A stretch of DNA of 64,000 nt from the human T2T-CHM13v2.0 reference genome, Homo sapiens, in the NCBI RefSeq assembly GCF_009914755.1, contig NC_060930.1; one strand, written 5' to 3'. This document shows, in pieces, positions 1-64,000 of the stretch. Numbering within the stretch: the stretch's first letter is position 1; every line of letters starts with the position of its first letter. The notes below the pieces were generated by a model that made no database searches, was not told the origin of the DNA, and saw only the letters and a program-made list of their open reading frames with translations. The position numbers and the translations under genes were made by a program.

Positions 1-133
1 AGAAGCCTAGGTATTTTGGCTTGTGAATTCAGATTCGCCTAGGCATATTAGATATGAATCTGGTAATGGGGAAGAACAGAGGCTAAATCCTCTGCCTGTT
101 GAGGGTTAAAAGTGGAGGGGAAAAGCCCTAGAG

Positions 134-624
134 CAGCAGTCCCCAACCTTTTTGGAACCTGGGACCTGTTTTGTGGAAGACAATTTTTCCACTGACCAGA
201 ATGTGAGGGGTGGTTTCAGGATGATTGAAGCACATTATATTTGTAGTGCACTTTCTTTCTATTATTATTGCATTGTAATGTATAATGAAATAATTATACA
301 ACTCACCATAATGCAGATTCTGTGGAATCCCTGAGCTTGTTTTCCTGCAACTGGATGGCCCCATCTGGGAGTGATGGGAGATAGTGACAGATCATTAGCC
401 ATTCAATTTTCATAAGGAGCGTGCAACCTACAACCCTTGCATGCACAGTTCACAACAGGGGTCATGCTACTATGAGAATCTAATGCTGCCACTGATTTGA
501 CAGGAGGCGGAGCTCAGGCGGTAAAGCAAGCTATGAAAAGAGGCTGTAATTCAGATGAACTTCACTGGCTCACCACTCACCTCCTGCTCTGCGGCTCAGT
601 CTCTAACAGGCTTGGGGACCACTG
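134..624. mobile_element. MER1A-like hAT/Charlie non-autonomous DNA transposon (copy in the TREML3P arm)
   Basis: Terminal inverted repeats CAGCAGTCCCCAA...TTGGGGACCACTG, 8-bp TSD CCCTAGAG at 126-133 and 625-632, MER1-type body (AACCTTTTTGG...GTGGAAGACAATTTTTCCAC). Confidence 0.85.
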
Positions 625-1671
625 CCCTAGAGCACAAGACCCCAGGGACCCCCATTAACTGCGTGATTGTTCTCTGGTTAGGGTTTTACCTTCAAACTCC
701 CTGAGAGATAGTCTGTTTGTAATCCACCCGCGCTGGAGTTTGCAGGGGGAGAGGGCTACGGAGCAAATGCTCTGGCAGTTAGTTGTCTATTTCCATCAAT
801 AGCTCATGGCTTTTGCTGTGCTCCATGGTCCCCCAGGGCACCTGTGACCTAGTCTATTGCAGCCTATTCCTCCAGTTAAGGGGAGGCCGTCATGGCCTCA
901 AAACTCATGACTACAAGGATAGGAGCAGAATTTAAGAGTATTCCTCTCACCTTTCTCTGGCTGACATCTCCAGCCACCATCTGCCCCAGGGTGCAGTCAC
1001 TCTATTCACACTCACCCTTCAACACACCAACACGGTCTAAGGTTTCCACATTTTCTGGGTTCCATTTTGTTTCATTGCAGAAATCCATGTTGAACTGTCT
1101 TTTCCATGGTTCCTCCACAATTAACAACCTGCATCCTCTTCCCCTTTCCTCTCTAACAAACTTTGAGTCATGGCCTGGGGGCTCCACGGCTGTAACCTAT
1201 GCCCCAACCCACCAGAGAAGGATCCTTGGGTGCCCTGGACCTGATTTCAGGGTTCAGGAGCTAATCAGGCCGTCCCTTCCCAAGACCTCCCTCCCAGTGT
1301 TAAAATCCCTGAACTGAGGCCTGAGATCTCCATACCCAGCTAAAGTTAAGTCTGGCACTGTCCTCTCCATGCTGGCGGGAGGCCAGGGACAGGAGGGCTG
1401 GGACACACATGTGCAAGGTGTTCCATATGGACTCCCCTCTGGGGACAGCTGCCCATTGTCGTGAGAACATGGCAATCTTCTGATCACATCAGATAGTGCA
1501 TGTTTCTCTCCCTAGGAGACAGCGGACCCTGAAGGTAGCTTCCCACAAGCCCAGGCCCCAAGAGATCAGTCCTCAGAGGCAGGCCTCCCTGGTTTCCCCT
1601 TCCCTGAATCTGAGGCTCCCAAGCTGCCTGGTGACTCCTCTAATCTCCCCCCACCGAGGCCTCCAACCTAC

Positions 1672-1722
1672 CTGTGTTTGTTGGGAGCCAGGTGAGGGTC
1701 CACGTAGGAGACGTGGTTGGGG
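1672..1722 (-). pseudogene. TREML3P: TREML3P exon equivalent to TREML4 exon 3 (stalk, 51 nt)
   Basis: AG/GT bounded; encodes (A)PTTSPTWTLTWLPTNT vs TREML4 (A)PTTSPMWTLPWLPTST. Confidence 0.85.
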
Positions 1723-2197
1723 CTAAAGGAAAAAGACAGCAAACACTGACTCTCCAGGGGCCCAGAAGTGAGCAGGGTCTACCCTATATATGAGAGGAGG
1801 TAGGGGCCCAGAGCCAGACCCTCAGGATGCCTTAAGCCAGGAGTGGCCTGAGCCTAAGATCTGCATGACAGAGTTGTTGGCGTGTGTGTGTTAGTGTGTG
1901 TGTGAAAAGAAGAGTTGTGGGTGTGCCTGTGTAAGACAAAGAGAGACGCAGAGTGACAGAGAGACTGTGTCTCTGTCCAGGGACCTCTGGGGGTATCTTC
2001 CCAACAGTTGAGGCCAGGATGTGCCGGGTGAAGGAGAGGTGAGAGTCCATGTCTGGGTACAGGATCTTTGCTCCCTTCGGACCAGAGCAGAAGACCTGGC
2101 AGGATGGGGGATGATAGAGGCATGGGAGTGGGTAAGTGACTTTCCTTCAGGTCCCTGGGGGGTGGCACAGTGGTATTTCCTCAAGAAAAGAGCTCAC

Positions 2198-2539
2198 CTG
2201 CAAACACCACCAGGCTGACATCTCTGAGAACAGTGACGATGTTTTTGGAAGTGTTGTAGATTTCACACCAGTAGGATCCCAAGTCCTCCTTCAGCTGAAT
2301 CATGGTGATTTTGAAGATGCTAGCATTTGGCTTGTCCCAGATTGTGTAATGAGACTTCTGAACTGCTGTCTGGGGCTTGGAGCTGGTGACAAGTAAGGTA
2401 CACCGACTTGGAGATGTCTGCTGACACCAGGATTTGGGCTGATAGGACCCTCTCTTGGGTGAGTACTGGCATTGCAGGAAGAGGGTCTGTCCTTAGTGTT
2501 TGTGAAGTTCTTCAGGCACAGCGCCCTTTACCCAGGAAC
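2198..2539 (-). pseudogene. TREML3P: TREML3P IgV exon (TREML4 paralog) with in-frame TAA at 2493-2495
   Basis: Translates GSWVKGAVPEELHKH*GQTLFLQCQYSPKRGSYQPKSWCQQTSPSRC...YWCEIY...SLVVFA; canonical ctgcag acceptor and gtgag donor. Confidence 0.9.
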
Positions 2540-2735
2540 CTGCAGAAAGAAACCCAGGTCAGAGCTCTGGAGAGATGCATGACACACAATTTACCTAACT
2601 AAAAACCCTGCACATGAACACCTGAAACTAAAAGGTTTTTTTTTAAGGAAACCAAATAATGACAAAAAATAAAATGTAATCCACCAATCTTCATAGTTCA
2701 GCTGTGAAAAACACTTGTAAAAACACTAGTAAAAG

Positions 2736-3511
2736 GGATTACTGGGTCAAATGGTATTTCTGGTTCTAGATCCTTGAGGAATTGCCACACTGTCTTCCAC
2801 AATGGTTGGACTCATTTACACTCCCACCAACAGTGTAAAAGTGTTCCTATTTCTCCACATCCTCTCCAGCATCTGTTGTTTCCTGACTTTTTAATGATCG
2901 CCATTCTAACTGGCATGAGATGATATCTCATTGTGGTTTTGATTTGCATTTCTCTAATGATCAATGATGATGAGCTTTTTTTCTTATGTTTGTTGGCTGC
3001 ATAAATGTAGGATTATAAATCATTCTACTATAAAGACACATGCACACGTATGTTTATTGCAGCACTGTTCGCAGTAGCAAAGACTTGGAACCAACCCAAA
3101 TGTCTATCAATGATAGACTGGATAAAGAAAATTTGGCACATACACACCATGGAATACTATGCACCAAAAAAAGGATGAGTTCATGTTCTTTGCAGGGACT
3201 TGGATGAAGCTGGAAGCCATCATTCTCAGCAAACTAACACAGGAACAGAAAACCAAACACCACATGTTCTCATTCATAAGTGGGAGTTGTACAATGAGAA
3301 CACATGGACACGGGGAGGGGAACATCACACACTGGGGCCTGTCAGGGGTTGCGGGGCTAGGGGAGGGATAGCTTTAGGAGAAATACCTAATGTAGATGAC
3401 GCGTTGATGAATGCAGCAAACCACCATGGCACGCGTATACCTATGTAACAAACCTACAAGTTCTGCACATGTATCCCAGAACTTAAAGTACAATAATAAT
3501 AAGAAGAAGAA
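2736..3511 (+). mobile_element. 5'-truncated, 5'-inverted L1 (L1PA7-like); 2736-3008 antisense, 3009-3511 sense
   Basis: L1 ORF2 3' end/3'UTR sequence in two orientations, A-rich tail, TSD AAAA(C/T)ACTAGTAAAAG at ~2720-2735 and ~3532-3547. Confidence 0.85.
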
Positions 3512-3682
3512 TATTAAGGGATAACCCCCCAAAAATACTAGTAAAAGATTGTGAATGATGCATATGGACTTAACCAAAAGCTATGATATACCTATGTCAG
3601 GAGGGTGGAGACTTGGGTAGTTTATGCAGCTAAATCTGCCTTTCAGACAGGACACCAATAATAATAAAAATTGACATTTTGG

Positions 3683-4603
3683 TATATATATATACATATA
3701 TATGCGTATATACGAAATGTACATATATATGCGTATATACGAAATGTACATATATATGCGTATATACGAAATGTACATATATATGCGTATATACGGAATG
3801 TACATATATGTGCGTATATACGAAATGTACATATATGTGCGTATATACGAAATGTACATATATGTGCGTATATACGAAATGTACATATATGTGCGTATAT
3901 ACGAAATGTACATATATGCGTATATACGAAATGTACATATATATGCGTATATACGAAATGTACATATATATGCGTATATACGAAATGTACATATATATGC
4001 GTATATACGAAATGTACATATATATGCGTATATACGAAATGTACATATATGCGTATATACGAAATGTACATATATATGCGTATATACGAAATGTACATAT
4101 ATATGCGTATATACGAAATGTACATATATATGCGTATATACGAAATGTACATATATATGCGTATATACGAAATGTACATATATATGCGTATATACGAAAT
4201 GTACATATATATGCGTATATACGAAATGTACATATATATGCGTATATACGAAATGTACATATATATGCGTATATACGAAATGTACATATATGTGTATATA
4301 TGAAATATACATATGTGTATATATGAAAAATACATATGTGTATATATGAAATATAAGTATGTGTATATATGTGTATATATGAAATATACGTATATGTATA
4401 TGTGTGTATATATACGAAATATACATATATGTGTGTATATATATGAAATATACATATATGTGTGTATATATGAAATATACATGTGTGTGTATATATGAAA
4501 TATACATATATGTATATATGAAATATACATATATGTATATATGGAATATATGTATATATGAAACATACATATATGTATATATGTGTATATATATATATGA
4601 AAT
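3683..4603. repeat. AT-rich minisatellite: ~22 copies of 27-bp TATATATGCGTATATACGAAATGTACA (with 25-bp variants), decaying into (TA)n/GAAATATACA-type repeat
   Basis: Directly visible tandem periodicity; causes the stop-free spurious ORFs at 3581-4709. Confidence 0.95.
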
Positions 4604-6520
4604 GTCTGTGCAGATCATTTCCACATTTTTAAACTGGATTTTTTGGGGTTTTGCTGTTGAGATTTTTGAGCTCCATGTATATTCTGGATATTATTCCCCT
4701 GTCAGATGAGTAGTTTGCAAATATTTTCTTTCATTCTGTAGGTTGTCTTTCCACTTCGTTGCTTGTTTCCTTTGCTGTGCAGAAGTTTTGTATTTTGTTA
4801 TGATCCCCTTTGTTTATTTTTGCTTTTCATGCTGTGCTTTTGAAGTCTTATCATACAATCTTTTTTTACAAATCATTATCTTGAAGAGTTTCTTCTTTTT
4901 TTCTAGCAGTTGTATAGTTTCAGAACTTACACTTTGGTCTTTAATCCATTTGAATTGATTTTTGGATAGGGTGAGAGATGGAAATCTAGATTTATTCTTC
5001 TGCATATTAATATCCAGTTTTGCCAGGACTATTAATTGAAGAGATTGCCCTTCCCCTAAAACAAGTTCATGATGCTGTTCTTAAAAATCAGTTGGCTGTA
5101 TATACATGAATTAATTTATTTGTTCTCTATTCTGTTCCATTAGTCTATATGTCTGTGTTTATGTCAGTGCCATGCTCTTTTGGTCACTATAGTTTTGTAG
5201 TATATTTTGAAATCTGAAAATTCAGCTTTGTTGTTTTTGCTCGAAATAGCTTTTGCTAATTTGGGTTCTTTTATGGTTCCACATGAATTTTTAGGTTATT
5301 TTTCTATTTCCATGTAGCATGATCATTTTAACAATATTAATTCATCCAGTTCCCAAACATGGGATGTTTTCCATTATTTTGTATCTTTTTCAATTCTTTT
5401 CCTCAGTATTTTATAGTTTTCCTTGTAGAGTTTTTTCTCCTACTTGGTTAAATTATTCTTGGTATTTTTTGTCACTATTTTAAATGGTATTGCTTTTTAA
5501 ATTTTATTTTAGCTACTTTATTGTTCATGTGTAGGAACACTACTGACTTTTGTATGTTGATTTTATATCCCGCAACTTTAGTGAATTTACTTATCAGCTC
5601 TAAGAGTTTTTTGGAAGAGTCTTAAGGTTTTTCTGAATATAAAATCATGTCACGTGCAAACAGGGACAATTTGATTTCCTTCTTTCCAATTTGGATGCCC
5701 TTGCTTTCTGTTGCCTAATTGCTCTGCCTAAGACTTCTAGTACTAAGTTGAATTAGAATGGTGAGAATGGGCATCCTTGTCTTGTTCCAAATCCTAGAGG
5801 AAAGGCTTTTAGCTTTTTCCTGTTCAATATGATGTTAACTGTAGGTTATCTTATAGGGTCTTATTGTGTTGAGGCACTTTCCTTCTATACCTGATTTATT
5901 GAGACTTTTCATTATGATGGCATGTTGTATTAATCAAATGCTTTCCCTGCATCTGTTGAGATGTTCTTATGGTTTCTGTCCTTCATTTTGTTGATCTGAT
6001 GTATCACATTTATTGGTTTGCATATATTGAACCATCCTTGCATCCCTGGAATGAATCCCGCTTGATCATGGTGTATAATCTTTTTGATTTCCTGTTGTAT
6101 TTGGATTGCTAGTATTTTGCTGAGGATTTTTGCATATGAGCTCATCAGGAATATTGGCCTGTAGTTTTCCTTTATAGGTGTATCCTTACCTGGTTTTGGT
6201 ATCAGGGTTATGCAGGCCTCATAGAACAAGTTTGGAAGAATTATTTCTCCCTCAATATTTTGAGTTAGTTTGAGGAGAATTGGTATTAGGTTTTCTTTAA
6301 ACTTCAACAGAATTTAGCAATGGAGTCATCTGGGCTTTCCTTTGTTCAGAGATTTTTTATTACTGATTCAATTTTGTTACTCATTATTTGTCTATTCCTG
6401 TTTCCTACTTCTTGGTTCAATTCTGATAGGATGTGTGTGTCCAGAAATTTATGTTTCTTCTGGGTTTTTTAATTTATTAGTGCATAGTTGCCAATAATAG
6501 TCTCTAATGAGCCTTTGTCT
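4604..6520 (-). mobile_element. Older L1 (L1MA/L1PB-class) ORF2 fragment
   Basis: ORF 5930..6307- encodes L1 ORF2 RT-region motifs (IPKPGKD...ENYRPI...[19 protein letters not shown]). Confidence 0.85.
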
Positions 6521-7846
6521 TTCTGTTATATATGTCACAGAAGAAGAATAGTTGTTCCAGACACCTTGGAGGTCTGTCTCCAGCTCAGATTAAGTCACCA
6601 GGTGGAACAGATGGCATGGAAAGCTCAGAGTGTGCTGTCCCATCATTCTCAAGCAATACCTGGGTGTCTAGTAGGGATGGAGGCTTAGGTAAGGCCCTGA
6701 AGAGCTTTTATCTATTCCAGAACATGGCACTTTCTGAACAGAGTCAACCCTAAAAGACACTCTGGATTCAACATAACTTGTGTCTGAATGAGGATCACTG
6801 CACAGAGGACAGAAGAAAGCAGAGTATTACTTTGGGATTAGCTGAGGCCCTAGGCTCATGCCTCTCTTGTGGATTCCAGAGAACCAGGCTGGACCACATC
6901 AGGCACTATCTCCTGCTCCAAAAAGGCCCAGGGGGTCCTGAACCTGAGCAGGTAGAATGACCTTCCCTTCAATTTCTATCCCCATGCCCTAACACAAGCC
7001 TTAGATGTACCCACTTCAAGCCAGCAAAAGTCCCATTCTCAACCCCAGAGAAAAGGAGCTGGGGCTTGGAGCACTATGACTATATAAGCTTCTTATACCC
7101 CTTGGACAAGGCATCAACCTAGCAAATGTGGTCTGGTGGTGAATGAAATCTGAGCAATCAGGAGCCTCTTTCTTGCAGTTAAAGAATGGGACCAACAGCT
7201 CTAAGAACCTGATGAGCAAAGAGACACTCTGGCTGTCACAGGGTGGGAGCTGGAGGTGGGTGTCAGTGAACACTTGCAGGAGGAGGAGAAACTTTGAAGG
7301 TAGCAGAAGATTTATAAAGCATAGAAGGGGTTAGCATTCCATGCTGGGGAGTACTGGGAGCAGGTGGTGGAGACACACGTACAAAGCATCATCTACAAAC
7401 GTAGATGGCTTAGCTGAGTGGAGAAAGGAGAAGGATTGGTTAGAGCAGGACAATAAATTTCTTTAGCAGAGAGCCTTGAATGCTGTGCAGCCCTGTCACT
7501 GTGCACTGCAGTCAAAGGGAAGTGTTAAGGGCTTCCTGGAGGCCCCTTTGTGGAAGCATGAGGAGCTCAGTGCAGATTCCCCCAGCAGCCACGAGCAGGA
7601 GGAATGAGGTGGGTAGATACTAGAAGCAGGAGGGAGACCTGGTGGATTCCTTTGGAGTGAGAAGGGTTTGGGGCTCCCAAGAAAGGTTGAGGCCCATCTT
7701 CCACAGGCCCAAGCCCCACTTGTCTGTTCTGCTGGCCAGGAGGAGGGAGCAGGCTGGGCTTCCAAGCACAACCTTCAGCAGACACACACACTTGTGGGTT
7801 CAGGAGGGTCAGACCTGGGGAGCCCACACTTACTTTGACTTGGCAG

Positions 7847-7947
7847 ACCTGGCAGTGCCAGCCACTGTTCTGATGTGCCGATTCATCCTGAACAGAGGCC
7901 TGGTGTTCTCGGTCCTGTTTGTCATTCTTTGAAAGTCTGGGCCTTGG
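7847..7947 (+). pseudogene. Orphan TREM3-type transmembrane exon with in-frame TGA
   Basis: ttggcag|AC CTG...TGG|gtgagt; translates (D)LAVPATVLMCRFILNRGLVFSVLFVIL*KSGPW, matching recalled mouse Trem3 VMVIVLTCGFILNKGLVFSVLFVFLCKAGPK and resembling the TREM1 TM at 61404-61509. Confidence 0.8.
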
Positions 7948-10408
7948 GTGAGTGGGGGCTGGGCCAGGCTTGAGGTGGAAGTGAATGAGGCAATGAGACA
8001 GCTACTGCAGATGCTGCTGTGGGAGGACTGCCTCCCAGGGGCTCCCCAGGGCTCTTGTCCCCTGACTCCTCCTCACTTCTGTTCTCAGGAGGTCTTTGGA
8101 CAGGGGCAGCGCCAGGCCCTGGGACAGGGGAAGGATGTGAACCGGCTGGGCTTGGTTCCCAGATGGACGACCTGAGCAGGAGGGCAGGAGAGGCTGTGCT
8201 GATTGGACCCCAGGCTTTCCTTCAGGGCAGGGAGGGCAGGCTTAGGCCTGGCGGGCTCAGATGGACCCTTTTCAAGCACCGTCCTTTCTCTCACTCCTCA
8301 GGTGAGGTGGCCTCCTGAAGAATCTCCACAAGGCCAACCCTGGAGACCAGCAGACTCTCCCTTCCAGGATCCCACAGGTGCACCCTTCCTGCCCAGCAAC
8401 ATCACATTCCCTGGATCTGTTCAGTGGTCAAGAAAGGCCTCCTTGACTACCTCCCTGAGCTCACTGCTTAGTCCCCCAACCCCAAGAGGGAGACATGAGG
8501 GTGGTCCTCAGAAATCACAGTGACGGCCATCGGTCTGGGCATTAAATAGAGCAATTGGGACTCACAAGGTGTAACTCGAGAGGGCCTGACATCCATTTCC
8601 CACTGCCTTCCTCACTCCCTCTGCTGGGATGTCTCTGGCCCTTGGGCAGACCCCGCACCGAGACACATACCTCTTCTGGGGAGTTTAAGTAATCAACTTG
8701 TTTTTAGAGCAGTTTAGGTTCTCAAAACAATGAGAGAAAGTACATAGAGTTCCCGTATACCTCCTGCTCCTCACATGCACAGCCCCCCACTATCCACATC
8801 CTGCCCAGGGGTCCGGCTGTTACAGCCGGCTACCCTACATTGAGGCACCCTGTCCTGTCATCAAGCACACAACCGTCCTGAGGGCTCACTCTTGCTGCTG
8901 AGCACACGCTGTCTGTGCTTTGACAGACGTGTGATGACATCAACTCATCATTGTGGGATCACACAGTTGCCCCACTGCCCTCCAAATCCCCTGTGCTCCC
9001 TCGTTCATCCCCTCTGTTTATAAATAGGGAAAAGGTTATTCCAAAACTGGCTTCAGTTCAGTGATTAGTGTGGAGGAAAAAGGGCTCCATGTAAAATAAA
9101 GCTTCTTCCCCAAAGCCTCGGAATTTTAACCCTCAGAGGGCAGAGGGCCCACGTTGGCTTTCCTTTCTTTACTTGGTCTTCTCTGCCCTCCAGCTGCAGT
9201 TTGGGAAGCCTCCAGGCCTGGAGCATGGAGAGGAGAAGAGGAAGGGTCAGGAAAGTCTGGTGATGACCCAAAGAGTTCAAGCTGAGGTTTCTCAGAGGGC
9301 ACCGTTGTGGGCTCTTCCGATGACACCCTGCCTGTCACCTGCAGCTTCCTCATGTAGCCTTGGATCTCCTTCCTGGTGGGTGCTCCTGACATCTCCTTCA
9401 GCCTCCAAGCCTTTCGCAGTCCACTTCCAGCTTCCTGCCATGCGTCCCTCCACCTCCAGCAGGCCTTTTGGATGGGATCTACAACCACCCATGCTGGGTG
9501 CCTCACATCTGTGCAGCCCAACATCTGGCCCACGGAAGCCATCCACTTCCTTCACCCCAACAAAGTCATGGAGCCTGGGGGCCCCCACAAGGTCACCTCT
9601 CCTCCATTCCACCATCAGGACAGCTTGCCGCCTGCTGTCTCTACCCAATACAGCTCTCAGACTGAATCCAACTCAGCTGCTACATCTCCCAGACTGCAGG
9701 GGCCACAACCATCTTTCCAAGTTGTGACCCTATCTCAAGCCTCTCCCTAGGTTTGAGATAAGATGCAGGAATCTAACCCTCTCCTCCCCCAGGGTCACAG
9801 CACAACTACCAGCTGTCTCCAAAAGTCCTCTCCCAATCTTCACACTCCTCACAACTTTCTACCCTTGATGTGTGTGAGGGATTCATTCCTCAAAGGTTTC
9901 AATACCTTTTGGCATGTGCTTCACACTGGCCTCCCACCTCACTCTGACAGATAGCATATATTTTCTTGGGACTTGCATTAGTCAAGATTTAGCTGCAAAC
10001 TACAAAATCCAAGCTACGGATTTTAAGGAGAAAGAGATTTTTAAAATCAAACATTAAATGCTTTACAGAATCAGATCCTGTGTAATTTCTGGGCATCACT
10101 CTTAAAGCCACAGGATGGGCTACTAAGGGACCACTGCCTTTGCCACAGTCAACACCCTTTCCAAATCAGGCAACTTTCCAAATCTGGAAGCTGCCATCAC
10201 AGCCCTGGCTGCAGAACCCCTCCATCTCACCCATAGTCTACCGGCACAATGGATGCCTCTCTTCCCATTCTAGCTCACTTCCTCATTTAAGTCTCATACA
10301 AATACATTGAATGGGTGGGACCTAAAATATATCTGGAACCCTAGCTGCAAAGGAATCAGAAATGATCTTGTAGACCTTTTACTATAGAAAGACCCATGAA
10401 AAAGAGGT

Positions 10409-10862
10409 GGCAGCCACTCACAGTGGCTCACACCTGTAATTCTAGCACTCTGGGAGGCTAAGCTGGGTGGATCTCTTGAGTCCAGGAGTTCAAGACAAGC
10501 CTGGCCAACATGGTGAAACGTTGTCTCTATGAAAAGCAATAATAATAATAATAACCAGGTGCATTGGTGTGTGCCCACACTCCCAGCTACTCAGGAGGCT
10601 GAGGTGGGAGGATCACTTGAGCCCTGGGAGGTCAAGGCTGCAATGAGCCATGATCACACCACTGCACTGCAACCTGGGCGAAAGTGTAAAACTCCATCTC
10701 AAGAAAAGAAAGAGAGAGAGAGAAGAAGAAAAAAGAAAGAAAGAAAGAAAAGAAAAGAAAAAAGAAGGAAGGAAGGAAGGAGAAAGAAAAAGAGAGAGAA
10801 GGAAAGAAGGAAGGAAGGAAGGAAGGGAAGGAACAGAAGGAAAGGAAGGGAAGAAAGAAAGA
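10409..10862 (+). mobile_element. Alu (AluJ-like) whose tail expanded into an (AAAG)n/(GGAA)n purine tract at 10701-10862
   Basis: Dimeric Alu consensus motifs followed by simple repeats. Confidence 0.85.
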
Positions 10863-12424
10863 GGTGGCAATGAATATATAGTGAGTTCACAGTGTCTACC
10901 TGAATACTCTCAGCCAAAACTGAGATCACAATAGTTAAAATTTATAAGTTTTGTTGTTTCTTTTGCTGTCAATGAAAGTCAAATATGACTAAGTGAAAAA
11001 TAAACATATAGTATTTGCTTTGTTATGTCAAATAAACGCTATTTGTAAAAATATAGTATTTGCCTTGTTACACCAAATAAACCCTATTCTGTAGTATAAA
11101 CGTTATAGTAACAAATTTTCATTTACAGCAATCAGTACATCGGACACTATGTGTGACATATCACACTGAAGGCATCAAATGATACAGATGCAGAGAATAA
11201 ATTCCTATTTTCCTCTTCCAGAATTTATCATACTTTTCTTAGAAACTTCAGTGTGTTTAAGAAAATGACTCTTATTACCATCAAGTGTTAGTAGGTGCTT
11301 TACACCTAGCCGTACTAAGATTTCTTAAAACTTTGCTGTTTGTTATGTACACGCTGTTTGTTATGTATCAAGTGATTATTCATATGCTTTGTGTAAATCG
11401 TTTCTATACATGTTAAAACTAATCTTTTACACTTAGAATGCTTTCAGATTCACAGAAGAGTTGTGTAGGTATTGCATACTTCCCTGATGTGCTATGTTCA
11501 ATGTCTTCTATTATTAATATAGTCCAATAGTATGCTACATTTCTCACAATTAATGAGTTGATATTGATACATTACTATAATTTTACAAAATTGATGAGTA
11601 GAACTCATATATTTATAATGCGTGGTAGGATAGTTTGATGTGTGTATTAACTGTGAAATTACTAAATCAAGCAATACCACATATACTTAATTGTTTTGTG
11701 GTGAGAACATTTAAAATCTATTTTCTGTCATTTTCAATTGTACAATTCAGAGTTATGAACTGCATTCACCATACTGTGCAATAGATCTCTTGAACTTATT
11801 TTTTCTGTCTAACATATTGTGTTTCTTCAACAATACCTACCCAGTTTGTCCAATTCCCAGCCTCTGGTAATGCCATTCTACTCTGTTTCTGTGGTAGATT
11901 TTATTAATTGAAGTCCTTACTTCATTCAGATTACCCTGGCTTTTACCTCATGTACTTTCTGTGCTCCAGAATCCCACCTAGGAAGCCACATTGCTTTTAG
12001 TCTTCATGTCTGCTTAGGCTCCTCTTATTCATAGCAATTTCTGAGAATTATTTCTTAGTTTTGATGGCCTTGACAGTTTTGAGGAACGCTGCTCAGGTAT
12101 TTTGTAGAATGTCCCTCACGTGGAATTTGTTTGATGTTTTTCTCCTGGGGCCAGCGGCTTTGGGGAAGGAGACTGCACAGCTAATTGCCCTGTCATCACA
12201 TCAAGTCAATGACACATTCTAACAACCTGAGTTATCCCTGTGGGTCTGCACTTTGGTTGCCTGGCTGCCACAGTAAGTGTCAGGTTTCTCCACTGTACAG
12301 TTACTCTTCTCTTCCTTCCCATGCTATCCTCTGGAGGAAAGTCACCTGCACAGCCCATGCTTAAGCCGTGGGAATTTATGCTTCTGCCTTGAGGGCAGAA
12401 TACCTATAAGAATTGTTTGCAATC

Positions 12425-12812
12425 TCTCTCAGTCCCTTCAGGCTGCTATGAGAAGATGCCTTAGACTGGAGACTTTTTAAATAATAGAAATCTCTTTCTC
12501 AAAGTTCTGGAGTCTGGGAAGTCAAAGATCAAGGTGTCAGTGGATGTGGTATCTGCTGAGGGCTGCTCTCTGCTTCCAAGGTGGCGCTTTCTTGCAGTAA
12601 CCTCAGTTGACTGAAGGCATGAACACTGTCCTCATATGGCAGACAGCGCAAATCTGCTTCCTGCAATCTCTGGTATAAGGGCATTAATTGCATTCTTGAG
12701 GGTGACGCCCTCATGACTTAAGATTTTCCCACAAGATCCCACCTCTTAACGCTATCACATGGAAATTAAGTTTGAATATATGAGATGGGGGAACAACATT
12801 CTGAACACAGCA
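12425..12812. mobile_element. MaLR solo LTR (MLT1A/MST-like)
   Basis: Typical motifs ...GTTCTGGAGTCTGGGAAGTCAAAGATCAAGG...GCCCTCATGACTTAA...CCCACCTCTTAAC. Confidence 0.6.
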
Positions 12813-13724
12813 GAATCCTTATGCATGGGATATTTGTCTATTCCCCCCCGCCAGTTCTTTATTCAGTCATTTACTTACATCAGCATGGACTCCTAGAGAT
12901 TTAATATATACATTGGGTAGTAATCCAGTACCACTTGGTTTTGTTGCTAGATAGTTCTCACTTCGGCCATTTTCTGTTTCTGTACATTTTACACATGCGT
13001 TGTTCTTTCATCCACTGATGTATTCATCCAACAAGCACTGATTGAGATGATCCCAAGCTACCATAACTGATCCACTCCTACCTGCCTTCCCCTCCAACTT
13101 TCCCTGACCAGCACTCTCTTTCCTCCCTGCTTTCCTGGCCCCACCATTTCCAGGGAACATCTTGTAATTCCTGGGATTAAAATCTGCCCTCTACAAAATG
13201 TCTCAGGGTCAAAACTCATCATCAACCCACCATGGCTAGACCAGAAGGACTCAGGGGTCTGGTCGTGCCTCCAAGGGCCCTGACCACCTATAGGAAGTGC
13301 ACAGAGAGAAGGAAAGAGGGATGACCCCAGCTTTATTCACCAGCTTTATTCTTGGCCATGCTGAGAGCTGCCCCTAGCAATAGAGGAGCAGTATGACTGG
13401 CTGGAAGGCATAAAGCAGCAGACATGGGGAGAAGTTCAGTGAAAGGCGGCAGAGCAACGCAGCAGGGCTGAGGTGCCCAGGCCCAGAGACAGACCCTGTA
13501 GCTGGTGGCCCCTTTCAAGGCCTGGCTGCCCCTCCTCCCCTGGTCTGCAGAGCCCGCCCTCCCAGGCCGACCATTTCCCCAGCAAGACACTGACTCTCTC
13601 AATTTTACCAGCTGAGAGACACTGGGAACCTGGGGCAGAATCAGACCCAGTGTCTGACTCCTTCTCCTGAGAGGGCTCCCTTTTTTCTCCTCTCCTCCGC
13701 TGTCAGAAACAGATTTGGGCTGGA

Positions 13725-13787
13725 ATGGCCTGGGGTGGGGTCCACACCTGCTGCTTCCACCTGTGCTGCTGCTGCTCCTGGCCTCAG
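13725..13787 (+). CDS. TREML4: TREML4 coding exon 1 (MAWGGVHTCCFHLCCCCSWPQ)
   Basis: ATG 13725, donor GT 13788; matches recalled human TREML4 N-terminus. Confidence 0.9.
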
Positions 13788-14010
13788 GTGACATGGAGGG
13801 AAAGAGTGCAGGGGGTGTAAGGAGTGGGATGAAGAATGAGTGGGGCAGGGAGCAGCATGGCTGTGTGACCATAGGACAGAATTTAGGGGCCCTCTTCCAT
13901 GTGTGGGCATCAGAACTAGTTCCCCCTCCCCTTCCCCAGCCTGTGATGGGGGAGGTTGGGTCCCTTCAGAGCTCTGACCTGGGTTTCTTTCTGCCGGTTC
14001 CTGGGTAAAG

Positions 14011-14341
14011 GGTGCTGTGCCTGAAGAACTTCACAAACACCCAGGACAGACCCTCCTCCTGCAATGCCAGTACTCACCCAAGAGAGGGCCCTATCAGCCC
14101 AAATCCTGGTGTCAGCAGACATCTCCAAGTCGGTGTACCTTACTTGTCACCAGCTCCAAGCCCCGGACAGCAGTTCAGAAGTCTCATTACACAATCTGGG
14201 ACAAGCCCAATGCTGGCTTCTTCAACATCACCATGATTCAGCTGACACAGAATGACTCGGGATTCTACTGGTGTGGAATCTACAATGCTTCCGAAAACAT
14301 CATCACTGTTCTTAGAAATATCAGCCTGGTGGTGTCTCCAG
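14011..14341 (+). CDS. TREML4: TREML4 exon 2, IgV domain
   Basis: GAVPEELHKHPGQTLLLQCQYSPKRGPYQPKSWC...DSGFYWCGIY...SLVVSP; acceptor taaag, donor gtgag. Confidence 0.95.
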
Positions 14342-14817
14342 GTGAGCTCTTTTCTTGAGGAAATACCTCTGTGCCACCCCCCAGGGACCTGAAGGAAATG
14401 TCATGCACCCCCTCCCATGCCTCTATCATCCCCCATCCTGCCAGGTCTTCTGCTGTGGTCCAAGGGGAGCAAAGATCCTGTCCCCAAACATGGACTCTCA
14501 CCTCTCCTCCACCCAGTACATCCTGGCCTCAATTGTTGGGAAGGTACCCTCAGAGGTCCCTGGACAGAGACACAGTCTCTCTGTCACTCTGCATCTCTCT
14601 TTGTCTTACACAGGCACACCCACAACTCTTCTTTTCACACACACACTAACACACACACACCAACAACTCTGTCATGCAGATCTTAGGCACAGACCACTCC
14701 TGGCTTAAGACATCCTGAGGGTCTGGCTCTGGGCCCCTACCTCCTCTTATGTATGGGGTAGACCCTACTCTCTTCTGGGCCCCTGGAGAGTCATTGTCTG
14801 CTGTCTTTTCTCTTTAG

Positions 14818-14868
14818 CCCCAACCACGTCTCCTATGTGGACTCTTCCCTGGCTCCCAACAAGCACAG
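14818..14868 (+). CDS. TREML4: TREML4 exon 3 (stalk)
   Basis: tctttag|...|gtagg; (A)PTTSPMWTLPWLPTST. Confidence 0.9.
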
Positions 14869-15358
14869 GTAGGTTGGAGGCCTCGGTGGGGGAAGATTAG
14901 AAGGGTCACCAGGCAGCTTGGGAGCCTCAGATTCAGGGAAGGGGAAACCAGGGAGGCCTGCCTCTGAGGACTGATCTCTTGGGGCCTGGGCTGTTGGGAA
15001 GCTACCTTCAGGGCCCACTGTCTCTTAGGGAGAGAAACATGCACTATCTGATGTGATCAGAAGATCGCCATGTTGTCACGATGATGGGAGGGTGTCCCCA
15101 GAGGGAAGTCCATATGGAACACCTTGCACACGTGTGTCCCAGCCCTCCTGCCCCTGTCCTCCCGCCAGCATGGAGAGGACAGTGCCAGACTTGACTTCAG
15201 CTGGTTATGGAGATCTCAGGCCTCAGTTACCCTTAGCCTGAGGGACCCTTAGGGGCTGCCTCTGGCCCCTCTCCCCTTCCTCTCACACTTTTGGGACCCA
15301 ATCCCATTCTCTATTCTGGTGCCCTGGGCAGCCACTGTCTTCTCTGTGTCCTCTTTAG

Positions 15359-15419
15359 TTCTGATCACTTCTCCAGAGGGGACCTCTGGCCATCCCTCCA
15401 TCAATGGCTCTGAGATCAG
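15359..15419 (+). CDS. TREML4: TREML4 exon 4 (stalk)
   Basis: ctctttag|...|gtagg; (V)LITSPEGTSGHPSINGSEI(R). Confidence 0.9.
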
Positions 15420-16113
15420 GTAGGTCAGAGGTTTTAACACTGGGAGGGAGGTCTTGGGAAGGGAGGGCCTGATTAGCTCCTGAACCTTGGAATCAAGTCC
15501 AGGGCACCCAGGGATCCTTCTCTGGTGGGTTGGGGCATAGGTTACAGCCATGGAGCCCCCAGGCCATGACTCAAAATTTGGTAGTGAGGAAAGGGGAAGA
15601 GGATGCAGGTTGTTAATTGTGGAGGAACCATGGAAAAGACAGTTCAACATGGATTTCTGCAATAAAACAAAATGGAACCCAGAAAATGTGGAAATTGGAG
15701 GCCATGTTGGTGTGTTGAGGGGTGAGTATGAATAGAGTCACTGCAGCCTGGGGCAGATGGTGGCTGGAGATGTCAGCCAGAGAAAGATGAGAGGCATACT
15801 GTTAAATTCTGCTTCTATTCTTGCAGTCATGGGTTTTGAGGCCATGACGGCCTCCCCTTCACTGGAGGAATAGGCTGCAATAGACTAGGTCACAGGTGCT
15901 CTAGGGGACCATGGAGCACAGCAAAAGACATGAGCGATTGATGAAAATAGACAACTAACTGCCAGAGCATTTGCTCCGTAGCCCTCTTCTCCTGCAAACT
16001 CCAGCACGGGTAGATTACAAACAGACTATCTCTCAGGGAGTTTGAAGGTGAAACCCTAACCAGAGAAAAAGTATGGCAGCTAATGGGGGTCCCTGGGGTC
16101 TTGTGCTCTAGGG

Positions 16114-16604
16114 CAGTGGTCCCCAAGCCTGTTAGAAATTGGGCCATAAAGTAGGGAGTGAGTGGTGAGCCACTGAAGTTCATTTGAATTACAGCCTCTT
16201 TCCATAGCTTGCATTACTGCCTGAGCTCTGCCTCCTGTCAAATCAGTGGCAGCATTGGATTCTCATAGTAGCATGAGCCCTGTTGTGAACTGTGCATGCG
16301 AGGGTTCTAGGTTGCACGCTCCTTATGATAATTGAATGGCTAATGATCTGTCACTGTCTCCCATCACTCCCAGATGGGACCACCCAGTTGTAGGAAATCA
16401 AGTTCAGGGCTCCCACAGATTCTACATTATGTTGAGTTGTATAATTATTTCATTATATATTACAACACGATAATAATAGAAATAAAGTGCACAATAAATA
16501 TAATGTGCTTTAATCATCCTGAAACCATCCCCGACTCTCAGGTCCGTGGAAAATTTGTCTTCCACAAAACAGTTCTCAGGCGCCAAAAAGGTTGGGGACT
16601 GTTG
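16114..16604. mobile_element. MER1A-like element, duplicate of 134-624
   Basis: Same TIRs, TSD CTCTAGGG/CTTTAGGG, same flanking context as the left copy in reverse complement. Confidence 0.85.
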
Positions 16605-16989
16605 CTTTAGGGCTTTTTCCTCTCATTTTTAACCCTCAACGGCTAGAGGATTTAGTCTTCCGTTCTTCCCCATTACCAGATCCGTATCTAATATGCCCAG
16701 TGGAATCTGAATTCACAAGCCAAAATACCTAGGCTCTTAGTAGAAGCACTACCTTAAAAGAATGGAAACACACCCAACAATAGAAACCTGTGAAGCAGAA
16801 CTATGGGAACTGCCCATTCCCCAGGAACTCTAGGTACCTATGATCAGTCTGGCTAAAGGGGTGAGGGGAGACGTCAACTATGTGGATCATGAGGACGATC
16901 CATTGGAAAAAAAAGCCAAATGCTGATCATAGTTGTGAAAAATATTATAGACCACAATATATGTGATGAAGGACGGCTGTGGCTGGCCA

Positions 16990-19900
16990 GTGAGCTGTAA
17001 GAAGAGTGAGGAATTCTCATGGAAGGTCCTGGAAAGAACTGGAGATTTAAAAATCAAAGAGAAGTTAGGAGACACGAAGGAGAAGAGTAGATGTACTAAT
17101 GTATGAGTATCAAGAACTCCTGTGGGAGATAAAGGATGAAAGAAAGAAATATTTGGAGAAAGAATCCAGGAAATTTTTTCAAAATTATAGAAGAAAAGAC
17201 CTCAAATTGAAAAGATTCATACATTGCCAAATAGGGGAAAACAGCCAACACACACACAAAAATACCTCTAGACCCATTATGTAAAAGGGAAGAACTTAAA
17301 AAGCAGAGGGAAATGTCTGCACGCTTTCAGATCACCTACAAAGTGATAAGAATTAGACTTCTTAAGAAGGACACTAGAGAAAAGAAGACAATTCAGTAAT
17401 ATTTCTAAAGTACTAAAGAAAAACTTTGTATCCAGTGTTTTGTGTTCAGCCAAATTGTCACTCCAATGTGAAATCATAAAACCTCTGGATTCTCAAGGCC
17501 TCAGAAGGTTTGCCACATGCAAACATCCCCACTGAAAACACTCCTGGAGGAAGGACTCAGCTAGGATGAAAAGTAAACCCTGGAGACGCTGCTAGAAGTG
17601 AGGGAGTAAGTGTGCCCAGCATCTTGGGAAAGTTTGTTTTTATCTTTTTTGATTTATAGGAATGGCAGCTAAGAGCAAAATGAAGAACAAGAGAAAATAC
17701 ATTCATGGTCATTGAAAAATAACATTCTAGACTAGCAGTCCCCAACCTTTATGGCACCAGAGACTGGCTTCGCAGAAGACAATTTTTCCATGGACTTGGA
17801 GGTAGGGGATGGTTTCAGGATGACTCAAGCGCATAACATTTACTGTGCATTCTATTTATTTATTTATATTATTATTACATTTTAATATATAATGAAATAA
17901 TTATACAACTCACCATAATGTAGAGTCTATGGGAGCTCTGAGCTTGTTTTCCTGCAACTAGACAGTCTTATCTGGGGGTGATGGGAGACAGTGGCAGATG
18001 ATCAGGCATTTGATTTTCCTAAGGAACGTGCAATCTAGAACCCTCGCATGCCCCATTCATAATAGGGTTCATGCTACTACGAGAATCTAAAGCCACCACT
18101 GATCTAACAGGAAGCGAAGCTCAGGCAGTGATGGGTGCGATGGGGAGTGTCTGTAAATACTAAGAAGCCTCCCTTGCTCACCAGCCACTCCCCTCCCGCT
18201 GTGCAGCCAGATTCCTAACAGGCCAGGAACTGGTACTGGTCTGTGACTCAGGGGTTGGGGACCCCTGTTCTAGACAATATCAACATGGGGTGAGAAGGAG
18301 AGACCAGAAGCCCATGAAAGAATGGTTGGGTACTTGTCTCATGAGAGGCAATATGTAGATATTGATAAGCTCAATGTAGCAATTGTACTAAATCAATGTG
18401 GATAAGAGTCTTCAGGTTAAGTCAAGAGAATGTATACCCTTTCATCCAGCAAAATAAAACTCTAGCCAAAGGAAAGTCGGAATCGAATTTTTAAAAAATA
18501 AAGCACAATAAATGGAAAAAATGAAATAAAAAGGTAGAATCAAGTCCTAAAATAAATGCAATTCCAATAAATTTAAGTGGATTAAACTCACAAAATAAGG
18601 ACAGGGACACTCTGAGTTTTAAAAAGTGCAATGTTATACTATCTATAAGAGATAAACATACAAAAGATTTTAAAAGGTTAAAAGTTAGAAAAATATATTT
18701 GACTATTAGGAAACAAAATAAACTCTTCTGGCACTCTTAATATGGAACAAAATAGAATTTAAGGTAAAATATTATGTCTATAACATTTGTTTATAAAAAA
18801 GACAAAGATATGTAATATATACTGATGAAAGATGCACTTGAATATGAAAATAGACCCATCATAAACGTATATGTGCTTAAATTTTGGCCATGAAATATAT
18901 CAAGCAACACTATCAGAAATGCAAGGAGAAATAAATTATTAGCCATTGTAGTTGGAGGTTCACATACCTCTCAGAGGATCAAAGACCAATGAGACAAAAC
19001 TAAATAGAGGGGTTTAAGTTTTAAGCCAAATAACTAATAAATTCCAGTATAATACCATCACATATTTATCAATGTTACATATTTTATTAGGTATTTATAA
19101 TAATATAGGATACATATAAACTATGCTTTTAAATATATAATATTTTCAAATATATAAAATATGTAGTTACAGATTGAAAAATGTTCTAAACTATATAAAT
19201 ATAGTTCTAAACTATATAAATATAAAACATGTATATTATGTATGTTTTATAAAATACAGTATTCATAAATATAAATAGTGTATAAGTACACATATATATG
19301 TTTATAACCCTCTACATAATAAAAACAGATAGTATACATTCTTTCAAATACATGAAATGTATTTACAAAAGGACACCTTGTATAAGGACATATAAGAAGC
19401 GTGAAGAAATTCTAAAGAATCAGTACGACACAGAATATATTCTCCAAACCTAACGCAATGACATTAGGAATGCATAAGAGAAATAAAATAGCACTTTTCA
19501 AACTATTTACTAATACATTCATATATGAATGTTTAAGTATGCAATAAAATATATTTTGATAATATGACCACTATATATCAAAAAGTATGAGGCATAAAAT
19601 ATTAGGGAGTAATTATTACCTTTGAATATATTTGTTGGAAAACATGAAAGATTTCAAATTAATGAGCTAAGGAAGCATCTCAAGAAGATGGAACGCGAGC
19701 ATCAGAGCAAACCCAAAGAATCATATAATTGAATGATTGAAAAAGGAGATCAAAGAAATTCATAATTCATTCTTTAAAAGTTTGCTAAGATAGACATGTT
19801 CTTGTCAAGACAAAAGAAGATAATAAATAAACAACAAATCAAAGAAAAAGAAGAAAATAACCACACACTGATTCTACAGAGATTTTAAAATAAATAAATC

Positions 19901-21200
19901 CTGAATAAAATCTTGTTGTTTTAAATCCTAGAAGCACACAATTTCCTAACAATATGAACTGCTAAGATTAACACAAGAAGAAACAGATTTCAATAGATTA
20001 ATAAATAGGAAAACTGAAACAGTTGATAAGACCCATCCTCACAGAAAATTCAAGACTCATGTGGTTTTCAGGTAACCCAATTTTTAAAGAAACATTTACA
20101 TTTCATGATTTATATTTCATACTAGATGTTGCAGAAAATAGAAAAGAAGCAAAAACAGCCCAGGTCATTTGAACAGGTTAGTGTCATCAAAATCTCAGAA
20201 CTAATTAAAGGAGATACAAAAAAATTAAATTATAGGTTCATTTCTCTGATGCACATGGGGTCCATTCCCTAATTACCATTAGCTAACTGAATTCAAGAGT
20301 GCATTGAAAAGAAGACTGATTATAATCGAGGAGAGTCTTATCACAAAACAAAAAGGATTTTTCAACTTTAGAAAATCTATTAATATAAGTAAACCAAATT
20401 CATAAACTACAGGAAAAAAGTCAACTGCTGCACAAAAAGCATTTGGGGACCTTGAGCACATTTATGTTATCTGAAAAAGCTCTTAATAAAATGGAAGTAA
20501 GAACAGATAACTTGGTAAAGATTGTACACCAATGATTACCATAAAGATTACTTATTGGAGGTATAAACTCAAATTAAGGATTTTCATAGCTACCATAAAT
20601 GTCTTCTAAAATATTAGAGATTCTGATCAATGCTTGAAGGAAAGGAAAACAGGTTACATGAAAGAAGATTAGACAAGAAGAGGAAAAACTGTCATGACTT
20701 GCAATTGATGGGATCATCTACCCAGAAAAAGAATGAGAAACAACAAACTATTAGATCTCACAAGAGAGTTTAGCAAGGCTGCCAGATACAAAATCAACTG
20801 ACATACATTACAAATAGATTTCTATGAGGAATAATCATTTAGAAAAATAAGATCGTTTTCATTACAGTCACAAAGTCTATAAAGTTTCTAGAAAGAATTA
20901 ATTTAACCAAGACCTGTTTGGAGAAAAGTATAAAATGCTAAAAAATGACAGGTGATCTGAATAAATAGAAACAATCCATGACTTTGGAAGAGGCAATAAC
21001 ATTGTAAATATGTCAATTTCTCCCAAATTAAAAAGTCTTTAAATGTAATCCCAAACACAACTTCTTTACTTTTGTAAAGAACTTGAAAAATTTACTCTAA
21101 AATTATATGAAAAAGGAAGATACATGAGTAGCTAAGTCAACCATGAAAAAGTGAAAATAAAAAGAGCTCACTGACTTTATCATATATTATGTAATACTGA
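16990..21200 (+). mobile_element. Highly decayed ancient L1 (L1M/L1ME-class) fragments in TREML4 intron 4
   Basis: A-rich strand bias with residual ORF1/ORF2-like motifs; boundaries approximate. Confidence 0.55.
17733..18267. mobile_element. Independent MER1A-like insertion
   Basis: TIRs and perfect 8-bp TSD TTCTAGAC at 17725-17732 and 18268-18275. Confidence 0.85.
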
Positions 21201-21785
21201 GGCAGAAAGTTACCAAGGCCACAAGAGAAAAGCAGATTTGCTGGGACAGGGTAGTCCTAGATCAGAGCTAGGCAGGCCAGGAGTGGGGGCTACACAGAGG
21301 GGATGAGGGAGGACCCCTGGGACCAACAGACAGGAGGTCTAGGTCTGTGCTGTCACCGCTCCTAAGGGTCTGGTCAGGTCCTGTGCAGTCTCTAGGCCTC
21401 ATTTCCTCAGATGTGATATCTTGGCTGGTCTTGAAGATGCACTGGGCTCTGATTCCTAAGGTCGGATGGTCCCATCCGACCTGACCTGGTTAGGGAGAAT
21501 TCCTGCTCCCCCAGCTCTATCCCTCCCCTTCCCTGAACTCCAATCCCTTGTTCTTCCCCTGGCCAGCTTTTTCCTCCGTTCAAGACTTTGAGGTTCCTTC
21601 TGACTAGGTCCCCTCTCAGTCCCAGAGACCTCTGTGGCTCCTGCCCCACACCCCTCTGTCATCGTTCAGGGTGGGCCCTTACGCAAACAGCTCCAGCTAC
21701 AAGGGGCCTGCCTGGCTTAGGGACACCGCAGGAGGTGGTGACATCCTGGCCCAAGTCCATCCTCCTTTCTCCTTCTTCCCTGCAG

Positions 21786-21882
21786 GAAATCAAGAGCCCC
21801 TGCCTGCCTTGGCTCAGGTGGCCCCAGATTCCTGGTCTTGGTGCTATGTGGACTCCTCCTGGCCAAGGGCCTGATGTTGTGA
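21786..21882 (+). CDS. TREML4: TREML4 exon 5 coding part (TM segment with Lys, stop TGA 21880-21882); exon continues to the donor at 21918
   Basis: cctgcag|G AAA TCA...; KSRAPACLGSGGPRFLVLVLCGLLLAKGLML*; exons sum to 603 nt = 200 aa + stop. Confidence 0.9.
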
Positions 21883-22354
21883 GTCCTGTTAGTGCTCCTG
21901 ATCTGCAGGTGCCACAGGTGAGGGGGCCTGGATTTCACCTGGGGGCAATGGAGCTGGGGCCAGATTCTGTTCCTAGAAAGATGGCTAGGAAGAAGCAGCC
22001 AGGTCACAGAGGCAGGAAAAATGACAGCTGGGAACAATTTAAAAGTGTGTTTCCTTGCAATCTCTGCCTTCCTGCAGACACAGACCTTAGAAAGAGACAG
22101 AGGCTTTCTGGGAGTCCCATCCCAGGGCTCTGCCTCTGTCTCTGTCCTGAGAGGAAAAAGACCAGGAGGACAAAGCTGAGAGTGCCTGGGTAGAAGGTTT
22201 AGGAGACAGGAAGGGGCAGGGAAGGAAGCAGGTGACAGGGAGAAGGCGGGGGAGGGGCGGGAAGAGGAGTAACAGGTAACAGGGACAGGGTGAGACAAAG
22301 GATCAGAAAAGCATCACTTCCATTCATGACTTTCCCCCTCTTGCCCCATCTCAG

Positions 22355-24090
22355 GACAGCAGTGACGAGGTTTCTGATTGTCCCAGCACAGCCTTGTCCC
22401 AGGACCCTTGGGTGCATGAGCCACAACATGGATCCTGGATGAATCCCAGTTCTTCCCCTGCCCAGCTATTGGGAGCTGGCCTAAGTATTGCTCCCCACCT
22501 CCTTGTGAGGAAAGGCTAGCGCTAAGCCTATTGGAGAGAACTTTCAGCCCCTGAACTCCCCGGTGGTGACCCCTCACCCCTGCACTGAGCCCCCTTAGAT
22601 CTACTGCCCCTGCCCTGACTTTCGCCATTGGGAAGACCTGGGGTGGGGGTTTCTGCATCCGGGTCAATGCCCAGCTCAGCATCTTCAGCTGTGCCCAGGC
22701 TCCTCTCCAGCACTCTGTCGTTCTCTGAGCCCCACCTCAGCAGGTCTCCAGGATCCCTCACATTTCCCCTGTTTGTTGCCTGTGGTCTGCCCTAGAGTCC
22801 TATGAATTTCCTCTTGTGCTTAATTAAATTCAACCTCTGAACTGAAATGTGTCAGGGGCAGCTGAGCAAGACAGCAGTTGTATCCCCTCACCTTCCTCCC
22901 GTCCCACCCCAGATATCCTAAATGAGAGAGAAATGACTTAAAAATAAATGATAAAATTGAAACTAAGAAAGGCTGTAATCAGCAGACTGGAAGCTGAGGA
23001 AGATCTAGAAGTAAAAGAAAAAATTAGATGCGTTAAAATGACATGAGCAGGCGACTCAGTGGCCCAAAACAGGACCCAGAACATTCATCCGTAAATGGAA
23101 TCTGATAATCTGGGGCCCAAATTCTGTTTACTTAACATGTGAGAAGACTCACAGCCTAAAAGAGAAAATCAAGTTGAACTAACAATAAATGATGGTGGGT
23201 GAAAGATAAATGTTTTAGGGAACAGAAGAGGAGCACATATTTATGAAGCAAGAATAGGTACAGTCATTTTCCAACTAACATCTAGTGAGACTGGGATTCA
23301 CCACTCAGAATGGGGGTCCACCATGAGCAACCGATTTGAGGTACCAGTGCATAGCAGCTGAATGCCAGCCCTGTAAAAGACCACCATAAAGAGAGCTCCA
23401 TGTTCTTTTGCTCTTTTGGGGATGGGACATCAAACAAAAGTCTCTTCGTGTATATCTCAGCTCCTGCCACATGATCATCACCTATCTGTGAGAGGCATCG
23501 CTTTTGCTTTGTTTATTTATTTTTTTAATCCTCATTCCCTATGTCCACTTGCCTTCCTCTCCGAGGCAACTACTCTAATGCATTTGGTATGTAACTTTAA
23601 ATTTGAATGTATTCTTGTAAAACATCAAGTATTTTTTTTTCTGTGACTATGTTTTCACTTACATAAAAGAAATTGTGATAGACCTTTTTCATATGCTTGT
23701 CTTACTCCTTGCTGGGCACATATACACAGCCCACTTCTTTTCAGTGCTTATTCCATTGCGTACATATCCCACAGTGCATCATTCCGAACCCGGGGTGCAT
23801 GTGCTTTTTTGCCTTCACTTTTCTATATCATAAATGATGCTGTGATGAATACCCTCCTTCACGTTCTCTTGTGGAATCATGTGAGACTTCCTTTAGGACT
23901 TATACACAGGTGGCATCAGCTGGGTTGTGGGATCTCAGACATCTAATTAATACTGCCAGCTTGTGTTGCCTGAACCAAGAATCTAGACACTAGCGATTAT
24001 GTGTTTTCTCTGAGTCTATGTGAAGTACACAGCACAACCTATGGAATGGTATTGCCAATTAAAAAAAAAATGGAAGGCAAGAATAAACGT
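22355..24090 (+). other. TREML4: Probable TREML4 terminal 3'UTR exon; end uncertain (ATTAAA ~22823, AATAAA ~22943, ~23183, ~24082)
   Basis: Polypyrimidine tract plus CAG acceptor at 22354; several poly(A) signals downstream. Confidence 0.5.
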
Positions 24091-24819
24091 AGCTGAGTGA
24101 TGCTACATGGGGCTAGATATATGATTATCTCTACTTTTGTGTATGCTTGGAAATTTTCATAATTAAAATGGTACCTAAAATTAAACACTTGTGTCTTGAA
24201 GCCACTGCTATTTGGTTTTCAGTCGTATGTGGCTGAACCCAGTTCTTTCTTATTGAACTTTTACAGCTGCAGTAGGTTGGGAAAAGTTGACTTGTCGTAT
24301 GGAAATATTGAGCTTCACTTAAAGAACATTGATAGTGGGATAAAAATGGACTAAATAAAAATAAGTCTTCCTTAATCAGATGCTAAGAGCTTAGCATTTA
24401 GCTATAACTTTTAAATATTTTATCTTAACATCCTTGGCCTCAAAATTGTCATAATTCCCTTAACCACAATTTTCAAGCAGGTGGTAAATTCTGTGTCATA
24501 AGTTAACATCTAAAAAATGTAGCTTTCTTTAAAATTTTGAACATTTCTTATTGTTTTCTTACCTTCATAGTGTTGCTATGGAAATGTCTGATAATAATCT
24601 GATAGTTATTCATCTCTACTGACCAATTTTATCTCTGGAACATTTTATAATTTTCTTTTTGAAATTTGTATTATAATGGGTGTAATGTGGGGTAATTATC
24701 CATTTTTTCCTTTTTTTTTTTTTTTTTTTTCTTTTTGGGCGAAAGAGGGGGAAAAGAGTCAGGGGGTGGTTGGGAAGCCCGGCGACAAAAGGGGGAAAGA
24801 GGGAGGGAGCAGGAAGCCA

Positions 24820-24928
24820 AAAGCCTATATCACCCGGTATTCCCAGGCGGAATCCCATCCAAGTACTAACCAGGCCGACCCTGCCTGGGGCGTGCCTCGG
24901 GCACTTTCAGGGTGGTATGACCCTAGAG
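24820..24928 (-). pseudogene. 5S rRNA pseudogene (diverged, internal deletion)
   Basis: Minus strand reads CTCTAGGGTCATACCACCCTGAAAGTGCCCGA...GCAGGGTCGGCCTGGTTAGTACTTGGATGGGATTCCGCCTGGGAATACCGGGTGATATAGGCTTT, recognisably 5S rRNA. Confidence 0.92.
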
Positions 24929-25847
24929 GCCAGCAGTGGCGCCTGGCTGCCCCAACAGCCCGCGGTGCTGCAGCGGCAGACCTCCACGAAGAGGTCCCGG
25001 GCTCCCGCGGGGGCGCAGGCGAGCGGAAAAGTGGGAGAAGAGTCAAGAGGTGGTTGGGAAGCCCGGCGGCGACAAAATGAGTAAAGAGGGAGGGAGCAGG
25101 AAGCCAAAGCTTGATTATACATTCTATTTGGAACTCTCTGAACACATTCAGTCTGATGTCTTACATATTTGTTTAATTCGGAAAAATCCTTGGTATTATT
25201 TTTTCAAGAAGTTCTTCTACTCCATTTACTCCTTTTTCTCCTTTGAGGACTTCTTTGAGGAGATATTGACATTTGTTTCTATCCTCCATACCTCTTAATG
25301 TTTCCCTTACACTTTCTATCACTTTATTCCTTCCTAATGCCTTTAGGAAGTGCTCCTTGACTCTTTCCCTTACCTACTCATTCTTCTGCTAGTCATTGCA
25401 TTCAGAGTTTTCTTTCAGCAATGATCATTTTCTTAATCAATATTTCTAATTTTTTCTTCTTCATTATTGCTTGCTTCTGTTTTATGCTTCTAATATTGTT
25501 CCTTATTGCTCTGAGAATATCTGCTATGCTTATTGAAATCATTGTTTTCCCACTGGTTCTGCTTTCTCTGTAATAGATTATTCAATTTATTTCTTTATAA
25601 GAAATTTGTTCTATTTGTTATCTTTTTATAGCATTTGGTAATTTTTCTTGTATTCTCATCTTTTATTCCCTTCCCACCCCTTTTTTTTGAGGATCAGTTA
25701 ATTACTGCAGATTTCACTGCCTAAGGAAGCCCCAGAGGTAAATAGAGTTGATGAGTTTGCCATAAACCATCCAAATATAGAGATACTATATCACAAAGAT
25801 AGCCATTCACATCAGTGAGTTTATTTAACAATGAAAACAGCATATGT

Positions 25848-26216
<369 letters not shown>

Positions 26217-27650
26217 CTATAATCTAAAATAAATTTTAAATAGATCAAAGAATTAAGTGTTAAATGAGAAAATTTTAAAGAACTAAAAGAAATAACTCTA
26301 TAAGGATTCAATTCTAGTAAGGACAGGCATAAGTAACCAATATAAGTGAGACAGAAATCATAGAGGGAAAAGGCTGAGAGATTTTCCAAAATTAAAATTT
26401 TAAAACTAATCTGTGTCCAAAGTAAGTCATCAAGAAAACGAACAAGAAAAGAACAAACTCAAAAGAGTTTTTTGGAATTAAACTAGAAATCAGTAGCAGA
26501 ATAACAAAAGGATATTTGGAAACAAAAAACTACAATAACCAAAATTAAAACCTCACTAGATGGACACCATAGGATAGTAGAAATGAGAGGATATAATTAG
26601 TGAACTAGAAGACAGAACAATAAATTTACCCAGACTGAACAGAGAGAAAACAGACTGAAAATAAATGAACAAAACCTCAGCTATCTGTGGGACATTACTA
26701 GAAGAGCTAACTTTTGCATCACCAGTGTCCCAGAAGCAAAGGAGAAAAAGTGTGGGACTAAAAAATTATTCAAAGAAATGTCTAAGCTCCTCAAATTTGG
26801 TCAAAGACATAAAGTTACTGATCCAAGAAAGATTTTGGGGATGATGGCACCCTTCTCTCTTGATTATGGCATTGGATACAAGTCTCCGGAACTCTCAGAA
26901 CTGTTTATTAAAAAGGGTGAATAGTACTGTATGTAAATTAGACCTTAATTTTCTAATGGGAAAAATAAATGTAAAGACAAAATACACTGCTGTATTAAAT
27001 CAAATGATGGATGTAAAAGTCTAATGTATACATATTTTTAATGACTTTGACCAATGCTTCCAAATTTCTCTTAAAAAAGTTTGAATCCAGTACATACTTC
27101 CTCGATCAGTGAGTGAGTGTTTGATTCCTTCTACCCTCATCAGCACAGTGATCCCAAGGGTCACAGTTTTAATGATCCCTGGCACAGTGCTGGGCACACT
27201 GTATCGGTTTCATAGAATCATGGATTGCAAGCACACGAAGCCCCCGAAGCAACTTACTGTTCTAATGGGGGAAGGGATGAACGAACATACTGTGTGTGCT
27301 GGGGAGGGGAGATGGCCCCTGAACTCAGGGAGCTCAGGAAGTTCTAAGGACTGGGTGGGAAACATTGAAAAAGGAAGGGTGAATAAGGAAAACAAAACAC
27401 ATCTGTGAGCTGAGAGGTCTCAAGTGACAATCGTGTCTCATTCCTATGCCCCCAGTGCCTACCTAGCCCCATGCATAGCAATGAGGTTGTGGGAATGAAC
27501 AAATGAATGAATGAATGAGTGAGTGAATGAGTTGAGAGACTATAAAAGCTTAGGGTCAGCAGAGATAGACTTCTTTGCTTGGAGCTTGGGGGTTCAAGGT
27601 CAGTTTAAGATTGTGGCCATGCAAGCCTGAGGACTTTTTGCTCTGAGACC

Positions 27651-28071
27651 TGTTAAAATTAATGAAAATGGAGACCAGGCCTGAAGAGTCCCTGAGCAGA
27701 CAAAACCAGTTAGGCCTCATAAGTAACCTCAACTTTGCTTGATTTGCAAACATCAGTGAAACTTCACTTGAGCTATTTCTTGTAAATGTGTGTATTAAGG
27801 AAGAACAGAACTTAAGCTCAACCAATCAGAAGCCAACAAACTTATGTAGGTAACTAGGGTCTTTCCAACAGGATAGGCCAAATAAGGGAACTTTATAACT
27901 GTAACTAATTAAATATTTTCTTCAGTTTACTTGTCCTGTAGGAGTCTTCCCCTTGCATTCCCCCAGTGGAGCTCCTCAACCTCTTCTGTTTGGAGCTGCC
28001 TGATTCATGAATTGTTGTTTGCTCAAATAATCTGTTTAAAATTTTATTGTACCTCAGTTTACTTTTTGACA
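27651..28071 (+). mobile_element. ERV1-class solo LTR
   Basis: TG...CA termini, 4-bp near-TSD GACC/GTCC, CCAAT box; subfamily not assigned. Confidence 0.6.
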
Positions 28072-28553
28072 GTCCCATCTAAGGAGTAGAAACATGGCAC
28101 TGGTGAGTAGGGGGAGCATACATAACCACGGGCATCCAGCTGGGTCCCCACACACTGAAGGAGGAGATGACACAGATACTGGACATCAGAAATCAATGCT
28201 TCTGATTCTAGGCCTTGGGGTAAGTGAAGGATGTGGTCTTGGGCCAAGTGCTGGGTCATTTCCACTGGAGATGGAAGCAGCACAGGCGAGACAGGGTTGA
28301 GCAGGGGGAAGTTGAAGGGGCTTGCCTGAATGCTGACGGAGGCTGGAGGCAGGGGAGGAAGGGGCTCTTGAGATGAGGTGGGTGAGGGAAAGCACTGTGG
28401 TGGCTTTAGGAAGCCTGCACGAGGAGCTAGGAGTCTAGAGGGAGCTGGTGATGAGTAGAGACAACAGGAGGAGAGGCAGGGAGAGGGACAGAGGAGACAC
28501 ATGGATAGGGAAAAGGAGAGGCGGCTGGAGGGTGTGTGAGACTGTGTGCATGG

Positions 28554-28625
28554 GCGTGTGTGTGTGTGTGTGTGTGTGTATGAGAGAGAAAGCAAGACTA
28601 TGTGTGTGAGTGTGAGTGTATGTGC
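28554..28625. repeat. (TG)n microsatellite
   Basis: Directly visible. Confidence 0.9.
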
Positions 28626-28859
28626 ACTCACACCCATGTGTGAGAGTACAGGAACCCCTCCCACAACCCAAACTTTATGGGAAACCAAACAGATTTCAAG
28701 TAAGCCTGTAAGAGGTTATTTACAAGAGGGAACACAAGTGACTGTTCTGAGCAGATAGAAGCCTGGGAGAGAAAGAGAGGCAGGAACAGAAAGAATCCAT
28801 CTGCAATAAATGAATGAATTAGAGTTTATAAGAATTTCTTTGTGAATGTGTGTATGTAA

Positions 28860-32372
<3,513 letters not shown>

Positions 32373-32862
32373 AAGAAACTGGAGTTCAAGATTCCCACCG
32401 ATTCCCACCTCATTCTGAGAGCCCGCACCCCTGGGACTCTGAGCCCAGAAGATTCCAGGAAAGTCTATACCTGACGTTCCAGAAGCCTCACCTTCCTGGA
32501 TCCTAGGGATCAGTTTCTGGGGCGGGTTGGGGATGACGGGAAGCCCTCTGACTGTGAGCCCTCCCTGGGCTGGGGGTCCAGACTGGGTAGAGCAGCCACA
32601 CCTGCCTGAATTTCCGAGGAAAGGGGCAGAAACAGCTGCCAGTGCTGCTCTCGCGATAGGCTTGATGAACCCCTGCAGTCGGTTGGGGATGGTGGGTCCC
32701 ATACTGCCTAACTTCCCTAATTGGGTAGCTTCACTTTTAGAACCCCAGGTCCTTCCCTGGCAGGCCCAGGTGGCACGTCCTGTGTGGGGTGGGCCCTCAC
32801 CCTGGATCCCCCGGGTGCCCTGGCCCCTTGCTGGGCCTGTGACTGCCCAGCTGGATGGAGCC

Positions 32863-32917
32863 ATGGCTGCTGCGTTCCTGCTGCTGCTGCTGCTGTGGCC
32901 ACAGGGCCGCATCTCAG
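32863..32917 (+). pseudogene. TREML5P: TREML5P leader exon (TREML2-like); splice donor mutated GT>GG
   Basis: MAAAFLLLLLLWPQGRIS(G) vs recalled TREML2 MAPAFLLLLLLWPQGCVSG; followed by GGAGGG rather than GTGAG. Confidence 0.85.
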
Positions 32918-34628
32918 GGAGGGGAGAAGGGGCTGCCTTGTGGAGGAGGGAGTGGGTACACAAGCAGGAGCTCTAGATCTTTATCAAAAACCACCCTTCT
33001 TGCTTTTCTGGCCCAATTGTCTTGTTTAGTTTTTTGTGGGTTCAGTGAGGAAGAGGTTGGGGCTGACTTCGTAGCTCTTTACCAGAGACCACTGGGCATG
33101 GTGGGGGTTGGCAAAACTCACTCCCTACTGCCTGTGAAAGGGGTGGGAGGTGTAGGCACACATGAACACAGTGCCCTGGAGACCCATCCCAAAGTCACCC
33201 AACTCTGCACCTCCCAGGGTCAGAGAGGTTCCTCCCTCTGCCACAGCAAAAAAGGGTCTCTCCTGTGCTAAGAAATTCTGGGCTCATCCACCATGCAATG
33301 GAGTTGGATCATTCTGCTTAGTTTACAAAGAACAGAGTGATGCTCAGAGAGGGTGCTGCCTCACGCAGAGCCTCAGCTCTAGTGGCTGCTGGCAACTGGA
33401 CAGATGTCCTGGGTTCTGGGCCCTTGACTATCACAGCTCTGGGTTCCACTGGAGGATCTGGGAGCCCCCAGCGTGTGGGAAAATACAGCATGCATTGAGC
33501 ACGCACTGTGTGAAAAGCACTGACCTGGGGCAGAATTCTCACAGCAACCTGTGAGGGATGTGGTGCTATTCTCACTTGACTGATGCAAAGACAGAGATTT
33601 TAGGTGCCCCGATCACACCGTTAAGTGGTAGAAACAAGGTTTTGACCCGTGTTTATTTTGATCCAAAATGTGTGCTCTCTATTCTGTACTATGGGGGAGA
33701 GTCTTTTTATGTGTGGTTTTGTGGGAGACTCTGGGGTGAAATTATCAGAAGAGTCAGCTGAGCTTAGGGCAGGCAGAGGGGTGGAGGGAGCCCACGGCAG
33801 CTTTCTCCCTCTCTCTGTCCCCTGAGTCACCTTGCACACCCCAGTTCTGCTCTCTCTCTACCAGACTGTGGATTATGAAGGCTTGGACCACATCTTACTC
33901 CTCAGCATAGAGAGAAAGATATTGCAGGTGGAAAGTGAATAATTGTAGAATCCTGTGGTTCATACTCCATTGGGAGTTTGTTTACATGTACATTTGGACA
34001 GGCTTGATCTATGGGTTTTATGTAACTAGAATACTTTAAAACTAAACACCAGCTAGAATGAACTAAGGTAGGTTATTATTTAAAGAGGACTACAGTGAAC
34101 CTATTTGTGAAATAAATAACTATTAATCATTTTTTCAAACACTGGATTTTCTTATCTACCTAATTAGTTGGGCACTGAAATTTCAGAACTTAATGACCTG
34201 TGTTTGTGTCTCTGCATCTTTCTCACTGGGTTTTTCCCACAAGAATGTCACTCTCCCATCAGACTAGAAAATACCATGAGGAAAGGGGCTGTGTCTGATG
34301 GAGCTCCAAGTGTAAGTGCTGCATTTCCTCCATTAGACTGGGGGCTCACTGTGGGATATACCTGCCTCCTCCATCAGACTGAAAGCTCCCTGAGAGGGGG
34401 ACCTCTGTCTGCCCCCTAATACTGGGAGCTAGCTGTTTTCAGGGCCCATTTACCTCCCTTCAGACTGGGGCAAGCTCCCTGAGGGTGGGGCTGTATTTCC
34501 CCCTCAATCTGTGGGTTCCATGACAGCAGGACAATATCCACCCCGCCCTTCACCATGATCTTCACCTTTCATGATGTCTTCTTCCTCTCCTCTTGCCAGA
34601 CCTTATTCAACAAGTCTTGTCTCCACAG

Positions 34629-34949
34629 GCCCCTCTGCTGGGAGCGCATACACAAAAGTGAGGCTCCTTGAAAGGGGGACTCTGTCTGTGCAGTGCTTCT
34701 GTAAGGGCTACAAAAACCGCATGGAGGGCAAGGTTTGGTGCAAAATCAGGAAGAAGAAGTGTGAGCCTGGTTTCACCCAAGTCTGGGTGAAAGGGCCCCG
34801 CTACTTGCTGCAGGACGATGCCCAGGCCAAGGTGGTCAACATCACCATGGTGGCCCTCAAGCTCCAGGACTCAGGCCGATACTGGTGCATGCGCAACACC
34901 TCTGGGATCCTGTACCCCTTGATGGGCTTCCAGCTGGATGTGTCTCCAG
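34629..34949 (+). pseudogene. TREML5P: TREML5P IgV exon (TREML2 duplicate), open frame, intact splice sites
   Basis: (G)PSAGSAYTKVRLLERGTLSVQCFCKGYKNRMEGKVWCKIRKKKCEPG...DSGRYWCMRNTSGILYPLMGFQLDVSP; ccacag|...|gtgag. Confidence 0.9.
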
Positions 34950-35603
34950 GTGAGCGGGCTGCAGGGGCACTGGGACGGGTGGAGGGAGTCCTCCCTGCCC
35001 CACACTCCACTAACATCAGAGATAATAAGGATAATAATCCATCAATGGTCATGTTGCACTGTAGTGTTTTCAAAGTGCCTTTATGGCACTATTCGTGGCA
35101 CTATTGTCACCATTTTACAGATGAAGATAATGAGACCTGAAAACCCAGTGTGACTCTGAGCTTGTCCGGGGTCCCAGAGCTAGCAGGTGGCTGAGATAAA
35201 GTTCAAACTTGGCACTGTCTGTGCTGTGTTTTATTCACTCATTGCTTCAACATAATTCACTGAGCCCGTATTATGTGGCAGGCACTATTCTAGGCTCTAA
35301 GGAGACAGTAGTGAGCAAAAACAGACACAATCTTGCTCTATAATAATTGCAAATAACAAATTTTTGTAAGAAAAAACAACACTTGTAAACAGGAAAGTTA
35401 ACTCAGTAATGCGGGAGCTGTGGAAATACTGAGGATCAGAAAACACCTCCCTGAGCAGATGACACCAAGCAGACCCCTGAATGGTGAGCATTCTCCAGCT
35501 CTGTTGAAATCTGGGTGCTTTGAAGGGCACTTTGTGGCAAGGGCTGCATGTGCAAAGGTCCTGAGGTCAGAAGGTGCTTGGCTTGTACAAGAAAGACTTA
35601 TTT

Positions 35604-35921
<318 letters not shown>

Positions 35922-36150
35922 TTAGTAACTCCATATTGAGTGCAGGACAGTGATTGATGAGGCTGGGAGTCAAGCAGCCCTGAAGCCTATGAGATGAAGT
36001 TTGGGTGATTCTAAGTACAAGAGGAAGCTACTGGAGAGCTAAGAGAGGTGTGTCACAGCTTATTTTTAAGTATGTAGTGGCCACTTGTCGAGGATGGTCT
36101 AGGGAGGGTATGAGCATGGGCATGGAGGCCATTGTGAGCACAGTGGACAG

Positions 36151-36453
36151 AGTTGCTTCCCAGCCTGGAGGGCGAGGCAACCTCTGTAAAACACCAGTAC
36201 TAGCCCTCCCAACATTTACAGGTGGAAAGCTGGTGCGGGAAAATATCAGCCAATACATGTGCCATAGTAGGGGACAGTCCCAGGACAGCGGCCTGGGACC
36301 CTCGATACTTCATCCAAGATGATCGCTTCTATGGCGTCTTCACCGTCACCATGACTGAGCTCAGAGTAGAGGCCTTGGGATTCCATGGGTGTGGAATCTC
36401 TAAATCCCCTGAGATCTCTATTGTCAGAATCATCTGCCTGGTGGTATCTCAAG
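36151..36453 (+). pseudogene. Degenerate IgV exon of NKp44/TREML4/mouse Trem4-type
   Basis: ELLPSLEGEATSVKHQY*PSQHLQVESWCGKISANTCAIVGDSPRTAAWDPRYFIQDDRFYGVFTVTMTELRVEALGFHGCGISKSPEISIVRIICLVVSQ(G)|gtgagt. Confidence 0.8.
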
Positions 36454-37996
36454 GTGAGTTCTGTCCCTTCGTATTTGTGGGTCTCAGACTTCCTGAATCA
36501 CAAGGTGTTAGAGCTGGAGAGGATCCTAGAAATCTTCTCCTTCCACCTTCTCATCACTGAAAACTGGGGACATGGAGAAGAAAAGCCCCTGGCCTAAGGT
36601 CACCTGCTGCTGAAGGGCAGAGCCAGCCCCAGAATGCAGGCCTGCTGGCTTTTGGTTCTTCCTTCCACATCGTACGTATCGCCCTTAACATTTTTGCTGC
36701 TACTAACAGGACTCCTCCATTTATTTGGAATGAGTTTAAAGTTTCCCCATGCTTGAGCACAAAGGGCTTAATGGTCCATTCCAGACATCCCTACCCTTGA
36801 CTCTAACTGCCAGCATCTTCTCAAAGGGCTGTAGTCAAGAAAGATCACTGAGTAATGGGGTGGGGGGATAAATGTGACATAGGAGATAGCCAAACAATGA
36901 GGCTGACATGAGACTTAGGGGGTGAGGCTGGGAGGTGTAGTAGCCAGGGGCTCAGGGGACCTGGATCCTCTCCCTGGACCTGCCCTTATCAGTTGAGAGT
37001 CATTAAGCTTCAAAATGAGAAGCTAGGGGTCACCACTAATCCTAAGGCCCCTGGGCATTCCCCCTGAAATTAGAGTTGCCAAGCTCTCCTGCCTTTTTCT
37101 GTGATGGTTAGAAACAGTGGTGCTTTTTCCCTGCTGCTGAGTGTGCCCAGCCACTTGGTCAAATGGGCATCTGGAGGACCCCAATAAACTTCTCTTTCTT
37201 CACTGCCCAAGCTTTGGCTCACTGCCCATTCCCTGGAGGGCACAGGGCTAAGCTAGGCCCTGGATGGGGACTCAAAAGCCTTGAGATCCCATCCGGAGCT
37301 GGAGGAGCCCACAGTTGGGCCAGAGAAACAGCATGTGATGAAGGGTTATGACGTAAGGTGGTAGGTGGCATTAGAGAAATATGGTGGACGGAAGAATAAT
37401 GAAAGACAGAAAGGAGGGAGAAGGTTTAAATTCCTAGCACCAGGGGAATTCTAAGCTTGAGGAAAACAAGGTGCATATGGAATACATTAATAAAAGATAA
37501 CTTATAAGGCAATATGCCACAGGCATAGGTGAATGCAAGGTAGAATGAATGATATAAAGTAAAATAATCAAGGATTTATTCTTGAAGTTGGGGACATATG
37601 GATTGGTGAAGAATAGCAGGCAAGTGCAGTTCCAATAAAGTGAATAGCCTGAATATTTCTTTTTTCTTCCTTCTTTCTGCCTTTCCTCCCTCCCTCCTTT
37701 CCTCCTTTCCTTCTTCCTGACTCTAACCTAGGCTGATCACACAGTATTCTTAGGTTATAGCAAAAGAAAACCCTGCTTCTTGGCCATGTCCATTTCCTTC
37801 CTTAGCTCCATTTACCCTAACACCTACCCATTCACCCACTCATCCATCTTTTCATCTACTTATTCTTCCTACATCCTGTCCATTCCTCCACTCATCCATC
37901 TATTTATCCACCTACCCATCCACTCACTTCCAAATAGTTTATCCGTTAAATCACCCACTTATCCATCCATCCATTCATCCAATGTTCTTTTCACAG

Positions 37997-38200
37997 GTCT
38001 CTTAGGTACCCCTGCCTCCAATGTTAATCCTACCCAGAACATGCCTCAGATTCCCACAGTTCTTCCTACCACCACTAAGGCCCTGAGCCCACTGTATGCC
38101 AGCCCAAGAACCATGACCCAGCCTTCACCCAAGTCAACTGCTGATGTCTCCACTCCTGGCCCACAGTCAACAATAAAAATGTGACAAATGTCATCAACTA
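37997..38200 (+). pseudogene. TREM1 exon-3 (stalk) paralog, frameshifted at its 3' end, donor lost
   Basis: ttcacag|(G)LLGTPASNVNPTQNMPQIPTVLPTTTKALSPLYASPRTMTQPSPKSTADVSTPG vs recalled TREM1 GFSGTPGSNENSTQNVYKIPPTTTKALCPLYTSPRTVTQAPPKSTADVSTPD. Confidence 0.85.
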
Positions 38201-41200
38201 TGATTTCCCAGCCTCTGAGCCCCGGGTTTGGACATCAAGCTCTTTGTTCCCCAGTTCGTGTGCTGAGAGGATGTGGGAGTGAGGGAAAGGGGAAGGTGGG
38301 GCAGGAGCAGACTTGAGTCACATTAGTCTGGGTAGAAATGTCCAGGGGAAGAAGGAGGTGGTGATGGAGAATAGGGGAGGCTCTCAGCCAGGCTGTCATT
38401 CTCCCTAGTTCACCTTCCTTGTTTTCTTGCAACCTGAGTATTAAGGAGAGGGAAATGGCATCCTCCCCAAATTCCAATGGAGCTCATCCAACCCCAGGGG
38501 CCTGATGAGTAGTGGGAACGCACTCTGAATGAGGGACCCTGGATCTAGTATCTACCTGACTAACTGACTGTGACTTTGGGTGAGTCAGGAACCCTCTCTG
38601 GCTTTAGCTTCCTTGTCAATTCAGTAGGCATGCTAGAAACCCAGAGCTGGAAGACATTGTTCACCCAACAGCTCTCAGCAGGAGCCACATGTTAGGGCTA
38701 AATGCAATATTGGTTTTTGCCTTGTTTGGTTAGTTTTAAAAAAAAAAATACTGATGTGTGTGTGTTCTCATACACAGACCAATAGAATCAGAATTTCTGG
38801 AAATGAAGCCCATCTCAGTATTTTTTTATAAATACTTCAGAAAGAAACTCAGAGAGGAAAGGACAAACAGGCTGAGGAATGAGAAAGAATAAAACTCTTT
38901 CTTTTGAAATAAAAAAAAAATTTATGCGATTTTTTTCCCTTTAAGAGGAAAATCTGCTTTAATTAAATGGAAACAATGATCCAAGCTACTTAAGTATAAA
39001 AGCACATTGTACTATAAAATGTTTAATCTGTATTAATAAGAAGCTAAATTTATAACAAGGAGCTGAATGCTTTTTAGTTGACTATGTTGAGGCAAAAGTC
39101 TATAAAACAGCATTTCCTACAATGGTGGAATGTTCTCTCTCCCTGTCCAACATGGGTAGCCACTAGCCATGCGTGGTAATTGAGCATCTGACCTGAGACA
39201 AATGAGAGTGAAGGACTGAATTTCTATTTATCATTTAATTTTTGTTAATTTAAATGTAAATAGCCACCTTGACAAAATTTTGGGAGTGTTTTAAGGCAAG
39301 ATTAGGACTTATTGAGAAGTTTGATTTAAGGTAGGTCTTTCAAAGCAGGGGCTGGGCTATGATTAAGTAAGGATCACGATCAAACAGTCCTGGATTGGTA
39401 GAAACAATAGGATGAGGATTTTGAAGTGGGGGATTCAAAGAATCTTATGTTGCCAACTACCTCTTAGGGCTTTCCATGAAAGAGTTGATGAATCTTTCAG
39501 GAATTTCCTATAATGAACAAGCAAACCATTTTCCCAGACAAGAAAACTCCTGGTAAAGTAGTATTCACAAAGACAGAGGAATAGCAAAGTCATGTTAATG
39601 TAGACAGCAAGGTGTGATTTCAGTTCTCAGTGTCAAGACTGAATGTGGGTATGGATGGTTTCTATTCCCAATAAAAAAATTATTTTTCTAACAAAATATA
39701 CTGTGGACAAAAGCAACATAGGGGAACAGCTCCATGATATTGTCTTGACAACCTTGCATATGCCACATAGGTCACACTGGCAGACACATGAACTACAGCT
39801 AATTTGAAGCATGGCAGAATGCCTGCAACCCTCCTAGAACATAAAAGGATGGAGGCTTGTGAGAACCATGGCCCAGTAACTTCTCTGTCTCCCCTGAAAG
39901 ACAGTTCCTCATGCCCTCCTGAGTTCTGATGAGGCCAGAGGCTCTGTCCCAGACCTCAGAATAGGGCTGCAGGTTATGAAACCACTTATCTGCCTCTAGA
40001 GTAGATTCCTCAGCAGTGGAATGTCCCACAACTCATATTGCAGTTGTCTGGCCCCTTTTGTTTTGGGGTGTGGGACAAGAGCCATGAGGAGCTGGCACCT
40101 TTGCCTAATCTTTCCCTTGTTGTCTGTGTAAATAATAAATTGACTGAAAGTAAAAGTGGCTCATTGCTGACATTGTGCCACTGCACTCCAGCCTGGCAAC
40201 AGAGCAAGACTCCTTGAAAAAAAAAAAAAGCGGCTAATTGCATTATTAGCAGTCAAATCAGTCAGGACTTGGCTTTGGCGCAGCCTTGTCTCACATGAGC
40301 TTAACAAGTGACAAATGACAGACTGAGACAAGATATTTGCAATTTCTAACATAGAATAATATCTAGTTTTTTTTCCAAGATGGCTGCCTGGAAGCATTTT
40401 AATCACACCTCATCCACTTAGAAGAACCAAATAGTGTGTAGACAATCACACTTTGAATACATTATCCAAGAGGGAACTTGAGAGTTCAATAGAAAAGCAA
40501 AAGAAAAGTCCAAAATCAAGGAAATAGAAAGAAAACAGGAAGCTTGTGTAGTTGGGACCAGCTGGGAACCAGAACAGACCCTCCCAAATGGGAGAGAGTG
40601 AGTGAGAGTCTTTCTGTGATCCACTTTCCCACTGGGGAATCATACAATCCAGGACATGGGAGTGCAACTTGACTCTCCAATCCCTGAATCTAACTTACAG
40701 AGCAGCTGGGAGACTGTGAGAAGAAACTTCCCCATGGAGGTAGCATGCCCTGGGTTTCACACCCTTCCTGAGACCTAAGAAACTGCCATTCTTGATCCTT
40801 GCTCTTAAAAAATTGTGTGTGGTCCTAGGAACCAGTGATGGCAGTCTTAGGCATTAAGGAAACTCAGGCTGCAACTTGCAGAACCAGGGCTTCAGTGAGG
40901 AATAGGTTCCCACAACCAGGACTAAGAAGTAAGCATAGTGTGGACTTCAGCTTCAATGCTGGAACAGGGTACACCTCCTCCCCAAAACCTGAGCAGGATG
41001 AGATTTGCCTCAGTGACTTGGTTGAGCTGGGCAGGGGTTCCTATAGCCCAGGGCTAAGTTACAGGCCAGGTGCAAACTGCCTGGCCTGACTGAACACTGG
41101 GTTTACTATGACAGCCAGGATATGGGAGGGAGCCCCACCACGACGGGGGCATAAGAGGAATGCAAATCCTCAACCAGTTGCCAAATCTGTGGCTACTGGG

Positions 41201-42137
41201 ACCACCCCCACACTCCCTGTAGCAGGACCTCAGTGCAACAATGCTTGCCCCTCACTGAAGCATTTTGCCAGGGGCCTGAGTACTGCTCCATCCCCCTGTA
41301 GCAGCTGGTGCATGCACTCGCCATTGGAGGGTCTGAGTATCAGCTTTCCTGGCCAAGTTGTGCCCAGCTTCATCCTACCTCCCACCCCGAGACAGAGTGC
41401 AGAATCTAAGCTCCGAGGGGTTTCACAACCCAATCCACCACCTGGGACACCCACACACTTCCCCCTATGCAGGACAGAAGTCAGGCAAAAACACCCTACC
41501 ACTCCCACCTCAGCTGGCTTCTACCTTCAAGCTCCACCTACTGACCTGAAGGCCGGTCCACACAGCCCATTGCAACCACTGCCAACACAAAAACACAGCA
41601 CTCAGGACCAAGAAGAAGAACTCGCCACTACTGCTATTGCCATCACCCGTGCCACTTTGGCTGTCCAGGAGTTGAGAGCCCACTCACCTGCCAAGTACAC
41701 CACTACTGCAACTGACCTTAGAAAAAGCCACCCCAGATGCCCAAGAATCAGCCTGCCTGGGCCCATCAATACAAGTGCCAGTGTACGCTGCCCTAGGTCA
41801 CAAGAATAGACATGCTTAGCCCACCACTGCTACTACTGAAACCTAAAGGCCCATCTGGCATTTCAGTCCCCAGCACAACTTCACCATAGTCTCCACCAAT
41901 AACTACATCCAAACACACCAAGGAAACCACAGATACTACCAACACTATTTATAGCCAAATAACTCATACAGAGTCTTCACCACTGCACACATCCAGAAGC
42001 AAAGCTTAAGGGTACTACCAAAACAAGATTATAGTCACATCTTCAAGAAAAAAGCCTCCCCCTCCCCTCATGAGAGTAAATTCAAACACAGAAGAAATGA
42101 CTATTACACCAGATGTGCAGAAATTAATGTAAAGAAA

Positions 42138-42843
42138 TGTGGCAGGCCAATTCTCCCTGACAATCACATAGACAGACCTGCATAGCACTCCAGTTACACA
42201 GACAGATTTCCACAGCACTGCCTTAACATTGAGCAAATAGTTAAACCTAAGGAAATCAGTGCCCAGACATCAAAGCTAGGAATGAAACATATGGTCAGTA
42301 GGACCTTACCTGGGCTTCTCCTTAACCTGGAGCAAGCCAAATAGTAGAGGCAGTCTTACATTCCTAGTGCCAGGGCCCAACTTGGGTTGACAAAATCTGA
42401 GATGACCCGAGGTAACAGGGGCAGCTGTTTGAATAGATTCATTGCAGAGTCTAAAGAAAATCTCTGGACCAAACTATAAAGGAGATAAGATAGAAATAAT
42501 CACTCCGGTACCGCAGTAGACAGGCCTTGAAGGTACTGGGGCTCTCAAAGCTTAATCGGACTTAACAAGCCTTTTTTTTTTTTTTTTTTTTGCCTCCGAC
42601 CTTCTAGTTGAAACAAAATTAGTTACCAATAGACAGGTGAATGCTATACTGCACATAGGCACATAACCCAACCTACGTAAGCACTAAGAAAATTGTAAAA
42701 TGTTTAGTTGGTCTGGTGGAATTATCTCTGGCCTTCTCCCTGTATCCAGTTACAGCAATAAATTCCCTTCTTTCCTAGTTTGCCTGCTTCTCATTATTGG
42801 GCCTTGAGAAAAAGCAGCTGGACCTGGCCTGGTTCCAGGAACA
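42138..42843 (+). mobile_element. ERV1 solo LTR (LTR15-like)
   Basis: TGTGGCAGGCCAATTCTCC...GGAACA termini, AATAAA, TSD GAAA; interrupts continuous L1 sequence. Confidence 0.7.
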
Positions 42844-42971
42844 GAAACAGGAAACATTAAAAAGCAAGGTAATATGACACCCTGAAAGGAACACAATAAT
42901 TCTTCAGCAATAAATCCTAACCAAAAAGAAATCCTTCAAATCTCAGATAAAGAATTCAAAATATTGATTTT

Positions 42972-45900
42972 GATTCAGAGACAAGATGAAGGATAGGAGA
43001 CAGGGCGAATGTGCAGCTCCCACTTGGACAGACAGAACAGTGTGTGGAGACTCACACCATGATCTTTTGCTCCAAGAACCACTGCAGAAACATATCAGGA
43101 AAACCAAAAGAATCCACAGATTCTTTGAAAGAAGCAGCATGCCACTGCAAATTCCATGAGACAGGCAAAAAAAACTGTGAGTTCACAAAGTGTGAGGGGG
43201 GGAAAACCTGCCTCCAAACACACATTTCACCAGGGAATCTGAAAATCCATATCATGAGAGAAGGATTTAACCTTACCTGGAGCTAAAATGGATTTAGGAA
43301 GTTGCATGACACATAAAACTAGAAGAAGCAGTGGGAAGTGCCTTCCCTGCAGACACTCCCAGTCTCCAGCTCAAGCCCAGGGAAGCCACCCCTGACTATA
43401 TCTCACACAGGCCCTCAGGGAAGGCATCCAGCAGAATTAGGGAGGGGTCACAGGGTGAAAGAAGCTCCCAACTGAAATTAGTAGTAATTTCAACTGGGCA
43501 CAAATTTTCTTGAGCAGAATCCAGGGGATGAATGGGAACTGCTGCAGATATGAGCACAGGAGCTGCTGCCAACAGTGTGGGCAGATGGGGAGGGTTGAAG
43601 CCTGAAAGCCATGCTTGCTTTCTCAGTGGGGAAGCTCATGGCTTGGGGCAAGTTCTGAATGGAGCACTGAGGGGGCAAGACTGGCCTTGCCAACTGCATG
43701 AGAGCTGGATGAGGCCTCTCGCTACCAGCTATCCCCCACTTCCCTGATGAACTATAAGACACAGCAGAAGCAGTCAAAATCCCCTCTGGAACATAATACC
43801 ATTGGCCTGAGAATCACCCCACTATCCTTCACAGTGGCTATGGCAAGCTCTGCCCAAGGAGAGTCTGAACCCAGACCCACTTAACTCTGCCACCCACCTG
43901 ATGGTATTTCTCTATGTTCTCTGGTAGCTGACTAAAAAGAAACTCTTGGGAGCTTTATGGCCCCACCCAACACCTGAGAAACTAAAATACTTATCTTGTC
44001 CAACTCAGGACATACTTGGATCCCCCTACTATTACCACAGATGGTGCTCTCTTGAAAACCCAACCTCTTGTTTGGAGGCCAACCAACACAAGCCATCACA
44101 GCAACTCATGACAGAACAATCCTGATCCCAAGAAAGAGAAGACAACAGCAATTCCACTGCTTGCAATATCCTGGCTGGCCAAAGGTCCTGAGTGTGTCCA
44201 CGTGATATGGTTTTGCTGTGTCCCCACCCAAATCTCATCTTGAATTGTAGCTCTCATAATTCCCATGTCTCATGGGAGGGACTCAGTGGCAGGTAATTGA
44301 ATTATGGTGGCAGGTCTTTCCCGTGCTGTTCTCATGATAGTGAATAACTCTCATGAGATCTGATGGTTTTATAAGGGGGAGTTTCCCTGCGCAAGTTCTC
44401 TCTCTTTGCCTGCCACCACCCATGTAAGACATGACTTGCTCCTCCTTTCCTTCCACCATGATTGTGACCCCTCCTCAGCCACATGGAACTGTGAATCCAT
44501 TAAACCTCTTTTTCTTCCCAGTCTCAGGTATATCTTTATCAGCAGTATGAAAATGCACTAATACACCACATGATAACTTCACTGCCAGCATAACCAGCAT
44601 TTGACAAAGCCAGCACACTAAACATATCTACAACCAAAGACTCTCACAGAGTGTACTTCACTCCCCTTTCACCAGAGCAGCTGTTGGGAGACCTGAAGAT
44701 GGGTCACATCACAGGACTCTTTGCAGACATTCTCCAGCACCAACCCAGAGCCTGGTAGTCCCACTGGATGGCCACAACCAGAAGAGCAATAACAATCACT
44801 GCAGTCTGGTTCTAAGGAAGTCTCATCCTTAGGGGAAGGGAGAGAGTGCCACACCAAGGGATCACCCTTTGAAACAAGAGAATCTGAACAGCTGAACAGC
44901 AGGCCTTGAGTTCCAGATCTTTCCATTGAAATAGTCTACCCAAATGAGAAGGAACCAGAAAAACAATTCTAGTAATATGATAAAACAGGGTTCTATAACA
45001 TCCCCAAAAGATCACACCAGCTACCCAGCAATGGATCCAAATCAAGAAGAAATCTCTGAATTGCCAGATAAAGAGTTCAGAAGGTTGATTATTAAGCTCC
45101 TAAGGGAGATAACACGGAAAGGTGAAAAACAACTTAAATAATCTTTTTTTAAAATACAGAATATGGATGAAAAATTCTCCAGAGAAATAGTTATCATAAA
45201 GTAAAAACAATCACAACTTCTGGAAATGACATACACACTTAGAGAAATACAAAATGCAATGGAAAATTTCAACAATAGACTAGAACAAGTAGAAGAAAGA
45301 ACTTCAGAGCTTGAAGACAAGGCTTTTGAATTAATGCAGATAAAGACATAGAAAAATGAATTTTTAAAAAAAGAACAAATCCTCCAATAAATTTGGGATT
45401 AAGTTAAATAGCCAAACCTAAGAATAATTTCTGTTCCTGAGGAAAAAGAGAAATCTAAAAGTTGGGAAAACTTACTTGAGGCATTAATTGAGGAAAATTT
45501 CCCTGGCCTTGCTAGAGATCTAGACATCCAAATACAAGAAGCTCAAAAGACACCTGGGAAATTCATCTCCAAAAGATCATCACCTAGGCACATAGTCATC
45601 GGATTATCTAAAGTCAAGATGAAGGAAGAATCTTAAGAGCTGTAAGACAAAAGCATCAGGTAACCTATAAAGGAAAACCCATCAGATTAATAGCAGATTT
45701 CTCAGCAGAAACCTTACAAGCCAGAAGAGGTTGGGGTTTGATCTTTAGCATCCTGAAACAAAATAATTATCAGTGAAAAATTTTGTATTCAGCAAAACTA
45801 GCTTCATAAATGAAGGAGAGATAAAGCCTTTTTCAGACAAACAAATGCTGAGAGAATTTGCCACTATTAAGCAGCACTACAAGAACTGCCAAAAGGAGTT

Positions 45901-46423
45901 CTAAGTCTTGAAACAAAACCTCAAAATACACCAATGTTACATACACTGCAGGTTTATAGCAGCACAATTCACAATTGCAAAAATATGGAACCAGCCTAAT
46001 TGCCCATCAACCAACAAATGGATAAAGAAAATGTGGTATATATACACAATGGAATACTATTCAGCCATAAAAAGGAATGAAATAAGGTCATTTGCAGACT
46101 CACCTGGATGAATTCGGAGACCATTATTCTAACTGAAGTAACTCAGGAATGGAAAACCAAATGTTGTATATTCTCACTTATAAGTTGGAGCTAAGCTATG
46201 AGGACACAAAGACATAAGGATGATATAATGGACTTTGGGGGCTCAGGGGGAAGGATGAAAGGGTGTGAAGGATAAAAGACTATACATTGGATACAGTATA
46301 CACTGCTCAGATGACAGGTGCACCAAAATCTCAGAAATTACCACTAAAGAACGTATCCATGTAACCAAAAATCACCTGTTCCCCCAAAACTACTGAAATT
46401 TAATTTAAATTTAAAACACGAAA
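42972..46423 (+). mobile_element. L1PB-like element (5'UTR + ORF1 + 3' end, ORF2 missing) nested in the L1MA
   Basis: Perfect 15-bp TSD CAAAATATTGATTTT at 42957-42971 and 46424-46438; ORF1 start MRRNQKNNS; L1PB-type 3'UTR. Confidence 0.8.
44203..44565 (+). mobile_element. THE1 (MaLR) solo LTR
   Basis: TGATATGGTTTTGCTGTGTCCCCACCCAAATCTC...CTAATACA; 5-bp TSD CCACG/CCACA. Confidence 0.9.
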
Positions 46424-49400
46424 CAAAATATTGATTTTAAGGAAACTCAAGATGCAAGAGATGCAAAAGAAATCAAAATAAATGCAAAGCACTCAGAAAA
46501 TTAATTCAGGATATGAATGAGAAATTTACCAAAGCATAAATATCTACCTTAAAAAAAACCAGAAACTCTAAAACTAAAAAATTCATTGAAAGGAATACAA
46601 AATACATTCAAAATCTTCAATAATAGACTATGCCAGGCAGAAGAAAGAATTTCTGAACTTGAAGGCAGGTATTTTGAAATAATCCAGTCAGACACAAATA
46701 AAGAAACAAAATGAATAAAGCCTTTGAGACATTTGGGACTACATAAGGTGACAAAACTTACAAATTATCAGTATTCCCAGGGATGAAGAGAGATCCAAAA
46801 GCTTAATAAAACTATCTAATGAAATAATAGATGAAAACTTTTCAAGTCTAGCAAAAGATTTAGACATCTATTTAGAGGAGGCTCAACAATCCCCAGGCAA
46901 ATACAATGTAAAAAGTTTGCCACAGCATATTAAAAGCAAACTGTCTAAAGTCAAAGTGAAAGAAAAAAATCTAAAATCAGTAAGAGAAAAGATGTCTAAC
47001 CATTTATAGAAGAACCCCCATCAGTCTAACAGTGGACTTCTCAGCAGAAACCTTCCTGGCCAGAAGAAAATGGGATGACATACTCAAAGTGCTGATAGAA
47101 ATTTTTAAAAAACTGGTAGCCAAGAATTCTACATACAGCTAGATTAAGCTTTGTAAATGAAGGAGAAATAAAGTCTTTCCCATCCAAGCAAATGCTGAGG
47201 GACTTCATCACCACCAGAGCAGTCCTACATGAAATACTCAAAGGAGTCCTAAACTTGGAAGTGAAAAGCTGATATTAACCATCATGAAAACACATGAAAG
47301 TATAAAACTCACTAGTAAAGCAATTACACAAAGAAGGTAGAGAAAAGAATCAAATGACACTACTGCAAAATTTCACCAAACCACAAAGACAAACAATGAG
47401 AGAAAAAGAAAAAAACAAAGACTTGATAGAACAACTAGAAAATAATTAGCAATATGAGAGAAACAAAACCCCACATATCAATATTAACTTTAAATGTAAA
47501 TGCATTAAATGCTCCACTTAAATGATATAGATTGGCTGAATTAATTTTTTTAAACATGATTCGACTATATGCTGCTTACAAGAAACTCACATTATCTATA
47601 AAGACATATACAGACTGAAAGCAAAGTGTGGAAAAAGATATTCCATGCAAATGGAAACCAAAAGTGATCAGGAGTAGCTATACTTATGTAGTATAATACA
47701 GACTTTAAATGAAAAACAACATAAAAAGACAAATAAGGTTATTATATACTGATAAAAGGATTGATTCAGCAAGAGGATAAAACAATTCTGAATATATATG
47801 TACCCAACACTGGAGCACCTAGATTCATAAAACAAATAATATTAGACCTAAAGAGATAGACAGCAATACAATAATAATGAAGGCCTTCAACACCCCACTC
47901 ACGGTATTAAACAGTTTATCTACAAAATGATCTAAAATCAACAAAGAAACATTGGACATAATTGGACGTTAGAACAAATCAACAGACATCTAGAGAACAT
48001 TCTACCCAACAATTGCAGAATATACATTCTTTCAGCAGCCCTTGGAAACTTCTCCAAGGTAGACCATATAGTAGGCTACAAAATAAGTCTCAACAAATTT
48101 TTAAAAATAGAAATCATATGAAATATCTTCTATGATCATCAAAATTTATTCCACATCACAGTGGAATAAGTTTTTTAAAATAGAAATTATATAAAGTATC
48201 TTCTAGGATTGCAGTGGAATAAAACTAGAAATCAATACCAAGAAGAACTTTGGAAACTATACAAATACATGGAAATTAACACACTCCCAAAAAAAATCAC
48301 TGGACCAATGAAGAAATTAAGTTAGAAATTTAAAAACTTTTAGAAACAAGTGAAACCTGTTAGGTTTCTACCTAACAGAGATCTTGCCATTGCACTCCAG
48401 CCTGGGCAAAAAGAGCGAAACTCCATCTCAGGAAAAAAAAAAAAAAAAAAAAAAAAAAAGAATAAAAGAAAAAATAAGAAAAGCTCAGGACCGGATAGAT
48501 TCATAGCTGAATTCTACTAATCCTCCTCAAAAAGACATCTTCCAAAAAAATCAATGAGGAGAGAATTCTTCATAACTCATTCTACAAGGCCAATAGATCC
48601 CTGATACCAAAACCAGAAAAGGACACAACAAAGAAAAGAAGTCTACATACTAATATTCCTGATAAACATAGACACAAAATTTCTCAACAAAACACTAGCA
48701 AACAAAAACCAACAGTACATCAAAAAAAAGTACACGATGATTAAATGTGTTTTATACTAGGAATGCAAGGATGGTTCCACAATGCAAAGCAATAAATGTG
48801 ATATAGCACATAAACAGAATTAAGGACAAAAAATGTATTATCATCTCAATAGACACAGAAAAAGCATTCAAAAATTCAGCATCCCTTCACAATTAAAAAC
48901 CCTCAACAAACTAGGCATCAAAGGAACATACCTCAAAATAACAAGAGCCATATATGACAAACTCACAGCCAACAGACTGAATGGGGAAAAGTTGAAAGCA
49001 TTTCCTCTAAGACCTGGAACAAGACAAGGATGCCTACTTTCACCAGTCCTGTTCAACATAGTACTGGAAGTCCTGACCAGAGCAATTGGGTAAGATAAAG
49101 AAATAAAAGACATCCAAATTGGAAAGGAGGGAGTCAAATTACTACTCTTAGCTGATCACATGATCTTATATCTGGAAAAGCCTAAAGACTTCACCACAAA
49201 ACTCTCAGATTTGATAAATGAGTTTAGTAAAGTTGCAGGATGCAAAATAAATGTACAAAAATCAGTAGTGTTTCTATACACCAATAATGATATAGCTGAG
49301 AATAAAATAAAGAAGGCAATCCCATATACAATAGTTTCAAACAAATTTAAATATGTAGGAATAGATTTAACCAAGGAGGTGAAAGATCTACAAAACACTG

Positions 49401-49511
49401 ATGAAAGAAATTATAGATAACAAAAACAAATGGAAAAACATTTCATGCTCATGGATCAAAAAAATTAGTATCATTACAATGACCATACTTCAGTTAATAG
49501 GATTACTATTA

Positions 49512-49890
<379 letters not shown>

Positions 49891-52800
49891 TCAATGCAAT
49901 CCTTATCAAAATATCAATATTATTTTTCACAGAATTAGAAAAACATAATCCTAAAATTCACATGGAAACCAAAAAGAACCCAAATAGCCAAAACAATTCT
50001 AAGCAAAAAGAACAAAGCTGGAGGCATGGTGTTACCTGACTTCCAATTATATTACAACACTAATATAACAATAGTAACCAAAACAGTTTGGCACTGGTAT
50101 AAAAATAGACATGTAGATCAGTGGAACAGAATAGAGAACTTGGAAATAAAGCCACTTATTTGTGGCCAATTCATTTTTGACAAAGTTGACATGAACATAC
50201 ATTGGGGAAAGGACACCCTTCTAAATAAATGGTGCTGGGAAAATTGAATGTCCCTATGCAAAAGAATGAAACTGGTCCCCCATCTTTCACCATATACAAA
50301 AATAACTCAAGATGGATTAAAAACTTAAACATAAGACCTAACATTATAAAAATAACAGAAGAAAACCTAGGGAAAACTCTTCTGGACATTAGTTTAGGCA
50401 AAGAATTTATGACTAAGACCTCAAAAACAGAGACAACAAAAACAAAAATAGACAAATGAGACTTAAAAGCTTCTGCACAGAAAAAAAAAAGATGAACAAC
50501 ACTTTAGAATGGGAGAAAATATGTGCAAACTGTACCTCCAACAAGGGACTAATATCAAGAATATACAAGGAACTCAAGCAATTCAACAACCAAAAAAACC
50601 CATTAAACCCAAATAATCTCATTAAAATGTGGGCAAAGGACATCAACAGACATTTTATACCAATCAGAATGGCCATTGTTAAAAAGTCAAAAAAGAACAG
50701 ATGTTGGCAAGGATGCAGATAAAATGGAACTCTTATACACCGCAGGTGGGAATGTAAGTTAGAACAGCTACTAACAAAAAATAAATTTCTCAAAGAATTA
50801 AAAATAGAACTATCATTTGATCCAGCAATCCCAACTGTATACCTAACAAAAGAAAAATAAATCAATATATCAAAAGGATACCTGCACTTGTGTGTTTATC
50901 TGCACTCTTCACAATAGCAAAGATATGGAATCAACCAAAGTGTCCATCAACAGATGGCTGGATAAATAAAGTATGATATATATACACAATGGAATACTAT
51001 TCAGCCATAAAAATAATGAAATCATGTCTTTTGCAGCAACATGGATGGAACTGGAAGCCATTAGCTTAAGTGGAACAAGTCAGACACAGAAAGACAAATA
51101 GTGCATACTTTCACTCATAAGCTGAAGCTAAAATATTTGTACACATGAACATAGAGAGTAGAATAATAGACAATAGAGACTCAGAAGAGTGAGGGGATGG
51201 GGGTGGGGTGGATGATGATAAATTGCTTAATGGTATAATGTACATCATTCAGGTGATGGATACCCTAAAAACCCTTACTTGGACACTTTGCAATTCGTGC
51301 ATGTAATGAAATTGCATTTGTATCCTGTGAATTTATACAAATAATTTCAACATCTAAACTAACCAAGGGCTGATTAAAAATCAACAAGCGGAAGGAAGGA
51401 AGCCAAATAGAAAATGGTTAGAAATAGGTTATACATTGCAGTAAAAAACTATATGCCCAAGAAACTCATAAACAGATGTTTGATCGTGTTAGTTAGAGAA
51501 ATACTAATTTTAAAACATGCAACTGTCACTTTGAACTCATCTGAATGGTGAGCACATGGAAGGTGGATGACACTAGGAGTTGGTGAGAGTGGAGGAAAGG
51601 GGGATCCTTGAGCCCTGCTGGGGGGAATGCAACATGACCCAACATTCTGGAGAACAATCTGGAGCCTCTGTGGCATAAATATGTGGCTATCCCATGCTCA
51701 ATGTTCCATCCCTGACTTATGCTCTGTTATGCATACTATTTTTTACGTCCTGTTTAGAAAATATTTGACTTCTCCAAGGTCATTTTTTCTACATTTTCTT
51801 CCAGAAACTATATTGTTTTCACCTTTTATATTTAGGTCTATGATGCATTTTCAATTAATTTCATGTGCAGTGTGAAAGAGTTAAAAACCTATTTTGTTTT
51901 CTGGGTGGGTATCCAACTGATCATTACCCTTTGATAGAAACAACATCTTTTCCACACTAAATTGCAGAGGCCCTTTAGTGGCAGTCAAGTGACTGTCTAT
52001 GTGTGGGTATGTTCCTAAACCCTCTATTTTGTTCCTATTTTCTATTTGGCTTAATGCCAACTTAACATGTAGTTTAAAAAATTCTTATATGGCTCCTTCA
52101 AGAGCATGAATGGAAGTGTTTATTTTGAGGTATTTTGTTTGCTTGTTTTTCTGTTTGTATGCTTGTGTTGTTTTGTGGTAGTAAAGAGTTGAAGCAACTT
52201 AGGTTCCCATCACTAGGGGGAACAGAAAAATGAAATCCAATACTGCCCCTACATTATATGAAATCCTACCTAGCAGCCAAAAATTGAAGATTTAGATTTA
52301 CATATAGCAACAACGGATAGTCTCAGAAGCACAATGCTATCTGAAAACATATAACTAGAGTTATAATTTTCAAAAAAAAAGCTTAAACCATGAGACAAAA
52401 ATAAACACATGCTAAAAATTTTATTTAACTCATAATACATAATTTATTTGAGAAGATGTTATACCAGTTTAAAAATGGAAGTCAAAAGGCACAAATGTAT
52501 ATGAAGTAAAGGAATATTGAAATGAATTGTACGTGGAAGCATATCAGTTTGGGGTTTGCTTTTCCCTCTCAGCAGGGGAAGGAAGACAGGGCAGAGTTTG
52601 CTTGTCTATCAATAACCTGCCTTTGTGAAAGTTAGACTTCTCTCACAAAATGATTACCAGATAACATAAAGAAGAGAGTGCAATAGATAATGCAGAAGTT
52701 TCAGTTTAATTGCAGATTTTTTTCTACAACAGAGTGAAATGTGTAAAAAACAAAAGCACACAAAATCAATTCTATATATTTTCAAGAATCTACATGCATG

Positions 52801-52914
52801 CAAATAGACATGGAAAATATGAAATATGATTATTAAGAAGATGCCTATGAGGGAAGGGTAGGCAGTGCAGCTCAGGATGAAGGTAGTAAAGATTAAAAAA
52901 AACACACACATTAA

Positions 52915-53047
<133 letters not shown>

Positions 53048-55175
53048 TTAAGAAAACACATGAAACCAAATGAGTGGTAAAGTGTTTCCTTTAAAGTGGG
53101 CCATGAAATAAGGAGTCTGTCAACTCAGTTTGGTTACATGAAGATCTTTTGTGAAAAAAATAAGACAAAAGCTAAAGCTAAAACAAAAACACAGCATGTT
53201 TGCATTTTTGTTTGCTTACAGTTGACCTTGCCATCTTTCAGGGCGTAGGTTTTCCTTTATAACATGAATGCAAGGATTGAGTTCCAGCCTGGGAGAAGAA
53301 CTGACTTATCCGAAAGTGCCCAGTGTGCAGTGGTGGGAGAGGATGGGATTCCACATCCAGCCTTCTGATGCCAAATGTCATGCTCTTTTCCCTGCAAATT
53401 CAAGCGGGGGAAATGATTGGGTCAGGGAGCCCATACAGGAGATAGGCAAGGACGTTTCACTTGGCATCCTTTATGGTCCCTCTGCAACATCAGAAATTCC
53501 CTTAGACAAGAACAATCTGTACGGGATGCTGCTTCTCTGGCTAGATTAGCCTCAAGTTTTCTCCAGTTCCTGGAGAGAAGGAATACGAAGCTGCTATCAA
53601 AATGGCACTGCCTGTTATTTATGGTTCAATGAAGATAATTATGTTTAAGCGTATCCTTATTAAACTTGATACAGTTCTCATTTAACAGTATGCGCTCAGT
53701 CTTTCTCAACCATTTCTCTTGTCTTTTTTAAGACTTAAATTAAAGAACTGGGCAGAACTCCAATGATGGATTCATACCAGAAGGACCAAGCCATCCACTG
53801 GTGCCTGAATTGGGCCAACTTTGCTACATGTGAAATATAGGCCTTTATTTCCCTGAACTCAATAAAGATCAACAAACCCAAAAGGTTGGAGCCACTGAAT
53901 GTCACAGAGGGGAAGCCCCACTGCCAGGGGTTTACTGAGGCCTAGAAAAGGGTGAGGCACTTCCCCAAGGTCACTAAGTATGATCAAGGCAGAGAGGGAC
54001 CAAGAATCCACAATCTTCTATTGCCCTGTGATGGCTGCCCTTACCTTTGCAAAGGACTGAAGTTTTAGTATTTATGTAACAAAGAGGCAATAAGACCAAA
54101 TTAATAAAATGCTCCTGAGTCAGGAGCAGTGGGTGATGGACCTGCTTGACCAATTGCATCATTGATTTGTAATCAGCCTGTCAGTGACCGGGTATCCTTG
54201 GATGTTTCTCAAGAACCGGGAAGTTATTTTATTCTATTACATGGGTTCAGTAGATTCCAACCATCCTGCCCATGGCTCTGTCCCTTTGCTTGGTCAACTG
54301 TTTATTTGCAGATGCTATGAAGTCTGACTTCAGCCCCAGCCTGTCCTGATATTCACATATTCAGATTAGCATATATTCAAATAGCAGAAGAGCAATGTCC
54401 TCTGCTAATTAATGGAGGCCTCTCAAATTCACTAGCTTGAAAAGAGTTTTATAGAAAAACTTGAGGCAAAAGCACTGAGCTCCACCATCCCAGTTCCACC
54501 TCCCCATGTAGGCAGGAAGGCTTGCTAACAAAGGAGGAGGGGGAATTGGCAGTGTTTCCACCAATGAGAAGCAACCGAAGGTCACCAAAATGTCCTTCAT
54601 TTTCCTCCCTAATAACTGTGCCTCATCTACTGCTATTGAAATTCCTGAGAAGAGGAACAGCTTTTCATTGACCAAACGGGGCCCATTTCATTGATTCACC
54701 AGGTATGATGAAATCAGATGGGTTCCTGTAAGTCCCAGCTGCACCACTTATCTGCAGAATGACATAGTGAATAACTTAATCTCTTTGAGTCTTCTCTTCT
54801 GCAGTGAAGACAGCAGCACTTATTTCAGAGTAAAGAGATTAACAAGGTACATGCTTGGCTCATAGCACATGTTCAATTAACCAGTTTCTCTAGCGGCCCT
54901 CTGCCACAGGGTAAGATAATTTTTTATATTACCTAGTCCAACATCCTTGTCTTACAGGTGAGAAAACAGAGGCCCAGAGAGAAGCTATTGACTTTCTCAA
55001 AAAAGTCACAAAGCAAGAGAATGGAAGACCCAGGTCCCCTGGTTTCAGGCCTGCAACTTTTCCCATTGCTCTGTGCTGCCCTCCAAACAGCCCCTCATGA
55101 ATGGGCAGATGGGGTCCAGCTCATTGGCTGTGCCTAAGGAGACCCTTCCATGACCTGAATCCTGCAGCTGCTCAC

Positions 55176-55528
55176 CTTTGCACCAATACCAGCCAAATCC
55201 GATGGTGCAGGACAAAGGGGACCTGAGGAGACAGGTGGGTCATGCACTAATACGCCTCAAGTCCTGCCTCCAGAGCCCTATCACCACGACCCTGATTATA
55301 GCTTCCGTGGGATAATCCTCCAGCAGGTACCTCCCAGCCCAGGCCCAGTTTAGGTCTTTGTTTCTAGTCTCCATGAGCACCAGAGTCTCTGGGGGACCCT
55401 GGCTCCAACCCCACTGCCAGGCCTTCAGGCTGGAGGCATATTTCATGATGTTGTAAGAACAGGCCATGGTCAGATTCTGTCCTTCTAGCAGGCACATTTG
55501 CTCCTCCATGTCACCTACAGCTTGGAAT
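55176..55528 (-). pseudogene. TREM3 pseudogene IgV exon (frameshifts, stop)
   Basis: FQAVGDMEEQMCLLEGQNLTMACSYNIMKYASSLKAWQ...PETLVL...AGRYLLEDYPTE...RQDL/Y*CMTHLSPQVPFVLHHRIWLV vs recalled mouse Trem3 ...CFLEGENLTLTCPYNIMLYSLSLKAWQ...AGKYLLEDYPTES...; cccag acceptor, gtgag donor. Confidence 0.88.
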
Positions 55529-55984
55529 CTGGGAATGACAAGTCAAGCACTTCACTGAGCAAACATGATTTCTTCTCTCACCTCTGCATCCCCAACCTCA
55601 GACCACAACACAGACACAGCGCCACAGACAAAGAGTATTCCTAGCTCCTCTGTCAAGCATGTAGGAGTGATTAAGTATTTCTGTGATTATTTTTAAATAG
55701 TTCTGCAATCATATATGTGTCTGTTTGCACATATATATGATATTATATAATATATATATATCTTAGCAAGATTCCTACCCATATGGAGCAAATAAGGCAA
55801 ATATCCATCATGGTTGAAGTTTGAATCTACGTGATGAGTTGACTGTGACTACTCTTTCTACATTTCGTAGACTGGAAAATGTTCATCATAAAAAGGTACA
55901 AAAGAACTTCACCAGATTTACCACCCATTTTCTATTCCACATATGGTGGCCCAGGCATGGCTTTTGCTTTCTGGTACACAGTTC

Positions 55985-56285
55985 TTTTGTTTTTGTCTTT
56001 GTTTTTTGAGACAGAGTCTTGCTCTGTCACACAGGCTGGAGTGCAGTGGTGCAATCACTGCAGTCTTGACCTTCTGGGTTCAAGTGATCCTCCCATCTCA
56101 GCCCCCACCACATAGCTGGGACTACAGGCGTGTGCCACCATGTCCAGCTAACTTTTTGTTCTTTCTAGAAACAGGGATCTCACTATGTTGCCCAGACTGG
56201 TCTCGAACTCCTGGGCTCAAGCCATCCTCTCACCTCAGCCTCCCAAAGTGTTGGGATTACAGGTGCGAGCCATAGCACTTGGCCT
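55985..56285 (-). mobile_element. Alu (AluJ-like)
   Basis: Antisense dimer with T-rich tail. Confidence 0.85.
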
Positions 56286-57202
56286 CACACAGCTCTTTGT
56301 ATTAGCTCCTGGTGTCCCCAAGACAGATGCTCTTCCCATTCTTCTCTGTTTTCTCCCAAATGGGATGGATATTACCATTTGGTCCCAGAGGGCAGTCAAC
56401 CTGAACAGTTGTAGCTGGCACTAGTCTCTACCTCCTCTTCACCCTAAATATCACGGATCACCCTACACCTGGTTCCATCATCATCATCTCCCATCATAAC
56501 ATTTATTAAGCACTTATTAGGCCCTAAATACTGAGCCAAGGGCTTTCCATACATCCACTGTTTAATTCTTAAGACAACCCTCTGATACCTGTGAGTCGGT
56601 TCCATTTACAATGAGGAAACTGAGCCTAATAGAGGTTAGAAACCTTACTCAAGGTCACATACATAGAGTGTGGCTGAGACAGGATTTGCCCCAGCCCTGT
56701 CTGATTCCAGAACTCTTGTCTTCTTCTCCACATTCCCTTCTGTGCCCTGCTAGAGTGACTTCCACAGAAGTTTTGTTTTCATGTTACTGCCTGTCTTTTT
56801 GCTGTTATTTACCTTTTGCTCTACTAACGCCTCCTCTGCACAGTGAGTGAATGCTTTTTTAAGGGGAGACTCTGTCTCGCTTTTCTTTACATCTCCCAGG
56901 ATATCAGCACAGTGCTGGGGGATTGCTCTGCTGAATCCACCTAATTCTCTCAACTTCAAGATGCAGTAGAGGGACCTCCAGCTTCTGTTTCATCGCCCAG
57001 TCCCTCCTGGGTCAGGCTGGACAAGCACCGTCTGCATGCATTGCCTCCTTTCCCTTTCCCATTTGTACCACATTACCTGATCCCATTCCAGTCCATCCCA
57101 AAGATATAAGAGGAAACTCCCATTAGTGGGCACTTCTGCTGGGCTGTCTACATCCCTCTCCCTGGTCCCCTCTTCCCCAGCCTGCTTACCCACTCTCCTT
57201 AC

Positions 57203-57265
57203 CTGCAGCAGCAGGAGCAGCAGCAGCAGCAGCCAGGGCCACCCTCAGAGCCCTGCCCCCTCCAC
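57203..57265 (-). pseudogene. TREM3 pseudogene leader exon (GTG in place of a start codon, in-frame TGA)
   Basis: VEGAGL*GWPWLLLLLLLLLQ|gtaag; poly-Leu signal-peptide relic 1.7 kb upstream of the IgV exon. Confidence 0.7.
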
Positions 57266-57754
57266 TCTATCTGCCACCCAGATGTGCTGTCTGCCGGCTG
57301 GCCCAGGGCCTCTTGTAGTTGCTGCAGGATGTTGCCCCACATACGCGGTCACCATCTCCCCATGAGGCTGGGTGGCTACTTTACAATTGACAAACCTTGG
57401 GGGAAGTGTGACTCGGGGAACAGCTCAGGAAGATGCAGAAAAAGAGAGGCAGGCTGGCCACCCTTGTGACAGCTTCCTTCCTGCCATCATGATGTCACAG
57501 TCCTGATGGGAACACTCAGTTGCTTCCCTTTCTGCACCATGGTGAGTCTAGACCCACCCACCTGATGTCCCCACTGCGTCACTCACCCCTTCAGGCCACC
57601 AACCTCCTCATCACTGACCACTGACCCCTACAACCCGCAAGCCTGCACCCCAGTCTCCCTGTGAAATGGTGCTGCGCAAACAAACATTGTTCATCCCCCA
57701 AGGCCGGGTTCAAGCCTTTCTGCTACATCCTCCCTCTTTAATATCACCCCGCAC

Positions 57755-57905
57755 CATGGTTCCCAAGGACAGGCACGTGGCTTCACTCAGGAAGTGTGGC
57801 AGACATACACACCCAGGCTCCACCACCAGATATTCTGACTTGGCAGATCTGGGAAGGGACCCAGGAATCTGTATTTTAGCAACAGCTTAGGTGGTTCTGA
57901 GGCAA
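57755..57905. mobile_element. MER5-like DNA transposon fragment
   Basis: ...CCCAGGAATCTGTATTTT...GGTGGTTCTGAGGCA motif. Confidence 0.5.
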
Positions 57906-60900
57906 GGAGTCCAAGTTGACCATGTCTGCAAGAGCTGCATATAGGTAAGATGGACCCTGCAGCATGTCTCGGTGACTCAGGGGCTTTGCCTGAGTACCAG
58001 GTATGGGCTTCCCTGAGCTAACCTGTCCAGGCACAGGCATGGAGACCCCAGTTATAACAGTAATAGCAGTAACCACCATGGATTGAAGTCCTACTGTGTG
58101 TCAGGTGCTTTACTCAGGCGTCTCCTTGGATCCTGTCAACATTGGGAGATGGTATAATGGAGGTGTGTCATCTTTTGACTCTCCAGTACCAAACACCTTT
58201 TTCTTTTGGGGGGACAGGCCCCAATGTGTGAGTTTCACCAGATGCAGAGTTCTGCTTCCCCTTCTATTGAGGATGGAAGCAGCTATTCCTCCCACCCTTC
58301 TCCCGGCAGCTGTGCTGCAGGCACGTGACTTGACCTAAGCCTGGCCACATGCATGATTCTGCCCAGGACCCCAGATCTGCGGATGAGGCTCAAATGCAGG
58401 GCCAGTTGCAGATTACTTACTCAGAGGCAATTTAAGGATTCAGAGTCTAGGAATAGCATGGTGGCCTCCAGTATCCAGGGCAGTGGCATTGATGGCAACA
58501 TGTCCAGACTGTCTCATGTGGCCTCTGCTGTCCATTCTCTCTTGGCTTCTGCCCATTTTCTAAACCCAATCCCCCAGCCTCTCATCAACTCTGAGTTACT
58601 GATATCCCCCTAGAATTCCCTTGCTGTTTTAGATAGCCAGAGTTGGATTCTGTTGTTAGCATCCAAAATCATCACTGGCATGGTTAGGCACTATCATGCC
58701 CATTAAGGCAAGGAGGAATATTGAAGCCCAGAAGGTTAACTGAGTCACCCAGGATCAGACACCCTGCAAGGATGCAGAGCTAGATTCAAACCCATACATG
58801 GTTTTCCTCCAAGACCTGTGTCGTTAGCCACACAACACTATTGTATCAGTCAAGATAACAGCAAGACACCGCTGGCTCATTGAAACTGGGTAATTGAGGA
58901 GCATTTAATAAACATGTGCATAGAATTTAGGGAATCCAGTAAGGGGTGCTTCAGTATGCTGAGGCTGGCAATAGTGGTGGGTCATTCCCACTGCTGGGCC
59001 TACAGAGGAGAGGATGGAACAGGTGGCTGGACTTGGAGATGGGAGCTGTTTGCTGAGAGGCTTGAAGGAGCCTTCAGAGGGGAATGCAGCCACTCCTGCC
59101 ACCACCTGCCAGGGAGGGAGCCCTGAGGACAGAAACCCTGATCTGACTGTCTCCCCACCCTCGGCTCTCCTCTCATGCTTCCCATTGGCTCAACCAGCCA
59201 GAAGCTGGCAGCCAGGGAGCCTGCTGGTTTAGCCACATTGGTCAGGTTCCCAGGCAGGATGGGGAGGATGGAGCATGGCGTGGCCTGTAAGTGCAAATGG
59301 GAGAGTATCCAGCACGGCCATTTGTCTTCCGATTTAGTGCATATAATATTTCAGTCACGTTTAATATGTTGGACTTAAATAACACTTGATCTATAATAAG
59401 TTAAGCACACAAGCATGCACTGGACCATGCAGTGGGTTATGTCTGGATGAATCTGTATGAATGTGTCATGGGCTTTGGTAAGGAGTGTAATGACTTTTTG
59501 GAAACAAGCTTGAGATCCACTAAGAGGGAGCTGTATACTAGTATACAGTAGGTCTGCAGGGGCCCTGGACTCATAAAGCATTTGCTTTATGCTCCAGGAG
59601 AATCTGATGCGGTGGCCTAAAGACCTCTGAAAAACATTGCCCTCATGTGTTCTGCCTCTCCTAGAGTGTATTTAATGATAATACCCCCTTGCCCTGGTCA
59701 CTTTGTCAACTTCATAAACAGGAACAATGCTGGGATTGCTGAAGTGTGGGGTTCCAGACCAGCAAGCTCAGCATTATTATAAACACTGCATCCTGTACAG
59801 TCACTGCCTCTGAGCTGCTTGGTTCTTTTAGGTAGGAAAATAAATGCACCAAGATTAACAGCTTCTGGATCTAGTGCGTCTGCAAAGATTCTCACCAGAG
59901 CATCAGGATGAAATAAATGCCCACCACACACCTTCTAATGGGCTCAAAATTGCGGTTCAGAAATCATCTCTCTAGGGTCATTACCATTACCTGGGCAGGT
60001 TCTGACAGAGCAGCATTTAGGGGAATGGGGAAGTCCTTATGCGATGGAGCAGTCTGGAAGCTGGACCTCCCCGTGCAGGGAACTTTTTCCACAGAAGTGG
60101 TGCTCATTGTAAAAATACATTTACCTAACATGAGACACACGGTATGTGTGGAAAAGTATGATTGCTCTTGGGAACTGAGGATAATATCTGCCCTGGGCAT
60201 CACTAAATTGGGCTGGAAGGACCCACCATCCTTTCCCCACCCATGAGGCCCATTTCCCTTTAAAGCTCAAAGTAGGAAATAACAAAATCCTGATTGAAAT
60301 CTGTGGGAGATTGCAAGACAATCTCCCACAGAGATTGTCTCTGTGGTGGCCTGAACACCTACCTGCTTCACCGGGGAGGGCACTGGAGAGAGCATGGAAA
60401 CTGAGGCAGGTGTTCCAGGAGCAGACTGAGAGAAGAGGAGGAGGGCAGAGTGGGGAACTAGGCAAGCACATGGGGACAGCCTCCAGAAGCCTCCCAGGGG
60501 GAGAGCTTTTACCCCACCATCCCTGACCCTTGTGTGATACAGGAAAAGAGGCATTTAGACACAGGCGGAACTCCTGGTTATTCTATTCTATATGGTTTTG
60601 GGGTCCTTCAGGTAAGGAGCGCTTCAGTTTTCACTCCTGCCAGTGGGCAGTGGCTTATTCATGTGGCCTCGTTCTAGTCACATACATTTCTGCCTTCACG
60701 GGGCTATTTTCAGGATCCAGCGATAAATGCACACAGGATGTCTGACATGGTCTGTTGTTGCTCTCCTATGGATCCCATCTCGGCCTGCCAGTATTTCCCC
60801 AGAAGAAGATACTCAGTTTAACTCTTTTCTCTGAGAAGGATGCACTTTCTCACCACGATGTCTTATTTCTCCAGGTTCCACAATCTTCAACACCCTTTTC

Positions 60901-61293
60901 TGGGAGTGTTGGAAAGAACCACACATAAGCATGAAACCCAAGTGTCTGATGCTAGAAAGAGGAAGTCCCAGCATGGGGCGAGCAGGATGCTTCTGTAGTG
61001 GGAGCTCTGTCCAGGTCAGGCCAAAATTGTATGGTCCAGGGCAAAACTGAGCAGGAAAAGTATCAGGTGTGCCTTCTGCATGTCACAGCCCCCACAAGAG
61101 AATTACGGTGAAAAGCATTGAACTGTCTGTATTTCATGCCAACCCCAAGTGGCTGGTGGAATGAAGGACCAAGCATGTTTGGGGCTGTAACTTCTTTTCT
61201 GAGGCACAAATGCCCACCCAAGATTATTAGAGGAACGAGGGCAGTGGGCAGGAAGGTGAGACGCTGACTTTAGAAATAGCTGGTGATTACAGA

Positions 61294-61299
61294 TTTAAT
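61294..61299 (-). terminator. TREM1: Probable proximal TREM1 poly(A) signal ATTAAA
   Basis: ATTAAA on the minus strand ~105 nt after the stop codon. Confidence 0.6.
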
Positions 61300-61403
61300 T
61301 CATGTTATTAACTCCCTGCCTTTTACCTCCTCCCTCCTCCCTTGGCACAACTGCCAGATGGATGTGGCTGGAAGTCAGAGGACATTCTCGTGGGTTCGTG
61401 GGC

Positions 61404-61509
61404 CTAGGGTACAAATGACCTCAGCGTGACAGCAAACAGGACAGAGAAGACCAGGCTCTTACTCAGGAATCCACCAGCCAGGAGAATGACAATGTTGAAC
61501 ACCGGAACC
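61404..61509 (-). CDS. TREM1: TREM1 last coding exon (TM with Lys and short tail); upstream exons lie beyond the window end
   Basis: ctcccgcag|(R)VPVFNIVILLAGGFLSKSLVFSVLFAVTLRSFVP* matches the recalled human TREM1 C-terminus. Confidence 0.96.
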
Positions 61510-63174
61510 CTGCGGGAGACAAGAGGCTGAACGCTACTGCTGGCAAAGTCTCTCCCACACGCACATGTTCCCTCTAGAAAATGCCTTCATGTCCCACTCT
61601 CCTCTGCTTAGATCCTTGCTCCACCTTTCCCGCACTGCCTGACCCTGTGCTTTTCAGTCTGTCTCATTGCCAAAAACTACTGATTAGAAACAATTCAGTG
61701 GAGAGTATAGGTCCCTGTCCAGGAGAGGCACTGGAGGGAGACAGTCGGGCTGATCAGCCCATCCTCCTCCCTGTGATGTGGTAGGGAGAGAGGACTCTGG
61801 CCAGGAAACCCGCTCTCTATTCTCAGTACCGTACCCTGCCTACTGGGATGGTCATCTCACCTCTTTAGCTCGGTTTCCTCACCTATAAACCGAGAAGAAT
61901 CCACCCGTAGTGAAAATCTCATCATGAATTTTATAGATTTTGGCAAAATGATTCTAAGGTTTCTGGGTAAACATCAATAGGTATCATAATAAAAAGATGC
62001 AAAGGAGTGAGGGCACTTGGCCAGTTCCATCAGCAGACAAGCAAGCAGATGAGAGCACAAGGATGTGGCATGGTAAGACACAGGGACAGACAGATGGCAA
62101 TGGAACAGAAAGGCCAGATGCAGAGCCAGTGCTATGCAGGAACATAATGTCTAAGGAAATCAGAGGTCCAGTGGATAAGCCGGACGTGGTAGCATGCACC
62201 CATGGTCCCAGCTACTTGGAGAGGCAGGAGGATCATTTAGTAAATAGTCTTGCAGTATCTGGACAGCAACATGGTAACGGTGTAGGCTTTTCTACAGTTT
62301 ATAGCATGTAGCAGAATAAATCTTCCCCCGGACTAAACATTTAAATAAAATAAAAAAAAAAACAATCCAAGAAAAGTCACCAGGAAATAGAATCAAACAC
62401 ATTAAGGAATAAAGCAAAGCAATTGATTTAAAATCAACACACCCACCTATACAAAACTTAAAACCACATGCACAAACTAGCAAAGAGGGAAACGGCGTAA
62501 AGGAGCTAGAAAGCAGAAAACTGCCTATTTGCCTGAAATCCACCCCCATTCAAGGGCCCTGACTTGTAGCACAGGGGACTACATTCCCAAGCCTGACTGG
62601 TCGAGTTCAGCAACTGGTGGGGGACAGGGGGCAGAGACGGGGGCAGGGATGGGGCAGAGAGACAGGCAGCAAGGGGCAGGGAGCCAGCATCTCTCTCACC
62701 CCTCACATGGTGGTGCACTCAGCATCCTCAGCATCTGCCCCGATTCCAGTGCTGCAACCTGAATGTCCTGGCTTCTGGGCTCTGCTCACTGCACCTCCTC
62801 CCCAAGTCTCTCCTGCCAGTGCTCTGCATTATCCACTCTGAGTGCTTTACCATTTTCCTATGCTGAACTCCTGGGGCATGTCCACTCCCAACAGGCCACC
62901 ATCTGCATTTTTTTCGAGGCTGCACACAAGCTACCAACCCCCTGAAGGGCCAGGAATTCATGTGCTTGGCCTTGGTTAGAGCTGCCCTTGCTCAGTTACT
63001 GCCCCTTATAGGGACAACTCCAAATGTGACCCAGGAGTCCCCAGAGCTCCTTAACAAGACTGAGCCAGAGTTATCCTGTGAGATACCCCTTGGTTATGAC
63101 ACGCTTGCTTGGCTTCCTTCCCTTCCTGGTCCCACTTCCTCAATGGCTTTGCCAGAAATCACTTCCTAAAACAT

Positions 63175-63505
63175 TTTTCTTTTTGTCTTTTTTTTTTTTT
63201 TTTTTTTAGAGAGAAAGAGAGCAGGATCTTGCTCTGTTGCCCAGGCTGGAGTACAGTGGCTTGATCACAGCTCACTGAAGCCTTGATCTCCCAGGCTCAA
63301 GTGATCCTCCTGCCTCAGCCTCCCGAGTAGCTGGGACCATGGGTGCATGCCACCATGCCCTGCTAATTTTTTTATTATTTTTTTTGTAAAGACGGAGTCT
63401 TGCTATGTTGCCCAAGCTAATCTCAAATTCCTGGGCTCAAGTGATTCTCCCACCTCAGCCCGCCAAAGTGCTGGGATTATATGTGTGAGCCACCACACCT
63501 AGTCC
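63175..63505 (-). mobile_element. Alu (AluJ-like)
   Basis: Antisense dimer with poly-T. Confidence 0.85.
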
Positions 63506-63665
63506 TAAAACATTTTAACAAGACTTTACAGCTTGCTTCTGGGGAAACTACCTAGAGATAGGGTGATAGTGGCTACCTCTGCAGTGCCTCTCCATCCCCA
63601 GGATAGCGTCTCAGCTCTTCCATCACCTGGGCAAACAATTCCCTGCATTAAATTCCTTCGTTTCA

Positions 63666-63965
<300 letters not shown>

Positions 63966-64000
63966 GCTTCTTCTTTTCAAACAGCTAGTGTGGATTCCAC

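What the first reader, a model, noticed from the sequence alone, without database searches (positions are those of the whole stretch)
7847..57265. TREM3 appears physically split: its TM exon lies ~47 kb away on the opposite strand
Seen: TREM3-like leader (57203-57265) and IgV (55176-55528) exons on the - strand, with no TM exon found downstream on that strand. A complete AG/GT-bounded TM exon on the + strand at 7847-7947 reads ..VLMCRFILNRGLVFSVLFVIL*KSGPW, aligning with recalled mouse Trem3 ..VLTCGFILNKGLVFSVLFVFLCKAGPK (basic TM residue kept as Arg, Cys codon turned to TGA, phase-1 entry as expected after an IgV exon). Established: human TREM3 is regarded as a pseudogene, and the recalled mouse order is Trem1>Trem3>Treml4>Treml2, all co-oriented. 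Inference: a large inversion with one breakpoint in TREM3 intron 2 flipped [TREM3 3' half, TREML4, TREML2-like 5' part]. This would explain both the loss of TREM3 and why TREML4/TREML5P oppose the neighbouring genes. The TM exon sits just upstream of TREML4, where the mouse order predicts.
Basis: partly seen in the sequence, partly recalled or inferred. Interest (0 to 1): 0.88.

Follow-up and report, generated by a model that had tools for sequence, protein, structure and literature searches.

The report
Human TREM3 relic split across strands
The dead human immune-receptor gene TREM3 has its front half on one DNA strand and its membrane-anchor half 47 kb away on the other, next to a back-to-front duplicated block of neighbouring genes; the split likely came in several steps and likely after the gene had already died in monkey ancestors.

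Summary
Observation confirmed. The exon at 7847-7947 (+) is TREM3-type: TREM3 profile 42.5 bits against 14.4 for TREM1; no TREM3 TM exon was found on the IgV strand. TREM3's last coding exon follows at 8302 (+), annotated as exon 2 of lncRNA LOC105375055. Intact IgV+TM models in galago, colugo, rodents, bats and xenarthrans make the human state derived.

The reading needs correcting. The flipped TREML4-TREML5P block is one copy of a 22-kb inverted duplication (about 10% diverged; partner TREML3P-TREML2). It ends in unannotated relics of an ITIM-receptor IgV and a TREM1 stalk. Two predicted monkey models (capuchin, one unnamed) put the TM exon downstream of and antisense to TREML5P, unlike human. 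A walrus exon suggests the right junction lies behind an original TM exon.

Best reading (0.42): a simian inverted duplication carried a second TREM3 3' half, and the original was later deleted. The single intron-2 inversion stays possible (0.22). About seven point lesions and a damaged capuchin TM exon argue against the split having killed the gene. No outgroup genome was available. Not found in 10 literature searches. A known kind of event; moderate interest.

The parts
57203..57265 (-). TREM3 leader exon relic: start codon GTG, stop at codon 7, ends in phase 0 instead of 1
55176..55528 (-). TREM3 IgV exon relic: 353 bases against 354 expected, two internal frameshifts and a stop near the 3' end
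7847..7947 (+). TREM3 transmembrane exon relic: Lys to Arg, conserved Gly to Arg, TGA likely from a 1-base deletion
8302..8377 (+). TREM3 last coding exon (stop at 8316-8318 when entered in phase 1); annotated as exon 2 of lncRNA LOC105375055
   Evidence: annotation given with the finding
6547..11121 (+). predicted lncRNA LOC105375055, read here as the transcribed orphan 3' half of TREM3
   Evidence: annotation given with the finding
13961..36140 (+). inverted duplicate block, TREML4 intron 1 to TREML2-type intron 2; partner is window 2575 to -18257 on the - strand
1..2575 (-). start of the partner copy (TREML3P), lacking exon 1; junction at 2575/2576 against a 60-base L1 tail
13643..24182 (+). 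TREML4, the copy that kept exon 1 and the upstream flank
   Evidence: annotation
32740..34948 (+). TREML5P: TREML2-type leader region and IgV exon, no later exons
24700..25115 (-). 5S rRNA-derived insertion present only in the + copy; marks that copy in the unnamed monkey-like model P0189
36141..36455 (+). unannotated IgV relic of an ITIM-type receptor (51% to colugo P0178), whose leader, TM and tail relics lie at -29.4 to -32.3 kb on the - strand
37390..38840 (+). unannotated paralog of TREM1 intron 2 / stalk exon / intron 3 (K2P 0.188); homology stops near 38840, the right-hand junction
39270..40350 (-). segment S: two old low-copy repeat relics matching a panda TREM1 alternative last exon and a walrus TREM3 exon that follows the TM exon
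40375..51345 (+). old full-length L1 with nested insertions, between S and TREM3 intron 2
2576..6531 (.). left junction zone: L1 tail, a younger L1 with target-site duplication (2738-3531), AT-rich tandem repeat (3693-4598), old L1 fragment (4599-6531, -)

Best explanation
TREM3's leader and IgV exons lie on the - strand and its TM and last exons on the + strand, at the head of an inverted duplicate of the TREML4-TREML2 region; that duplicate likely arose in the ancestor of monkeys and apes, likely carried a second copy of TREM3's 3' half, and the original co-oriented TM exon was likely deleted later in the Old World line, when the gene was likely already dead. Shown: strands, single copies, the 22-kb inverted duplication, its junctions, the point lesions. 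Inferred: (1) the ancestral order TREM1 > TREM3 > TREML4 > TREML2 > ITIM gene, all one way; (2) about 40-50 million years ago a back-to-front copy of [TREM3 3' half, TREML4, TREML2, ITIM-gene 5' part with a TREM1-like stalk] came to lie just behind segment S, junction near 38840; (3) deletions then removed the original TM exon from between the IgV and S, the copy of S from in front of TREML4, TREML2 exons 3-5 from the + copy, the ITIM IgV from the - copy and, in great apes, exon 1 of TREML3P. The two surviving halves would then come from different copies. The relic makes no protein; its 3' half is predicted to be transcribed as lncRNA LOC105375055.
For: Duplication: one collinear inverted block, 13961-36140 against 2575 to -18257, K2P 0.07-0.14 in the blocks over 500 bases, with copy-specific insertions whose empty sites survive in the other copy. 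One of these is an LTR whose nearest genomic copies are 85-88% alike. Monkey models: capuchin P0183 runs TREML2/5P-type exon > IgV relic > antisense TREM3 TM exon (tail score 128, shuffles at most 53). Unnamed P0189 runs 5S-derived insertion of the + copy (80, 0 of 30 shuffles as high) > TREML5P leader region (78%) > IgV > antisense 8094 exon (60, 0 of 30) > antisense TM exon. Both fit a TM exon still on the IgV strand. Walrus P0071 has an exon after the TM exon that matches S on the - strand (60; 0 of 40 shuffles as high; 24-32 on the 9 nearest family copies), and S abuts the junction. Gibbon and colobus models join a TREML4-type exon 1 to the TREML3P-type IgV (P0122, P0127, P0129), so both copies once had it. 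Deletions are common here: several gaps of 0.2-1.8 kb inside the block. Early death: about seven point lesions give d = 0.088 (95% 0.035-0.18) against about 0.05 per copy for the duplication; read from its antisense peptide the capuchin TM has Lys to Gln and a changed donor; unnamed primate P0072 shares the frameshift at the IgV end; no tarsier or simian TREM3 among the named hits of 113.
Against: No second copy of any TREM3 piece or of S survives in human; the pieces are exactly complementary, which a rearrangement of one copy explains for free and this model explains only by two well-placed deletions. No deletion scar was identified. All cross-species strand evidence comes from predicted proteins, not genomes: P0189 is unnamed and its group is inferred from similarity, and the walrus match is one short peptide picked from many tails. 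The monkey models fit equally a human-like split followed by a New World re-inversion. In the IgV tree New World TREML4 falls outside the TREML4/TREML3P pair (support 81/84), which taken alone dates the duplication after that split unless gene conversion is assumed. The lesion clock is wide and its upper branch lengths are recalled. Monkey TM peptides are 72-73% identical to the human one by my count, between what an ortholog and a paralog would give.
Confidence: 0.42

Rival explanations
1. One reading: after a tandem duplication, one inversion with a break in TREM3 intron 2 (near 38840) flipped [TREM3 3' half, TREML4, TREML5P, relics] in the simian ancestor; New World monkeys later re-inverted the TREML4 block. 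The inversion could then have been the killing lesion.
For: One step gives the human order; every TREM3 piece is single-copy and complementary; the + block is internally collinear with the ancestral order (elephant-shrew TREM3 P0043 splices from the TM exon to sequence at 32572-32685 (+)); the lesion clock's interval includes the age of the duplication; the panda exon fits S in intron 2.
Against: Needs a second, New World inversion to fit P0183 and P0189 and a carnivore rearrangement to fit the walrus exon. No reciprocal junction or broken repeat half was found.
Confidence: 0.22
2. TREM3's own TM piece was moved, but late: the TREML4 block was inverted first in simians with TREM3 left whole, and an Old World inversion series or inverted transposition then cut intron 2 and carried the TM piece to the far end of the block. 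The gene was already dead.
For: Fits the monkey models, the walrus exon and the single-copy, complementary pieces at once.
Against: Needs three further breakpoints or breakpoint reuse; no junction was recognised between the last exon and the TREML4 promoter.
Confidence: 0.24
3. The + strand exon belongs to another relic (a TREM1-like or TREML gene) or the arrangement is an assembly artefact.
For: A TREM1 stalk paralog does lie on the + strand at 38 kb; the TM tree has only 29 columns and does not recover TREM3 as one clade.
Against: Profile and pairwise scores all favour TREM3; the intron sequence before the exon and the exon after it match TREM3 of tree shrew, xenarthrans, pangolin and bats; a chimpanzee model shows the same strand relation as human (P0120).
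Confidence: 0.03

Closest known systems
Mouse Trem3 and its mammalian orthologs (DAP12-coupled single-IgV receptor)
   Same: Leader, IgV, TM exon with the charged-residue motif and short last exon all have a counterpart here. Papers state that human TREM3 is a pseudogene or absent in primates (PMC6629955, PMC5332401, PMC4855714; passages read).
   Different: Exons on opposite strands 47 kb apart, start codon lost, stops and frameshifts in three exons. The passages read say nothing on the structure of the relic. A galago model is intact (P0009), so 'not in primates' is too broad if that model is right.
TREML3P and TREML5P, annotated pseudogenes of the human TREM cluster
   Same: Both are parts of the block described here.
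   Different: The annotation lists them as separate genes; here they are the two ends of one 22-kb inverted duplication.
Treml6/Treml7/Treml8 ITIM receptors between Treml2 and Trem2 (PMC4855714, Results part 1 read)
   Same: Relics of a leader, TM and tail lie in that position on the - strand and match a colugo ITIM-type model.
   Different: The IgV exon survives only in the inverted block, 65 kb away on the other strand; which of Treml6, 7 or 8 it is was not tested.
Pseudogenes broken by inversion or segmental duplication in immune gene clusters (general class; from my own knowledge)
   Same: Duplication, inversion and deletion shuffling exons of paralogs.
   Different: Nothing mechanistically new was shown; the halves may come from two copies rather than one cut gene.

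Membership tests
TREM3 (ortholog or in-paralog) for the 7847 exon | TM segment closer to TREM3 than to TREM1, TREML4 or NCR2 | tested here: met
   42.5 against 14.4 bits; 21 of 21 TREM3 segments outscore 21 of 21 others; group labels were mine
TREM3 (ortholog or in-paralog) for the 7847 exon | flanked by TREM3 intron-2 sequence and followed by TREM3's last exon | tested here: met
   tree-shrew extension best at 7725 (+); pangolin and bat tails best at 8296-8336 (+); armadillo extension not above shuffles (2 of 40)
TREM3 (ortholog or in-paralog) for the 7847 exon | phase-1 entry and AG/GT ends | tested here: met
Functional DAP12-coupled TREM receptor | open frame from leader to tail on one strand | tested here: not met
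Inverted segmental duplication | long collinear opposite-strand copy including introns and intergenic DNA, with copy-specific insertions | tested here: met
   at 81-93% identity most of it is below the usual 90% catalogue cut-off (cut-off recalled)
Gene split by one inversion in intron 2 | both halves from the same gene copy, intron halves abutting in an outgroup | not testable with these tools
   no other mammalian genome was available
Gene split by one inversion in intron 2 | reciprocal junctions or a repeat broken in two | tested here: inconclusive
   no matching halves found; later deletion could hide them
Gene killed by the rearrangement | split shared by all lineages that lack the gene and older than the point lesions | tested here: inconclusive
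   lean against; indirect only
Treml7/8-like ITIM receptor for the 36.1-kb relic | closest to an ITIM-type TREM model, with remaining exons between TREML2 and TREM2 | tested here: met
   51% to P0178 against 38% to NCR2; leader (E 0.06) and tail (E 0.32) matches are weak, TM E 4e-5

The most novel reading that the evidence does not exclude
One inverted duplication in the simian ancestor broke two receptors at once, activating TREM3 and the inhibitory Treml7/8-like gene, leaving each with exons on both strands, and so produced the two main mouse-human differences of the TREM cluster in a single event; the block has since flipped again in at least one monkey lineage.
Probability: 0.13. Interest if true: 0.6.

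Novelty: new member of a known kind. Interest (0 to 1): 0.4.

Why it matters
The lack of human TREM3 is the stated reason for using Trem1/3 double-knockout mice as the model of human TREM1 loss (PMC6629955), yet the passages read only call it a pseudogene. This maps where its pieces are, identifies an 'uncharacterized' lncRNA and an annotated enhancer region as its 3' half, shows TREML3P and TREML5P to be two ends of one inverted duplication, and finds the missing ITIM-receptor and a TREM1 stalk relic. It makes the date and cause of the loss directly testable with existing primate assemblies. It does not point to a new function or mechanism.

Tried and rejected
Recombination between the two opposed L1s (4599-6531 and 40375-51345) as the cause: they are only 68-74% alike, no closer than unrelated copies, and the right 3' end goes with the right body; both stop or break at about the same L1 position, which I leave as coincidence. 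The rest of the L1 whose 60-base tail sits at 2576 was not found in the window. The missing half of a truncated repeat at about 39270 was not found. A one-step tandem duplication of everything from TREM1 to the ITIM gene: the TREM1 paralog (0.188) is about twice as diverged as the block core (0.114), so two events are likelier. Atlas search of the IgV relic gave only generic V-set clusters under 0.9. A genome search with the walrus tail returned nothing, not even this locus, so it shows nothing. The TM tree is too short to resolve TREM3. Three of the seven proteins from the last search (P0188, P0190, P0191) are antisense frames over a TM exon alone and two (P0186, P0187) are human-like; they add nothing on other lineages. 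Earlier findings could not be consulted. Literature: 10 searches; the four that combined TREM3 or TREML4 with inversion, gene loss or adjacency returned 0 papers. Allcock 2003 and Chung 2002 were seen only as references, Colonna 2023 is not held, and the figure and supplement of PMC4855714 could not be seen; any of these may describe the relic or the gene orientations.
Full report
What is there. The window holds a TREM3 leader (57203-57265) and IgV exon (55176-55528) on the - strand and an AG/GT-bounded TM exon at 7847-7947 on the + strand. A search with the IgV frame returned 28 proteins, most named TREM3-like or TREM1-like, 61-70% identical. Mapped back, their leaders fall at 57.2 kb (-), their IgV at 55.3 kb (-) and, for those with the short TREM3 architecture, their TM best at 7846-7950 (+) (the middle of that output was cut).

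The exon is TREM3's type. A profile of 21 TREM3 TM segments scores 42.5 bits there and 19.4 on TREM1's TM exon; a TREM1 profile scores 14.4 and 50.6. All 21 TREM3 segments outscore all 21 others pairwise; 7 of 26 chosen non-TREM3 proteins yielded no segment and were left out, and the labels were mine. In a 29-column tree the exon falls outside the supported TREM1 (98/89) and TREML4/NCR2 (100/99) groups, but TREM3 is not resolved. The flanks agree. Intron sequence translated in a tree-shrew model maps to 7725 (+) (52; 0 of 40 shuffles as high). The exon at 8302, entered in phase 1, reads GEVAS-stop, against GEAAS in sloth and armadillo, DKAAS in tree shrew and GRAAS in hare, and it is the best window hit for pangolin and bat tails. 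That exon is annotated as exon 2 of lncRNA LOC105375055, which I therefore read as the orphan 3' half. No TREM3 TM exon was found on the - strand in the window or 150 kb of flanks, and neither half has a second copy in the genome.

The human state is derived. Single predicted proteins with IgV and TM exist for galago, colugo, tree shrew, rodents, hare, bats, pangolin, xenarthrans and elephant shrew. Fused models give the strand of neighbours: mole TREM1+TREM3 (P0030, P0031), hedgehog and colugo TREM3+TREML4 (P0114, P0003, P0026), elephant shrew TREM3 into the TREML2 5' region (P0043). Among the named hits of 113 (8000 candidates scored) the primates with a TREM3-type IgV are galago (intact) and mouse lemur (frameshifted at other places than human); none is a tarsier or simian.

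The flipped block is a duplicate. Window 13961-36140 (+) aligns collinearly with 2575 to -18257 (-): TREML4-TREML5P against TREML3P-TREML2. K2P is 0.114 in the 6.4-kb core, 0.07-0.14 in other blocks over 500 bases and 0.18-0.22 in three short ones. Several repeats sit in one copy with an empty site in the other, among them an LTR with nearest genomic copies at 85-88%. Repeat family names in my notes (THE1, AluS, L1PA, L1MA, MER) are by eye and recalled, as is the conversion to 40-50 million years. Beyond the block lie an IgV relic (36141-36455) and a paralog of TREM1's stalk exon with introns (37390-38840, K2P 0.188), both on + and unannotated. The IgV is 51% identical to a colugo ITIM-type model whose leader, TM and tail map downstream of TREML2 on - (leader and tail matches weak), so a second gene is also spread over both strands. 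Homology to TREM1 stops near 38840; then come segment S, an 11-kb nested L1 and TREM3 intron 2.

Other primates, read through predicted proteins. A chimpanzee model splices the antisense TM exon to a TREML3P-type IgV, as the human order allows (P0120). Gibbon and colobus models give the TREML3P-type IgV an exon 1, which human TREML3P lacks. Capuchin P0183 runs TREML2/5P-type exon, IgV relic, antisense TM exon. An unnamed protein, 1 of 7 hits of a search with the antisense frame, runs from the 5S-derived insertion of the + copy through TREML5P's leader and IgV into two antisense TREM3 exons; its similarity suggests a New World monkey. In human the TM exon is upstream of and on the same strand as TREML5P, so these species differ. 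Either their TM exon is still on the IgV strand, or they re-inverted the block. A walrus TREM3 model ends, after the TM exon, in an exon matching S on - (60 against at most 53 in 40 shuffles and 24-32 on 9 family copies). A panda TREM1 alternative exon matches the adjacent relic (104 against 50; this locus ranks 4th of 53 genomic matches). If S lay behind the TM exon in the ancestor, the junction at 38840 is behind, not inside, TREM3, and a TM exon was lost from between the IgV and S.

Was the split the cause? The relic has a lost start codon, a leader stop, a leader/IgV phase mismatch, two frameshifts and a stop in the IgV, and the TM lesion: seven, or eight if the phase mismatch is two events. 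With local rates (1235 substitutions and 88 frameshifting indels in 12813 aligned sites; 79 lesions per unit distance) seven lesions give d = 0.088, 95% 0.035-0.18, against about 0.05 per copy for the duplication. An unnamed primate IgV 87% identical to human shares the last frameshift but not the earlier one or the stop (P0072). The capuchin TM exon, read by me from its antisense peptide, has lost the lysine and the donor. The gene was thus probably dead in the simian ancestor; a causal role survives only if the split is simian-wide and came first (about 0.12).

Weighing. Duplicate-then-delete explains both monkey models, the walrus exon, exon 1 on both copies and the place of S, at the price of two deletions in a region where deletions are frequent (0.42). 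Against it, every TREM3 piece is single-copy and complementary, no scar was found, and the TREML4 IgV tree puts New World monkeys outside the human pair (81/84). A late move of TREM3's own TM piece needs no second copy but three more breakpoints (0.24). These odds are my judgement, not a computation. Recombination between the flanking L1s is not supported.

What is known. Passages read in PMC6629955, PMC5332401, PMC4855714, PMC5541421 and PMC10235508 say that TREM3 is a pseudogene in humans or mouse-only, or list the cluster, without structure. Passages of PMC4637344 and of bioRxiv 10.64898/2026.05.21.726777 (no occurrence of 'inversion') add nothing on this. Ten searches found no description of the split or of the inverted duplication; other listed papers were seen as listings only. 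The primary papers on the cluster were not available, so absence from print is not established.

Verdict. A real, apparently undescribed piece of anatomy in a well-studied human locus, of a known kind. The mechanism is a multi-step one that outgroup assemblies can settle in a day. Interest 0.40.

Noticed in passing
window 13725-13787 and 13987-14011 (+): The annotated human TREML4 leader is a shifted frame of the hydrophobic signal peptide seen in monkey, tarsier and loris TREML4 models; the human gene uses a later acceptor in exon 2. The TM segment also ends at a stop inside the hydrophobic stretch in simian models.
   Followed up: no
window 52688-53391 (-): The alternative last exon of TREM1 lies inside TREM3 intron 2, so that transcript reads through the TREM3 leader and IgV; an orangutan isoform uses the same exon.
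   Followed up: partly
window 57201-57266 and 59153-60107 (-): A silvery gibbon model (P0137) runs from TREM1 3' sequence through the TREM3 leader into a TREML3P-type IgV; no gibbon TREML4-type IgV was among the 120 listed hits, so gibbons may lack the + block.
   Followed up: no
window 7640-9392 (-): A human-like model (P0187) starts antisense in the TREM3 3' half and splices into TREML3P, suggesting longer TREML3P transcripts.
   Followed up: no
window 2198-2575 (-) and 13961-16735 (+): The inner 2.6 kb of the repeats are more alike (K2P 0.07-0.09) than the core, and ape IgV sequences are mosaics of the two types, suggesting gene conversion.
   Followed up: partly
L013 and L012, window -29406 to -32326 (-): Leader, TM and tail relics of an ITIM-type receptor at the start of lncRNA LOC107986595; only about 1 kb separates leader and TM, the IgV being gone.
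   Followed up: partly
proteins P0001, P0005, P0051, P0065: Elephant, sirenian, leaf-nosed bat and porcupine models join a TREM3-type IgV to a TREM1-type stalk and TM, so TREM1/TREM3 exon swapping seems to recur in mammals.
   Followed up: no
window 3693-4598: AT-rich tandem array (27-base unit, about 31 copies, then AT) cuts the old L1 at about the position where the right-hand L1 has a 110-base gap.
   Followed up: partly
protein P0106/P0107 (mouse lemur): Mouse lemur TREM3 appears broken by frameshifts different from the human ones while galago's is intact, pointing to an independent loss in lemurs.
   Followed up: partly

What the first reader, a model, noticed from the sequence alone, without database searches (positions are those of the whole stretch)
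13715..14011. TREML4 ORF survives by two compensating lesions that destroy the signal peptide
Seen: the ATG frame gives the odd Cys-rich MAWGGVHTCCFHLCCCCSWPQ, while an overlapping frame gives a textbook leader PHLLLPPVLLLLLASG, implying a frameshift in TGGGGTGGGG (13731-13740). The paralog TREML3P keeps the canonical acceptor ctgcAG|GTTCCTGG, but TREML4 has ctgcCG (13995-13996), forcing use of taaAG 14 nt downstream, which exactly restores frame. The reconstructed ancestor MAWG.PHLLLPPVLLLLLASGSWVKGAVPEE resembles recalled mouse Trem4-type leaders (MAWEPTYLLSPVLLLLLASGSW). Inference: the human protein may not enter the ER efficiently, and any allele with A at 13995 would splice out of frame and be degraded by NMD, a potential on/off expression switch. 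An upstream TTG at 13715 is in the Leu-rich frame but is out of frame with the current acceptor.
Basis: partly seen in the sequence, partly recalled or inferred. Interest (0 to 1): 0.8.

Follow-up and report, generated by a model that had tools for sequence, protein, structure and literature searches.

The report
Human TREML4 carries three old lesions
The human immune-receptor gene TREML4 reads its leader exon in a shifted frame, has lost the usual splice acceptor so that the next one restores the frame, and stops in the middle of its membrane anchor, so it likely makes a protein that cannot reach the cell surface the way the mouse receptor does.

Summary
Observation confirmed base for base. 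All 5 intact paralogs in the cluster have a Leu-rich leader exon ending in phase 1. TREML4's exon 1 ends in phase 0 and reads a (CTG)n run as Cys, a net -1 shift. The ancestral acceptor (AG in TREML3P) is CG here. The next AG, 14 nt on and already present in TREML3P, restores the frame. I found a third lesion: a stop in the middle of the membrane helix, shared with TREML3P and so probably older than the acceptor loss. The consequence (no surface expression or DAP12 binding) is already stated in print, though without data in that paper. My searches did not find the nucleotide-level explanation. 'Compensation' needs no selection: a 1-in-3 coincidence suffices. The NMD on/off switch is not supported. 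The stop would lie 72 nt from the ATG, where NMD is usually escaped, and the known eQTLs are described as regulatory or 5'UTR variants. Against plain decay, the Ig exon looks constrained after the duplication (12 vs 2 amino-acid changes); the membrane exon does not (0 vs 4). No primate orthologs were seen, so frameshift order and timing are open.

The parts
13725..13787 (+). Coding part of exon 1 in the ATG frame: 21 codons, 6 Cys, ends in phase 0; first 9 nt identical to NCR2
13727..13787 (+). Overlapping Leu-rich frame, the inferred ancestral signal peptide; would end in phase 1 like all paralogs
13734..13744 (+). Bracket for the net -1 (mod 3) indel, between the NCR2-like first three codons and the resumed Leu frame (inferred)
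   Evidence: sequence; NCR2 alignment
13715..13717 (+). TTG in the Leu frame; opens a 28-codon overlapping ORF with the current acceptor
13788..13789 (+). Intron 1 donor GT
   Evidence: annotation
13817..13822 (+). Possible cryptic donor (GTAAGG); with TTG 13715 and acceptor 14011 it would be in frame and keep the Leu leader (use untested)
13974..13978 (+). Only branch-point-like motif found in 13930-14008
13995..13996 (+). Dead ancestral acceptor, CG instead of AG
13997..14010 (+). 14 nt of former exon now intronic; identical in TREML3P; holds TAA 14006-14008 (the stop if 13997 were used with the ATG frame) and the used AG at 14009-14010
14011..14341 (+). Ig V-type exon, open; 53 of 113 residues identical to NCR2 (counted from 13999)
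21786..21917 (+). Membrane exon with the Lys; the frame continues hydrophobic beyond the stop and joins exon 6 in frame
21880..21882 (+). Third lesion: TGA four codons after the membrane Lys, aligned to a Ser codon (TCA) of NCR2, shared with TREML3P; 35 nt before the last junction
21879..21884 (+). GTGAGT overlapping the stop: a possible alternative donor that would skip the stop in frame (use untested)
2540..2541 (-). Intact AG acceptor in TREML3P
13961..35591 (+). Right arm of an inverted duplication (partner 2575 to -18043) holding TREML4 exons 2-6 and TREML5P; starts inside TREML4 intron 1

Best explanation
Human TREML4 is a damaged receptor gene whose leader exon is read in a shifted frame, whose old acceptor is dead and whose membrane helix is cut by a stop; the frame was likely restored by coincidence rather than selection, and the protein is likely not a working surface receptor. 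Shown: the three lesions, the frame arithmetic, and that the downstream AG and the membrane stop are present in the duplicate. Inferred order: membrane stop first, then the inverted duplication, then the acceptor A-to-C on the TREML4 copy; the frameshift is undated. Inferred mechanism: the spliceosome scans from the unchanged branch point to the first AG, now 14009-14010. The mRNA has one long ORF whose stop is 35 nt before the last junction, so it is predicted to escape NMD and stays annotated as coding. With only 3 of 10 aliphatic or aromatic residues in its best leader stretch, the chain is predicted to be a poor SRP substrate, leaving the Ig domain in the cytosol without its disulfide or glycans, probably degraded. 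Disease associations would then reflect the eQTL haplotype, the RNA or neighbouring TREM genes more than a DAP12-coupled receptor.
For: 5 of 5 paralogs phase 1 and Leu-rich; best 8-residue hydropathy 2.4-3.7 in paralogs, 3.0 in the Leu frame, 2.0 in the ATG frame. Downstream AG and the 14 nt identical in TREML3P. Of the first 4 downstream AGs, 2 are in frame, and the first has a 1-in-3 prior. Either lesion alone ends the frame within a few codons, so an intermediate with little or no product is implied. Membrane stop shared with TREML3P. Unpolarised Ig-exon differences from TREML3P are 20 of 252 nonsynonymous and 4 of 72 synonymous sites, against 9.5 of 244.5 and 4.5 of 70.5 for intact TREML2 vs TREML5P (difference not significant, p=0.09). 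In the membrane exon all 4 polarisable amino-acid changes fall on the TREML4 branch. [quoted passage not shown]
Against: Polarised by NCR2, the Ig exon has 12 nonsynonymous changes on the TREML3P branch and 2 on TREML4 (p=0.013; 7 unpolarised; 10 vs 1, p=0.012, after dropping gap-side and stop sites). So the Ig domain was kept under constraint for much of the time after the duplication, despite the shared stop. The ORF is still open over 200 codons. The published statement comes with no data in the text passages or the one supplement searched. SignalP could not be run, and Cys is moderately hydrophobic.
Confidence: 0.58

Rival explanations
1. True compensation: the frameshift came first, leaky use of the pre-existing downstream AG kept some in-frame product, and loss of the old AG was selected because the altered protein is useful (cytosolic or tail-anchored Ig domain, Cys cluster possibly lipidated, or a released decoy).
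For: Ig exon constrained on the TREML4 branch while the membrane exon is not (12:2 vs 0:4, Fisher p=0.005); downstream AG pre-existed; a 17-residue hydrophobic C-terminus remains; strongly inducible, with expression differing between populations.
Against: Pooled exons give 12 vs 6, p=0.24. NCR2 is a distant outgroup (53 of 113 identical). Constraint may predate the lesions. A selection scan puts TREML4 at baseline for recent sweeps. A cytosolic IgV would not be expected to fold (general knowledge).
Confidence: 0.2
2. A working receptor is still made by minor routes: the Cys-rich leader acts as a weak signal, or the TTG start plus donor 13817 restores the Leu leader, and the GTGAGT donor at 21879 skips the membrane stop.
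For: Both alternative routes are exactly in frame; use of the 21879 donor would explain constraint on the Ig exon despite a stop shared since the duplication.
Against: RefSeq lists one transcript only; the annotated donors are stronger matches; a strong-context ATG follows the TTG by 10 nt; published statement of no surface expression.
Confidence: 0.14
3. One reading: a segregating A/C variant at 13995 turns expression off or on through NMD.
For: An A at 13995 would give a 24-residue product from the ATG; TREML4 expression varies up to 300-fold by haplotype.
Against: The stop would be start-proximal; the eQTL SNPs are described as regulatory or 5'UTR; no variant data were available to show that the allele exists.
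Confidence: 0.03
4. The Cys-rich frame and the 14011 acceptor are ancestral for TREML4 in mammals.
For: No orthologs were examined here, so it is not formally excluded.
Against: 5 of 5 paralogs, the TREML3P AG and the junction-to-Cys distance all favour the Leu frame and 13997.
Confidence: 0.03

Closest known systems
NCR2 (NKp44), closest paralog examined
   Same: Same first 9 coding nt, short intron 1, Ig exon 53 of 113 identical, membrane exon in phase 2 with Lys; grouped with TREML4 in PMC13262535 (passage).
   Different: NCR2 has a phase-1 Leu-rich leader, an intact AG and a Ser codon where TREML4 has the stop.
Mouse Treml4 (DAP12-coupled surface receptor)
   Same: Named ortholog; induced in inflammatory macrophages in both species (PMC7133789).
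   Different: Per PMC7133789 (passage) only 39% identical, and human TREML4 lacks surface expression and DAP12 binding. The mouse sequence was not examined here.
Frame rescue by a cryptic splice acceptor after a frameshift (general class; recalled, not searched)
   Same: Loss of an AG moves splicing to the next AG, and the net change is a multiple of three.
   Different: Here the rescued ORF has the leader exon itself in the wrong frame, so coding status is saved but the targeting signal is not.
Decaying or unitary pseudogenes of immune receptor clusters (TREML3P, TREML5P here)
   Same: Several independent disablements; sits in a birth-and-death cluster.
   Different: Still has one long ORF predicted to escape NMD, is annotated as protein-coding, and the Ig exon shows signs of past constraint.

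Membership tests
TREM family (by descent) | Single V-type Ig exon with the two Cys and the Trp, in the 6p21.1 cluster | tested here: met
   alignment with 5 paralogs and TREML3P; tblastn
Activating DAP12-coupled TREM receptor | Leader exon ending in phase 1 | tested here: not met
   63 nt, phase 0, against 5 of 5 paralogs in phase 1
Activating DAP12-coupled TREM receptor | Cleavable signal peptide with a hydrophobic core | tested here: inconclusive
   hydropathy proxy below all 5 paralogs; SignalP not available
Activating DAP12-coupled TREM receptor | Lys in the membrane segment | tested here: met
   aligned to the NCR2 Lys
Activating DAP12-coupled TREM receptor | Complete membrane helix and cytoplasmic tail | tested here: not met
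   stop at 21880-21882 in the annotated transcript
Activating DAP12-coupled TREM receptor | Surface expression and DAP12 association | not testable with these tools
   stated to be absent in PMC7133789, no data seen
Unitary pseudogene | Disabling lesions relative to intact relatives | tested here: met
   three lesions
Unitary pseudogene | No intact ORF | tested here: not met
   200-codon ORF
Unitary pseudogene | Loss of purifying selection | tested here: inconclusive
   Ig exon 12:2, membrane exon 0:4, pooled p=0.24; no orthologs examined

The most novel reading that the evidence does not exclude
A primate surface receptor was rewired in steps into a non-surface protein: it first lost half of its membrane helix, then swapped its signal peptide for a Cys-rich leader through a frameshift fixed by a selected splice-site loss, while selection kept the Ig domain. 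Human TREML4 would then be an intracellular or decoy Ig protein with a role unlike mouse Treml4, and mouse sepsis, lupus and atherosclerosis results would not transfer.
Probability: 0.15. Interest if true: 0.75.

Novelty: new member of a known kind. Interest (0 to 1): 0.42.

Why it matters
TREML4 is discussed as a DAP12-coupled receptor and drug target on the basis of mouse work; a 2026 review still lists TLT-4 as signalling through DAP12 (PMC13255405, passages). The three lesions give a base-level reason for the one-sentence published remark that the human protein does not reach the surface, and they define cheap tests: leader swaps, junction counts and a primate alignment. It is also a caution for annotation: an open frame can hide a leader exon read in the wrong frame.

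Tried and rejected
Ortholog comparison: not done, so nothing here rests on primate or mouse sequence. Gene conversion near the acceptor: 9 of 240 differences in 13961-14200 against 9.5% overall looked low, but 157 of 500 shuffles gave a window that low somewhere in the arm, so rejected. Local protein alignment of both frames to paralog leaders discriminated weakly (Leu frame higher in 4 of 5, tie in 1). The first TREML2/TREML5P control was unaligned and is discarded; it was redone aligned. A genome search with exon-1 DNA found only the locus itself, so no second copy exists to date the frameshift. A Pfam scan of the two pseudogene exons failed on stop codons and was not repeated. Literature: 9 searches naming TREML4 (mostly listings only; one search listed no paper with TREML4) gave no description of the frameshift, acceptor change or membrane stop. 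PMC4085627, PMC4406861 and PMC9904274 were not held, and the 2003 cluster paper was not looked up; any of these may describe the lesions. Supplements of the bioRxiv paper were not seen.

Full report
Observation. Every coordinate in the finding holds. The ATG at 13725 opens a 21-codon leader with 6 Cys, and coding exon 1 is 63 nt. The overlapping frame is Leu-rich. Positions 13995-13996 read CG where TREML3P reads AG, no other AG lies between 13972 and 14008, and the annotated exon starts 14 nt later after AG 14009-14010. A net -1 plus -14 gives -15, which is in frame. TTG 13715 gives a 28-codon ORF with the present acceptor and the whole ORF with 13997.

Which state is ancestral. I fetched the five intact paralogs from the same genome. 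All 5 of 5 (TREML1, TREML2, TREM1, TREM2, NCR2) have a leader exon ending in phase 1, with 7-8 of 10 Leu/Ile/Val/Phe/Met in the best stretch and 22-24 codons from the junction to the first Ig Cys. TREML4's Leu frame has 8 of 10 and 23 codons from 13997; its ATG frame has 3 of 10 and 19 codons from 14011. I located these paralog junctions myself from annotated start sites, motifs and tblastn hits, not from an exon table. NCR2, the nearest paralog (53 of 113 Ig residues), begins with the same 9 nt as TREML4, so the ATG is old and the shift lies just after it, about 13734-13744. Shifted frames of the NCR2 and TREML2 leaders also give Cys runs. No orthologs were examined.

The duplicate. TREML3P is part of an inverted duplication: window 13961-35591 pairs with 2575 to -18043, with 1488 differences in 15722 aligned sites (9.5%). 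By recalled primate divergence rates that is roughly 35-45 million years (own knowledge, not tested). The arm begins inside intron 1, so TREML3P has no exon 1: it polarises the acceptor change but cannot date the frameshift, and no other exon-1 copy was found. The 14 lost bases and the downstream AG are identical in TREML3P, so the rescue site pre-existed.

A third lesion. The annotated stop (21880-21882) falls four codons after the membrane Lys and aligns to a Ser codon in NCR2. It is followed in frame by more hydrophobic codons and a tail in exon 6. TREML3P has the same stop, so it predates the duplication unless gene conversion copied it. It lies 35 nt before the last junction, inside the 50-nt NMD-escape zone (rule in PMC12668785, passages). 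The stop overlaps GTGAGT at 21879, a possible donor that would skip it in frame; its use is untested.

Selection. Unpolarised, the Ig exon differs from TREML3P at 20 of 252 nonsynonymous and 4 of 72 synonymous sites. The control pair from the same duplication, intact TREML2 vs TREML5P, has 9.5 of 244.5 and 4.5 of 70.5 (p=0.09 for the nonsynonymous rate). Polarised with NCR2, 12 nonsynonymous changes fall on TREML3P, 2 on TREML4 and 7 are unassigned; 3 synonymous changes fall on TREML4 (p=0.013; 10 vs 1 after dropping 3 doubtful sites). The membrane exon is the reverse: 4 on TREML4, 0 on TREML3P, 3 unassigned. Pooled, 12 vs 6 is not significant; the contrast between exons is (p=0.005). The Ig domain was therefore probably constrained for much of the time after the duplication. 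These data cannot say whether that constraint ended when the leader broke.

Mechanism. Shown: the lesions and the frame. Inferred: scanning from the branch-point-like motif at 13974 to the first AG; a long ORF that escapes NMD; a leader too weak for efficient SRP capture; a truncated anchor. Either leader lesion alone ends the frame within a few codons. The first downstream AG has a 1-in-3 chance of being in frame, so coincidence in a weakened gene is enough. I put 0.58 on decay with chance rescue, 0.20 on selected rewiring, 0.14 on a working receptor made by minor splice or start routes, and 0.03 each on the switch and on the Cys frame being ancestral.

The proposed switch. With A at 13995 the stop would be 72 nt from the ATG. 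Stops within 150 nt of the start showed allelic imbalance in 31.8% of cases against 74.5% for NMD-triggering ones (PMC12668785, passages). The known eQTLs rs2803495 and rs2803496 are described as regulatory-region and 5'UTR variants (PMC9633690, passage). No variant data could be consulted.

What is known. [quoted passage not shown] PMC13255405 (passages) still lists TLT-4 as DAP12-coupled. A selection-scan preprint (10.64898/2026.05.21.726777, passages) puts TREML4 at baseline. PMC5075285 (one table passage) lists it as higher in African monocytes. Nine searches gave no account of the frameshift, acceptor loss or membrane stop, but three key papers were not held.

Verdict. A real and neat feature: a TREM-family gene by descent that fails the structural tests of an activating receptor. 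Its main consequence is in print. The base-level cause and the third lesion appear undescribed in what I could read. The most striking claims, selected compensation and an NMD switch, are unproven and unlikely respectively. Interest 0.42.

Noticed in passing
window 2576-13960: A unique central block holding TREML4 exon 1 and its promoter lies between the two inverted arms. TREML2 is complete on the left arm and truncated on the right, so the left arm looks original and TREML4 exons 2-6 sit on the derived copy, with exon 1 re-pointed by the inversion.
   Followed up: partly
window 32703-32973: TREML5P also has an unannotated copy of TREML2 exon 1 with an intact Leu-rich leader, a 21-nt insertion in the 5'UTR, and the donor GT destroyed by a 1-nt deletion.
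   Followed up: partly
window 36332-36462: Unannotated remnant 70% identical to the 3' end of the TREML4 Ig exon, followed by a donor; possibly an older dead TREM gene.
   Followed up: no
window 15229-15421: This stretch, including TREML4 exon 4, has no counterpart in TREML3P.
   Followed up: partly
window 14041-14043: The matching codon in TREML3P is a TAA stop, and TREML3P has a 3-nt gap near 14246-14248.
   Followed up: yes
window 21879-21884: The membrane stop overlaps a consensus donor hexamer in both TREML4 and TREML3P; splicing there would join exon 6 in frame and give a tail.
   Followed up: partly
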